64,000 nucleotides of DNA, from assembly GCA_964187785.1 (NCBI GenBank), contig OZ076409.1, positions 38,070,001 to 38,134,000 of the forward strand. The letters run 5' to 3'. How positions within the stretch are numbered: position 1 is the stretch's first letter; each line of letters opens with the position of its first letter. Source of the DNA: Amphiscolops sp. MND2022 (lineage: Eukaryota). The notes beneath the pieces were generated by a model. That model did not search any database. It worked only from the letters and a program-made list of their open reading frames with translations, and had not been told where the DNA came from. The translations under genes and the position numbers were made by a program. Below are positions 1 through 64,000 of the stretch, piece after piece.

Positions 1-2332
1 CAAATTGTGTTCCACGTCAGCTGTACACTTGGTTGTGACCAAAACAGTGTCTTGATTGAGTAAAAAAGCACATTAGCTAATTTTCATTCAACCCATATAT
101 CGATATGTGAGGTATCATTTTCTGATGTGTAACGTCTAACGGCAACTGATTTTTTAAAAATGAATCCAAAATCACTGTGGGCACTTTCCTCATGCTACTC
201 ACGTGCCATATTATGCAAAACAACATTTTATGTGACTATTGTGATTTAAAAATTGAATTTGGGCACTGAAAAACATGTTTTTTGGGTGAAAAATTGTTTT
301 TCAAAACCCAAAATCTCACGTTGTGAGCACGAAAATTCCAAATTTTTACAGAAGCATGCTAAAGCTAAACTGATGGGTTTTTAGGCGTCACCATAGCTCA
401 CAAAAATTTTTTGACCTTATGGACGGAGACCGTACAGACCGTTGTTCGCGAGCAAATGACCTTTTTGTAAGTCCGAGTCGCCTAAAAAAATGCTATGTAA
501 CCCATGTAAGCACTTTTATCACTCCCTGTAGCAACTGGTGAAAACTTTTTATCACCATTCGGTAGGCCAGTGGCCCACGTTTACTTTCCAAAAGATGACC
601 CATGTTGCTATCTGTACTCTGTCAGGAGATATACATACCCGAAATGTAGTTACGATGTGACAACATAACTCTCTATAACTCTCGGACTCAACTAAAAAAT
701 CGAAATTTTTTCAGACGCACTCTACAAGTCTACTGTTAGGTTTTTGGGCGTCACCATAGCACACTGACACTTTTTGACCGTATGGTCGAAGACCGTACGG
801 ACCGTTGGTGGAGCAGAAATGGTCTTTTTGTGGGTCCGAGTCGTGCAAAAAAATGCTAAATAACCTATCTTGGCATATTATTCACGCCATGCGGCACTTA
901 TTGAAAACTTTTTGTAACCATTCGATAGACCAGTGGCCCACGTTCATTTTCGAAAAGATGACCCATTATGCTATCTATACTCTGGCAGGAGATATGCATA
1001 CCCGAAATGTTGTTACGATGTGACACCATAACTCTCGGACCCACGTAAAAATTCGAAATTTGTTCAGAAGCTTCCTACAAGTGTTCTGATAGGTTTTTGA
1101 GTGCCACCATGTTACACTGACATTTTTTGACCTTATGGTCCGAGACCGTGCAGACCGTTCCTGTGGAGCAAATCACCATTTTGTAACTCCGAGTCAACTT
1201 AAAAAATTCAAAATACCACTTCTGAGAATTTTTTTCTTTCGCAACGGCAACTAGGCTATGTTTTTTGCACTCAATCGTTAGACCGCTGCCCAATGTTCAT
1301 TTTGATAAAGATGACCCACGGTGCTATCTGCGCTCGGTCATGAGAAACATCATCATGAAAAGTTCATACAACGTATGAGATTAACTCGGACCGTCACTCA
1401 AAAAAATTAATTTTTTTCAGAGGTCCCCCAGAGGTTCACCAATGTCATTTTCGGTGTCGCCATAGCTCACTGACATTTTTTGATCCTTATGTCGGAGACC
1501 GTGCGGACCGTTGTTGGCGAGGAATTCACATGTTTGCAAAAATGAGCTGATTTTCAAAAACTCATTCCTCACTATAAGGCATTTTTTGGCACCACCATTG
1601 CCCCAGGCCTACTTTTCGATAGTACCGTGGGTAGACCCCAGCCCGCTGATCTTTTTCATATATATGACCTCCGCTGCTACTGGTGCTGCGTGGTGAGTAA
1701 TTGAACGAATAGTACATAATAAAAAATTTCATCCTAGCTCATCATGCCATACACCCCAAAAAATCGACTTTTTTATTATGTTCCCCCCAGGTGTAAAAAT
1801 TATATTTTTGAATCCCTCATATAAAGCTGACAACTTTTGACTCTATGGTCCGAGACCGTTCGGACCGTTTAACGTGCTCAAATCGACTTATAAGTAAAGG
1901 TGATACTGGTGATACTTCACATTTTGGCATTTTTTGGCACTTTGAGTGCCCCGATTGGCACTTTTTTGGCACCATCATTTGACGCGCCACAATTAACAAC
2001 TTTTTGTTAGTATGCATCATTGGGCTAGCGTGCACCGTGTAAAAGTTATTAAAGAAAAACGTTATATCCGAACAAAAATTCGTTATATCCGAACTTTTGT
2101 CAAAAAAACCATGAAGATGAATTTTGCGGGAAAAACGTCAGCAGGAAAAAGTTCTTAGAATTGCTCGAAGATTACATGTGCAAATTTTCATCCAATTCTA
2201 ACGGCTCAGTTCCAAAATCGGCCTCCCACGTGTACGATTTCTGGTAGATGACGTCGATACTTTATAAAATGAGCTCGGTCCCGGGTCCCTCCCCGGCCTC
2301 GCACAATTTTGTGGGCTAAGGCCGTGACCACC
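1..2332 (+). repeat. Partial long cassette (start outside the window) with at least 5 degenerate internal tandem repeats of about 355 bp
   Basis: The motif TTTTTGACC.TATGG.C.GAGACCGT.C.GACCGTT recurs with its GAGACCGT-like core at about 426, 789, 1142, 1495 and 1852. The unit ends in the common terminal motif GGGTCCCTCCCCGGCCTCGC...GACCACC. Confidence 0.85.
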
Positions 2333-3370
2333 CAGTGGAGGCAAAGGTACAATCACGAGAAAGGCCGTAATGACATTGTAGAGGTAAGCAATGACGTGAA
2401 AATCACACGATAACGACCATCATTTATTTGCTTTGTACAAAAGTTGCTCAAAAGTGTTCTTTCATCAGCAATAATTCATCCTATAACGCACGCGCAAACC
2501 ACCACAGGTGATGTACAGGCCATGCTTGTTTGTTATCACCGTTCTTCCTACGAACTGCTTCGCGGTCCTCCGGAGAACGGTGATGTTATTATTTACAATT
2601 CTTCAACAAAAATGTACTGACACATTCAGTTCCAACAACTGAAGCAACAGTTCAGTATTGTCTAATTTACCTTTTGTGACCTCTGAAACCCCTTTAATTG
2701 TCACCGTAAGTGCAGAGTCACGTCTTTTTTGCGTTCAAAATGTGAAAAAGCATCGAAAAATGAGAAAATCTTTTTTTAAAAAAAAATTCGTCATTTTTAG
2801 AATTTTTGTAGAACTTTTGTAGAACTTTTTATTTTTTTATTTTTTATCCTGGCCAGGTGATGTTGAAAACACATCAACTGCACTGCTACCGCACAAGTAA
2901 ACACCATCTATTCACAAGCTCGGAAGTTATGACGCGATGACCGGAGAATTCACAATTTTCTACTACTTTTTCCCCTTCTATCTCCCAGCCTAGTGTCACC
3001 AGCCTAATGATTTTTGGCATGCAAACACCTGACATCATTTATGCCTCGCATGCAAAGTATCAGCCAATTGTACCCACGTGCTGCAGATATCGCAGCGAAA
3101 AAGTACCGAAACATGGTGAAAAAACCGATCATTTGCTCATAACTTCCCGCCAAGTAATAGGATCGTGTTTGACCAGCAGAACATCATTCGTACATCGGCA
3201 AGATAAGTACACATGCAAAGTTTCGTTACAATCCTACGGTTCAATTCGAAAATCGCCATTTTTTGACAGGTGATCTATAGGTATAAAGTTTGACACGCAA
3301 TACTTGAGCTCGCCGACGGGACCCTCCCCGGCCTCGCACTAAATTATGTGGGGAAATACCCCTGACCACC
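2333..3370 (+). mobile_element. Class A cassette, subtype A1 (1038 bp), putative non-autonomous element
   Basis: Starts CAGTGGAGGC like the A3 units. Has an internal hairpin at 2535-2584 and ends GGGACCCTCCCCGGCCTCGC...GACCACC. Mobility is inferred. Confidence 0.6.
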
Positions 3371-5586
3371 TAGCGATGGAGCGATTTAGAGCACTGCTAG
3401 TAAAAGGCCTAAACTGAACAGCGCAACCTTTGCTAATGGAGTATGAAAAAGAAATATTGAGGCTACCAATTTTTTGTAAGTTATTCTGGGATTGAACGAT
3501 AAATATCATCACCCTGACGAGTGAATGTCTATGGTGACTGCCGTCAACTTAACTCAAGGGATTTTGTGGTTTTTTGCTTTCTAAGCAAGCACCGTTGTTC
3601 CTGCGAGATGCTGCGCAACTCTCGGAACACCGGTGACAATAAATTTTGCTAATCGATTTGCAATCACCTAATCATCACTTTGAGGCATTTTTTGGCACAA
3701 CTTATGCCCTAGGGCTGTTTTGCTTGATACAGAGGGTAAACCCCAGCCCCAAAATCAGTTTCAGGTTTGCTGCAGCTGCTTCCTGTGCTGCATCATATCC
3801 AACTGAAAGTGATACAATTATTTCTCATCCAATCACTCATAATGACATATACCCCAAAAAATCAACTTTTTTCTAAGGACCCCTACAGTTGAACAACCTA
3901 TTTTTTTGGAACCCCCATTGAACGCTGACAATTTTTGCCCTTACAATTTGAGACCGTGCGGACCGTTCCTGCTGCTCAAATCAACAATTTGATCAAAGTG
4001 ATTCATTCAAAAAAATAAATTTGGCACTTTTCGGCACTTTGATTGCCCCCGGGGGGAAATTTTTTTGAACCGTTCGAAAGACCGTTGACCGTTGATGATT
4101 TTCATAAAAGTGCACTTTGCCGCTACGGGCTTTCCTTCATGGTGAAAATGGCCTTTGATTCGGTCATTGATTAATCAAAGATGAAAAAAGATGAAAAAAA
4201 CCAAAAAAACGCAAAAAACCCTACAAAATGAATTTTCCTGGAAAAACGTCAGAGGAAAAAAATTCTTAAATTTTTGAGACAAAGCCACATGCAAAGTTTC
4301 AGACAAATCCTACGGGTGAATTTCGAGATCGGTTAAAATACTTCGCAATCCTGAAGGTAGGAATTGATAGAATGTGCTCGGCTCTCGGGACCCTCCCCGG
4401 CCTCGCAATATTTTCTGATGGGCATCCCCCTTGACCACCAAGCGGTGAAAGCGATGAGTTGGGAACTCTTATAAAGTTTATAAAGTTTAATGCCAAGTAG
4501 AATGTCAAGTTCTAACCTAGCGATGGAGCGATTTAGAGCACTGCTAGTAAAAGGCCTAAACTTAACAGCGCAACCTTTGCTAATGGAGTATGAAAAAGAA
4601 ATATTGAGGCTAGCAATTTTTTGTAAGTTATTCTGGGATTGAACGATAAATATCATCACCCTGACGAGTGAATGTCTATGGTGACTGCCGTCAACTTAAC
4701 TCAAGGGATTTTGTGGTTTTTTGCTTTCTAAGCAAGCACCGTTGTTCCTGCGAGATGCTGCGCAACTCTCGGAACACCGGTGACAATAAATTTTGCTGAT
4801 CGATTTGTAATAACCTAATCATCACTTTGAGGCATTTTTTGGCACAACTTATGCCCTAGGGCTGTTTTGCTCGATACAGAGGGTAAACCCCAGTCCCATA
4901 ATCAGTTTCAAGTTTGCTGCAGCTGCTTCCTGTGCTGCATCATATCCAACTGAAAGTGATACAATTATTTCTCATCCAATCACTCATAATGACATATACC
5001 CCAAAAAATCAACGTTTTTCTGATGACTCCTACAGGTGAACGAATTACATTTTTGGAACCCCCATTGGATGCTGACAATGTTTGACCTTATTGTCCGAGA
5101 CCGTGCGGACCGTTCCGGCTGCTCAAATCATCAATTTGATCAATGTGATTCAGTCAAAAAAATAATTTTGGCACTTTTCGGCACTTTGGTTTCCCCCGGG
5201 GGGAAATTTTTTTGGACCGTTCGAAAGACCGTTGACCGTTGATGATTTTCATAAAAGTGCACTTTGCCGCTACGGGCTTTCCTTCATGGTGAAAATGGCC
5301 TTTGATTTGGTCATTGATTAATCAAAGATGAACAATGATGAAAAAACCAAAAAAACGCAAAAAAACCCTACAAAATGAATTTTCCTGGAAAAACGTCAGC
5401 AGAAAAAAATTCTTAAATTTTTAAGATGAAGCCACATGCAAAGTTTCAGACAAATCCTACGGGTGAATTTCGAGATCGGTTAAAATACTTCGCAATCCTG
5501 AAGGTAGGAATTGATAGAATGTGCTCGGCTCTCGGGACCCTCCCCGGCCTCGCAATATTTTCTGATGGGCATCCCCCTTGACCACC
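3371..5586 (+). mobile_element. Two class A2 cassettes (3371-4439 and 4518-5586, 1069 bp each) separated by a 78-bp mini-unit (4440-4517)
   Basis: Near-identical direct copies starting TAGCGATGGAGCGATTTAGAGC and ending GGGCATCCCCCTTGACCACC. Confidence 0.65.
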
Positions 5587-6856
5587 TAGCGGACAAGTTT
5601 GCGCCCTGTGGCGCTATTTGGCATACGTCGTCGAAGGGCATGCCTCGGCATGCCCACGGACGGTGGGCGTTAGTGAGAGTGTGTGGCGTTGACGTTAGGG
5701 CTGCGATGTAGTAGTAAAGTAAACGTAAACTAAAGGTAAAGTAAGATTCATGATGTCAAACATGATTCGACAAAACTATTGTATTCGTGTGCAATAGCAT
5801 CACTAGCGTCGAAAAAATACAAAATGGGCTCTATAGTACCTGACTTTTAGCGAGTACATTCTCATCTCCCCCACAAGGGGGGAGATGGAATGTACTCAAC
5901 TGTTTTGTGCTATCAGATGAACAAGACGGTATCAAAACTTATCAAAATTGGTCAAAACACTCTGAATGGTGTTGCTCCACTGCACAACGGCAATTTAACA
6001 GCTCTGTGGTTCATTGGACGTATTCTGATTACTTTTAAAAGACTTTTAGGTTTCTTTGATTTTTTCAGCACATACGAAGCTCACACTAAAATTATCATAA
6101 GTCAACGTCAGGTTAAGCTACAGAGTCGTATAATAGCTCATTTTTCTCGTCTATTCAAGCACTTTCCACATGCTATCACTTGCAATCCTAGTTGTGTGGA
6201 ACTTTCTTGACTTTAGGAGGCCTGAATTTGGAAAAAAAATTTTTTGAAATATTTAATTTTGATTAATAAGTCATTAATCTTTTACCCGGGGTTTGCTGGA
6301 ATGCTGAAACTCCGTATTTAGGGCCAAATGGTTTTGCTGGGAGGTAAACCGGCCAGGGGAGGTCTTTAGGAGAGTGTCTGAAAAAAAATCTGGGCAAAAA
6401 ACGGCAGAGATAGACTGGGATTTCAAAAAATTCCAAAAAAATGCCTCAAATTTTCAATTATTTCTCAATCAACTTTTATCCGATTTGGACGAAAATTTGT
6501 ATACGCACTCCTCATGAAGTGCCCAACAATAAATTAGCTAGGCGTTTTTGCGCTGGGTGAATCAGTTACGAGTAATTGTCTCTGAAAAAAAAATTTTCGA
6601 AAAAACGCCATTTTTTGACCAAAAAACTAAGATTTTGACCAACTTTTTGCGTTTTTTGGGCAAAATGCCAGTAGGGATTAGTTCTTAGGATTGTTATAGG
6701 AAGCCGTATGCAAAATTTGAGCAAATTCTGACGGCTAGTTTCCAAAATCACGTTTTTTCCATCTGGATTTGGTAGGAAGCTATCCCGTACTACTGGCCAT
6801 CCGGGGCCCCTCCCCCAATGGCAAAGATTTTGCTGAAAAAAAAATTTCCGGCCACC
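5587..6856 (+). mobile_element. Divergent class B cassette (1270 bp)
   Basis: Has the GGGCATGCCTCGGCATGCCC palindrome (5636-5655), the GAGTACATTC...GAATGTACTC hairpin and the central GCTGAAACTCCGTATTTAGGGCCAAATGG block. The sequence between these blocks is diverged from other B units. Confidence 0.65.
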
Positions 6857-9800
6857 CAGTGGAGGCAGGTACCAACTACCAGTAAGGCCTATTCAGACAA
6901 TACTTGATTGAAACTGAAGTTGGTGCAACTTAAAATTGTAAACTTTAATCGTTTTCATTTCACAACAAACTACCTCAAAAAAGTTATTTTTTCATCTTGA
7001 TAATTCTACCAAGCACCTCATTGGAAGCACATAAGTTGCACAGACTTTTATCGTTTGTCGCCAATCTTCCTCCGAAACGCTTCGCGTTCTCCCGGAACAT
7101 CGGCGATCTTTCTACATGTCATTTACCAACAAACATAGAATTCCAACAACTGAGAAAAGATTGCAGTAATTTGGGATTAAAACTTTAAAAGTGTAATCAT
7201 TAACCAAAAATAAAAATTAAATGTGTCAAATTCCCCTAAAAAGTCAGTGTAAGTGCTCGGGTACCTCGTTTTTGACCTCAAAATGTGAAAAAACATCAAA
7301 AAAGACGAAAAAACCTTTTTTTTGGAATAATTCTAAATTTTTCGAATTTTGGTAGAACTTTTGTAGAACTTTTTTTTGGCCAAAAAAACCAAAATTTGTT
7401 CCTCTTTCGATTAAACATAAAACCATTCATTTTTATCCATAGGCACTACCTATTCCATTGGGCACTTCGGAAGTCATGATAAAAAGTGTCAAAAAATCAC
7501 CTTTTTTGGTGTATATTTTCTATCATATTTCCCGATGTATTAGGACCTGGCCAAAAATTTTTGGCCATCTTGTAGCCCACTTCATTTGTACCTCACACAA
7601 AAAGTTTCGGCCTATTGGCTCCAATGGCTGAGGAGCAGCGACTGAAAAGATGCGAAAAATGGGTGATTTCGACATACATTTGCTCATAACTTCCGTCACA
7701 GGGTATGGAGCGAAAAGTGCCAGTAGGAAAAAGTTCTTACATTTTGATTCTATGTCCGCATGCAAAGTTTGAATAAATTCTAACGGTTCATTTTCGAGAT
7801 CGTCTCCGTAGACCCCCCCCCCCCCCCCAACATGTATATTTTTAGCAGGCTATTCTTCAAGCTCGTCACGGGACCCTACCCGGCCTCGCACTACTCTGTA
7901 AAGGTAAAACACCCGACCACCCAGTGGAGGCTGGTACCAACTACTAGTGAGGCCTCATCAACTACTACTTCAAATAAGAACGTGATGAAGATACGTCTTC
8001 ACTTTAATTTGCATTTGGATTGGTTAATGATTTGCATTGGATTAACTACTTTCAATTAACCATTTTCATCTTGACTAATTTATCCATTCACTTCATTGGG
8101 ACAACAGTGTGTTGCACAGACCTTTATTTGTTGTCGCCGTTCTTCCTTCGAATCGCTTCGCGTTCCTCCGGAACAACGCCGGTGTTGCTATTTGTCAAAA
8201 ATTCCAAAAAGTGATTGAAAATTCAAAGACGTCTGTTAAATGCTTCAGTAGTATATTCATTGAAAAAAAATGTCTCAAAATACTTCAAATAGTCAGCGTA
8301 AGTGCTCAGGTACCTCATTTTTGACCTCAAAATGTGAAAAAACATCAAAAAATACAAAAAAAACTTTTTTTTGGAAAAATTCTAAATTTTTCGAATTTTT
8401 GTAGAACTTTTGTAGAACTTTTTTTCGGCCAAAAAAACCAAAATTTTTTCCTCTTTCGATCAAACATAAAACCATTCATTTTTATCCATAGGCACTACCT
8501 CTTCCATTGGGCACTTCGGAAGTCATGATAAAAAGTGTCAAAAAATCACCTTTTTTGAAGTATATTTCCTATCATATCTCCCGTTGTATTAGGGCCTGGC
8601 CAAAAATTTTTGGCCATCTTGTAGCCCACTTCATTTGTACCTCACACAAAAAGTTTCGGCCTATTGGCTCCAATGGCTGAGGAGCAGCGACTGAAAAGAT
8701 GCGAAAAATGGGTGATTTCGACATACATTTGCTCATAACTTCCGTCACAGGGTATGGAGCGAAAAGTGCCAGTAGGAAAAAGTTCTTACATTTTGATTCT
8801 ATGTCCGCATGCAAAGTTTGAATAAATTCTAACGGTTCATTTTCGAGATCGTCTCCGTAGACCCCCCCCCCCCCCCCAACATGTATATTTTTAGCAGGCT
8901 ATTCTTCAAGCTCGTCACGGGACCCTACCCGGCCTCGCACTACTCTGTAAAGGTAAAACACCCGACCACCCAGTGGAGGCAGGTACCAACTACCAGTAAG
9001 GCCTATTCAGACAATACTTTATCGGAATTGAAGTTGGCGCAACTTACCATTGTAAACTTTAATGGTTTTCATTTAAAAAAAACATAGTTCAACAATTTAT
9101 TTTCTTCATCTTCAATATTCTACCAACCTCCTCATTGGAAGCACATGAGTTGCAAAGACCTTTATTTGTTGTCGCCGTTCTTCCTCCGAATCGCTTCGCG
9201 TTCCTCCGGAACAACGCCGGTGTTGCTATTTGTCATAAATTCCAAAAAGTGATTGAAACTTCAAAGACGTCTGTTAAATGCTTCAGTAGTATATTCATTG
9301 AAAAAAAATGTCTCAAAACACTTCAAATAGTCAGCGTAAGTGCTCAGGTACCTCATTTTTGACCTCAAAATGTGAAAAAAACATCAAAAAATACGAAAAA
9401 AACACTTTTTTTGGAAAAATTCTAAATTTTTCGAATTTTTGTAGAACTTTTGTAGAACTTTTTTTTCGGCCAAAAAAACCAAAATTTTTTCCTCTTTCGA
9501 TCAAACATAAAACCATTCATTTTTATCCATAGGCACTACCTATTCCATTGGGCACTTCGGAAGTCATGATAAAAAGTGTCAAAAAATCACCTTTTTTGGT
9601 GTATATTTTCTATCATATCTCCCGTTGTATTAGGACCTGGCCAAAAATTTTTGGCAATCTTGTAGCCCACTTCATTTGTACCTCACACAAAATGTTTCGG
9701 CCTTTTGGCCCCAATGGCTGAGGAGCAGCGACTGAAAAGATGCGAAAAATGGGTGATTTCGACATACATTTGCTCATAACTTCCGTCACAGGGTATGGAG

Positions 9801-10003
9801 CGAAAAGTGCCATTAGGAAAAAGTTCTTACATTTTGATTCTATGTCCGCATGCAAAGTTTGAATAAATTCTAACGGTTCATTTTCGAGATCGTCTCCGTA
9901 GACCCCCCCCAACATGTATATTTTTAGCAGGCTATTCTTCAAGCTCGTCACGGGACCCTACCCGGCCTCGCACTACTCTATGACGGTAAAACACCCGACC
10001 ACC
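6857..10003 (+). mobile_element. Three class A3 cassettes (6857-7921, 7922-8970, 8971-10003)
   Basis: Direct repeats of 1065, 1049 and 1033 bp. They start CAGTGGAGGC(A/T)GGTACCAAC and end GGGACCCTACCCGGCCTCGC...ACACCCGACCACC. Confidence 0.65.
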
Positions 10004-10045
10004 TAGGCTAACGCGTTAACGCATATCTTGGTATACGTCGTCGAA

Positions 10046-10065
10046 GGGCATGCCTCGGCATGCCC
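10046..10065. promoter_or_regulatory. Near-invariant palindrome GGGCATGCCTCGGCATGCCC (representative of 39 copies); matches the p53-family response element consensus at 19/20
   Basis: Perfect 9-bp inverted repeat. GGGCATGCCT fits RRRCWWGYYY and CGGCATGCCC fits 9/10, with no spacer. The palindrome is seen directly; its function is inferred. Confidence 0.5.
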
Positions 10066-10271
10066 ACGGACGGGGGGCGTTGATAAATATGGGGGCGTTG
10101 ATATAAAAGAATTGTTGTTGTGAGCAACTTGGTATTAAAAGGCACGTGCTGATTTTTCGGCATATCCAGACAGATTACCAAGATATAACTCTATGAAAAT
10201 GTCGGAACCAATATGTAATCCTTATACTGCGTAGCTCGGGAAGGTAAGGGCCGTAGTTCGGTGCTTTTTGC

Positions 10272-10315
10272 GAGTACATTCTCATCTCCCCCGGAAGGGG
10301 GGATGGAATGTACTC
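10272..10315. other. Class B internal 44-nt hairpin GAGTACATTC-TCATCTCCC..GGG(G/A)GATG-GAATGTACTC (representative)
   Basis: Perfect 10-bp outer inverted repeat plus an inner stem. Present in the B units even where the flanks diverge. Confidence 0.85.
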
Positions 10316-11231
10316 AACTGTTTCAAGTTATTTGATGAGAAAAAAATGAATAAATACACAAAATTTTTTTATTATAACAACAAAAAAGTATGTCAAACGA
10401 CAACAAAGGGTGTTGATTGATTGCCAAACTGCCATGAATTACGTTCTGAGCAAACCATATTGCATCTCAATGGCTTTCAGATCAGATAAAGACTCATAAC
10501 GTTTACTATTCACGTGCTTTACACCTCCAAACATCACCTTCAAAACGTCATAAGTCAACGTTGAGCCAAGATAAAAAGACGTTCTAAACGGCATTTTTCT
10601 CCTCTAAACAAGGGCTTTGCACATGCATTCACTTGCTTTACTGGTTTGGGGGTCTTTTCCCCCACTTTGGGGGCCCAAATAACGGAAAAAAAATTTTTTG
10701 AAAATTTTTGAAATTTTCTAAGTCCCACAACTTTTCGCCCGGGAATGCTGGAACGCTGAAACTCCGTATTTAGGGCCAAATGGTTTTGCTGGGAATAAAA
10801 CCGGCCAGGGGAGGCCTTTAGGCGAGTGCATTTTCGAAAAAATGGCAAAGATAAGCTGGACCGTTAGAAAAATGAAACCCCCCCGCTCCGGAAAAACGCT
10901 ATATCTCCTCGAGTTTAAGTCCGATTGAGCTGAAAATTTCACACAGCATTCCTGAGACAGTTTGCAAACTTTCGTCAGCAAGGTTTGGAAGCGCTAGCGT
11001 GCACCCGTGGCGAGATATGAGATGAAATTTAAAAAAAGTTGAAAATTTTACCCCAAAAACCGTTATTTTGGTCAACAAAAAATGTTTAGCGAGCAAAACG
11101 TCAGTAGGGAATCATCTTCACCGTGCCGAGGGGGGTACGTGTGCCAAATTTCAGCCAAATCGTATGGCTAGTTTACGAGATCCCAATTTTTTATGTCGTT
11201 TTCATCGGTTGAAAGACCCGATACCACGGAA

Positions 11232-11296
11232 GCGCGTCAGGGACCCTCCCCAACCGCGCAACTTCCCCCATTGTGTAAAAAAACACCGGCACCTAG
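11232..11296 (+). other. Representative cassette junction (putative recombination or integration site): GCGCG..GGGACCCTCCCC..CGCGC hairpin, about 30 nt, then CACC|TAG
   Basis: The architecture is shared by all three classes. In the junctions I measured, the GGRNCCC motif starts 50-54 nt before the crossover. Confidence 0.75.
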
Positions 11297-14200
11297 CAGC
11301 TACCGCGCTAACGCATATTTTGGTGCGGGTCGTCGAAGGGCATGCCTCGGCATGCCCACGGACGGGGGGCGTTGATAAATATGGGGGCGTTGATATAAAA
11401 TAATTGTCGTTGTGAGCAACTTGGTATTAAAAGGCACGTGCTGATTTTTCGGCATATCCAGACAGATTACCAAGATATAACTCTATGAAAATGTCGGAAC
11501 CAATATGTAATCCTTATACTGCGTAGCTCGGGAAGGTAAGGGCCGTAGTTCGGTGCTTTTTGCGAGTACATTCTCATCTCCCCCGGAAGGGGGGGATGGA
11601 ATGTACTCAACTGTTCCAAGTTATTTGATGAGAAAAAAATGAATAAATACACAAAATTTTCTATTATAAAAACAAAAAAGTATGTCAAACGACAACAAAG
11701 GGTGTTGATTGATTGCCAAACTGCCATGAATTACGTTTTGAGCAAACCATATTGCATCTCAATGGCTTTCAGTTCAGATAAATACTCATAACGTTTACTA
11801 TTCACGTGCTTTACACCTCCAAACATCACCTTCAAAACGTCATAAGTCAACGTTGAGCCAAGATAAAAAGACGTTCTAAACGGCATTTTTCTCGTCCAAA
11901 CAAGGGCTTTGCACATGCATTCACTTGCTTTACTGGTTGGGGGGTCTTTTCCCCCACTTTGGGGGCCCAAATAACGGAAAAAAAATTTTTGAAAATTTTT
12001 GAAATTTTTCAAGTCCCACAACTTTTCGCCCGGGAATGCTGGAACGCTGAAACTCCGTATTTAGGGCCAAATGGTTTTGCTGGGAATAAAACCGGCCAGG
12101 GGAGGCCTTTAGGCGAGTGCATTTTCGAAAAAATGGCAAAGATAAGCTTGACCGTTAGAAAAATGAAACCCCCCCGCTCCGGAAAAACGCTATATCTCCT
12201 CGAGTTTAAGTCGGATTGAGCTGAAAATTTCACACAGCATTCCTGAGACAGTTTGCAAACTTTCGTCAGCAAGGTTTGGAAGCGCTAGCGTGTACCCGTG
12301 GCGAGATATAAGATGAAATTTAAAAAAAGTTGAAAATTTTACCCCAAAAACCGTTATTTTGGTCAACAAAAAATGTTTAGCGAGCAAAACGTCAGTAGGG
12401 AATCATCTTCACCGTGCCGAGGGGGGTACGTGTGCCAAGTTTCAGCCAAATCGTACGGCTAGTTTTCGAGATCCCAAAATTTTTGATGGGTACGTAAAGG
12501 TTAAAAAATCCGAAATCCCGGGAGCGCGTCAGGGACCCTCCCCACACGCGCAACATCCCCCTTTGTGTAAAAAAACACCGGCACCTAGCGGGGAAAGACT
12601 GCGTGGCACTGGGCATTTGGCATACGTCGTCGAAGGGCATGCCTCGGCATGCCCACGGACGATGGGGCGTTGATGCAAGCAGGGGGCGTTGACGTTAGAG
12701 ATGTATGGTGGTAGTAGTAGGAGCAAGTAATGTACTTCATGTTAATTATTGTTTTAAAAAATCAAGTAATTAAAAATAACTTTTTTCAAAGCATAGAAAA
12801 CTTCCCATCCAAACATTGGCGCCATAGCATTAGGTTTTTAGCGAGTACATTCTCATCTCCCCCGAAAGGGAGATGAAATGTACTCAACTGCTTGATGTTA
12901 AAAGATGAGATAAATTGGAATAAATACATAAAAACAGTTATTATATAGAAGAAAAAAATACTCAAATGACATCAAAGTGTACTAATACTCTGCTAACCTA
13001 CAATGAAAATCGTTTTTAGCAAAACTGCTTGTATCTCAATGGTTTTCCGATGAGATAAAGACTCAAAACTTCAACTTTTAACATGCTTCATATATCCTAA
13101 CATCACATTCAAAACGTCATAAGTCAATGTCAAGTTAAGATAAAAAGATGTGCTAAACGGCATTTTTCTCCTCCAAACATGGGCGTTCCACATGAATTCA
13201 CTCAAAATACTGGTTGGGGGGTCGTTCCCCTTCATTGGGGGCCCGGAAAACGGGAAAAAATTTTTTTTAAAAATTTTGATATTTTTCCAAGTCCCACAAC
13301 TTTCCGCCCCGGAATGCTGGAACGCTGAAACTCCGTATTTAGGGCCAAATGGGTTTGCTGGGAGTAAATTCGGCCAGGGGGAGGCCTTTAGGCATGTACA
13401 TTTTCCAAAAAATGGCAAAGATAAGCTGGACCGTTAAAAAATTTACCCCGGAAACGCCCAAAAAACCGTTAATTTCTCGCCAAGTTTCAGTCCGATTTGA
13501 ACCAAAATTTGTCCACGCACTCCTCCAACAGCGCTGAGCAATATTGACGTCCACGTGCGGAACGCTACGGGCACCTGGAAATGAGATATTGGCTGACAAA
13601 CTTGAAAAAAGTGCATTTTTGTCATTTTTGGGTCCGTTATTTGCCCATATCTCCTCTCACAGTGGAATTTGGGAAAAATTACCTCCTACACGTTTTACCT
13701 ACTCACCAATTCCAGGCCACATGCCAAATTTCAGAAAAATCGTATGGCTCAAACTATGAGATCTCGTAGAATTCTGCACGTTTCGGTGAGCATCCAATTC
13801 TTCTAGGTCGTCGCGGGGCCCTACCCACTCCTCGATGCAAAAGCACGTCGAAAAGACACGGCCACCTAGGCTAACGCGCTCGAACATATCTTGGTATACG
13901 TCGTCGAAGGGCATGCCTCGGCATGCCCACGGACGGGGGGCGTTGATAAATATGGGGGCGTTGATATAAAATAAATGTCGTTGTGAGCAACTTGGTATAA
14001 AAAAGCACGTGCTGGTTTTTCTGCATACCCAGACAGATTACCAAGATATAACTCTATCAAAATGTCGGAACCAATATGCAATCTTTATACTGCGTAGCTC
14101 AGGAAGGTAAGGGCCGTAGTTCGGGGCTTTTTGCGAGTACATTCTCATCTCCCCCGTGAAGGGGGGATGGAATGTACTCAACTGTTTCAAGTTATTTGAT

Positions 14201-15153
14201 GAGAAAAAAATGAATAAATATACGAAATTTTTTCTTATATCAACAAAAAAAGATGTCAAATGACAACAAAGGGTGTTGATTGACTACCAAACTGATATGA
14301 ATTACGTTTTGAGCAAAACAGGTTGCATCTCAATGGCTTTCAGATCAGATAAATACTCATAACGTTTACTTTTCACGTGCTTCACACCTCCAAACATCAC
14401 CTTCAAAACGTCATAAGTCAACGTTGAGCCAAGATAAAAAGACGATTTAAACGGGATTTTTCTCCTCTAAACATGGCCTTTCCACATGAATTCACTCAAA
14501 TTACTGGTTGGGGGGTCTTTTCCCCTAGGGGGGGAGGGCGGAAAACGGGAAAAAAAAATTTTGAAATTTTTTGAAATTTTCTAAGTCCCACAACTTTTCG
14601 CCCGGGAATGCTGGAACGCTGAAACTCCGTATTTAGGGCCAAATGGTTTTGCTGGGAATAAAACCGGCCAGGGGAGGTCTTTAGGCGAGTACATTTTCGA
14701 AAAAATGGCTAAGATAAGCTGGACCGTTAGAAAAATGAAACCCCCCCGCTCCGGAAAAACGCTATATCTCCCCGAGTTTAAGTCCAATTGAGCTGAAAAT
14801 TTCACACCGCATTCCTGAGACAGTTTGCAAGCTTCCTTTAGCAGGGTTTTGAAGCGCTAGCGTAAACCGGTGGCGAGAAATAAGATAAAATTTGAAAAAA
14901 ATTCAAAATTTTACCCCAAAAACCGTTATTTTGGACAACAAAAAAAATTTTGCGGGAAAAACGTCAGTAGGAAATCATCTTCACCATGCCGAGGGGAGTA
15001 CGTGTGCCAAATTTCAGCCAAATCGTGTGGCTAGTTTAGGAGATCCCGAAAAATCGACCCCTGTTTCCTAGCTGGTGAACACCATACCCAAGAGCGCGCC
15101 AGGGACCCTACCCACACGCGCCACATACTTTATCGAATAGAAATCCCGGCACC

Positions 15154-18100
15154 TAGCTGCTACCGCAATCGGGAGTAGATATGGAGGTTGTTTGGTATAC
15201 GTCGTCGAAGGGCATGCCTCGGCATGCCCACAGACGGTGGGCGTTGATGTAAAGTATGTGGCGTTGACGTTAATTAAGTTAAAACGTGAGGTTTCAGCTT
15301 CCATAATGAGACCTAATAAAAATGTTGATCTTCTTTTTCAATGTTATTTAGTTTTAGTCAATACCATTTATTATTTTATTCAATTTGGTGGCATTAGGAC
15401 ACATTTTGAATGGAAAAAAATCAACTTTGTAAACAATTTGTTAATTAATATTCTTATAACGGAATTATCACATCGTTTTTGCCGTTGGCAAACTGTTGAT
15501 GAAGCTCTAATTGGTACTAATGCAACATATACCTACCCAAAAACACTCTTGATTAACGATTTTAGAAGGATAGCCCTTCCAAGTTGACACCAGGCCAACT
15601 TGAAAGGCTATCAAAATGTAACGGTTATGTTGACTGAAACATTGGAGGTCCCTGAAACTAATGTGAAAAAATTTTATTTCCGAAAAAAGTCCGTATTAGT
15701 TGATATTATGACGATTCAACCCACAAAACTACGCCTAAAGACATTTTGAAACCAAAAAACATATTCTGTAACTAACGGTTTGGACTTCCGGTGCTATATA
15801 CCGTTACCCCCCACAAAGTTTCATGACTATGTTCACTTCTGGAGGCCTTTAAAACACCTTCCAGGTACTTTTATCCATAAAATACCAAACATTTGTACCC
15901 TACAAACACAAAATTTGGCCCTTTCCGGTTGTTAACGGTACCAGGGGGACTTTGGGGTCAACGTAACGGTTACTTCCGAATGCTCTCCTCACGACCTCCA
16001 TTACATCATATAGTGTCCAAGCACATATTACCATTCCTTTCGCACCTAAATGCCCTTCAAAAGGTATAAAAATTGCAATTCTACTCACATAACGGTCATT
16101 TCCGGTCTCAAGGGGTAACGGGGGGTGACTGAAACTAGATCCCCCAACTCGTCTCAATGAGTACTACAATATGTTACCTAACGTTGCCCGGCTAGGATCG
16201 ACCCTTTGGGCTCAAAAAGTGCAATTTCCGGTCACATAGCGGTTAGGCTGGGGGGCCAAGTCGGTAACGGTGATAGATAGCGGTAATCTGTTTGCCCCCC
16301 TGAAGGCACCATATCATGGGTATGAAACCTTGTAGTAGTGATGGACACGATTGCTCCACGCGTTCAAGAGATATTTACCCCTCAATGCCCGTTTTCCGGT
16401 TTTGACAGTAAAAAAAGGAGGCGATCACCCTTGTAACGGCTAACGGGTTGGGTCAGGGGGTCCCAAACTACATGTTTCCGGTTGGTCCTTGTCTAAACCT
16501 ACTTTTGATATATGGCACCCGACACGCTACTCCCACACCTTCACACCGGAAATAACGGGGAAAATTGAAGGGGGGTAATTTTAAAACTCACATAACGGTC
16601 ATTTCCCGTCCGAGGGGTAAACTGGGGCCGGCAAACTACATGTCCCCCAACACGTCTCCAGATGCACTACAAAACATTACCGAACGACTCCGTGCTCAGA
16701 CGACTCCTTCCCGGTCAAAAAGTGCAATTTCCGGCAAAATAACGGTTGGGCCGGGGGGGCAAGTCCGTAACGGTGCATGATAGAAAAATTTTGTTTGGAC
16801 CTACGGAGGCCCCTTATCACCTACATGAGGTTTTGTCTGCTGACCGGAAGCGCTAAATCCACGGGGGGAAAAGATATGACGCAAAAAATAAATTTCACCC
16901 CCTGAGTTACCCCTTAACGGTCCCCGTTACCCATGATCTCCATTTTTGCCCAACATCGAACCCAGTGGGGGGCGATCTACTCTCAAAAAGTGAGTGGGGG
17001 CCAAAAAATTAAAGAAGGGGCGTGGTTAGTTCCCGAGATCGGGTTTAAAAGGTATAGGTTTTTAACGATAGCTGGCGGCACTCAGCTCGGAATCAGGACC
17101 CTACCCGATTCCTCCAAGAAAAAAGTTGGGGTTTCCCCCCCGCACCTAGCCCGGGATGTACGGGCGTCGTTAGAAGGGATTTGCCATACGTCGTCGAAGG
17201 GCATGCCTCGGCATGCCCACAGACGGTGTGCGTTGATGTAAAGTGTGTGGCGTTGACGTTAATTAAACTAAAAGATGACGTTTCAGCTTCCATAATGAAA
17301 TGTAATTTTCAATTTGAACTTTTATAAATCTGTTACAAACATTCCAATTATTACCATTTGTTAGGTAAATAGGTTTCCTGGCATTTAGGACACATTTTGT
17401 ATGGAAAAAACCATTTTTTTAACAATTTGCTCACTATGATTCTAATAACGGAATCATGACGGCATAGTTTTTGTCGTTGATACACTGTTGATGAAGCTCT
17501 AATTGGTACTAATGCAATATATACCTACCCAAAAACACTCTTGATTAACGATTTCAGAAGGATAGCGCTTCCAAGTTGACACCAGGCCAACTTGAAAGGC
17601 TATCATAAGTTAACGGTTATGTTGGTTGAGGTTTCGGAGTCTCTGAAACTATATGGAAAAACTTTAATTTTTAAAAATAGTCCACAAGAGTCGAAAAAAT
17701 TACGCCGAAAGACATTTTAAAACCAAAAAACCTATCCTGTCTCCAACGGTTTGACTTCCGGTGCTATATACCGTTACCCCCCACAAGGTTTCATGACTAT
17801 GTTCACTACTGTAGACCGTCGAAACACCTAATAGATACTTTCATCTACAAAATACAAAACATTTGTACCCAATAGACACAAAATTTGACCATTTCCGGTC
17901 GTTTACGGTACCAGGGGGACTTTAGGGTCAACATAACGGTTATTTCCGAATGCTCGCCTCACGTCCTCCCTTACCTCATATAGTGTCCAAGCACCTATTA
18001 CCACTTCTTCCGCACCTAAATACACTTGAAAAAGTATAAAAATTGCAATTTTACCCACATAACGGTCATTTCCGGTCCCAAGGGGTAACGGGGGATGACT

Positions 18101-21100
18101 GAAACTATATCCCCCAACTCGTCTCATTGAGTACTACAATAAGTTACCTAACGTTCCCCGGCTGGGACCGACCCTTTGGGCTCAAAAAGTGACATTTCCG
18201 GTCACATAGCGGTTAGGCTGGGGGGCCAAGTCGGTAACGGTGATAGATAGCGGAAATCTGTTTGCCCCCCTGAAGGCACCATATCATGGGTATGAAACCT
18301 TGTAGTAGTGATGGACACGATTGCTCCACGCGTTCACGAGATATTTACCCCTCAATGCCCATTTTACGGTTTTAGCACTAAAAAAAGGAGGCGGAAGCCC
18401 CATTTCCCGCTAACGGGTTGGTCCAGGGGGTCCCAAACTACATGTTTCCGATAGGTCCTTGTCTAAACCTACTTTTGTTATATAACACCCGACGCGCTAC
18501 TCCCACTCCTTCACACCGGAAATAGCGGTAAAACGTGGAGGGGGGCATTTTTCACGCTCATATAACGGTCATTTCCCGTCCGGGGGGTAAATTGAGGTTG
18601 GCAAACTACTTGTCCCCCACTTCGTCTCAAGGCCGTCCCCAATACATCACCTAACGACCCCGCGCTCAGACGACTCCTTCCGGGTCAAAAACCTGCGTTT
18701 CCGGAAAAATAACGGTTTGAGCGGGGGGGTACTTGGAGATAGCTTCAAGATAGAAAAATTTGGTTTGGACCTTCGGGGCCCCTGCAACACGGTCAAGAAA
18801 CTTTTAGCAGGGTTCCAAAGTTTTAAATCAACAGAAAAAAAGTTATGTGGCCCAATATGAATTTTACCCCTAAAATGACCCCCTAACGGTCGCCCGTGTG
18901 GCCAGAAAAAAATTTTCCGGGGTATGGAACCCGGTGGGGGGCGCTAATTTTCGGAAAATCTGGTGGGGGCCGCTCCAACTTTAAAATCCTATGGTTAGAT
19001 CACGAGATCCCGAAATTTTTGCAAGATTTCCTATCGATAGCTATTAGAGTTAAAATCGGATTCAGGACCCTACCCGAATCCTCCAATATCTTTGTTGGGG
19101 TTACCCCCCCGCACCTAGCTGCTAACGCGCTCGGGGGTGTTGTGTTGGAGGAATTTGGTATACGTCGTCGAAGGGCATGCCTCGGCATGCCCACAGACGG
19201 TGGGCGTTGATGTAAAGTATGTGGCGTTGACGTTAATGAAACTATAATATGACATTTCAGCTTCCATAATGAAGCCTAATATTCAATTTGAAGTTTTATT
19301 AGCTGTTATATACAATTCAATCAATTCCATTTGTTTGGTAAAGAAGTTTTCTGGCATTTAGAACACATTTAAAGTGTAAAAAATCAACTTTATTAATATT
19401 TTGTTAACTATTATTCTAATAACGGAATCATCACGACATAGTTTTATCGTTGGCTAACTTTTCTTGAAGCTCTAATTGATTCTAAAGTAATACAAACATA
19501 CTCAAAAACACACTTGATTAATGATTTTTGAAGGATAGCCCTTCCAAGTTGACACCAGGCCAACTTGAAAGGCTATCATAAGGTAACGGTTATGTTGGTT
19601 GAGGTTTCGGAGTCTCTGAAACTATTTGGAAAAACTTTATTTTCCAAAAATAGTCCATAATAGTCGACAAAAGTAGGCCGAAAGACATTTTAAAACCAAA
19701 AAACTTATCCTGTCTCCAACGGTTTGGACTTCCGGTGCTATAAACCGTTACCCCCCACAAGGTTTCATGACTATGTTCACGACTGCAGACCGTCGAAACA
19801 CCTAATAGGCACTGTTATCCATAAAACACCAAACATTTGTACCCTTTAAACACAAAATTTGACCATTACGGGTCACTTCCGGTACCAGGGGGACTTTAGG
19901 GTCAGCATAACGGTTAATTCCGAAAGCTCGCCTCACGTCCTCCCTTACCTCATATAGTGTCCAAGCACCTATTACCACGCCTTCCGCACCTAAATACACT
20001 TGAAAAAGTATAAAAATTGCAATTTTACCCACATAACGGTCATTTCCGGTCTCAAGGGGTAACGGGGGGTGACTGAAACTATATCCCCCAACTCGTCTCA
20101 TTGAATACTACAATAAGTTACCTAACGTTCCCCGGCTGGGACCGACCCTTTGGGCTCAAAAATTGACATTTCCGGTCACATAGCGGTTAGGCTGGGGGGC
20201 CAAGTCGGTAACGGTGATAGATAGCGGAAATCTGTTTGCCCCCCTGAAGGCACCATATCATGGGTATGAAACCTTGTAGTAGTGATGGACACCGTAGCTC
20301 CACGCGTTCACGAGATATTTACACCTCAATGCCCATTTTACGGTTTTAGCAGTAAAAAAAGGAGGCGGAAGCCCCATTTCCCGCTAACGGGTTGGTCCAG
20401 GGGGTCCCAAACTACATGTTTCCGATAGGTCCTTGTCTAAACCTACTTTTGTTATATAACACCCGACGCGCTACGCCTACTCCTTCACACCGGAAATAGC
20501 GGTAAAACGTGGAGGGGGGCATTTTTCCCGCTCAAATAACGGTCATTTCCCGTCCGGGGGGTAAACAGGGGTCGGCAAACTACATGTCCCCCGCTTCGTC
20601 TCAAGGCCGTCCCCAATACATCACCTAACGACCCCGCGCTCAGACGACTCCTTCCGGGTCAAAAACCTGCGTTTCCGGAAAAATAACGGTTTGGGCGGGG
20701 GGGTACTTGGAGATAGCTTCAAGATAGAAAAATTTGGTTTGGACCTCCGGAGCCACTGCAACACGGTCAAGAAACTTTTAGCAGGGTCCCAAAGTTTTAA
20801 ACCAACAGGAAAAAAGTTATGCGACCGGATATAAATTTTACCCCCAAAATGACCCCTAACGGTCGCCCGTGTACCCCGTCAAAATATTTCAATCACGCTG
20901 GAACCCGGTGGGGGGCGAATAACTTTGGAAAATCTGGTGGGGGCCGCTCCAACTTTAAAATCCTATGGTTAGATCACGAGATCCCGAAATTTTTGCAAGA
21001 TTTCCTATCGATAGCTATTAGAGTTAAAATCGGATTCAGGACCCTACCCGAATCCTCCAATATATTTGTTGGGGTTACCCCCCCGCACCTAGCTGCTAAC

Positions 21101-23082
21101 GCGCTCGGGGGTGTTGTGTGGGTGGAATTTGGTATACGTCGTCGAAAGGCATGCCTCGGCATGCCTACGGACGGTGGGCGTTGATGTAAAGTATGTGGCG
21201 TTGACGTTAATTAAACTATAATTTGACGTTTCAGCTTCCATAACGAGACCTATTAAAATGTTGATCTTCTTTTTCATTGTTATTTAGTTTTAGTCAATAC
21301 CATTTATTATTTTATTCAATTTGGTGGAATCAGGACACATTTTACATTGAAAAAATCAACTTTGTAAACAATTTGTTAACTAATATTCTTATAACGGAAT
21401 TATCACGACATCGTTTTTGCCGTTGGCAAACTGTTGATGAAGCTCTAATTGGTACTAATGCAACATATACCTACCCGAAAACACTCTTGATTAACGATTT
21501 TAGAAGGATAGCCCTTCCAAGTTGACACCAGGCCAACTTGAAAGGCTATCAAAATGTAACGGTTATGTTGACTGAAGCATTGGAGGTCCCTGAAACTAAT
21601 GTGAAAAAATTTTATTTCCGAAAAAAGTCCGTATTAGTTGATATTATGACGATTCAACCCACAAAACTACGCCTAAAGACATTTTGAAACCAAAAAACCT
21701 ATTCTGTAACCAACGGTTTGGACTTCCGGTGCTATATACCGTTACCCCCCACAAGGTTTAATGACTATGTTCACTTCTGAAGGCCTTTAAAACACCTTCC
21801 AGGTACTTTTATCCATAAAATACCAAACATTTGTACCCTATAAACACAAAATTTGGCCATTTCCGTTCGTTAACGGTACCAGGAGGACTTTGGGGTCAAC
21901 GTAACGGTTACTTCCGAATGCTCTCCTCTCGACCTCCATTTCATCATATGGTGTCCAAGCACCTATTACCACTCCTTCCGCACCTAAATACACTTGAAAA
22001 AGTATAAAACTTGCAATTTTACCCACATAACGGTCCTTTCCGGTCCCAAGGGGTAACGGGGTGTGACTGAAACTATATCCCCCAACTCGTCTCAATTAGC
22101 ACTACAATAAGTTACCTAACGTTCCCCGGCTGGGACCGACCCTTTGGGCTCAAAAAGTGACATTTCCGGTCACATAGCGGTTAGGCTGGGGGGCCAAGTC
22201 GGTAACGGTGATAGATAGCGGAAATCTGTTTGCCCCCCTGAAGGCACCATATCATGGGTATGAAACCTTGTAGTAGTGATGGACACGATTGCTCCACGCG
22301 TTCACGAGATATTTACCCCTCAATGCCCATTTTACGGTTTTAGCAGTAAAAAAAGGAGGCGGAAGCCCCATTTCCCGCTAACGGGTTGGACCAGGGGGTC
22401 CCAAACCACATGTTTCCGATAGGTCCTTGTCTAAACCTACTTTTGATATATGACACCCGACGCGCTACTCCCACTCCTTCACACCGGAAATAGCGGTAAA
22501 ACGTGGAGGGGGGCATTTTTCCCGCTCATATAACGGTCATTTCCCGTGCGGGGGGTAAACTGGGGTCGGCAAACTATATATCCCCCGCTTCGTCTCGAGG
22601 CCGTCCCCAAAACATCACCTAACGATCCCGCGCTCAGACGACTCCTTCCGGGTCAAAAACCGGCATTTCCGGAAAAATAACGGTTTGGGCGGGGGGGTAC
22701 TTGGAGATAGCTTCAAGATAGAAAAATTTGGTTTGGACCTCCGGGGCCCCTGCAACACGGTCAAGAAACTTTTAGCAGGGTCCCAAAGTTTTAATCCAAC
22801 AGGAAAAAAGTTAAGCGACATTATATAAATTTTACCCCTAAAATGACCCCTAACGGTCGCCCGTGTACCCCGTCAGAATATTTCAATCACGCTGGAACCC
22901 GGTGGGGGGCGAATAACTTTGGAAAATCTGGTGGGGGCCGCTCCAACTTTAAAATCCTATGGTTAGATCACGAGATCGCAAAAAATTTCCCAGATTTCTA
23001 CTGAGAGCTGGCGGCACTGAACTCGGATTCAGGACCCTACCCGAATCCTCCAAGATAAGGGATGGGGTTTCCCCCCCGCACC
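15154..23082 (+). mobile_element. Four class C (subtype C1) cassettes (1993, 1969, 1974, 1993 bp)
   Basis: Units start at 15154, 17147, 19116 and 21090. They have the same 5' palindrome as class B but a different body with a GATAGCC...GGCTATC hairpin and a TAACGG-rich interior. They end AGGACCCTACCCG...CCCCCGCACC. Confidence 0.7.
15569..15612. other. Class C internal 44-nt hairpin GATAGCC..CAAGTTG..CAACTTG..GGCTATC (representative)
   Basis: Two nested inverted repeats, present in all 8 C units. The inner stem is mutated in the 37992 copy. Confidence 0.85.
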
Positions 23083-26000
23083 TAGCGGCTACCGCGCTTA
23101 TGTATATCTTGGTATACGTCGTCGAAGGGCATGCCTCGGCATGCCCACGGACGGGGGGCGTTGATAAATATGGGGGCGCTGATATAAAATAATTGTCGTT
23201 GTAAGCAACTTGGTATTGAAAGGCACGTGCTGATTTTTCTGCATATCCAGACAGATTACCAAGATTTAACTCTATGAAAATGTCGGAACCAATATGTAAT
23301 CCTTATACTGCGTAGCTCGGGAAGGTAAGGGCCGTAGTTCGGTGCTTTTTGCGAGTACATTCTCATCTCCCCCGGAAGGGGGGGATGGAATGTACTCAAC
23401 TGTTTCAAGTAATTTGATGAGAAAAAAATGAATAAATACACAACATTTTTTATTATAACAACAAAAAAGTATGTCAAACGACAACAAAGGGTGTTGATTG
23501 ATTGCCAAACTGCCATGAATTACGTTTTGAGCAAACCATATTGCATCTCAATGGCTTTCAGATCAGATAAATACTCATAACGTTTACTATTCACGTGCTT
23601 TACACCTCCAAACATCACCTTCAAAACGTCATAAGTCAACGTTGAGCCAAGATAAAAAGACGTTCTAAACGGCATTTTTCTCCTCTAAACAAGGGCTTTG
23701 CACATGCATTCACTTGCTTTACTGGTTGGGGGGTCTTTTCCCCCACTTTGGGGGCCCAAATAACGGAAAAAAAATTTTTTGAAAATTTTTGAAATTTTCT
23801 AAGTCCCACAACTTTTCGCCCGGGAATGCTGGAACGCTGAAACTCCGTATTTAGGGCCAAATGGTTTTGCTGGGAATAAAACCGGCCAGGGGAGGCCTTT
23901 AGGCGAGTGCATTTTCGAAAAAATGGCAAAGATAAGCTGGACCGTTAGAAAAATGAAACCCCCCCGCTCCGGAAAAACGCTATATCTCCTCGAGTTTAAG
24001 TTCGATTGAGCTGAAAATTTCACACCGCATTCCTGAGACAGTTTGCAAGCTTTCTTTAGAAGGGTTTTGAAGCGCTAGCGTAAACCGGTGGCGAGATATA
24101 AGATGAAATTTAAAAAAAGTTGAAAATTTTACCCCAAAAACCGTTATTTTGGACAACAAAAAATGTTTAGCGGGAAAAACGTCAGTAGGGAATCATCTTC
24201 ACCGTGCCGAGGGGGGTACGTGTGCCAAATTTCAGCCAAATCGTATGGCTAGTTTACGAGATCCCAATTTTTTATGTCGTTTTCATCGGTTGAAAGACCC
24301 GATACCACGGAAGCGCGTCAGGGACCCTCCCCAACCGCGCAACTTCCCCCATTGTGTAAAAAAACACCGGCACCTAGCCGCTACCGCGCTAACGCATATT
24401 TTGGTGCGGGTCGTCGAAGGGCATGCCTCGGCATGCCCACGGACGGGGGGCGTTGATAAATATGGGGGCGTTGATATAAAAGAATTGTCGTTGTGAGCAA
24501 TTTGGTATTAAAAGGCACGTGCTGATTTTTCGGCTTCTCCAGACAGATTACCAAGATATAACTCTATGAAAATGTCGGAACCAATATGTAATCCTTATAC
24601 TGCGTAGCTCGGGAAGGTAAGGGCCGTAGTTCGGTGCTTTTTGCGAGTACATTCTCATCTCCCCCGGAAGGGGGGGATGGAATGTACTCAACTGTTCCAA
24701 GTTATTTGATGAGAAAAAAATGAATAAATACACAAAATTTTTTATTATAACAAAAAAAAAGTATGTCAAACGACAACAAAGGGCGTTGATTGATTGTCAA
24801 ACTGCAATGAATTACGTTTTGAGCAAACCATATTGCATCTCAATGGCTTTCAGATCAGATAAATACTCATAACGTTTACTATTCACTTGCTTTACACCTC
24901 CAAACATCACCTTCAAAACGTCATAAGTCAACGTTGAGCTAAGATAAAAAGACGTTCTAAACGGCATTTTTCTCGTCCAAACAAGGGCTTTGCACATGCA
25001 TTCACTTGTTTTACTGGTTGGGGGTCTTTTCCCCCACTTTGGAGGCCCAAATAACGGAAAAAAAATTTTTTGAAATTTTTTTTTAAATTTTCTAAGTCCC
25101 ACAACTTTTCGCCCGGGAATGCTAGAACGCTGAAACTCCGTATTTAGGGCCAAATGGTTTTGCTGGGAATAAAACCGGCCAGGGGAGGCCTTTAGGCGAG
25201 TGCATTTTCGAAAAAATGGCAAAGATAAGCTGGACCGTTAGAAAAATGAAACCCCCCCGCTCCGGAAAAACGCTATATCTCCGCGAGTTTAAGTCCGATT
25301 GAGCTGAAAATTTCACACAGCATTCCTGAGACAGTTTGCAAACTTTCGTCAGCAAGGTTTGGAAGCGCTAGCGTGTACCCGTGGCGAGATATAAGATGAA
25401 ATTTAAAAAAAGTTGAAAATTTTACCCCAAAAACCGTTATTTTGGTCAACAAAAAATGTTTAGCGAGCAAAACGTCAGTAGGGAATCATCTTCACCGTGC
25501 CGAGGGGGGTACGTGTGCCAAATTTCAGCCAAATCGTACGGCTAGTTTTCGAGATCCCAAAATTTTTGATGGGTACGTAAAGGTTAAAAAATCCGAAATC
25601 CCGGGAGCGCGTCAGGGACCCTCCCCAACCGCGCAACTTCCCCCTTTGTGTAAAAAAACACCGGCACCTAGCGGCTACCGCGCTCCAGGTATATCTTGGT
25701 ATACGTCGTCGAAGGGCATGCCTCGGCATGCCCACGGACGGGGGGCGTTGATGCAAGTAGGGGGGCGCTGACGTTAGAGATGGTTTTTGGTGAGGGAAGT
25801 TTCAAAATAGGTAAGAAACGTTCACTTTGTCGAGTCACAGTGTACAAAAAGAAGAATTTTTTCCACAAAATGAAACAATTTTCAATCTCTTTTGTGTTGG
25901 GGAAGATATAGACCGTAGTTCGCGGCCTTTAGCGAGTACATTCTCATCTCCCCCGGGAAGGGAGATGGAATGTACTCAACTGTTTCAAGTTATTTGATGA

Positions 26001-29000
26001 AAAACAAATGAATAAATACACAGAAAAAATGTTATTATAGAAAAGAAAAATACGTCAAAAGACACCAAAGGGTGTTAATGGACAGCGAAACTGCAATGAA
26101 ATACGTTTTGAGCAAAACATGTTGTATCTCAGTGGCTTTCAGATGGGATAAAGACTCAAAACATCAATTTTCCGTATCTAACGGTCACCTTCAAAACGTC
26201 ATAAGACAACGTTGAGCCAAGATAAAAAGACGTTCTAAACGCCATTTTTCTCATCTAACTAAGGGCTTTCCACATGCATTCACTTGCTTTACTGGTTGGG
26301 GGGTCTTTTCCCCCACTTTGGGGGCCCAAATAACGGAAAAAATTTTTTTTTAAAATTTTTGAAATTTTCTAAGTCCCACAACTTTTCGCCCGGGAATGCT
26401 GGAACGCTGAAACTCCGTATTTAGGGCCAAATGGTTTTGCTGGGAATAAAACCGGCCAGGGGAGGCCTTTAGGCGAGTGCATTTTCGAAAAAATGGCAAA
26501 GATAAGCTGGACCGTTAGAAAAATGAAACCCCCCCCTCCGGAAAAACGCTATATCTCCTCGAGTTTGAGTCCGATTGAGCTGAAAATTTCACACCGCATT
26601 CCTGAGACAGTTTGCAAACTTTCGTCAGCAAGGTTTTGAAGCGCTAGCGTAAACCCGTGGCGAGATATAAGATGAAATTTAAAAAAAATCAAAAATTTTC
26701 CACCAAAAACCGTTATTTTGGACAACAAAAAATGTTTAGCGGGAAAAACGTCAGTAGGAAATCATCTTCACCGTGCCGAGGGGGGTACGTGTGCCAAATT
26801 TCAGCCAAATCGTATGGCTAGTTTAGGAGATCGTCGAAATCACATGCCCGTTTAGGAGTTGGAAACACCTGGATCTTAAAGCGCGCAAAGGGACCCTCCC
26901 CAAGGCGCGCAAACTTGTCGAATAGAAAATCCCGGCACCTAGCGGCTACCGCGCTCGGGAGTATATCTTGGTATACGTCGTCGAAGGGCATGCCTCGGCA
27001 TGCCCACGGACGGGGGGCGTTGATAAATATGGGGGCGTTGATATAAAAAAATTGTCGTTGTCAGCAATTTGCTATAAAAGAGCACTTGCTGATTTTTCTC
27101 CATATTCAGTCAAATTACCAAGATATAACACTACCAAAAAGTCGGAACCAACATGCAATCTTTATACTGCGTAGCGCAGGAAGGTATGGGCTCTTGTTCG
27201 CGGCTTTTAGCGAGTACATTTCCATCTCCCCCGGAAGGGGGGGATGGAATGTACTCAACTGTTTCAAGTTATTCTATTTAAAAAAAATTAATAAAGACAC
27301 AAAATTTTTTATTATATCAACAGAAAAATATAACAAAAGACACCAAATTGTGTTCATTGACTGCCAAATTGCATTGAATTACGTTTTGAGCAAAACAGAT
27401 TGCATCTCAATGGCTTTTAGAAGAGATAAAGACACAAAAAATTACCTTTTCACATGCTTCACACATCCAAACATCACCTTCAAAACAACATAAGTCAACA
27501 ACAGGTTAAAATAAAAAGACGATCTAAAAAGCATTTTTCGCCGCTAAACATGGCCTTTCCACATGAATTCACTCAAATTACTGGTTGGGGGGTCTTTTCC
27601 CCCACTTTGGGGGCCCAAATAACGAAAAAAAAATTTTTGAAAATTTTTGAAATTTACTAAGTACCACAACTTTTCGCCCCGGAATGCTAGAACGCTGAAA
27701 CTCCGTATTTAGGGCCAAATGGTTTTTTTGGGAGTAAAACCGGCCAGGGGAGGCCTTTAGGCGAGTGCATTTTCGAAAAAATGGCAAAGATAAGCTGGAC
27801 CGTTAGAAAAATGAAACCCCCCCGCTCCGGAAAAACGCTATATCTCCCCGAGTTTAAGTCCGATTGAGCTGAAAATTTCACACAGCATTCCTGAGACAGT
27901 TTGCGAGGTTTCGTCAGCAAGGTTTGGAAGCGCTAGCGTGGACCCGTGGCGAGATATAAGATAAAATTTAAAAAAAATCAAAAATTTTCCACCAAAAACC
28001 GTTATTTTGGTCAACAAAAAATGTTTAGCGGGAAAAACGTCAGTAGGAAATCATCTTCACCGTGCCGAGGGGGGTACGTGTGCCAAATTTCAGCCAAATC
28101 GTGTGGCTAGTTTTCGAGATCCGAGATAACCGATGTGTGAATTTGGAGTAGGAAAACCGAAAACACAGGAGCGCGCCAGGGGCCCTACCCACACGCGCAG
28201 AATTCCTTATCGAATGGAAATCCCGGCACCTAGGCTAACGCGTTAACGCATATCTTGGTATACGTCGTCGAAGGGCATGCCTCGGCATGCCCACGGACGG
28301 GGGCATGGATAAATATGGGGGCGTTGATATAAAATAATTGTCGTTGTAAGCAACTTGGTATTAAAAGGCACGTGCTGATTTTTCTGCATATCCAGACAGA
28401 TTACCAAGATTTAACTCTATGAAAATGTCGGAACCAATATGTAATCCTTATACTGCGTAGCTCGGGAAGGTAAGGGCAGTAGTTCGTTGCTTTTTGCGAG
28501 TACATTCTCATCTCCCCCGGAAGGGGGGGATGGAATGTACTCAACTGTTTCAAGTTATTTGATGAGAAAAAAATGAATAAATACACAAAATTTTTTATAA
28601 TAACAACAAAAAAGTATGTCAAACGACAACAAAGGGTGTTGATTGATTGCCAAACTGCAATGAATTACGTTTTGAGCAAACCATATTGCATCTCAATGGC
28701 TTTCAGATCAGATAAATACTCATAACGTTTACTATTCACGTGCTTTACACCTCCAAACATCACCTTCAAAACGTCATAAGTCAACGTTGAGCCAAGATAA
28801 AAAGACGTTCTAAACGGTATTTTTCTCCTCTAAACAAGGGCTTTGCACATGCATTCACTTGCTTTACTGGTTGGGGGGTCTTTTCCCCCACTTTGTGGGC
28901 CCAAATAACGCAAAAAAAATTTTGAAAATTTTTGAAATTTTCTAAGTCCCACAACTTTTTGCCCGGGAATGCTGGAACGCTGAAACTCCGTATTTAGGGC

Positions 29001-32000
29001 CAAATGGTTTTGCTGGGGATAAAACCGGCCAGGGGAGGCCTTTAGGCGAGTGCATTTTCGAAAAAATGGCAAAGATAAGCTGGACCGTTAGAAAAATGAA
29101 ACCCCCCCGCTGCGGAAAAACGCTATATCTCCTCGAGTTTAAGTCCGATTGAGCTGAAATTTTCACACAGCATTTCTGAGACAGTTTGCAAACTTTCGTC
29201 AGCAAGGTTTGGAAGCGCTAGCGTGCACCCGTGGCGAGATATAAGATGAAATTTAAAAAAAGTTGAAAATTTTACCCCAAAAACCGTTATTTTGGTCAAC
29301 AAAAAATGTTTAGCGGGAAAAACGTCAGTAGGGAATCATCTTCACCGTGCCGAGGGGGGTACGTGTGCCAAATTTCAGCCAAATCGTATGGCTAGTTTAC
29401 GAGATCCCAATTTTTTATGTCGTTTTCATCGGTTGAAAGACCCGATACCACGGAAGCGCGTCAGGGACCCTCCCCAACCGCGCAACTTCCCCCATTGTGT
29501 AAAAAAACACCGGCACCTAGCAGCTACCGCGCTAACGCATATTTTGGTGCGGGTCGTCGAAGGGCATGCCTCGGCATGCCCACGGACGGGGGGCGTTGAT
29601 AAATATGGGGGCGTTGATATAAAATAATTGTCGTTGTGAGCAACTTGGTATTAAAAGGCACGTGCTGATTTTTCGGCATATCCAGACAGATTACCAAGAT
29701 ATAACTCTATGAAAATGTCGGAACCAATATGTAATCCTTATACTGCGTAGCTCGGGAAGGTAAGGGCCGTAGTTCGGTGCTTTTTGCGAGTACATTCTCA
29801 TCTCCCCCGGAAGGGGGAGATGGAATGTACTCAACTGTTCCAAGTTATTTGATGAGAAAAAAATGAATAAATACACAAAATTTTTTATTATAACAACAAA
29901 AAAGTATGTCAAACGACAACAAAGGGTGTTGATTGATTGCCAAACTGCAATGAATTACGTTTTGAGCAAACCATATTGCATCTCAATGGCTTTCAGATCA
30001 GATAAATACTCATAACGTTGACTATTCACTTGCTTTACACCTCCAAACATCACCTTCAAAACGTCATAAGTCAACGTTGAGTCAAGATAAAAAGACGTTC
30101 TAAACGGCATTTTTCTCGTCCAAACAAGGGCTTTCCACATGCATTCACTTGCTTTACTGGTTGGGGGCCTTTTCCCCCACTTTGGGGGCCCAAATAGCGG
30201 AAAAATTTTTTTTTGAAAATTTTTGAAATTTTCTAAGTCCCACAACTTTTCGCCCGGAAATGCTGGAACGCTGAAACTCCGTATTTAGGGCCAAATGGTT
30301 TTGCTGGGAATAAAACCGGCCAGGGGAGGCCTTTAGGCGAGTGCATTTTCGAAAAATGGCAAAGATAAGCTGGACCGTTAGAAAAATGAAACCCCCCCGC
30401 TCCGGAAAAACGCTATATCTCCTCGAGTTTAAGTCCGATTGAGCTGAAAATTTCACACAGCATTCCTGAGACAGTTTGCAAGGTTTCGTCAGCAAGGTTT
30501 GGAAGCGCTAGCGTGTACCCGTGGCGAGATATAAGATGAAATTTAAAAAAAGTTGAAAATTTTACCCCAAAAACCGTTATTTTGGTCAACAAAAAATGTT
30601 TAGCGAGCAAAACGTCAGTAGGGAATCATCTTCACCGTGCCGAGGGGGGTACGTGTGCCAAATTTCAGCCAAATCGTACGGCTAGTTTTCGAGATCCCAA
30701 AATTTTTGATGGGTACGTAAAGGTTAAAAAATCCGAAATCCCGGGAGCGCGTCAGGGACCCTCCCCACACGCGCAACATCCCCCTTTGTGTAAAAAAACA
30801 CCGGCACCTAGGCTAACGCGCTCGAACATATCTTGGTATACGTCGTCGAAGGGCATGCCTCGGCATGCCCACGGACGGGGGGCGTTGATAAATATGGGGG
30901 CGTTGAAATAAAATAATTGTCGTTGTGAGCAACTTGGTATAAAAAAGCACGTGCTGGTTTTTCTGCATATCCAGACAGATTACCAAGATTTAACTCTATG
31001 AAAATGTCGGAACCAATATGTAATCCTTATACTGCGTAGCTCGGGAAGGTAAGGGCTGTAGTTCGGTGCTTTTTGCGAGTACATTCTCATCTCCCCCGGA
31101 AGGGGGGATGGAATGTACTCAACTGTTTCAAGTTATTCGATGAGAAAAAAATGAATGAATACACAAAATTTTTTATTATAACCACAAAAAAGTATGTCAA
31201 ACGACAACAAAGGGTGTTGATTGATTGCCAAACTGCCATGAATTACGTTTTGAGCAAACCATATTGCATCTCAATGGCTTTCAGATCAGATAAATACTCA
31301 TAACGTTTACTATTCACGTGCTTTACACCTCCAAACATCACCTTCAAAACGTCATAAGTCAACGTTGAGCCAAGATAAAAAGACGTTCTAAACGGCATTT
31401 TTCTCCTCTAAACAAGGGCTTTGCACATGCATTCACTTGCCTTATTGGTTGGGGGGTCTTTTCCCCCACTTTGGGGGCCCAAATAACGGAAAAAAATTTT
31501 TTTGAAAATTTTTGAACTTTTCTAAGTCCCACAACTTTTCGCCCGGGAATGCTGGAACGCTGAAACTCCGTATTTAGGGCCAAATGGTTTTGCTGGGAAT
31601 AAAACCGGCCAGGGGAGGCCTTTAGGCGAATGCATTTCCGAAAAAAAGGCAAAGATAAGCTGGACCGTTAGAAAAATGAAACCCCCCCGCTCCGGAAAAA
31701 CGCTATATCTCCTCGAGTTTAAGTCCGATTGAGCTGAAAATTTCACACAGCATTCCTGAGACAGTTTGCAAACTTTCGTCAGCAAGGTTTGGAAGCGCTA
31801 GCGTGCACCCGTGGCGAGATATAAGATGAAATTTAAAAAAAGTTGAAAATTTTACCCCAAAAACCGTTATTTTGGTCAACAAAAAATGTTTAGCGGGAAA
31901 AACGTCAGTAGGGAATCATCTTCACCGTGCCGAGGGGGGTACGTGTGCCAAATTTCAGCCAAATCGTACGGCTAGTTTTCGAGATCCCAAAATTTTTGAT

Positions 32001-32098
32001 GGGTACGTAAAGGTTAAAAAATCCGAAATCCCGGGAGCGCGTCAGGGACCCTCCCCACACGCGCAACTTCCCCCATTGTGTAAAAAAACACCGGCACC
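23083..32098 (+). mobile_element. Seven class B cassettes
   Basis: Units start at 23083, 24375, 25669, 26940, 28231, 29518 and 30809, with lengths 1271-1294 bp. Confidence 0.7.
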
Positions 32099-34113
32099 CA
32101 GGACTGCGGGCGTCGGGTTAAAGGTATTTGGCATACGTCGTCGAAGGGCATGCCTCGGCATGCCCACAGACGATGGGCGTTGATGTATGCTATGGGGCGT
32201 CGGTTGAAGTTTGAGCAACGGTAAGGTGCGGTTTCAGCTTCAAATATTTAAACGAAGCAAGGTTGTCTACGATTTTTAGTATTGTTACTAAGGTTCATCC
32301 AAGAAAATTGGTTCGATAAAGTGTTTTCAGAGTATTTAGACCACATTAAAAGAGATTAAAAAAAGCATTTCCGACAAATATTCAGGAAACTAATATCCTA
32401 ATAACGAAAACTAGACATAGTTTTAGTGCTTGGTATACTCTTGTTGATACTCTAATTGACACTAAAGCATTACAAATGTACCCAAAAACTTCTTTGTTGC
32501 ATGAGTCTTGAAGGATAGCCTTTCCAAGTTGACACAAGGCCAACTTGAAAGGCTATCATATTATAACGGTTATGTTTTTTGAGGTTTTGGTGTTCCACAA
32601 ACTACTATGAAAAAATTTAAACTCTTCAAAAATGGTCCTTATTAGCCTACAATAGAGATTTATTACACAAAAGTACGTTTTGACACATTTTAAAACCCGA
32701 AAAACATACTCAGACCCAACGTGTTGGACTTCCGGGGCAATATACCGTTACCCCCCACCATGTAATTGGACTATATTCACCTCTGGAAGAAATTGAAACA
32801 CCTAACATGTACTTTATTCGGTTAAATAACAAACATTTTTAATCAAAAAACACAAAATGTTACATTTTTTTGGTCATTTCCGGGGCCAGGGGGACTTCCG
32901 GGTCATCATAACGGTTAATCCGGAATGCTCGTCACACTTCACGTCTTCCATCATATGGTGTCCAAAGTCATATTACCCCTCCTTCCTGCCCGAAATGGCC
33001 TTCAAAAACTATAAAAATCCCATTTTTCACTACATAACGGTCATTTCCGACCTAACGGGCCAACAGGGTGTGACTGAAACTAAATCCCCCAACTCGTCTC
33101 AATGAGTACTACAATATGTTACCTAACGTTGCCACGCTGGGACCGACACTTTGGGCTCAAAAAGTGACATTTCCGGTCACATAGCGGTTAGGCTGGGGGG
33201 CCAAGTCCGTAACGGTGATAGATAGCGGAAATCTGTTCGCCCCCCTGAAGGCACCATATCATGGGTATGAAACCTTGTAGTAGTGAAGGACACGATAGCT
33301 CCACGCGTTCACGAGTTAATTTCACTTCAATGCCCGTTTTACGGTTTTACCCCCAAAAAAAGGAGGCAGTCACCCCATTAGCGGCTAACGGGTCCGTTCA
33401 AAGGGTCCCAAACCACATGTTTCCAATAGGTCCTTGTCTAAACGTACTTTTGATATAAGGCACCCGACGCGCTACTACCACTCCTTCACACCGGAAATAA
33501 CGGGGAAAATTGGCGGGGGCCACATTTAAAACCCACATAACGGTCATTTCCCGTCCGAGGGGTTAACCGGGGTCATTAAATTACATGTCCCCCACTACGT
33601 CCCCAGATGCTCTACAAAACATTACCAGACGACCCCGCACTCAGACAACTCCTTCCCGGTCAAAAAGTGCAATTTCCGGTAAAATAGCGGTTTGAAACCC
33701 CCAAACTACCGTTAATATCTCCCCAAGTTTCAGTCCGATATGGACCAAAATTTGTGTACGTACGCTTCTTGACGTGCCCAACAATAAATCAGCAAGGCGT
33801 TACTGCGCTGGACCAACCAGTCCCGAGTAATTGGCTGTGAAATGCAAAATTTTCAAAAAAACGCTATTTTTTACCCCAAAAACCGTTATATTGACCCACT
33901 TTTCGATTTTTGCCGGGAAAACGTCAGTAGTAAATGTTTCTTAGAATTGTTATAGGAAGCCGTGTGCCAAATTTCAGCCGAATCGTACGGCTAGTTTTCG
34001 AGATCGCATTTTTTTGACCCGGTCGCGGATAGGCTATTTTTGGTATCTAAGGCTCGCGACAGGACCCGTCTCCCGCGCTCGCAAATAAAGGTGGGGAGAA
34101 AACCCCGACCACC
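32099..34113 (+). mobile_element. Class C2 cassette (2015 bp), copy 1
   Basis: Starts CAGGACTGCGGGCGTCGGG and ends CAGGACCCGTCTCCCG...CCCGACCACC. Near-identical to 37992-40008 and 45185-47199. Confidence 0.7.
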
Positions 34114-37100
34114 TAGCGGCTACCGCGCTCGGGAGTATATCTTGGTATACGTCGTCGAAGGGCATGCCTCGGCATGCCCACGGACGGTGGGCGTTGATGT
34201 GAACTATGGGGCGTTGATGTAAAAGAGATGGCGTTGTTAAGATACTTGATATAAAAGAGCACGTGCGGCATTTTCTTCATTTCCAGTCAAATTACAAAGA
34301 TAAAATTATGTCAAAATATCTGGATCAAAACGCAATTTTTATGGGGCGTTGCTCGGGGAAGGTAAGTACTGTAGTACCTGGTCTCTAAAGAGTACATTCT
34401 CATCTCCCCCGTGAAGGGAGATGGAATGTACTCAACTGTTTCGAGTCATGAGATCAGAAAAAAAATGTGAATAATTATAAATAATTTTTGATTTTAGTCG
34501 GAAAAATTTTTTAAAACAGAGTCAAAAGACACAAAAAAGTGTTGATGCATTGCTAAATTAGAATTAAACACGTTCTGAGTCACACACCGTGTATTTCAAT
34601 GACTTTTAGAAGAGCTAAAGACACAATAAATTACCTTTTCACATGCTTCACACATCCAAACATCACCTTCAAAAAAACATAAGTCAACGACATGTTAAAA
34701 TAAAAAGACGATCTAAACGGCATTTTTCTTCTCTAAACATGGCCTTTCCACATGAATTCACTCAAATTACTGGTTGGGGGGTCTTTTCCCCTCGGGGGGG
34801 AGGGCGGAAAACGGAAAATTTTTTTTTTGAAAAATTTTGAAATTTTTCTAAGTCCCACAACTTTTCGCCCGGGAATGCTGGAACGCTGAAACTCCGTATT
34901 TAGGGCCAAATGGTTTTGCTGGGATTAAAACCGGCCAGGGGAGGCCTTTAGGCGAGTACATTTTCGAAAAAATGGCAAAGATAAGCTGGACCGTTAGAAA
35001 AATTTCCAAAAAATTCCCAAAAAATGCCGTTATATCTCCAAGACTATTTGTCCGATCGAAACGAGCCTAGGTTCTCCGTAAAGCCCATGAACCGTAGAGT
35101 TTATAATCAGTTTAACGCGTCCCGCTCCGGGCACCCTGAAAAAAGATATGGGCTCCGAAAAAAAAATTTTTTGAAAAAATTGCATTTTTTGGCCAAAAAA
35201 ACCGTTATAAGTCAACAAAAAAAATTTTCCGGGCAAAACGCCAGTAGGAAATGTTTCTTAGAACTGTCATAGGAACTCACATGCCAAATTTCAGCCGAAT
35301 CGTATGGATAGTTTAGAAAATCGCTCCGAAAGCAGCCGGAAATTGCAGATTTTAAAACAGGGACACAAGAGCGCGCCACGGGGCCCTACCCACACGCGCA
35401 ACATACTTTAATGAATAGAAATCCGGGCACCTAGCAGCTACCGCGCTAACGCATATTTTGGTGCGGGTCGTCGAAGGGCATGCCTCGGCATGCCCACGGA
35501 CGGGGGGCGTTGATAAATATGGGGGCGTTGATATAAAATAATTGTCGTTGTGAGCAACTTGGTATTAAAAGGCACGTGCTGATTTTTCGGCATATCCAGA
35601 CAGATTACCAAGATATAACTCTATGAAAATGTCGGAACCAATATGTAATCCTTATACTGCGTAGCTCGGGAAGGTAAGGGCCGTAGTTCGGTGCTTTTTG
35701 CGAGTACATTCTCATCTCCCCCGGAAGGGGGGGATGGAATGTACTCAACTGTTTCAAGTTATTTGATGAGAAAAAAATGAATAATTACACAAAATTTTTT
35801 TTATAACAACAAAAAAGTATGTCAAACGACAACAAAGGGTGTTGATTGATTGCCAAACTGCAATGAATTACGTTTTGAGCAAACCATATTGCATCTCAAT
35901 GGCTTTCAGATCAGATAAATACTCATAACGTTTACTATTCACTTGCTTTACACCTCCAAACATCACCTTCAAAACGTCATAAGTCAACGTTGAGTCAAGA
36001 TAAAAAGACGTTCTAAACGGCATTTTTCTCGTCCAAACAAGGGCTTTGCACATGCATTCACTTGCTTTACTGGTTGGGGGGTCTTTTCCCCCACTTTGGG
36101 GGCCCAAATAAAGGAAAAAAAAAATTTTGAAAATTTTTGAAATTTTCTAAGTCCCACAACTTTTCGCCCGGAAATGCTGGAACGCTGAAACTCCGTATTT
36201 AGGGCCAAATGGTTTTGCTGGGAATAAAACCGGCCAGGGGAGGCCTTTAGACGAGTACATTTTTGAAAAAATGGCAAAGATAAGCTGGACCGTTAGAAAA
36301 ATGAAACCCCCCCGCTCCGGAAAAACGCTATATCTCCTCGAGTTTGAGTCCGATTGAGCTGAAAATTTCACACAGCATTCCTGAGACAGTTTGCAAACTT
36401 TCGTCAGCAAGGTTTGAAAGCGCTAGCGTGTACCCGTGGCGAGATATAAGATAAAATTTAAAAAAAGTTGAAAATTTTACCCCAAAAACCGTTATTTTGG
36501 TCAACAAAAAATGTTTAGCGAGCAAAACGTCAGTAGGGAATCATCTTCACCGTGCCGAGGGGGGTACGTGTGCCAAATTTCAGCCAAATCGTATGGCTAG
36601 TTTACGAGATCTCAATTTTCTTTGTCGATTTCACTAGTTGAAAAACCTGATCTCACGGAAGCGCGTCAGGGACCCTCCCCAACCGCGCAACTTCCCCCAT
36701 TGTGTAAAAAGACACCGGCACCTAGCGGCTACCGCGTTCGAATATATTTTGCTATACGTCGTCGAAGGGCATGCCTCGGCATGCCCACGGACGGGGGGCG
36801 TTGATGTGTGTGGGGGGCGTTGACGTTAGAGATGAGTTGTGGTATGGTGAGATTCAAAGTAAGTAAGAAACGTTCACTTTGTCGGGTCACAGAGTGCAAA
36901 AAGAAGTTTTCTGCGACAAACTGAAACAATTTGCAATCTCTTTTGTGTTGTGGAAGATATAGACCGTAGTTCCTGACCTTTAGCGAGTACATTCTCATCT
37001 CCCCCGGGAAGGGAGATGGAATGTACTCAACTGTTTCAAGTTATTTGATGAGAAAAAAATGAATAAATACACAAAGAAATTGTTATTATAGAAAAGAAAA

Positions 37101-37991
37101 TTACGTCAAAAGACACCAAAGGGTGTTAATGGACAGCGAAACTGCAATGAAACACGTTTTGAGCAAAACATGTTGTATCTCAATGGCTTTCAGATGGGAT
37201 AAAGACTCAAAACATCAATTTTCCGTATCTAACGGTCACCTTCAAAACGACAAAAGTCAATGTCAAGTTACGATAAAAAAACGTTCTAAACGCCATTTTT
37301 CTCGTCTAAACAAGGGCTTTTCACATGCATCCACTTGCTTTACTGGTTGGGGGGTCTTTTGCCCCACTTTGGGGGCCCAAAAAACGGAAAAAATTTTTTT
37401 GAAAATTTTTGAAATTTTCTAAGTCCCACAACTTTTCGCCCGGGAATGCTGGAACGCTGAAACTCCGTATTTAGGGCCAAATGGTTTTGCTGGGAATAAA
37501 ACCGGCCAGGGGAGGCCTTTAGGCGAGTGCATTTTCGAAAAAATGGCAAAGATAAGCTGGACCGTTAGAAAAATGAAACCCCCCCGCTCCGGAAAAACGC
37601 TATATCTCCTCGAGTTTAAGTCCGATTGGGCTGAAATTTTCACACCGCATTCCTGAGACAGTTTGCAAACTTTCGTTAGCAAAGTTTTGAAGCGCTAGCG
37701 TAAACCCGTGGCGAGATATAAGACGAAATTTAAAAAAAGTTCAAAATTTTCCCCCAAAAACCGTTATTTTGGTCAACAAAAAATGTTTAGCGGGCAAAAC
37801 GTCAGTAGGGAATCATCTTCACCGTGCCGAGGGGGGTACGTGTGCCAAATTTCAGCCAAATCGTGTGGCTAGTTTACGAGATCGTCGAAATCACATCGTG
37901 AATTTGGAGTAGGTGTACCCGAAATAAAAGAGCGCGCCAGGGGCCCTACCCACACGCGCCACATACTCGAACGAATAGTAATCCCGGCACC
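34114..37991 (+). mobile_element. Three class B cassettes
   Basis: Units start at 34114 (1318 bp, distinct subtype also at 42578), 35432 and 36723 (1269 bp, near-identical to 60785-62053). Confidence 0.7.
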
Positions 37992-40008
37992 CAGGACTGC
38001 GGGCGTCGGGTTAAAGGTATTTGGCATACGTCGTCGAAGGGCATGCCTCGGCATGCCCACAGACGATGTGCGTTGATGTATGCTATGGCGCGTCGGGTTG
38101 AAGTTTGAGCAACGGTAAGGTGCGGTTTCAGCTTCAAATATTTAAACGAAGCAAGGTTGTCTACGATTTTTAGTATTGTTACTAAGGTTCATCCAAGAAA
38201 ATTGGTTCGATAAAGTGTTTTCAGAGTATTTAGACCACATTAAAAGAGATTAAAAAAAGCATTTCTGACAAATATTCAGGAAACTAATATCCTAATAACG
38301 AAAACTAGACATAGTTTTAGTGCTTGGTATACTCTTGTTGATACTCTAATTGACACTAAAGCATTACAAATGTACCCAAAAACTTCTTTGTTGCATGAGT
38401 CTTGAAGGATAGCCTTTCTGAGTTGACACAAGGCCAACTTGAAAGGCTATCATAATATAACGGTTATGTTTTTTGAGGTTTTGGTGTTCCACAAACTACT
38501 ATGAAAAAATTTAAACTCTTCAAAAACGGTACTTATTAGCCTACAATAGAGATTTATTACACAAAAGTACGTTTTGACACATTTTAAAACCCGAAAAACA
38601 TACTCAGACCCAACGGGTTGGACTTCCGGGGCAATATACCGTTACCCCCACCATGTAATTGGACTATATTCACCTCTGGAAGAAATTGAAACACCTAACA
38701 TGTACTTTATTCGGTTAAATAACAAACATTTTTAATCAAAAAACACAACAAAATGTTACATTTTTTTGGTCATTTCCGGGGCCAGGGGGACTTCCGGGTC
38801 ATCATAACGGTTAATCCGGAATGCTCGTCACACTTCACGTCTTCCATCATATGGTGTCCAAAGTCATATTACCCCTCCTTCCTGCCCGAAATGGCCTTCA
38901 AAAACTATAAAAATCCCATTTTTCACTACATAACGGTCATTTCCGACCTAACGGGCCAACAGGGTGTGACTGAAACTAAATCCCCCAACTCGTCTCAATG
39001 AGTACTACAATATGTTACCTAACGTTGCCACGCTGGGACCGACACTTTGGGCTCAAAAAGTGACATTTCCGGTCACAAGGCGGTTAGGCTGGGGGGCCAA
39101 GTCCGTAACGGTGATAGATAGCGGAAATCTGTTCGCCCCCCTGAAGGCACCATATCATGGGTATGAAACCTTGTAGTAGTGAAGGACACGATAGCTCCAC
39201 GCGTTCACGAGTTAATTTCACTTCAATGCCCGTTTTACGGTTTTACCCCCAAAAAAAGGAGGCAGTCACCCCATTAGCGGCTAACGGGTCCGTTCAAAGG
39301 GTCCCAAACCACATGTTTCCAATAGGTCCTTGTCTAAACGTACTTTTGATATAAGGCACCCGACGCGCTACTACCACTCCTTCACACCGGAAATAACGGG
39401 GAAAATTGGCGGGGGCCACATTTAAAACCCACATAACGGTCATTTCCCGTCCGAGGGGTTAACCGGGGTCATTAAATTACATGTCCCCACTACGTCCCCA
39501 GATGCTCTACAAAACATTACCAGACGACCCCGCACTCAGACAACTCCTTCCCGGTCAAAAAGTGCAATTTCCGGTAAAATAGCGGTTTGAAACCCCCAAA
39601 CTACCGTTAATATCTCCCCAAGTTTCAGTCCGATATGGACCAAAATTTGTGTACGTACGCCTCTTGACATGCCCAACAATAAATCAGCAAGGCGTTACTG
39701 CGCTGGACCGACCATTTCCGAGTAATTGGCTGTGAAATGCAAAATTTTCAAAAAAACGCTATTTTTTACCCCAAAAACCGTTATTTTGACCCACTTTTCG
39801 ATTTTTGCCAGCAAAACGTCAGTAGGAAATGTTTCTTAGAACTGTTATAGGAAGCCGTGTGCCAAATTTCAGCCGAATCGTATGGCTAGTTTTCGAGATC
39901 GCATTTTTTTGACCCGGTCGCGGATAGGCTATTTTTGGTATCTAAGGCTCGCGACAGGACCCGTCTCCCGCGCTCGCAAATAAAGGTGGGGAAACAACCC
40001 CGACCACC
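37992..40008 (+). mobile_element. Class C2 cassette (2017 bp), copy 2
   Basis: Near-identical to 32099-34113 but with different flanking units. Confidence 0.7.
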
Positions 40009-43000
40009 TAGCAGCTACCGCGCTTATGTATATCTTGGCATACGTCGTCGAAGGGCATGCCTCGGCATGCCCACGGACGGGGGGCGTTGATAAATATGGG
40101 GGCGTTGATATAAAATAATTGTCGTTGTAAGCAACTTGGTATTTAAAGGCACGTGCTGATTTTTCTGCATATCCAGACAGATTACCAAGATTTAACTCTA
40201 TGAAAATGTCGGAACCAATATGTAATCCTTATACTGCGTAGCTCGGGAAGGTAAGGGCCGTAGTTCGGTGTTTTTTGCGAGTACATTCTCATCTCCCCCG
40301 GAAGGGGGGGATGGAATGTACTCAACTGTTTCAAGCTATTTGATGAGAAAAAAATGAATAAATACACAAAATTTTTTATTATAACAACAAAAAAGTATGT
40401 CAAACGACAACAAAGGGTGTTGATTGATTGCCAAACTGCAATGAATTACGTTTTGAGCAAACCATATTGCATCTCAATGGCTTTCAGATCAGATAAATAC
40501 TCATAATGTTTACTATTCACGTGCTTTACACCTCCAAACATCACCTTCAAAACGTCATAAGTCAACGTTGAGCCGAGATAAAAAGACGTTCTAAACGGCA
40601 TTTTTCTCCTCTAAACAAGGGCTTTGCACATGCATTCACTTGCTTTACTGGTTGGGGGGTCTTTTCCCCCACTTTGGGGGCCCAAATAACGGAAAAAAAA
40701 TTTTTGAAAATTTTTGAAATTTTCTAAGTCCCACAACTTTTCGCCCAGGAATGCTGGAACGCTGAAACTCCGTATTTAGGGCCAAATGGTTTTGCTGGGA
40801 ATAAAACCGGCCAGGGGAGGCCTTTAGGCGAGTGCATTTTCGAAAAAATGGCAAAGATAAGCTGGACCGTTAGAAAAATGAAACCCCCCCGCTCCGGAAA
40901 AACGCTATATCTCCTCGAGTTTAAGTCCGATTGAGCTGAAAATTTCACACAGCATTCCTGAGACAGTTTGCAAGGTTTCGTCAGAAAGGTTTGGAAGCGC
41001 TAGCGTGTACCCGTGGCGAGATATGAGATGAAATTTAAAAAAAGTTGAAAATTTTACCCCAAAAACCGTTATTTTGGTCAACAAAAAATGTTTAGCGGGA
41101 AAAACGTCAGTAGGGAATCATCTTCACCGTGCCGAGGGGGGTACGTGTGCCAAATTTCAGCCAAATCGTATGGCTAGTTTAGGAGATCGTCGAAATCACA
41201 TGCCCGTTTAGGAGTTGGAAACACCTGGATCTTAAAGCGCGCAAAGGGACCCTCCCCAAGGCGCGCAAACTTGTCGAATAGAAAATCCCGGCACCTAGCG
41301 GCTACCGCGCTCATTTGGCATACGTCGTCGAAGGGCATGCCTCGGCATGCCCACGGACGGGGGGCGTTGATAAATATGGGGGCGTTGATAGAAAATAATT
41401 GTCGTTGTAAGCAACTTGGTATTAAAAGGCACGTGCTGATTTTTCTGCATATCCAGACAGATTACCAAGATTTAACTCTATGAAAATGTCGGAACCAATA
41501 TGTAATCCTTATACTGCGTAGCTCGGGAAGGTAAGGGCCGTAGTTCGGTGCTTTTTGCGAGTACATTCTCATCTCCCCCGGAAGGGGGGATGGAATGTAC
41601 TCAACTGTTTCAAGTTATTTGATGTGAAAAAAATGAATAAATACACAAAATTTTTTATTATAACAACAAAAAAGTATGTCAAACGACAACAAAGGGTGTT
41701 GATTGATTGCCAAACTGCCATGAATTACGTTTTGAGCAAACCATATTGCATCTCAATGGCTTTCAGATCAGATAAATACTCATAACGTTTACTATTCACG
41801 TGCTTTACACCTCCAATCATCACCTTCAAAACGTCATAAGTCAACGTTGAGCCAAGATAAAAAGACGTTCTAAACGGCATTTTTCTCCTCTAAACAAGGG
41901 CTTTGCACATGCATTCACTTGCTTTACTGGTTGGGGGGTCTTTTCCCCCACTTTGGGGGCCTAAATAACGGAAAAAAATTTTTTGAAAATTTTTGAACTT
42001 TTCTAAGTCCCAAAACTTTTCGCCCGGGAATGCTGGAACGCTGAAACTCCGTATTTAGGGCCAAATGGTTTTGCTGGGAATAAAACCGGCCAGGGGAGGC
42101 CTTTAGGCGAGTGCATTTTCGAAAAAATGGCAAAGATAAGCTGGACCGTTAGAAAAATGAAACCCCCCCGCTCCGGAAAAACGCTATATCTCCCCGAGTT
42201 TGAGTCCGATTGAGCTGCAAATTTCACACCGTTTTCCTGAGACAGTTTGCAAACTTTCGTCAGCAAGGATTTGAAGCGCTAGCGTAAACCTGTCGCGAGA
42301 TATAAGATGAAATTTAAAAAAAATCAAAAATTTTCCACCAAAAACCGTTATTTTGGTCAACAAAAAATGTTTAGCGGGCAAAACGTCAGTAGGGAATCAT
42401 CTTCACCGTGCCGAGGGGGGTACGTGTGCCAAATTTCAGCCAAATCGTATGGCTAGTTTACGAGATCGGAGATAACTGGGGTGTGAATTTGGAGTAGGAA
42501 AACCGAAAACACAGGAGCGCGCCAGGGGCCCTACCCACACGCGCCACTTCCTCGAACGAATAGAAAATCCCGGCACCTAGCTGCTACCGCGCTCGGGAGT
42601 ATATCTTGGTATACGTCGTCGAAGGGCATGCCTCGGCATGCCCACGGACGGTGGGCGTTGATGTGAACTATGGGGCGTTGACGTAAAAGAGATGGCGTTG
42701 TTAAGATACTTGATATAAAAGAGCACGTGCGGCATTTTCTTCATTTCCAGTCAAATTACAAAGATAAAATTATGTCAAAATATCTGGATCAAAACGCAAT
42801 TTTTATGGGGCGTTGCTCGGGGAAGGTAAGTACTGTAGTACCTGGTCTCTAAAGAGTACATTCTCATCTCCCCCGTGAAGGGAGATGGAATGTACTCAAC
42901 TGTTTCGAGTCATGAGATCAGAAAAAAAATGTGAATAATTATAAATAAAATTTGATTTTAGTCGGAAAAATTTTTTAAAACAGAGTCAAAAGACACAAAA

Positions 43001-45184
43001 AAGTGTTGATGCATTGCTAAATTAGAATTAAACACGTTCTGAGTCGCACAGCGTGTATCTCAATGGCTTTTAGAAGAGCTAAAGACACAATAAATTACCT
43101 TTTCACATGCTTCACACATCCAAACATCACCTTCAAAACAACATAAGTCAACGACAGGTTAAAATAAAAAGACGATCTAAACGGCATTTTTCTCCTCTAA
43201 ACATGGCCTTTCCACATGAATTCACTCAAATTACTGGTTGGGGGGTCTTTTCCCCTCGGGGGGGAGGGCGGAAAACGGAAAAAATTTTTTTGAAAAATTT
43301 TGAAATTTTTCTAAGTCCCACAACTTTTCGCCCGGGAATGCTGGAACGCTGAAACTCCGTATTTAGGGCCAAATGGTTTTGCTGGGATTAAAACCGGCCA
43401 GGGGAGGCCTTTAGGCGAGTACATTTTCGAAAAAATGGCAAAGATAAGCTGGACCGTTAGAAAAATTTCTAAAAAATTCCCAAAAAATGCCGTTATATCT
43501 CCAAGACTATTTGTCCGATCGAAACGAGCCTAGGTTCTCCGTAAAGCCCATGAACCGTAGAGTTTATAATCAGTTTAACGCGTCCCGCTCCGGACACCCT
43601 GAAAAAAGATATGGGCTCCGAAAAAAAAATTTTTGAAAAAATCGCATTTTTTGACCAAAAAAACCGTTATAAGTCAACAAAAAAAATTTTCCGGGCAAAA
43701 CGCCAGTAGGAAATGTTTCTTAGAACTGTCATAGGAACTCACATGCCAAATTTCAGCCGAATCGTATGGATAGTTTAGAAAATCGCTCAGAATGCTGCCG
43801 GAAATTACAGATTTTAAAACAGGGACACAAGAGCGCGCCACGGGGCCCTACCCACACGCGCAACATACTTTAATGAATAGAAATCCGGGCACCTAGCAGC
43901 TACCGCGCTAACGCATATTTTGGTGCGGGTCGTCGAAGGGCATGCCTCGGCATGCCCACGGACGGGGGGCGTTGATAAATATGGGGGCGTTGATATAAAA
44001 TAATTGTCGTTGTGAGCAACTTGGTATTAAAAGGCACGTGCTGATTTTTCGGCATATCCAGACAGATTACCAAGATATAACTCTATGAAAATGTCGGAAC
44101 CAATATGTAATCCTTATACTGCGTAGCTCGGGAAGGTAAGGGCCGTAGTTCGGTGCTTTTTGCGAGTACATTCTCATCTCCCCCGGAAGGGGGGATGGAA
44201 TGTACTCAACTGTTTCAAGTTATTTGATGAGAAAAAAATGAATAATTACACAAAATTTTTTTTATAACAACAAAAAAGTATGTCAAACGACAACAAAGGG
44301 TGTTGATTGATTGCCAAACTGCCATGAATTACGTTTTGAGCAAACCATATTGCATCTCAATGGCTTTCAGATCAGATAAATACTCATAACGTTTACTATT
44401 CACGTGCTTTACACATCCAAACATCACCTTCAAAACGTCATAAGTCAACGTTGAGCCAAGATAAAAAGACGTTCTAAACGGCATTTTTCTCCTCTAAACA
44501 AGGGCTTTGCACATGCATTCACTTGCTTTACTGGTTGGGGGGTCTTTTCCCCCACTTTGGGGGCCCAAATAACGGAAAAAAAAATTTTTGAAATTTTTTG
44601 AACTTTTCTAAGTTCCACAACTTTTCGCCCAGGAATGCTGGAACGCTGAAACTCCGTATTTAGGGCCAAATGGTTTTGCTGGGAATAAAACCGGCCAGGG
44701 GAGGCCTTTAGGCGAGTGCATTTTCGAAAAAATGGCAAAGATAAGCTGGACCGTTAGAAAAATGAAACCCCCCCGCTCCGGAAAAACGCTATATCGCCTC
44801 AAGTTTGAGTCCGATTGAGCTGAAAATTTCACACAGCATTCCTGAGACAGTTTGCAAACTTTCGTCAGCAAGGTTTGGAAGCGCTAGCGTGTACCCGTGG
44901 CGAGATATAAGATGAAATTTAAAAAAAGTTGAAAATTTTACCCCAAAAACCGTTATTTTGGTCAACAAAAAATGTTTAGCGGGAAAAACGTCAGTAGGAA
45001 ATCATCTTCACCGTGCCGAGGGGGGTACGTGTGCCAAATTTCAGCCAAATCGTACGGCTAGTTTTCGAGATCCCAAAGTTTTTGATGGGTACGTAAAGGT
45101 TAAAAAATCCGAAATCCCGGGAGCGCGTCAGGGACCCTCCCCAACCGCGCAACTTCCCCCATTGTGTAAAAAAACACCGGCACC
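40009..45184 (+). mobile_element. Four class B cassettes
   Basis: Units start at 40009, 41296, 42578 and 43894. Confidence 0.7.
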
Positions 45185-47199
45185 CAGGACTGCGGGCGTC
45201 GGGTTAAAGGTATTTGGCATACGTCGTCGAAGGGCATGCCTCGGCATGCCCACAGACGATGTGCGTTGATGTATGCTATGGGGCGTCGGTTGAAGTTTGA
45301 GCAACGGTAAGGTGCGGTTTCAGCTTCAAATATTTAAACGAAGCAAGGTTGTCTACGATTTTTAGTATTGTTACTAAGGTTCATCCAAGAAAATTGGTTC
45401 GATAAAGTGTTTTCAGAGTATTTAGACCACATTAAAAGAGATTAAAAAAAGCATTTCCGACAAATATTCAGGAAACTAATATCCTAATAACGAAAACTAG
45501 ACATAGTTTTAGTGCTTGGTATACTCTTGTTGATACTCTAATTGACACTAAAGCATTACAAATGTACCCAAAAACTTCTTTGTTGCATGAGTCTTGAAGG
45601 ATAGCCTTTCCAAGTTGACACAAGGCCAACTTGAAAGGCTATCATATTATAACGGTTATGTTTTTTGAGGTTTTGGTGTTCCACAAACTACTATGAAAAA
45701 ATTTAAACTCTTCAAAAATGGTCCTTATTAGCCTACAATAGAGATTTATTACACAAAAGTACGTTTTGACACATTTTAAAACCCGAAAAACATACTCAGA
45801 CCCAACGGGTTGGACTTCCGGGGCAATATACCGTTACCCCCCACCATGTAATTGGACTATATTCACCTCTGGAAGAAATTGAAACACCTAACATGTACTT
45901 TATTCGGTTAAATAACAAACATTTTTAATCAAAAAACACAAAATGTTACATTTTTTTGGTCATTTCCGGGGCCAGGGCGACTTCCGGGTCATCATAACGG
46001 TTAATCCGGAATGCTCGTCACACTTCACGTCTTCCATCATATGGTGTCCAAAGTCATATTACCCCTCCTTCCTGCCCGAAATGGCCTTCAAAAACTATAA
46101 AAATCCAATTTTTCACTACATAACGGTCATTTCCGACCTAACGGGCCAACAGGGTGTGACTGAAACTAAATCCCCCAACTCGTCTCAATGAGTACTACAA
46201 TATGTTACCTAACGTTGCCACGCTGGGACCGACACTTTGGGCTCAAAAAGTGACATTTCCGGTCACATAGCGGTTAGGCTGGGGGGCCAAGTCCGTAACG
46301 GTGATAGATAGCGGAAATCTTTTCGCCCCCCTGAAGGCACCATATCATGGGTATGAAACCTTGTAGTAGTGAAGGACACGATAGCTCCACGCGTTCACGA
46401 GTTAATTTCACTTCAATGCCCGTTTTACGGTTTTACCCCCAAAAAAAGGAGGCAGTCACCCCATTAGCGGCTAACGGGTCCGTTCAAAGGGTCCCAAACC
46501 ACATGTTTCCAATAGGTCCTTGTCTAAACGTACTTTTGATATAAGGCACCCGACGCGCTACTACCACTCCTTCACACCGGAAATAACGGGGAAAATTGGC
46601 GGGGGCCACATTTAAAACCCACATAACGGTCATTTCCCGTCCGAGGGGTTAACCGGGGTCATTAAATTACATGTCCCCCACTACAACCCCAGATGCTCTA
46701 CAAAACATTACCAGACGACCCCGCACTCAGACAACTCCTTCCCGGTCAAAAAGTGCAATTTCCGGTAAAATAGCGGTTTGAAACCCCCAAACTACCGTTA
46801 ATATCTCCCCCAGTTTCAGTCCGATATAGACCAAAATTTGTGTACGTACGCCTCTTGACGTGCCCAACAATAAATCAGCAAGGCGTTACTGCGCTGGACC
46901 AACCAGTCCCGAGTAATTGGCTGTGAAATGCAAAATTTTCAAAAAAACGCTACTTTTTACCCCAAAAACCGTTATTTTGACCCACTTTTCGATTTTTGCC
47001 AGCAAAACGTCAGTGGGAAATGTTTCTTAGAATTGTTATAGGAAGCCGTGTGCCAAATTTCAGCCGAATCGTACGGCTAGTTTTCGAGATCGCATTTTTT
47101 TGACCCGGTCGCGGATAGGCTATTTTTGGTATCTAAGGCTCGCGACAGGACCCGTCTCCCGCGCTCGCAAATAAAGGTGGGGAGAAAACCCCGACCACC
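45185..47199 (+). mobile_element. Class C2 cassette (2015 bp), copy 3
   Basis: Near-identical to 32099-34113. Confidence 0.7.
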
Positions 47200-50100
47200 T
47201 AGGCTAACGCGTTAACGCATATCTTGGTATACGTCGTCGAAGGGCATGCCTCGGCATGCCCACGGACGGGGGGCGTTGATAAATATGGGGGCGTTGATAT
47301 AAAATAATTGTCGTTGTAAGCAACTTGGTATTAAAAGGCACGTGCTGATTTTTCTGCATATCCAGACAGATTACCAAGATTTAACTCTATGAAAATGTCG
47401 GAACCAATATGCAATCCTTATACTGCGTAGCTCGGGAAGGTAAGGGCCGTAGTACGGTGCTTTTTGGGAGTACATTCTCATCTCCCCCGGAAGGGGGGGA
47501 TGGAATGTACTCAACTGTTTCAAGTTATTTGATGAGAAAAAAATGAATAAATACACAAAATTTTTTATTATAACAACAAAAAAGTATGTCAAACGACAAC
47601 AAAGGGTGTTGATTGATTGCCAAACTGCGATGAATTACGTTTTGAGCAAACCATATTGCATCTCAATGGCTTTCAGATCAGATAAATACTCATAACGTTT
47701 ACTATTCACGTGCTTTACACCTCCAAACATCACCTTCAAAACGTCATAAGTCAACGTTGAGCCAAGATAAAAAGACGTTCTAAACGGCATTTTTCTCGTC
47801 TAAACAAGGGCTTTGCACATGCATTCACTTGCTTTACTGGTTGGGGGGTCTTTTCCCCCACTTTGGGGGCCCAAATAACGCAAAAAAATTTTTTGAAAAT
47901 TTTTGAAATTTTCTAAGTCCCACAACTTTTCGCCCGGGAATGCTGGAACGCTGAAACTCCGTATTTAGGGCCAAATGGTTTTGCTGGGAATAAAACTGGC
48001 CAGGGGAGGCCTTTAGGCGAGTGCATTTTCGAAAAAATGGCAAAGATAAGCTGGACCGTTAGAAAAATGAAACCCCCCCGCTCCGGAAAAACGCTATATC
48101 TCCTCGAGTTTAAGTCCGATTGAGCTGAAAGTTTCACACAGCATTCCTGAGACAGTTTGCAAACTTTCGTCAGCAAGGTTTGGAAGCGCTAGCGTGTACC
48201 CGTGGCGAGATATAAGATGAAATTTAAAAAAAGTTGAAAATTTTACCCCAAAAACCGTTATTTTGGTCAACAAAAAATGTTTAGCGGGAAAAACGTCAGT
48301 AGGGAATCATCTTCAGCGTGCCGAGGGGGGTACGTGTGCCAAATTTCAGCCAAATCGTATGGCTAGTTTACGAGATCCCAATTTTTTATGTCGTTTTCAT
48401 CGGTTGAAAGACCCGATACCACGGAAGCGCGTCAGGGACCCTCCCCAACCGCGCAACTTCCCCCATTGTGTAAAAAAACACCGGCACCTAGCGGCTACCG
48501 CGTTCGAATATATTTTGCTATACGTCGTCGAAGGGCATGCCTCGGCATGCCCACGGACGGGGGGCGTTGATGTGTGTGGGGGGCGTTGACGTTAGAGATG
48601 AGTTGTGGTAAAGTAAGATTCAATATGGGTCAAAATCGTTCACTTTGCCGAGTCACTGAGTGAAAAAAAAAAGTTTTCTGCGACAAACTGAAACAATTTT
48701 CAATTGCTTTTGTGTTGTGGAAGATATAGACCGTAGTTCCTGACCTTTAGCGAGTACATTCTCATCTCCCCCGGGAAGGGAGATGGAATGTACTCAACTG
48801 TTTCAAGTTATTTGATGAGAAAAAATGAATAAATACACAAAAAAATTGTTATTATAGAAAAGAAAATTACGTCAAAAGACATCAAAGGGTGTCAATGGAC
48901 AGCGGAACTGCAACGAAACACGTTTTGAGCAAAACATGTTGTATCTCAATGGCTTTCAGATGGGATAAATACTCAAAATATCAATTTTCTGTATCTAACG
49001 GTCACCTTCAAAACGACAAAAGTCAATGTCAAGTTAAGATAAAAAGACATTCTAAACGCCATTTTTTTTGTCTAAACAAGGGCTTTCCACATGCATTCAC
49101 TTGCTTTACTGGTTGGGGGGTGCTTTCCCCCACTTTGGGGGCCCAAATAACGGAAAAAAAATTTTTTGAAAATTTTTGAAATTTTCTAAGTCCCACAACT
49201 TTTCGCCCGGGAATGCTAGAACGCTGAAACTCCGTATTTAGGGCCAAATGGTTTTGCTGGGAATAAAACCGGCCAGGGGAGGCCTTTAGGCGAGTGCATT
49301 TTCGAAAAAATGGCAAAGATAAGCTGGACCGTTAGAAAAATGAAACCCCCCCGCTCCGGAAAAACGCTATATCTCCCCGAGTTTAAGTCCAATTGAGCTG
49401 AAAATTTCACACAGCATTCCTGAGACAGTTTGCAAAGTTTCGTCAGCAAGGTTTGGAAGCGCTAGCGTGTACCCGTGGCGAGATATAAGATGAAATTTAA
49501 AAAAAGTTGAAAATTTTACCCCAAAAACCGTTATTTTGGTCAACAAAAAATGTTTAGCGAGTAAAACGTCAGTAGGGAATCATCTTCACCGTGCCGAGGG
49601 GGGTACGTGTGCCAAATTTCAGCCAAATCGTATGGCTAGTTTACGAGATCCCAATTTTTTATGTCGTTTTCATCGGTTGAAAGACCCGATACCACGGAAG
49701 CGCGTCAGGGACCCTCCCCAACCGCGCAACTTCCCCCATTGTGTAAAAAACACCGGCACCTAGGCTAACGCGCTCGACCATATCTTGGTATACGTCGTCG
49801 AAGGGCATGCCTCGGCATGCCCACGGACGGGGGGCGTTGATAAATATGGGGGCGTTGATATAAAATAAATGTCGTTGTGAGCAACTTGGTATAAAAAAGC
49901 ACGTGCTGGTTTTTCTGCATACCCAGACAGATTACCAAGATATAACTCTATCAAAATGTCGGAACCAATATGAAATCTTTATACTGCGTAGCTCAGGAAG
50001 GTAAGGGCCGTAGTTCGGGGCTTTTTGCGAGTACATTCTCATCTCCCCCGTGAAGGGGGGATGGAATGTACTCAACTGTTTCAAGTTATTTGATGAGAAA

Positions 50101-53100
50101 AAAATGAATAAATACACGAAATTTTTTCTTATATCAACAAAAAAAGATGTCAAATGACAACAAAGGGTGTTGATTGACTACCAAACTGATATGAATTACG
50201 TTTTGAGCAAAACAGGTTGCATCTCAATGGCTTTCAGATCAGATAAATACTCATAACGTTTACTTTTCACGTGCTTCACACCTCCAAACATCACATTCAA
50301 AACGTCATAAGTCAACGTTGAATAAAGATAAAAAGACAATTTAAACGGGATTTGTCTCCTCTAAACATGGCCTTTCCACATGAATTCACTCAAATTACTG
50401 GTTGGGGGTCTTTTCCCCTCGGGGGGGAGGGCGTAAAACCGAAAAAAAAAAATTTGAAATTTTTTGAAATTTTCTAAGTCCCACAACTTTTCGCCCGGGA
50501 ATGCTGGAACGCTGAAACTCCGTATTTAGGGCCAAATGGTTTTGCTGGGAATAAAACCGGCAAGGGGAGGTCTTTAGGCGAGTACATTTTCGAAAAAATG
50601 GCTAAGATATGCTGGACCGTTAGAAAAATGAAACCCCCCCGCTCCGGAAAAACGCTATATCTCCCCGAGTTTGAGTCCAATTGAGCTGAAAATTTCACAC
50701 CGCATTCCTGAGACAGTTTGCAAGCTTTCTTTAGCAGGGTTTTGAAGCGCTAGCGTAAACCCGTGGCGAGATATAAGATAAAATTTTAAAAAAATTCAAA
50801 ATTTTACCCCAAAAACCGTTATTTTGGACAACAAAAAAAATTTTGCGGGAAAAACGTCAGTAGGAAATCATCTTCACCGTGCCGAGGGGAGTACGTGTGC
50901 CAAATTTCAGCCAAATCGTGTGGCTAGTTTAGGAGATCCCGAAAAATCGACCCCTGTTTCCTAGCTGGTGAACACCATACCCAAGAGCGCGCAAGGGACC
51001 CTACCCAAGGCGCGCCACATACTTTATCGAATAGAAATCCCGGCACCTAGCGGCTACCGCGCTAACGCATATTTTGGTGCGGGTCGTCGAAGGGCATGCC
51101 TCGGCATGCCCACGGACGGGGGGCGTTGATAAATATGGGGGCGTTGATATAAAATAATTGTCGTTGTGAGCAACTTGGTATTAAAAGGCACGTGCTGATT
51201 TTTCGGCATATCCAGACAGATTACCAAGATATAACTCTATGAAAATGTCGGAACCAATATGTAATCCTTATACTGCGTAGCTCGGGAAGGTAAGGGCCGT
51301 AGTTCGGTGCTTTTTGCGAGTACATTCTCATCTCCCCCGGAAGGGGGGGATGGAATGTACTCAACTGTTCCAAGTTATTTGATGAGAAAAAAATGAATAA
51401 ATACACAAAATTTTTTATTTTAACAACAAAAAAGTATGTCAAACGACAACAAAGGGTGTTGATTGATTGCCAAACTGCAATGAATTACGTTTTGAGCAAT
51501 CATATTGCATCTCAATGGCTTTCAGATCAGATAAATACTCATAACGTTTACTATTCACTTGCTTTACACCTCCAAACATCACCTTCAAAACGTCATAAGT
51601 CAACGTTGAGCCAAGATAAAAAGACGTTCTAAACGGCATTTTTCTCCTCTAAACATGGCCTTTCCACATGCATTCACTTGATTTACTGGTTGGGGGGTCT
51701 TTTCCCCCACTTTGGGGGCCCAAATAACGAAAAAAAAATTTTTTGAAAATTTTTGAAATTTTCTAAGTCCCACAACTTTTCGCCCGAGAATGCTGGAACG
51801 CTGAAACTCCGTATTTAGGGCCAAATGGTTTAGCTGGGAGTAAAACCGGCCAGGGGAGGCCTTTAGGCGAGTGCATTTTCGAAAAAATGGCAAAGATAAG
51901 CTGGACCGTTAGAAAAATGAAACCCCCCCGCTCCGGAAAAACGCTATATCTCCTCGAGTTTAAGTTCGATTGAGCTGAAATTTTCACACAGCATTCCTGA
52001 GACAGTTTGCAAACTTTCGTCAGCAAGGTTTGGAAGCGCTAGCGTGCACCCGTGGCGAGATATAAGATGAAATTTAAAAAAAGTTGAAAATTTTACCCCA
52101 AAAACCGTTATTTTGGTCAACAAAAAATGTTTAGCGGGAAAAACGTCAGTAGGAAATCATCTTCACCGTGCCGAGGGGGGTACGTGTGCCAAATTTCAGC
52201 CAAATCGTATGGCTAGTTTACGAGATCTCAATTTTCTTTGTCGATTTCACTAGTTGAAAAACCTGATCTCACGGAAGCGCGTCAGGGACCCTCCCCAACC
52301 GCGCAACTTCCCCCATTGTGTAAAAAGACACCGGCACCTAGGCTAACGCGCTCGAACATATCTTGGTATACGTCGTCGAAGGGCATGCCTCGGCATGCCC
52401 ACGGACGGGGGGCGTTGATAAATATGGGGGCGTTGATATAAAATAATTGTCGTTGTGAGCAACTTGGTATAAAAAAGCACGTGCTGGTTTTTCTGCATAC
52501 CCAGACAGATTACCAAGATATAACTCTATCAAAATGTCGGAACCAATATGCAATCTTTATACTGCGTAGCTCAGGAAGGTAAGGGCCGTAGTTTGGGGCT
52601 TTTTGCGAGTACATTCTCATCTCCCCCGTGAAGGGGGGATGGAATGTACTCAACTGTTTCAAGTTATTTGATGAGAAAAAAATGAATAAATACACAAAAT
52701 TTTTTCTTCTATCAACAAAAAAAGATGTCAAATGACAACAAAGGGTGTTGATTGACTACCAAACGGATATGAATTACGTTTTGAGCAAAACAGGTTGCAT
52801 CTCAATGGCTTTCAGATCAGGTAAATACTCATAACGTTTACTTTTCACGTGCTTCACACCTCCAAACATCACCTTCAAAACGTCATAAGTCAACGTTGAA
52901 TAAAGATAAAAAGACGATTTAAACGGGATTTTTCTCCTCTAAACATGGCCTTTCCACATGAATTCACTCAAATTACTGGTTGGGGGGTCTTTTCCCCTCG
53001 GGGGGAGGGCGGAAAACCGAAAAAAAAAATTTGAAAATTTTTGAAATTTTCTAAGTCCCACAACTTTTCGCCCGGGAATGCTGGAACGCTGAAACTCCGT

Positions 53101-53623
53101 ATTTAGGGCCAAATGGTTTTGCTGGGAATAAAACCGGCCAGGGGAGGCCTTTAGGCGAGTGCATTTTCGAAAAAATGGCAAAGATAAGCTGGACCGTTAG
53201 AAAAATGAAACCCCCCCGCTCCGGAAAAACGCTCTATCTCCCCGAGTTTAAGTCCGATTGAGCTGAAAATTTCACACCGCATTCCTGAGACAGTTTGCAA
53301 GCTTTCTTTAGCAGGGTTTTGAAGCGCTAGCGTAAACCGGTGGCGAGATATAAGATAAAAATTAAAAAAAATTCAAAATTTTCCACCAAAAACCGTTATT
53401 TTGGACAACAAAAAAAATTTTGCGAGCAAAACACTAGTAGGAAATCATCTTCACCATGCCGAGGGGAGTACGTGTGCCAAATTTCAGCCAAATCGTGTGG
53501 CTAGTTTAGGAGATCCCGAAAAATCGACCCCTATTTCCTAGCTGGTGAACACCATACCCAAGAGCGCGCCAGGGACCCTACCCACACGCGCCACATACTT
53601 TATCGAATAGAAATCCCGGCACC
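47200..53623 (+). mobile_element. Five class B cassettes
   Basis: Units start at 47200, 48489, 49761, 51048 and 52339. Units 49761 and 52339 are the same subtype as 13867. Confidence 0.7.
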
Positions 53624-55595
53624 TAGCCCGGGATGTACGGGCGTCGTTAGGTATGTATTTGGTATACATCGTCGAAGGGCATGCCTCGGCATGCCCACAG
53701 ACGGTGGGCGTTGATGTAAAGTGTGTGGCGTTGACGTTAATTAAACTATGTTATGAAGTTTTAGCTTGAATAATGAAACGTAATAATCAATTTGAACTTT
53801 TATTACCTGTTATATACAATTCAATCAATACCATTTGTTTGGTAAAGAAGTTTTCTGGCTTTTAGAACACATTTGAAATGTAAAAAATTAATTTTATCAA
53901 CAGTTTGTTAACTACTATTCTAATAACGGAATCATCACGACGTAGTTTTTGTCGTTGGCAAACTTTTCTTGAAGCTCTAATTGATTCTAAATTGATACAA
54001 ACATACCCAAAAACACACTTGATTAACGATTATTGAAGGATAGCCCCTCCAAGTTGACACCAGGCCAACTTGAAAGGCTATCATAAAGTAACGGTTATGT
54101 TGGTTGAGGTTTCGGAGTCTCTGAAACTATATGGAAAAACTTTAATTTTTAAAAATAGTCCATAATAGTCAACAAAAGTACGCCGAAAGACATTTTAAAA
54201 CCAAAAAACCTATCCTGTCTCCAACGGTTTGGACTTCCGGTGCTATATACCGTTACCCCCCGTAAGGTTTCATGACTATGTTCACTACTGCAGACCGTCG
54301 AAACACCTAATAGGTACTTTTATTCATAAAACACCAAACATTTGTACTCAATAGACACAAAATTTGACCATTTCCGGTCGTTTACGGTACCAGGGGGACT
54401 TTGGGGTCAACATAACGGTTATTTCCGAATGCTCGCCTCACGTCCTCCCTTGCCTCATATAGTGTCCAAGCACCTATTACCACTCCTTCCGCACCTAATT
54501 GCCCTTCAAAAAGCACAAAAATCGCAATTTTACCCACATAACGGTCATTTCCGGTCACAAGGGGTAACGGGGGGTGACTGAAACTATATCCCCCAACTCG
54601 TCTCATTGAGTACTACAATAAGTTACCTAACGATGCCGCGCTCGGACTGACCCTTTGGGCTCAAAAAGTGACATTTCCGGTAACATAGCGGTTAGGCTGG
54701 GGGGCCAAGTCGGTAACGGTGATAGATAGCGGAAATCTGTTTGCCCCCCTGAAGGCACCATATGATGGGCATGAAACCTTGTAGTAGTGAAGGACACGAT
54801 TGCTCCACGCGTTCACGAGATATTTACCCCTCAATGCCCATTTTACGGTTTTAGCAGTAAAAAAAGGAGGCGGAAGCGCCATTTCCCGCTAACGGGTTGG
54901 TCCAGGGGGTCCCAAACCACATGTTTCCGATAGGTCCTTGTCTAAACCTACTTTTGATATATGACACCCGACGCGCTAATCCCACTCCTTCACACCGGAA
55001 ATAGCGGTAAAACGTGGAGGGGGGCATTTTTCACGCTCATATAACGGTCATTTCCCGTCCGGGGGGTAAATTGAGGTTGGCAAACTACTTGTCCCCCACT
55101 TCGTCTCAAGGCCGTCCCCAATACATCACCTAACGACCCCGCGCTCAGACGACTCCTTCCGGGTCAAAAACCTGCGTTTCCGGAAAAATAACGGTTTGAG
55201 CGGGGGGGGTACTTGGAGATAGCTTCAAGATAGAAAATTTTGGTTTGGACCTTCGGGGCCCCTGCAACACGGTCAAGAAACTTTTAGCAGGGTTCCAAAG
55301 TTTTTAATCAACAGAAAAAAAGTTATGTGGCCCAATATGAATTTTACCCCTAAAATGACCCCCTAACGGTCGCCCGTGTGGCCAGAAAAAAATTTTCCGG
55401 GGTATGGAACCCGGTGGGGGGCGCTAATTTTCGGAAAATCTGGTGGGGGCCGCTCCAACTTTAAAATCCTATGGTTAGATCACGAGATCCCGAAATTTTT
55501 GCAAGATTTCCTATCGATAGCTATTAGAGTTAAAATCGGATTCAGGACCCTACCCGAATCCTCCAATATATTTGTTGGGGTTTCCCCCCCGCACC
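53624..55595 (+). mobile_element. Class C1 cassette (1972 bp), isolated among B units
   Basis: Starts TAGCCCGGGATGTACGGGCG like 17147-19115 and has the same end type. Confidence 0.7.
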
Positions 55596-58500
55596 TAGCT
55601 GCTACCGCGCTCCAGGTATATCTTGGTATACGTCGTCGAAGGGCATGCCTCGGCATGCCCACGGACGGTGGGCGTTGATGCAAGTAGGGGGGCGCTGACG
55701 TTAGAGATGAGTTGTGGTATGCTGAGTTTCAAAGTAAGTAAGAAACGTTCATTTTGTCGAGTCACAGAGGGCAAAAAGAAGTTTTCTGCGACAAACTGAA
55801 ACCATTTGCAATCCCTTTTGTGTTGTGGAAGATATAGTCCGTAGTTCCTGACCTTTAGCGAGTACATTCTCATCTCCCCCGGGAAGGGAGATGGAATGTA
55901 CTCAACTGTTTCAAGTTATTTGATGAGAAAAAAATGAATAAATACACAAAAAAATTGTTATTATAGAAACGAAAATTACGTGAAAAGACACCAAAGGGTG
56001 ATAATGGACAGCGAAACTGCAATGAAACACGTTTTGAGCAAAACATGTTGTATCTCAATGGCTTTCAGATGGGATAAATACTCAAAACATCAATTTTCCG
56101 TATCTAACGGTCACCTTCAAAACGACAAAAGTCAATGTCAAGTTACGATAAAAAGACGTTCTAAACGGCATTTTTCTCGTTTAAACAAGGGCTTTCCACA
56201 TGCATTCACTTGCTTTACTGGTTGGGGGGTCTTTTCCCCCACTTTGAGGGCCCAAATAACGGAAAAATTTTTTTTTGAAAATTTTTGAACTTTTCTAAGT
56301 CCCACAACTTTTCGCCCGGGAATGCTGGAACGCTGAAACTCCGTATTTAGGGCCAAATGGTTTTGTTGGGAATAAAACCGGCCAGGGGAGGCCTTTAGGC
56401 GATTGCATTTTCGAAAAAATGGCAAAGATAAGCTGGACCGTTAGAAAAATGAAACCCCCCCGCTCCGGAAAAACGCTATATCTCCTCGAGTTTAAGTCCG
56501 ATTGAGCTGAAAATTTCACACAGCATTCCTGAGACAGTTTGCAAACTTTCGTCAGCAAGGTTTGGAAGCGCTAGCGTGTACCCGTGGCGAGATATAAGAT
56601 GAAATTTAAAAAAAGTTGAAAATTTTACCCCAAAAACCGTTATTTTGGTCAACAAAAAATGTTTAGCGGGAAAAACGTCAGTAGGGAATCATCTTCACCG
56701 TGCCGAGGGGGGTACGTGTGCCAAATTTCAGCCAAATCGTATGGCTAGTTTACGAGATCCCAATTTTTTGTCGCGTTTTCATCGGTTGAAAGACCCGATA
56801 CCACGGAAGCGCGTCAGGGACCCTCCCCAACCGCGCAACTTCCCCCATTGTGTAAAAAAACACCGGCACCTAGCCGCTACCGCGCTTGGGAGTATATTTT
56901 GGTGCGGGTCGTCGAAGGGCATGCCTCGGCATGCCCACGGACGGGGGGCGTTGATAAATATGGGGGCGTTGATATAAAATAATTGTCGTTGTGAGCAACT
57001 TGGTATAAAAAGGCACGTGCTGATTTTTCTGCATATCCAGACAGATTACCAAGATATAACTCTATCAAAATGTCGAAACCAATATGCAATCTTTATACTG
57101 CGTAGCTCGGGAAGGTAAGGGCCATAGTTCGGGGCTTTTTGCGAGTACATTCTCATCTCCCCCGGGAAGGGAGATGGAATGTACTCAACTGTTTCAAGTT
57201 ATTTGATGAGAAAAAAATAAATAAATACACAAAATTTTTTATTATATCAACAAAAAAATATGTAAAACGACAACAAAGGGTGTTGATTGACTGCCAAACT
57301 GAAATGAATTACGTTTTGGGCAAATCAGATTGCATCTGAATGGCTTTCAGATCAAATAAATACTCATAACGTTTACTTTTCACGTGCTTCACACCTCTTT
57401 ACATCACCTTCAAAACGTCATAAGTCAACGTTGAGTAAAGATAAAAAGACGTTCTAAACGACATTTTTCTCCTCTAAACAAGCGCTTTGCACATGCATTC
57501 ACTCAAAATACTGGTTGGGGGGTCCTTTCCCCCACATTGGGGGCCCAAATAACGGAAAAAAATTTTTTGAAACTTTTTGAAATTTTCTAAGTCCCACAAC
57601 TTTTCGCCCGGAAATGCTAGAACGCTGAAACCCCGTATTTAGGGCCAAATGGTTTTTTTGGGAGTAAAACCGGCCAGGGGAGGCCTTTAGGCGAGTGCAT
57701 TTTCGAAAAAATGGCAAAGATACGCTGGACCGTTAGAAAAATGAAACCCCCCCGCTCCGGAAAAACGCTATATCTCCTCGAGTTTAAGTCCGATTGAGCT
57801 GAAAATTTCACACCGCATTCCTGAGACAGTTTGCAAACTTTCGTCAGCAAGGTTTTGAAGCGCTAGCGTAAACCTGGGGCGAGATATAAGATGAAATTTA
57901 AAAAAAGTTGAAAATTTTCCACCAAAAACCGTTATTTTGGTCAACAAAAAATGTTTAGCGGGCAAAACGTCAGTAGGGAATCATCTTCACCGTGCCGAGG
58001 GGGGTACGTGTGCCAAATTTCAGCCAAATCGTATGGATAGTTTACGAGATCGGAGATAACTGGGGTGTGAATTTGGAGTAGGAAAACCGAAAACACAGGA
58101 GCGCGCCAGGGGCCCTACCCACACGCGCAGAATTCCTTATCGAATGGAAATCCCGGCACCTAGCTGCTACCGCGCTCGGGGCATATTTTGGTGCACGTCG
58201 TCGAAGGGCATGCCTCGGCATGCCCACGGACGGGGGGCGTTGATTTTTGTGGGGGGCGTTGATTTAAATTAATTGTCGTTGCGAGCAACTTGGTATAAAA
58301 TGGCACGTGCTGATTTTTCTGCAAATCCAGACATATTACCAAGATACAACTCCATTAAAATGTCTGGACCATTATGTTATCTTTATACTGCGTATCTCGG
58401 GAAGGTATGGGCCGTAGTTCGCGGCTTTTTGCGAGTACATTCTCATCTCCCCCGGGAAGGGAGATGGAATGTACTCAACTGTTTCAAGTAAAAATATAAG

Positions 58501-61500
58501 AAAAAAAAATTAATGGAAAGTAAGAAAAGTAATCAAAATTTATTAATTTTCAGGAGAAAAGTTTTTTAAACAGAGTAAAAAGACACCAAAATGCGTTTAA
58601 ACGATACCAAACTATTAGAAACCACGCTCTGGGCTTCACAGCGTGTGATTCAATGACTTTCTGATGAAATAAAATCAAAAAAATTCCTTTTTTTACATGC
58701 TTCACACGTCCAAACATCACCTTTAAAGCTTCATAAGTCAATGTCAGGTTGAGATATAAAGACGTTCTAAACGGCAATTTTTTCGTCTAAACATGGCCTT
58801 TCCACATGAATTCACTCAAATTACTGGTTGGGGGGTCTTTTCCCCTAGGGGGGGAGGGCGGAAAACGGAAAAAAAAAATTTTTGAAAATTTTTGAATTTT
58901 TCTAAGTCCCACAACTTTTCGCCCGGGAATGCTGGAACGCTGAAACTCCGTATTTAGGGCCAAATGGTTTTGCTGGGAATAAAACCGGCCAGGGGAGGTC
59001 TTTAGGCGAGTACATTTTCGAAAAAATGGCAAAGATAAGCTGGACCGTTAGAAAAATGAAACCCCCCCGCTCCGGAAAAACGCTATATCTCCCCGAGTTT
59101 AAGTCCGATTGAGCTGAAAATTTCACACCGCATTCCTGAGACAGTTTGCAAGCTTTCTTTAGCAGGGTTTTGAAGCGCTAGCGTAAACCGGTGGCGAGAT
59201 ATAAGATAAAATTTAAAAAAAATTCAAAATTTTACCCCAAAAACCGTTATTTTGGACAACAAAAAAAATTTTGCGGGAAAAACGTCAGTAGGAAATCATC
59301 TTCACCGTGCCGAGGGGAGTACGTGTGCCAAATTTCAGCCAAATCGTGTGGCTAGTTTACGAGATCCCGAAAAATCGACCCCTATTTCCTAGCTGGTGAA
59401 CACCATACCCAAGAGCGCGCCAGGGACCCTACCCACACGCGCCACATACTTTATCGAATAGAAATCCCGGCACCTAGCGGCTACCGCGCTCGGGAGCATA
59501 TTTTGGTATACGTCGTCGAAGGGCATGCCTCGGCATGCCCACGGACGGTGGGCGTTGATGTGAACTATGGGGCGTTGACGTAAAAGAGATGGCGTTGTTA
59601 AGATACTTGATATAAAAGAGCACGTGCGGCATTTTCTTCATTTCCAGTCAAATTACAAAGATAAAATTATGTCAAAATATCTGGATCAAAACGCAATTTT
59701 TATGGGGCGTTGCTCGGGGAAGGTAAGTACTGTAGTACCTGGTCTCTAAAGAGTACATTCTCATCTCCCCCGTGAAGGGAGATGGAATGTACTCAACTGT
59801 TTCGAGTCATGAGATCAGAAAAAAAATGTGAATAATTATAAATAATTTTTGATTTTAGTCGGAAAATTTTTTTAAAACAGAGTCAAAAGACACAAAAAAG
59901 TGTTGATGCATTGCTAAATTAGAATTAAACACGTTCTGAGTCACACACCGTGTATCTCAATGACTTTTAGAAGAGCTAAAGACACAATAAATTACCTTTT
60001 CACATGCTTCACACATCCAAACATCACCTTCAAAACAACATAAGTCAACGACAGGTTAAAATAAAAAGACAATCTAAACGGCATTTTTCTTCTCTAAACA
60101 TGGCCTTTCCACATGAATTCACTCAAATTACTGGTTGGGGGGTCTTTTCCCCTCGGGGGGGAGGGCGGAAAACGGAAAAAAATTTTTTGAAAAATTTTGA
60201 AATTTTTCTAAGTCCCACAACTTTTCGCCCGGGAATGCTGGAACGCTGAAACTCCGTATTTAGGGCCAAATGGTTTTGCTGGGATTAAAACCGGCCAGGG
60301 GAGGCCTTTAGGCGAGTGCATTTTCGAAAAAATGGCAAAGATAAGCTGGACCGTTAGAAAAATGAAACCCCCCCCGCTCCGGAAAAACGCTATATCTCCT
60401 CGAGTTTAAGTCCGATTGAGCTGAAAATTTCACACCGCATTCCTGAGACAGTTTGCAAACTTTCGTCAGCAAGGTTTGGAAGCGCTAGCGTGTACCCGTG
60501 GCGAGATATAAGATGAAGTTTAAAAAAAGTTGAAAATTTTACCCCAAAAACCGTTATTTTGGTCAACAAAAAATGTTTAGCGGGAAAAACGTCAGTAGGG
60601 AATCATCTTCACCGTGCCGAGGGGGGTACGTGTGACAAATTTCAGCCAAATCGTATGGCTAGTTTACGAGATCCCAATTTTTTATGTCGTTTTCATCGGT
60701 TGAAAGACCCGATACCACGGAAGCGCGTCAGGGACCCTCCCCAACCGCGCAACATCCCCCATTGTGTAAAAAAACACCGGCACCTAGCGGCTACCGCGTT
60801 CGAATATATTTTGCTATACGTCGTCGAAGGGCATGCCTCGGCATGCCCACGGACGGGGGGCGTTGATGTGTGTGGGGGGCGTTGACGTTAGAGATGAGTT
60901 GTGGTATGGTGAGATTCAAAGTAAGTAAGAAACGTTCACTTTGTCGAGTCACAGAGTGCAAAAAGAAGTTTTCTGCGACAAACTGAAACAATTTGCAATC
61001 TCTTTTGTGTTGTGGAAGATATAGACCGTAGTTCCTGACCTTTAGCGAGTACATTCTCATCTCCCCCGGGAAGGGAGATGGAATGTACTCAACTGTTTCA
61101 AGTTATTTGATGAGAAAAAAATGAATAAATACACAAAGAAATTGTTATTATAGAAAAAAAAATTACGTCAAAAGACACCAAAGGGTGTTAATGGACAGCG
61201 AAACTGCAATGAAACACGTTTTGAGCAAAACATGTTGTATCTCAATGGCTTTCAGATGGGATAAACACTCAAAACATCAATTTTCCGTATCTAACGGTCA
61301 CCTTCAAAACGACAAAAGTCAATGTCAAGTTACAATAAAAAAACGTTCTAAACGCCATTTTTCTCGTCTAAACAAGGGCTTTCCACATGCATTCACTTGC
61401 TTTACTGGTTGGGGGGTCTTTTGCCCCACTTTGGGGGCCCAAATAACGGAAAAAATTTTTTTGAAAATTTTTGAAATTTTCTAAGTCCCACAACTTTTCG

Positions 61501-64000
61501 CCCGGGAATGCTGGAACGCTGAAACTCCGTATTTAGGGCCAAATGGTTTTGCTGGGAATAAAACCGGCCAGGGGAGGCCTTTAGGCGAGTGCATTTTCGA
61601 AAAAATGGCAAAGATAAGCTGGACCGTTAGAAAAATGAAACCCCCCCGCTCCGGAAAAACGCTATATCTCCTCGAGTTTAAGTCCGATTGGGCTGAAATT
61701 TTCACACCGCATTCCTGAGACAGTTTGTAAACTTTCGTCAGCAAGGTTTTGAAGCGCTAGCGTAAACCTGGGGCGAGATATAAGATGAAATTTAAAAAAA
61801 GTTGAAAATTTTCCACCAAAAACCGTTATTTTGGTCAACAAAAAATGTTTAGCGGGCAAAACGTCAGTAGGGAATCATCTTCACCGTGCCGAGGGGGGTA
61901 CGTGTGCCAAATTTCAGCCAAATCGTGTGGCTAGTTTACGAGATCGTCGAAATCACATCGTGAATTTGGAGTAGGTGTACCCGAAATAAAAGAGCGCGCC
62001 AGGGGCCCTACCCACACGCGCCACATACTCGAACGAATAGTAATCCCGGCACCTAGCGAAAATGACTGCGTGGCACTGGGCATTTGGCATACGTCGTCGA
62101 AGGGCATGCCTCGGCATGCCCACGGACGGTGGGCGTTGATGCAAGCAGGGGGGCGTTGACGTTGGAGGTGGATTGTAGTAGTAAAGTCAAGTAATGTATT
62201 TCAAGTATATGAATTTTTAAAAAATTCCGAAAAAATACAAAAACAAGTCTGTAAGAAGATAAAAAACGCGGGTTTCAAACTTTTGGTCATGGCGCTGGGT
62301 CTTTAGCGAGTACATTCTCATCTCCCCCGAAAGGGAGATGAAATGTACTCAACTGTTTTGAGTTATAAGATGATAAAAATTGGAATAAATACATTAAAAT
62401 TGTTAATATATCGACGAAAAGTATGTTTATATGACACCAAAGGGTATTGGTGCACTGGAAAATTACAACGAAAGACGTTTTGAGCAGGACAGCTTGCATC
62501 TCAACCGCTTTCATATGAGATAAAGACTCAAAACATCAACTTTTCACATGCCTCCTACATCCTTACATCACATTCAAAACGTCATAAGTCAACGTTGAGT
62601 CAAGATAAAAAGATGTTCTAAACGGTATTTTTCTCGTCAAAACAAGGGCTTTTGACATGCATTCACTCAAATTACTGGTTGGGGGGTCGTTTCCCCTTCA
62701 TTGGGGGCCCGGAAAACGAAAAAAAAATTTTTGAAAATTTTTGAAAATTTTCCAAGTCCCACAACTTTTCGCCCGGGAATGCTGGAACGCTGAAACTCCG
62801 TATTTAGGGCCAAATGGTTTTGCTGGGAGTAAATTCGGCCAGGGGGAGGCCTTTAGGCGAGTACATTTTCGAAAAAATGGCAAAGATAAGCTGGACCGTT
62901 AGAAAAGGTTCCCCAAAAATACCGTTATTTCTCCAAGACTACAAGTCCGATCGGAACGGGCCCAAGTTCACCGTACAGCCTCAACACCCTAGAGTTTATA
63001 TTCAGCTTAACGCGTCCCGCTCCGGGCACCTGGGAACGAGATATGGGCTGACAAAGTTGAAAAAAGTGCATTTTTGCCATTTTTGGGACCGTTATTTGCC
63101 CATATCTCCTCTCACAGTGGAATTTGGGAAAAATCACCTCCTACACGTTTTACCTACTCACCAATTCCAGGCCACATGCCAAATTTCAGAAAAATCGTAT
63201 GGCTCAAACTATGAGATCTCGTAGAATTCTGCACGTTTCGGTGAGCATCCAATTCTTCTAGGTCGTCGCGGGGCCCTACCCACTCCTCGATGCAAAAGCA
63301 CGTCGAAAAGACACGGCCACCTAGGCTAACGCGTTAACGCATATCTTGGTATACGTCGTCGAAGGGCATGCCTCGGCATGCCCACGGACGGGGGGCGTTG
63401 ATAAATATGGGGGCGTTGATATAAAATAATTGTCGTTGTAAGCAACTTGGTATTAAAAGGCACGTGCTGATTTTTCTGCATATCCAGACAGATTACCAAG
63501 ATTTAACTCTATGAAAATGTCGGAACCAATATGTAATCCTTATACTGCGTAGCTCGGGAAGGTAAGGGCCGTAGTTCGGTGCTTTTTGCGAGTACATTCT
63601 CATCTCCCCCGGAAGGGGGGATGGAATGTACTCAACTGTTTCAAGTTATTTGATGAGAAAAAAATGAATAAATACACAAAATTTTTTATTATAACAACAA
63701 AAAAATATGTCAAACGACAACAAAGGGTGTTGATTGATTGCCAAACTGCCATGAATTACGTTCTGAGCAAACCATATTGCATCTCAATGGCTTTCAGATC
63801 AGATAAATACTCATAACGTTTACTATTCACGTGCTTTACACCTCCAAACATCACCTTCAAAACGTCATAAGTCAACGTTGAGCCAAGATAAAAAGACGTT
63901 CTAAACGGCATTTTTCTCCTCTAAACAAGGGCTTTGCACATGCATTCACTTGCTTTACTGGTTTGGGGGTCTTTTCCCCCACTTTGGGGGCCCAAATAAC
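55596..64000 (+). mobile_element. Six class B cassettes plus a partial seventh running off the window
   Basis: Units start at 55596, 56871, 58161, 59475, 60785, 62054 and 63322 (partial). Confidence 0.7.

Follow-up and report, generated by a model that had tools for sequence, protein, structure and literature searches.

Helitrons copy out and regenerate the donor (PMC5876387), and for Helraiser, circles with exact end-to-end joins have been shown (PMC4778049). Proto-Helentrons carry a 5′ stem-loop and a 3′ CTAG (PMC11417382), and Paramecium Helitrons form a third HLE clade that targets telomeric repeats and whose copies are flanked by them (PMC13085455). Unclassified HLEs have been recorded by HELIANO from 19 genomes, some of them of marine animals. 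Among other HUH systems, IS91 inserts at a tetranucleotide target (PMC10288648), and TrwC and AAV Rep, which combine HUH and helicase, integrate into sites resembling their own origins (PMC6049929 and PMC5714925).

We analysed a 64,000-bp stretch of DNA (the window), which the original prediction had described as a single-orientation array of cassettes joined at one conserved site. This layout was confirmed, with 44 complete units and 45 junctions. A motif scan found 45 CACC|[CTA]AG sites with GGRNCCC upstream and no CACC[ACT]AG without it in the window, and self-BLAST of the window gave 0 minus-strand matches of 1,145, so that all its units lie in one orientation. The joining site is fixed, as proposed, but the true cut lies one base to the left, at CAC|CYAG on the plus strand, equivalent to CTRG|GTG on the element strand. 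The three proposed classes hold as size classes (1,033-1,147, 1,268-1,318 and 1,969-2,017 bp) but not as families, of which clustering at 80% identity yielded nine among the 44 units, and the proposed absence of spacer DNA holds except for one 78-bp spacer. The features of the window are as follows.

1-2331, minus strand: non-coding unit of family 45 (4,902 bp in full), of which the 5′ part lies here and the rest past the window edge
332-1329: degenerate internal repeats of about 363 bp inside the family-45 unit
2332-3369, minus strand: unit 1, family 39, 1,038 bp, GTG...CTGG
3370-4438, minus strand: unit 2, family 43, 1,069 bp, GTG...CTAG
4439-4516, minus strand: 78-bp spacer within the originally predicted unit 3, with a GT start and a CTTG end on the element strand
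4517-5585, minus strand: second family-43 element of 1,069 bp, which forms the body of the originally predicted unit 3
5586-6855, minus strand: unit 4, family 20, 1,270 bp
6856-10002, minus strand: units 5-7, family 38, 1,033-1,065 bp, mutual identity 86-91%
10003-15152, minus strand: units 8-11, families 24, 24, 18, 24, 1,281-1,292 bp
10046-10065, no strand: one instance of the palindrome lying 45-60 nt before the 3′ end
15153-23081, minus strand: units 12-15, family 6, 1,969-1,993 bp, mutual identity 81-92%
19058-19081, minus strand: example of the 5′ subterminal hairpin (GGRNCCC), whose loop TAGGGT occupies 19067-19072, or positions 43-48 of the element
19111-19118, minus strand: example junction CTAG^GTGC, where unit 14 (3′ end) meets unit 13 (5′ end); the cut falls between 19115 and 19114
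23082-32097, minus strand: units 16-22, family 24, 1,271-1,294 bp, mixed subfamilies
32098-47198, minus strand: units 23-32, families 5, 23, 24, 24, 5, 24, 24, 23, 24, 5
47199-63320, minus strand: units 33-44, families 24 (five units), 6, 24 (three units), 23, 24, 18
63321-64000, minus strand: 3′ part of another family-24 unit

Past the window the array continues for about 39 kb, up to a flank outside the array that ends in CTTG. The spacer has a valid target at either end and no match among the fetched loci. Three near-identical units at 32099, 37992 and 45185, offered originally as an example of one cassette type with changing neighbours, proved exact: these family-5 units share 98.5-99.2% identity and are followed by the three different unit starts quoted. 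No adjacent pair in the window (0/43) reaches 97% identity. The shuffled order was borne out in part, since 21 of the 43 adjacent pairs belong to the same family, making the order partly non-random, and 6 of the 27 B-type units are internal mosaics. The window contains 55 ORFs of at least 100 aa, the longest at most 148 aa, and tRNA and Rfam scans of it returned no matches. The 4.9-kb units were considered as autonomous elements and rejected, none of their ORFs exceeding about 120 aa.

Each element runs 5′-GTG...CTRG-3′ on the minus strand of the window. GTG starts all 44 window units, and CTAG or CTGG ends 196 of 199 units. About 42 nt in from the 5′ end lies a conserved hairpin with a loop of the type (T/G)AGGG(T/C). 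Families of 1.3 and 2 kb also carry, 45-60 nt before the 3′ end, a strong palindrome that is weak or absent in the 1.05-kb families and in C10-type autonomous copies. Solo copies occupy the target YTNG^DT without target-site duplication; across 16 solo or nested sites, the conserved bases were C (13), T (15) and G (14) before the cut and T (16) after D. Comparison of empty with filled sites, at three SINE-like copies and one nested double insertion, likewise revealed no duplication, and three 5′-truncated solos have flank repeats of 11-13 nt. Given this target, every CTRG^GTG junction is itself a target. CTTG^AT presumably resembles the nick sites of IS91, phiX174 and pC194. The longest repeat between a unit's own ends measures 6-11 nt (46 families), versus 7-10 nt between the ends of different families.

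The originally suggested search for long coding elements sharing these ends was successful. Autonomous units of 12-17 kb with identical ends are present in arrays elsewhere in the 1.07-Gb genome, and all 12 fetched copies with long ORFs lie between array junctions and encode RepHel. They encode a Y2-HUH Rep, a Pif1 helicase fused to an SLX1-like GIY-YIG domain, and a putative OB-fold protein. A Pfam scan of the array RepHel found PF14214, PF05970 and PF01541, the first two above cut-off in both array subfamilies scanned. The Rep motifs FVTFTCN, EFQ...HYH and RYLTSY and the Walker A motif GPPGTGKT are present, and RepHel matched Helraiser 7LCC (E 1e-26) and its GIY-YIG domain SLX1 (E 6e-14). 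ORF2 matched the OB folds of RPA and LEF-3 at E 3e-5 to 1e-3 with low TM; its single-sequence structure prediction had a pLDDT of 31, and Pfam and PDB sequence searches gave no matches. All Atlas leads for ORF2 were below 0.9, and the RepHel N-terminus had none. Stop-free frames of at least 2,100 aa were counted by hand in 63 of 135 Rep matches, and the three transposase subfamilies are about 30% identical to one another. Two autonomous copies that are 99.6% identical have different neighbours at either side.

The non-coding families have 5′ regions in common with autonomous copies. In family 2, identity to them is 96-97% across a 900-bp stretch at the 5′ end and 99% at the 3′ end, and bases 107-767 of unit 4 are 84% identical to their 5′ region; most 1.05-kb and 4.9-kb families show a weak match or none to the fetched autonomous copies.

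The phylogeny rests on the Rep tree, the helicase tree lacking HLE1 rows because the Walker A pattern missed them. In the Rep tree, which omits 6 of 26 homologues missed by the motif pattern and in which HLE1- and HLE2-type labels were assigned from Pfam scores, the transposase branches outside both the HLE1-type and the HLE2-type Helitrons of this genome (UFBoot 100), and eight of its HLE1-type sequences cluster in a clade by themselves (UFBoot 100). DUF6570 and AP endonuclease were absent from two of the genome's own RepHels and from 18/18 homologues scanned, with DUF6570 recovered in the control. Hundreds of relatives exist in public data. In an unrelated metagenome contig (L151), a Rep of 37% identity is preceded by a CTGG^GTG end and hairpin of the same kind. 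The metagenome scan yielded a single 4.9-kb locus, and viral-contig scans with two distant homologues returned nothing. Contigs of other samples matched 7-12% of query words; they contained sequences related to the ORF and to the unit ends, but no usable joint.

Genome-wide, at least 4,038 junctions were found, and their number is put at about 4,700. The reversed-pattern control gave 0 matches against 4,038, indicating that the junctions are not due to chance. At 5′ ends, CTRG^GTG outnumbers CTYG^GTG by 4,038 to 51, and within one class of 3′ ends 1,219 of 1,265 have GTG directly after them, which speaks for a preference for junctions; ends whose next bases are GG[ACG], or whose next base is not G, are left out of these counts. 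In the fetched loci, 46 families meet at junctions. Among 173 pairs at least 97% identical, 129 have neither neighbour in common, and across 102 pairs identity at the 5′ junction drops from about 100% to background. Near-identical units thus have mostly unrelated neighbours and their similarity ends at the junction, a pattern better explained by the integration of single units at resident junctions, a step that we infer, than by tandem amplification. The neighbour statistics fit the site-specific insertion of units at each other's ends that had been proposed, and the analysis of ends and neighbours supports the view of units as non-autonomous elements joined at one nucleotide. Neighbours are not independent, as association across the junction reaches z=5.9 (all 150 pairs), compared with z=22 within units. 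An incoming unit resembles its 5′ and 3′ neighbours without discrimination (z 4.9 vs 4.3).

We interpret the window as a chain of non-autonomous Helitron-like elements of a divergent clade, with integration by their own transposase that prefers junctions, and assign this reading a probability of roughly 70%. As in known Helitron biology, the transposase would nick at CTRG^GTG, one strand would be peeled off as far as the next CTRG and circularised, and the circle would be joined to a target that has itself been nicked, with regeneration of the donor. A resident junction, comprising CTRG^GTG and the 5′ hairpin, would resemble the donor circle's origin, and the enzyme may therefore bind and nick junctions much more readily than bare CTNG^DT sites. 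Incoming copies, whatever their family, would then land one by one between two older units, and a rare solo insertion could seed an array that grows into a mixed single-orientation chain, with same-family runs and recombination inside related bodies in a lesser role. The GIY-YIG domain may, speculatively, trim branched integration intermediates. More broadly, we cautiously lean towards a deep and so far undescribed Helitron-like clade, defined by RepHel with an SLX1-like GIY-YIG domain and by origin-targeted integration at its own junctions, whose autonomous and non-autonomous families stack, dozens of them and unit by unit, into single-orientation arrays that can reach megabases in length.

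An unlikely alternative is that the same elements insert by the CTNG^DT motif alone, chance double insertions being extended through concatemers, 3′ read-through and unequal crossing-over while solos decay or vanish. Same-family runs do occur for families 18 and 43, 63 of 182 adjacent pairs overall are of the same family and 12 of 182 are at least 97% identical, the mosaic units point to recombination inside bodies, and Helitron read-through and tandem arrays are documented (PMC4778049, PMC5876387). Decayed solo RepHel copies also exist: three of four broken-frame copies checked lack an upstream 5′ end or junction and resemble them, so survival bias may inflate the array share. However, all 24 two-unit blocks in common are same-family dimers, and no mixed-family block is shared at 98% or more among 199 units. 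Target-like sites, at about 4.7 per kb in non-array loci plus 610 inside units, dwarf the junctions in number, yet the 46 families and three divergent transposase subfamilies meet at junctions.

It is improbable that arrays are instead targeted as chromatin domains, such as pericentromeric DNA or other heterochromatin, or grow at one end only, with the motif setting the base and the 5′ hairpin carrying no signal. Large single-orientation clusters would suit this scenario (34 Rep matches on the plus strand within 70.5-76.5 Mb of contig C1, and Rep clusters near the ends of contigs C2 and C3), as would the zoning of families along arrays, the centromeric Helitron clusters of Meloidogyne (PMC13404089) and the telomeric-repeat targeting in Paramecium (PMC13085455). 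Yet domain targeting alone predicts use of internal sites on both strands, whereas none of the 203 target-like sites within the window's units has been used; zone order varies between arrays, and small arrays of two and three units (L133, L146) sit at scattered host sites.

The integron or Crypton-like framing of the original prediction, in which a tyrosine recombinase excises circles and reinserts them at a common recombination site, accounts for exact joins without duplication, single orientation and shuffled order, but is very improbable: PF00589 (Phage_integrase) gave four weak matches, none at loci where arrays were found, which argues that this is not an integron, while every long coding unit examined encodes RepHel, and the ends and empty-site signature fit rolling-circle elements. 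The HUH rolling-circle option named alongside it was the right one, and excision gives way to the copying out expected of Helitrons. An assembly artefact shuffling collapsed repeats would be nearly negligible in probability: the order of units is that of the assembly, the sequencing runs consulted being contigs of other samples, but neighbouring units differ by more than 3% with base-exact joins, arrays lie on at least seven large contigs, and the ends are borne out by solo copies for which empty sites exist.

If junction targeting is true, these elements would be a eukaryotic DNA transposon that creates its own integration site, and a genome would have a new way to build long mixed repeat arrays, heterogeneous and satellite-like, without unequal crossing-over or concatemers. 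The array would be a self-made safe haven, an HUH-driven eukaryotic counterpart of the cassette array, explaining the cheap persistence of many intact transposases. Helitron classification would gain an extra branch, the Helitron 3′ CTRR would be linked, like its equivalents in bacterial HUH systems, to a real target motif, and natural intact genes would allow direct tests of how Helitrons choose targets. An enzyme able to stack 1-17 kb units at a short defined site without duplication might also serve as a landing-pad tool.

Compared with known systems, the elements share with HLE1/Helraiser the Y2-HUH Rep-Pif1 fusion, the 3′ CTRR, the absence of target duplication, the putative OB-fold ssDNA-binding gene downstream of RepHel, and non-autonomous derivatives. 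HLE1 differs in its 5′ TC and A^T target, as opposed to GTG and YTNG^DT; here the conserved hairpin lies at the 5′ end, GIY-YIG is fused and the Rep branch is separate, and membership was rejected on the terminus, target and tree position despite the CTRR end. Canonical HLE1 elements have a short hairpin just before the 3′ end; here the palindrome near that end is strong in some families and weak or absent in others. Helraiser insertions are dispersed, without clustering near donors, whereas these form arrays. HLE2 (Helentron, Helitron2, proto-Helentron and HLE2-reverse) is similar in its large RepHel (>2,300 aa) with a C-terminal nuclease and in the OTU domain, found in some relatives, but DUF6570, AP endonuclease, 12-16 nt terminal inverted repeats and a T^T target are absent here and Rep lies outside the HLE2-type branch, and this membership was likewise rejected. 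Paramecium Helitrons are not said to carry GIY in the text and supplements searched, and their telomeric-repeat flanks differ from the other units or varied host DNA that flank solos and arrays here. Replitrons were rejected, having a Y1 Rep without helicase and short terminal direct repeats, versus Y2-Pif1 and GTG/CTRG ends. Tandem Helitron arrays as such are already known in plants, bats and Drosophila, and centromeric Helitron clusters in Meloidogyne, with head-to-tail junctions and clustering of autonomous and non-autonomous copies as here; the accounts consulted ascribe them to rolling-circle concatemers or describe HLE1 elements between satellite blocks, whereas here dozens of families abut directly and near-identical neighbours are rare. 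We found no description of this multi-family, junction-targeted layout in the papers searched, and it is apparently undescribed. IS91, TrwC and AAV Rep are prokaryotic or viral, and the sources consulted do not report that they build multi-family chromosomal arrays. The likeness to integrons is one of layout only, namely mixed units, one orientation and one joining site; instead of a tyrosine recombinase and gene cassettes, the present arrays would grow by copying out, with the catalyst itself a unit of the array.

The fixed junction of the original prediction was recovered throughout the window: CACC|[CTA]AG occurred 45 times, each time with GGRNCCC upstream and never without it. The 44 units share a single orientation, with no minus-strand match among 1,145 in a self-BLAST of the window, and the example of near-identical cassettes with three different next starts was reproduced exactly. 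The joining site is indeed fixed, but the true cut lies one base to the left of the position first proposed. Spacer DNA, which had been said to be absent, is present once, as 78 bp at window 4439-4516. Clustering at 80% identity placed the 44 units in 9 families, and no long ORF, tRNA match or Rfam match was detected in the window. Degenerate internal repeats of ~363 bp were observed in 4.9-kb families (window 332-1329 and units of the fetched loci L006 and L008) and recall the tandem repeats within non-autonomous Helentrons.

The array is real, and it is not an integron. A tyrosine recombinase was rejected as the array enzyme, and with it the integron framing: the Phage_integrase profile gave four weak matches, none at a locus where arrays were found. 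On contig C3, three Phage_integrase-like matches at a spacing of 993 bp inside a single 1,055-aa frame (G000:C3:2,083,091-2,085,292; L017-L019) form an odd tandem of recombinase-like pieces.

Long units with the same ends, proposed earlier as possible carriers of an HUH Rep/helicase, were found and identify the autonomous partner. The Helitron_like_N profile yielded many weak partial matches in frames of ~2,375 aa, concentrated in array regions, and all 12 long-frame copies fetched are 12-17 kb units flanked by array junctions; their ORF runs along the strand that reads CTRG|GTG at the junction. In the encoded protein (RepHel), Rep and Pif1 are followed by a GIY-YIG domain at the C-terminus, for which SLX1 is the nearest solved structure (E 6e-14); Walker A, HUH and two-tyrosine motifs were found. 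Three RepHel subfamilies, only ~30% identical, use the common junction. A second protein of ~340 aa, ORF2, had no Pfam match; its predicted model (14 sequences, pLDDT 72) resembles the OB folds of RPA and LEF-3, at low TM-scores and E-values between 3e-5 and 1e-3. The Rep search returned 135 matches, 63 of them (hand count) in stop-free frames of at least 2,100 aa. One of four broken-frame copies checked lies at a junction, and the other three have no 5′ end or junction upstream, which speaks against total confinement to arrays. The window units are almost certainly non-autonomous Helitron-like elements.

Several further features were observed around RepHel. One autonomous copy carries a third ORF of 256 aa without a Pfam match between RepHel and ORF2 (L055:1453-2220). 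Also between these two ORFs, at L063:4372, contigs from two RNA runs of one seawater sample have a loose poly(A) end, which faintly suggests that a transcript of a relative ends there. An OTU protease domain accompanies RepHel in the homologous proteins P0035, P0183, P0192 and P0194.

Unit ends are sharply defined on the element strand, the minus strand of the window. All 199 complete units in the stretches read start with GTG, and their 3′ ends are CTAG (161), CTGG (35), CTTG (2) or CTCG (1). Every one of the 45 5′-end types, that of the metagenome contig L151 among them, has a hairpin whose loop is of the (T/G)AGGG(T/C) type and lies mostly at positions 41-46; pairing in its outer stem is 5.49/9 within a family versus 4.67/9 with arms swapped (0 of 2,000 shuffles). 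For one 3′-end class, in a count that excludes ends without the final G and ends with GG[ACG] next, the bases that follow were GTG in 1,219 cases, GT[ACT] in 19 and A, C or T in 27 (controls 0, 0 and 3); 25 of these 27 non-G cases have T at the free second base. The target consensus from 16 sites with both flanks is C13 T15 (A7 C4 T4 G1) G14 ^ (G9 A5 T2) T16. L093, with the left flank TTTC, and the nested L110, with TTCA, are outside this set; the remaining loci among the 46 edge loci lie within arrays or have no clear 5′ end. Since the 3′ end of one element followed by the 5′ start of the next fits this motif, a junction is a perfect target.

Empty and filled sites agree in showing no target-site duplication, as originally claimed. 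For the insertion at L140, three copies of an apparently SINE-like repeat provide the empty site and confirm both where the cut falls and that nothing is duplicated. The second case, on contig C8, pairs an intact unit with a doubly interrupted one and gives the same cut, again without duplication. This B-type unit (G000:C8:25,691,400-25,694,100; L097, L098) has two interruptions separated by 13 bp, one at an internal CTTG^GT and the other at an internal CTGG^GT, so nested insertion is possible. Three 5′-truncated solo copies whose 3′ end is precise (L092, L112, L114) have 11-13 nt of their 3′ flank repeated upstream, which may reflect another route of 5′ joint resolution.

Neighbour independence, also raised in the original prediction, held in part. 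Among 173 pairs of units at least 97% identical, 129 have different neighbours on both sides and 13 have the same two, but end types remain associated across junctions (z=5.9, versus z=22 within units); with the 1.05-kb block removed from the window, these values are 1.1 and 4.8. In pairs with different-family neighbours, identity of ~100% within the unit gives way to background past the shared CTRG (102 pairs); on the GTG side (143 pairs) it is low outside the unit. Adjacent units reach 97% identity in 0 of 43 pairs in the window and 12 of 182 overall, and each of the 24 two-unit blocks shared at 98% identity or more is a same-family dimer. Target-like sites inside window units (70 same-strand, 133 opposite-strand) are all unused, and incidental observation outside the window yielded few nested insertions; in non-array loci such sites occur at 4.7 per kb (105 kb around other Helitrons, a non-random sample). 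Family zones, same-family runs and mosaicism in 6 of 27 B-type units argue against a purely unit-by-unit model. The arrays are best explained by integration of the elements at their own junctions, and we assign the whole model, with the mechanism outlined below, a probability of roughly 0.7.

The window (C1:38,070,001-38,134,000 of a 1.07-Gb eukaryotic assembly) is part of a larger array extending past it on either side. Read on the element strand, the array has its upstream edge ~39 kb to the right of the window, where it adjoins non-array DNA ending in CTTG; on the other side, the last unit seen, near C1:37.908 Mb, is followed by GT. The ~265 kb between these two points was read in part. Just past the 3′ edge of the array, L011:2067-7170 contains three long ORFs that, judging by motifs, presumably belong to a BEL/Pao-type LTR retrotransposon. 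Genome-wide, a strict junction pattern gave 4,038 matches versus 0 for the control; its recovery in the stretches read was 185 of 216 junctions, which implies ~4,700 in the genome. The 199 complete units represent 46 families and are 1.0-17 kb long. In the clusters on C2 and C3, RepHel strand mostly flips once (- to +) per cluster. The following regions were observed:

G000:C1:70.5-76.5 Mb, + strand: junctions are dense across ~6 Mb, and the 34 Rep matches there are all +; could be pericentromeric
G000:C2:102.0-103.9 Mb, - to + near 102.7: two arrays pointing apart, close to the contig end
G000:C3:2.4-3.9 Mb, - to + near 2.6: likewise two arrays pointing apart, close to the contig end
C1:23.98 Mb: a smaller strand switch

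The elements are a new variety of Helitron-like element, probably forming a separate clade. Homologues of the Rep region numbered 724 representatives at E<=0.001, falling to 158 at 1e-30, some possibly from the same organism; 15 of 18 scanned carry GIY-YIG and none carries DUF6570. An unrooted Rep tree (38 rows, 278 columns) separated four array copies and 20 homologues from 14 HLE1- or HLE2-type sequences with UFBoot 100, the HLE labels being our own and all references coming from this genome rather than from published elements. On the metagenome contig L151, whose Rep is 37% identical, the ORF is preceded by CTGG^GTG and the same hairpin; the end signal is thus not confined to the Amphiscolops genome, L151 itself being a single locus.

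Arrays in plant centromeres were reportedly described by Xiong in 2016, as related in citing texts. Our literature search, which covered few subscription journals and neither Repbase nor Dfam, turned up neither the clade nor Helitron arrays of several families built by junction targeting, including in the accessible portions of PMC5148889, 10.64898/2026.09.17.752431, PMC6431247, PMC12910113, PMC13404089, PMC10288648 and PMC9659126. Novelty is judged on paper and supplement text, and supplement figures and sequence files may bear on it. HELIANO (PMC11417382) describes a single moss HLE2 family that has GIY-YIG together with inverted repeats and T^T sites; it also leaves HLEs from 19 genomes unclassified, and these might include the array clade. 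Conceptually, the Paramecium Helitron clade (PMC13085455) comes closest, and the two clades may be relatives.

Helraiser forms circles joined exactly end to end and inserts at A^T (PMC4778049, PMC5876387). The array elements would follow a similar copy-out path through circles, with a stricter reading of the target. A resident junction with its hairpin, if recognized, would mimic the origin on the donor circle and so be the preferred landing site at each event. Junction targeting of this kind would resemble the behaviour of TrwC (PMC6049929) and AAV Rep (PMC5714925), both of which integrate into origin-like sites.

Follow-up and report, generated by a model that had tools for sequence, protein, structure and literature searches.

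We tentatively propose, with a confidence that stops somewhat short of an even chance, that the 20-nt doubled palindrome recurring through the window (the whole stretch of DNA analysed, 64,000 nt) forms the core of a putative left-end recognition site of non-autonomous HUH rolling-circle elements, Helitron- or IS91-like, which target their own 3' end. The array holds units that have been reshuffled at the junction between them and almost nowhere else, and right-end hairpins that keep their shape while their sequence changes, set against a left block that is fixed in sequence. It is this combination of a fixed left end, shape-conserved right hairpins, a single orientation and an end that is also the target that leads us to rolling-circle transfer by an HUH enzyme. 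Coordinates are collected in Table 1.

Table 1. Coordinates of the array and of the unit features discussed in the text.
Feature	Position	Strand	Remarks
Head-to-tail array of non-coding mobile units	1..64000	+	44 whole units (2333-63321) and a partial unit at either window edge
Partial class-A-like unit	1..2332	+	353-363 nt internal tandem repeats; standard right end
Three class A units without palindrome	2333..5586	+	junction and right end as in the other units
Extra piece of 78 nt	4440..4517	+	left-end-like start, ends AACC; class A left end at 4518 adjoins
Three further class A units without palindrome	6857..10003	+	
Unit junction CACC-TAG, inferred break and join point	10000..10006	+	example of 45
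Variable-length spacer from junction to conserved block	10004..10029	+	moves with the downstream unit
Left-end conserved block of 35 nt, holding the palindrome	10037..10071	+	example from unit 10004-11293; invariant in 30/30 B-type units
Doubled palindrome of 20 nt, p53 consensus 19/20	10046..10065	+	one of 39 copies, from the first at 5636 to the last at 63364
Pair of GGCGTTGA direct repeats 3' of the palindrome	10076..10101	+	possible iterons
Long internal hairpin of B-type units	10272..10315	+	44 nt, z=-7.6, 0/200 shuffles; variable loop
Second invariant 20-nt block, non-palindromic	10764..10783	+	30 B-type units
Core motif lying some 110-200 nt 5' of the right end	11098..11182	+	all classes and the L001 upstream unit; from alignment
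Right terminal sequence	11232..11293	+	stem-loop round a GG(A/G)CCCT(A/C)CC core, second short hairpin, terminal CACC
A…T variant with G at +23	21147..21169	+	patch like L001, unlike sibling class C units

Along the + strand of the 64-kb window there are 45 junctions of the form CACC-(T/C/A)AG, the hyphen marking the join, and the 44 whole units fall into three size groups (1033-1147, 1268-1318 and 1969-2017 nt) without a single identical pair. No transposase gene was found in the window, where the longest stop-to-stop reading frame runs to 148 aa, nor did a solo insertion, an empty site or a circle come to light. The style of the repeats suggests a eukaryotic host, probably an invertebrate animal. 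All six class A units lie within the first seven units of the array, an arrangement with a chance of about 1e-6, so that either the array is polarised or families favour their own kind of junction (2333-10003). Internal repeats, tandem or dispersed, occur with a period of 353-363 nt at 332-1889 in the first unit and with a spacing of 503 nt at 16083-16819 in class C, and resemble the central repeats of non-autonomous rolling-circle elements. The observed-to-expected CpG ratio of 1.03 indicates no CpG depletion, and methylation-driven decay was discarded on this ratio and on the singleton transitions (10 at 126 CpG sites versus 31 at 427 other C/G sites). Among the sequencing runs listed, a single one matched (share 0.16) and none was of RNA; it gave 21 low-depth contigs of mixed likeness over 12540-17190, one of which (depth 2.1) joins right end 15145 to left end 12578, and the run contigs listed hold no palindrome variants. 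As this run may come from the source sample itself, we give none of this evidential weight.

The point at which units break and join emerges from the similarity of their ends. Across CACC, how alike the upstream right ends are says essentially nothing about how alike the left ends downstream are (39 junctions, Mantel r=0.049, p=0.27), whereas similarity is linked across the palindrome (r=0.694, 39 junctions) and between a unit's own two ends (r=0.745, 38 units). Because the ends are unlinked across CACC and linked across the palindrome, we take CACC to be the boundary and the palindrome to be subterminal; as linkage continues across it, the palindrome is ruled out as a crossover site. From 10004 on, likeness between neighbours is at the random level (p=0.39, 37 units). 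Ordinary unequal crossing-over would preserve junction pairs, and joining at the junction is therefore the main process, but since a few neighbour pairs do recur (4 dimers versus 0.55 expected, at one of three thresholds), duplication acts too. Recurring two-unit blocks occupy 10004-12585, 23083-25668 and 28231-30808, and also 34114-36722 and 42578-45184; we read them as duplication, or read-through, of two units. Exact identity of 199 and 300 nt flanks junctions 11294 and 29518.

Among the 256 CACC tetranucleotides of the + strand, 44 are junctions and the other 212, judged by unit lengths, interrupt no unit, except for the 4440-4517 piece, possibly the trace of a join that followed a near-cognate tetranucleotide. 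CACC could represent either the end of the element or a 4-bp duplication, and the lone AACC-TAG join, where a class A left end begins at 4518, favours the former. In the first 20-40 nt past the junctions the spacer varies in length and sequence; alike starts are seen in class B and class C, which suggests that left ends have been exchanged between classes.

Shuffling at a single 4-nt core and the absence of terminal inverted repeats would also suit cassettes that a tyrosine or serine recombinase cuts out as double-stranded circles and re-inserts, as in Cryptons or integrons. Crossover would then take place at CACC, and the palindrome would serve as an accessory or arm-type site; for Cryptons, terminal direct repeats of 4-6 bp are described and circles proposed in the available part of one account (PMC3212892). 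Inverted arms of 11-13 bp at the core are, however, not visible by eye in the alignment, the palindrome lies 37-57 nt off at a variable distance, the shape-conserved hairpins suggest a single strand, and the same account found animal Cryptons to lack terminal repeats (PMC3212892), so that we hold this explanation to be distinctly unlikely. When the first 130 nt of each unit are compared with its last 130, inverted matches reach no more than 5-8 nt in 44/44 units, and the longest direct matches between unit ends are of 5-9 nt at inconsistent positions, CACC alone recurring, once per junction.

An earlier note on this DNA had reported 39 near-invariant copies of the palindrome in 5636..63383, and a search allowing up to 4 mismatches bears this out: 38 copies are exact, one at 21147-21166 is an A…T variant, and all share one orientation on one strand. 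The distance of about 35-60 nt from the junction that it gave agrees with the 37-57 nt found after 39 of 45 junctions, the remaining six opening class A units without the palindrome. Its observation that the motif is conserved between classes with differing bodies also holds, in that the palindrome region is the only stretch of at least 9 nt to recur in 36 or more of the 38 complete units with a palindrome, and the sole such stretch shared by B-type and class C units. The conserved block extends beyond the 20-mer, to about 35 nt. Column counts over the 39 copies show no change between -7 and +27 of the 20-mer other than at positions 1, 20 and 23. In the 30 B-type units this is an unbroken 35-nt block, longer than any other invariant stretch there; of all their columns, 29% do not vary. 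Parsimony on a tree of 40 left ends places no change at -7..0 or at six of the seven sites in 21-27, and within the 20-mer only one paired change, while each flanking site beyond the block changed about twice; gene conversion between left ends could inflate this invariance. The exact palindrome, in four spellings, was absent from the literature searched.

Such conservation bears on what the block might do. The longer imperfect outer stem in which the palindrome was said to sit is one register of several, and variants disrupt its two outermost pairs; a shifted register turns one of these variants into a wobble change, but its own last pair is broken in 5 of 16 rows. Variants that keep pairing while breaking the CATG cores would speak for a structural role, but the arms are not freely variable and, unlike the other hairpins of the units, do not drift, which leaves a purely structural, pairing-only role unsupported. 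Since sequence and symmetry are both kept, the pattern points instead to a protein that reads the entire block.

The one variant copy gains its meaning from a relative outside the window. Our metagenome pattern scan yielded a sole locus, a single contig (L001) that contains the right end of one unit, a CACC-TCG junction and a downstream unit with the A…T allele, about 70% identical to class B over the aligned part only; it represents a diverged member in which the block, the tandem context and CACC are retained. Set beside its class C sibling, the unit at 21090 shows three differences, at positions 1, 20 and 23; as all of them match L001 (51/51 nt identical), the A…T pair probably arose once and came in as an imported patch. 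The compensatory change that the earlier note saw at 21147-21166 is thus real as a paired outer difference between families, but is probably not an independent double mutation. It is the only two-sided change among the eight palindrome pairs and, with a single probable origin, cannot separate the models: pairing, palindrome self-repair and symmetric binding would each account for it, and a p53 site accommodates it as well, so that it decides nothing.

The same relative weighs on the notion of a functionless block, in which gene conversion and palindrome self-repair simply erase differences across the array. In favour of this, the 21147 patch shows left ends passing from one family to another, but conservation falls sharply on either side of the block, and the block persists in L001, whose body is only about 70% identical to the window units; we consider this explanation extremely improbable. 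Elsewhere, four specific patterns gave no matches in viral contigs, the patterns scanned gave none in prokaryote genomes, and no autonomous Rep/HUH partner was found in scans of the viral, prokaryote and metagenome collections. A loose junction pattern was set aside: it reached at least 120 loci, and because none of the 120 listed has BLAST similarity to the window, we regard these loci as chance.

That the 20-mer resembles a p53-family element is not in doubt. Against two RRRCWWGYYY decamers with zero spacer, the 19/20 match reported earlier is found in 39/39 copies. The window holds no other zero-spacer p53 site with at most 2 mismatches, and when one unit was shuffled 300 times by dinucleotides, no shuffle yielded a site with at most 1. 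A match of 19/20 is uncommon by chance, arising in about 3-6 per 10,000 random palindromes with 9-bp arms (0.0003-0.0006) and in 192 of 16384 doubled palindromes (0.012), and the sole changes within the motif preserve R and Y. CATG is the high-affinity p53 core. Judged from its letters, the 20-mer could well be bound by a host p53-family protein of vertebrate-like specificity, if one is present.

The block might accordingly be conserved as a working p53/p63/p73 element, through which a host factor opens chromatin or drives transcription for mobility, for example in the germline or upon DNA damage. The consensus is two RRRCWWGYYY decamers with a spacer of 0-1 nt (PMC7498329), and the zero spacer seen here is favourable in that spacers above 1 nt cut binding sharply (PMC4287438, available part); p53 binds nucleosomal DNA (PMC7498329), and transposon-borne p53 sites are known from LTR10 (LTR10B) and MER61 (PMC4287438, available part) and on record for EnSpm-N6_DR (PMC3649676, available part). 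However, the non-consensus loop C at position 11 is fixed in 40/40 copies, L001 included, and the nine internal R/Y sites together with position 11 show 0 changes where 6-8 are expected (p=0.0005-0.002, rough), or 3-4 if the flank rate is halved for homoplasy (p=0.02-0.05, likewise rough). Moreover, the 14 invariant flanking bases of the block lie outside the motif, where p53 would not read them, six class A units of the array do without the site, and in mammals fewer than 8% of predicted sites recruit p53 (PMC7498329). Variation of the motif type, with R/Y positions and flanks free, is therefore not what the array displays, the R/Y sites, C11 and 14 flank sites all being invariant, although conversion may inflate this. 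Given C11, the flanks and the class A units, we find p53 binding less likely as the cause of conservation, and as an explanation of the block it seems to us unlikely. Of the two possibilities raised in the earlier note, a p53-family site or a site for the mobilising enzyme, the second thus fits best, as p53 alone leaves C11, the flanks and the R/Y invariance unexplained.

At the right end, it is shape that appears to be kept. Matched arms of the first hairpin fold better than mismatched ones (p=0.017, 12 types, with one right end dropped after the core pattern missed it). The second hairpin, only a few nt short of the unit's terminus, forms in 11 of the 14 right-end types and fails to fold in 3, and its matched-arm test gave p=0.006-0.04 at 5 of 10 cut points and no significance at the other 5; RNAalifold on the right-end alignment returned 2 pairs and no covariation. 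The class C right-end core (around 16960-16975 and equivalents) reads AACC-CAGTGG, like the class A junction CACC-CAGTGG, and is possibly a relic junction. Class B units carry an internal inverted pair, involving the shared core motif, at 10922-10938 and 11146-11162. The B-type internal hairpin (10272-10315), more stable than the palindrome, is conserved in B-type units and in L001, where it shows one compensatory pair; of the second invariant block, a 19-nt form is present in 30 copies in the window and one in L001.

Several conserved hairpins per unit, in some of which G-T has given way to A-T on the + strand, and the stability of the RNA folds might also mean that the block works in RNA, as a protein-binding stem with an internal loop, within units that form a structured RNA or whose transcripts a site-specific reverse transcriptase copies. 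Yet no unit is truncated or tailed and the ends are exact throughout, and the searches for RNA families were negative: Rfam gave 0 matches at gathering score in 64 kb and, in a relaxed search of 8.4 kb, nine sub-threshold matches with nothing credible to E=5, and a tRNA scan found no match. We therefore judge an RNA-level role very unlikely. On the same searches the identification of the units with tRNA or a known RNA family was dropped, and they show no Rfam or ribozyme membership; a hammerhead ribozyme was discarded as well, a core pattern for it matching some B units with no stem II visible by eye.

Returning to the rolling-circle reading that we prefer, we hypothesize that a transposase encoded elsewhere would bind the left block, recognising it either in hairpin form or as a pair of palindromic half-sites in tandem. 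The + strand would be nicked after CACC, the unit peeled off as far as the right-end hairpins, a second cut made after the unit's own CACC, and the copy joined 3' of CACC at a resident junction. Because the unit end re-creates the target, arrays would grow and shuffle. Class A would then be a sister family with another left-end site, and the p53 match incidental or secondary. Each of these enzymatic steps is one that we infer. They have precedents: Helitron transposition involves a left-end nick and a second nick just past the right-end stem-loop, and in Paramecium Helitrons ends and target can differ from TC/CTRR and from insertion between A and T (both from the available part of PMC13085455), while hairpins and orientation-specific targets are general among Rep transposons (PMC10288648, available part). 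Enzyme recognition and p53-driven conservation can also hold together. We can conceive of a composite origin, quite improbable in our estimation, in which a host p53/p63-family protein would read the duplex to open or time it and the transposase would read the single-stranded hairpin, in a new class of eukaryotic rolling-circle elements that target only their own junction and build integron-like shuffled arrays.

Elements that land only on their own junctions spare host genes, and an enzyme that moves them would amount to a site-specific integrase whose landing pad is a short piece of DNA. As the array fixes both ends to the base, searching the host genome once should be enough to find the partner. 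Should the p53-family site turn out to be functional, this would be a transposon family that uses the genome guardian as a required cofactor, the known cases being ones that only spread sites; if not, the array still offers a well-delimited new end architecture of non-autonomous elements.

Among known systems, the terminator end of IS91 repeats the target tetranucleotide, and strict targeting to its own junction is not known in that family. IS91 elements are also alike in their orientation-specific insertion beside a tetranucleotide (PMC10288648, available part), but are bacterial. Replitrons share the HUH logic, insertion 3' of a short target and a right-end hairpin; unlike them, the array has neither fuzzy ends nor a direct repeat at or near both termini, and the available part of their description does not mention metazoa (PMC10288648). 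Cryptons resemble the units in lacking terminal inverted repeats and in a short core at the ends, and CACC, which stands on both sides of each unit, might count as a terminal direct repeat of 4-6 bp; the array, however, has no inverted arms at the core and no recombinase was found in the window, and shuffled arrays are not described for Cryptons in the available part of PMC3212892. IS200/IS605-type guide tetranucleotides were set aside, as a check by eye gave no consistent fit. The p53 elements of LTR10, MER61 and EnSpm-N6_DR likewise pair a strong zero-spacer two-half-site motif with spread by a mobile element (PMC4287438 and PMC3649676, available parts), whereas the array motif lies within a larger invariant, foldable block and is known here from sequence.

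HLE1 Helitrons and HLE2 Helentrons/HINEs are alike in their non-coding derivatives, central repeats, reported tandem insertions and a 3' hairpin, a putative one in the array (available parts of PMC11417382, PMC4067079 and PMC5148889), but the array stacks mixed families at one junction. In place of the 5'-TC start and insertion between A and T of HLE1, 45/45 junctions read CACC-(T/C/A)AG; in place of 3'-CTRR, the + strand ends in CACC, and on a minus-strand reading the nearest fixed hairpin lies 37-57 nt off. A canonical Helitron on the minus strand was rejected, CTAG or CTGG standing at 44/45 junctions but CTTG at one and CGAG in L001. The subterminal inverted repeats of 11-17 nt typical of HLE2 are matched by none longer than 5-8 nt in 44/44 units, and the junctions do not show its target between T and T. 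The third-class Helitrons of Paramecium and their non-autonomous derivatives share with the array a conserved left end, a single orientation, internal satellites, gene-less copies, a covarying right-end stem-loop and a non-CTRR, target-like terminal tetranucleotide (PMC13085455, available part); they differ in targeting telomeric repeats, in ending with CCAA and in being flanked by repeats, where the units here abut at CACC. Shuffled self-targeting arrays are not described in the literature searched, and the family may already be named. By the descriptions compared, the units fit no named family, and they behave like non-autonomous rolling-circle elements.
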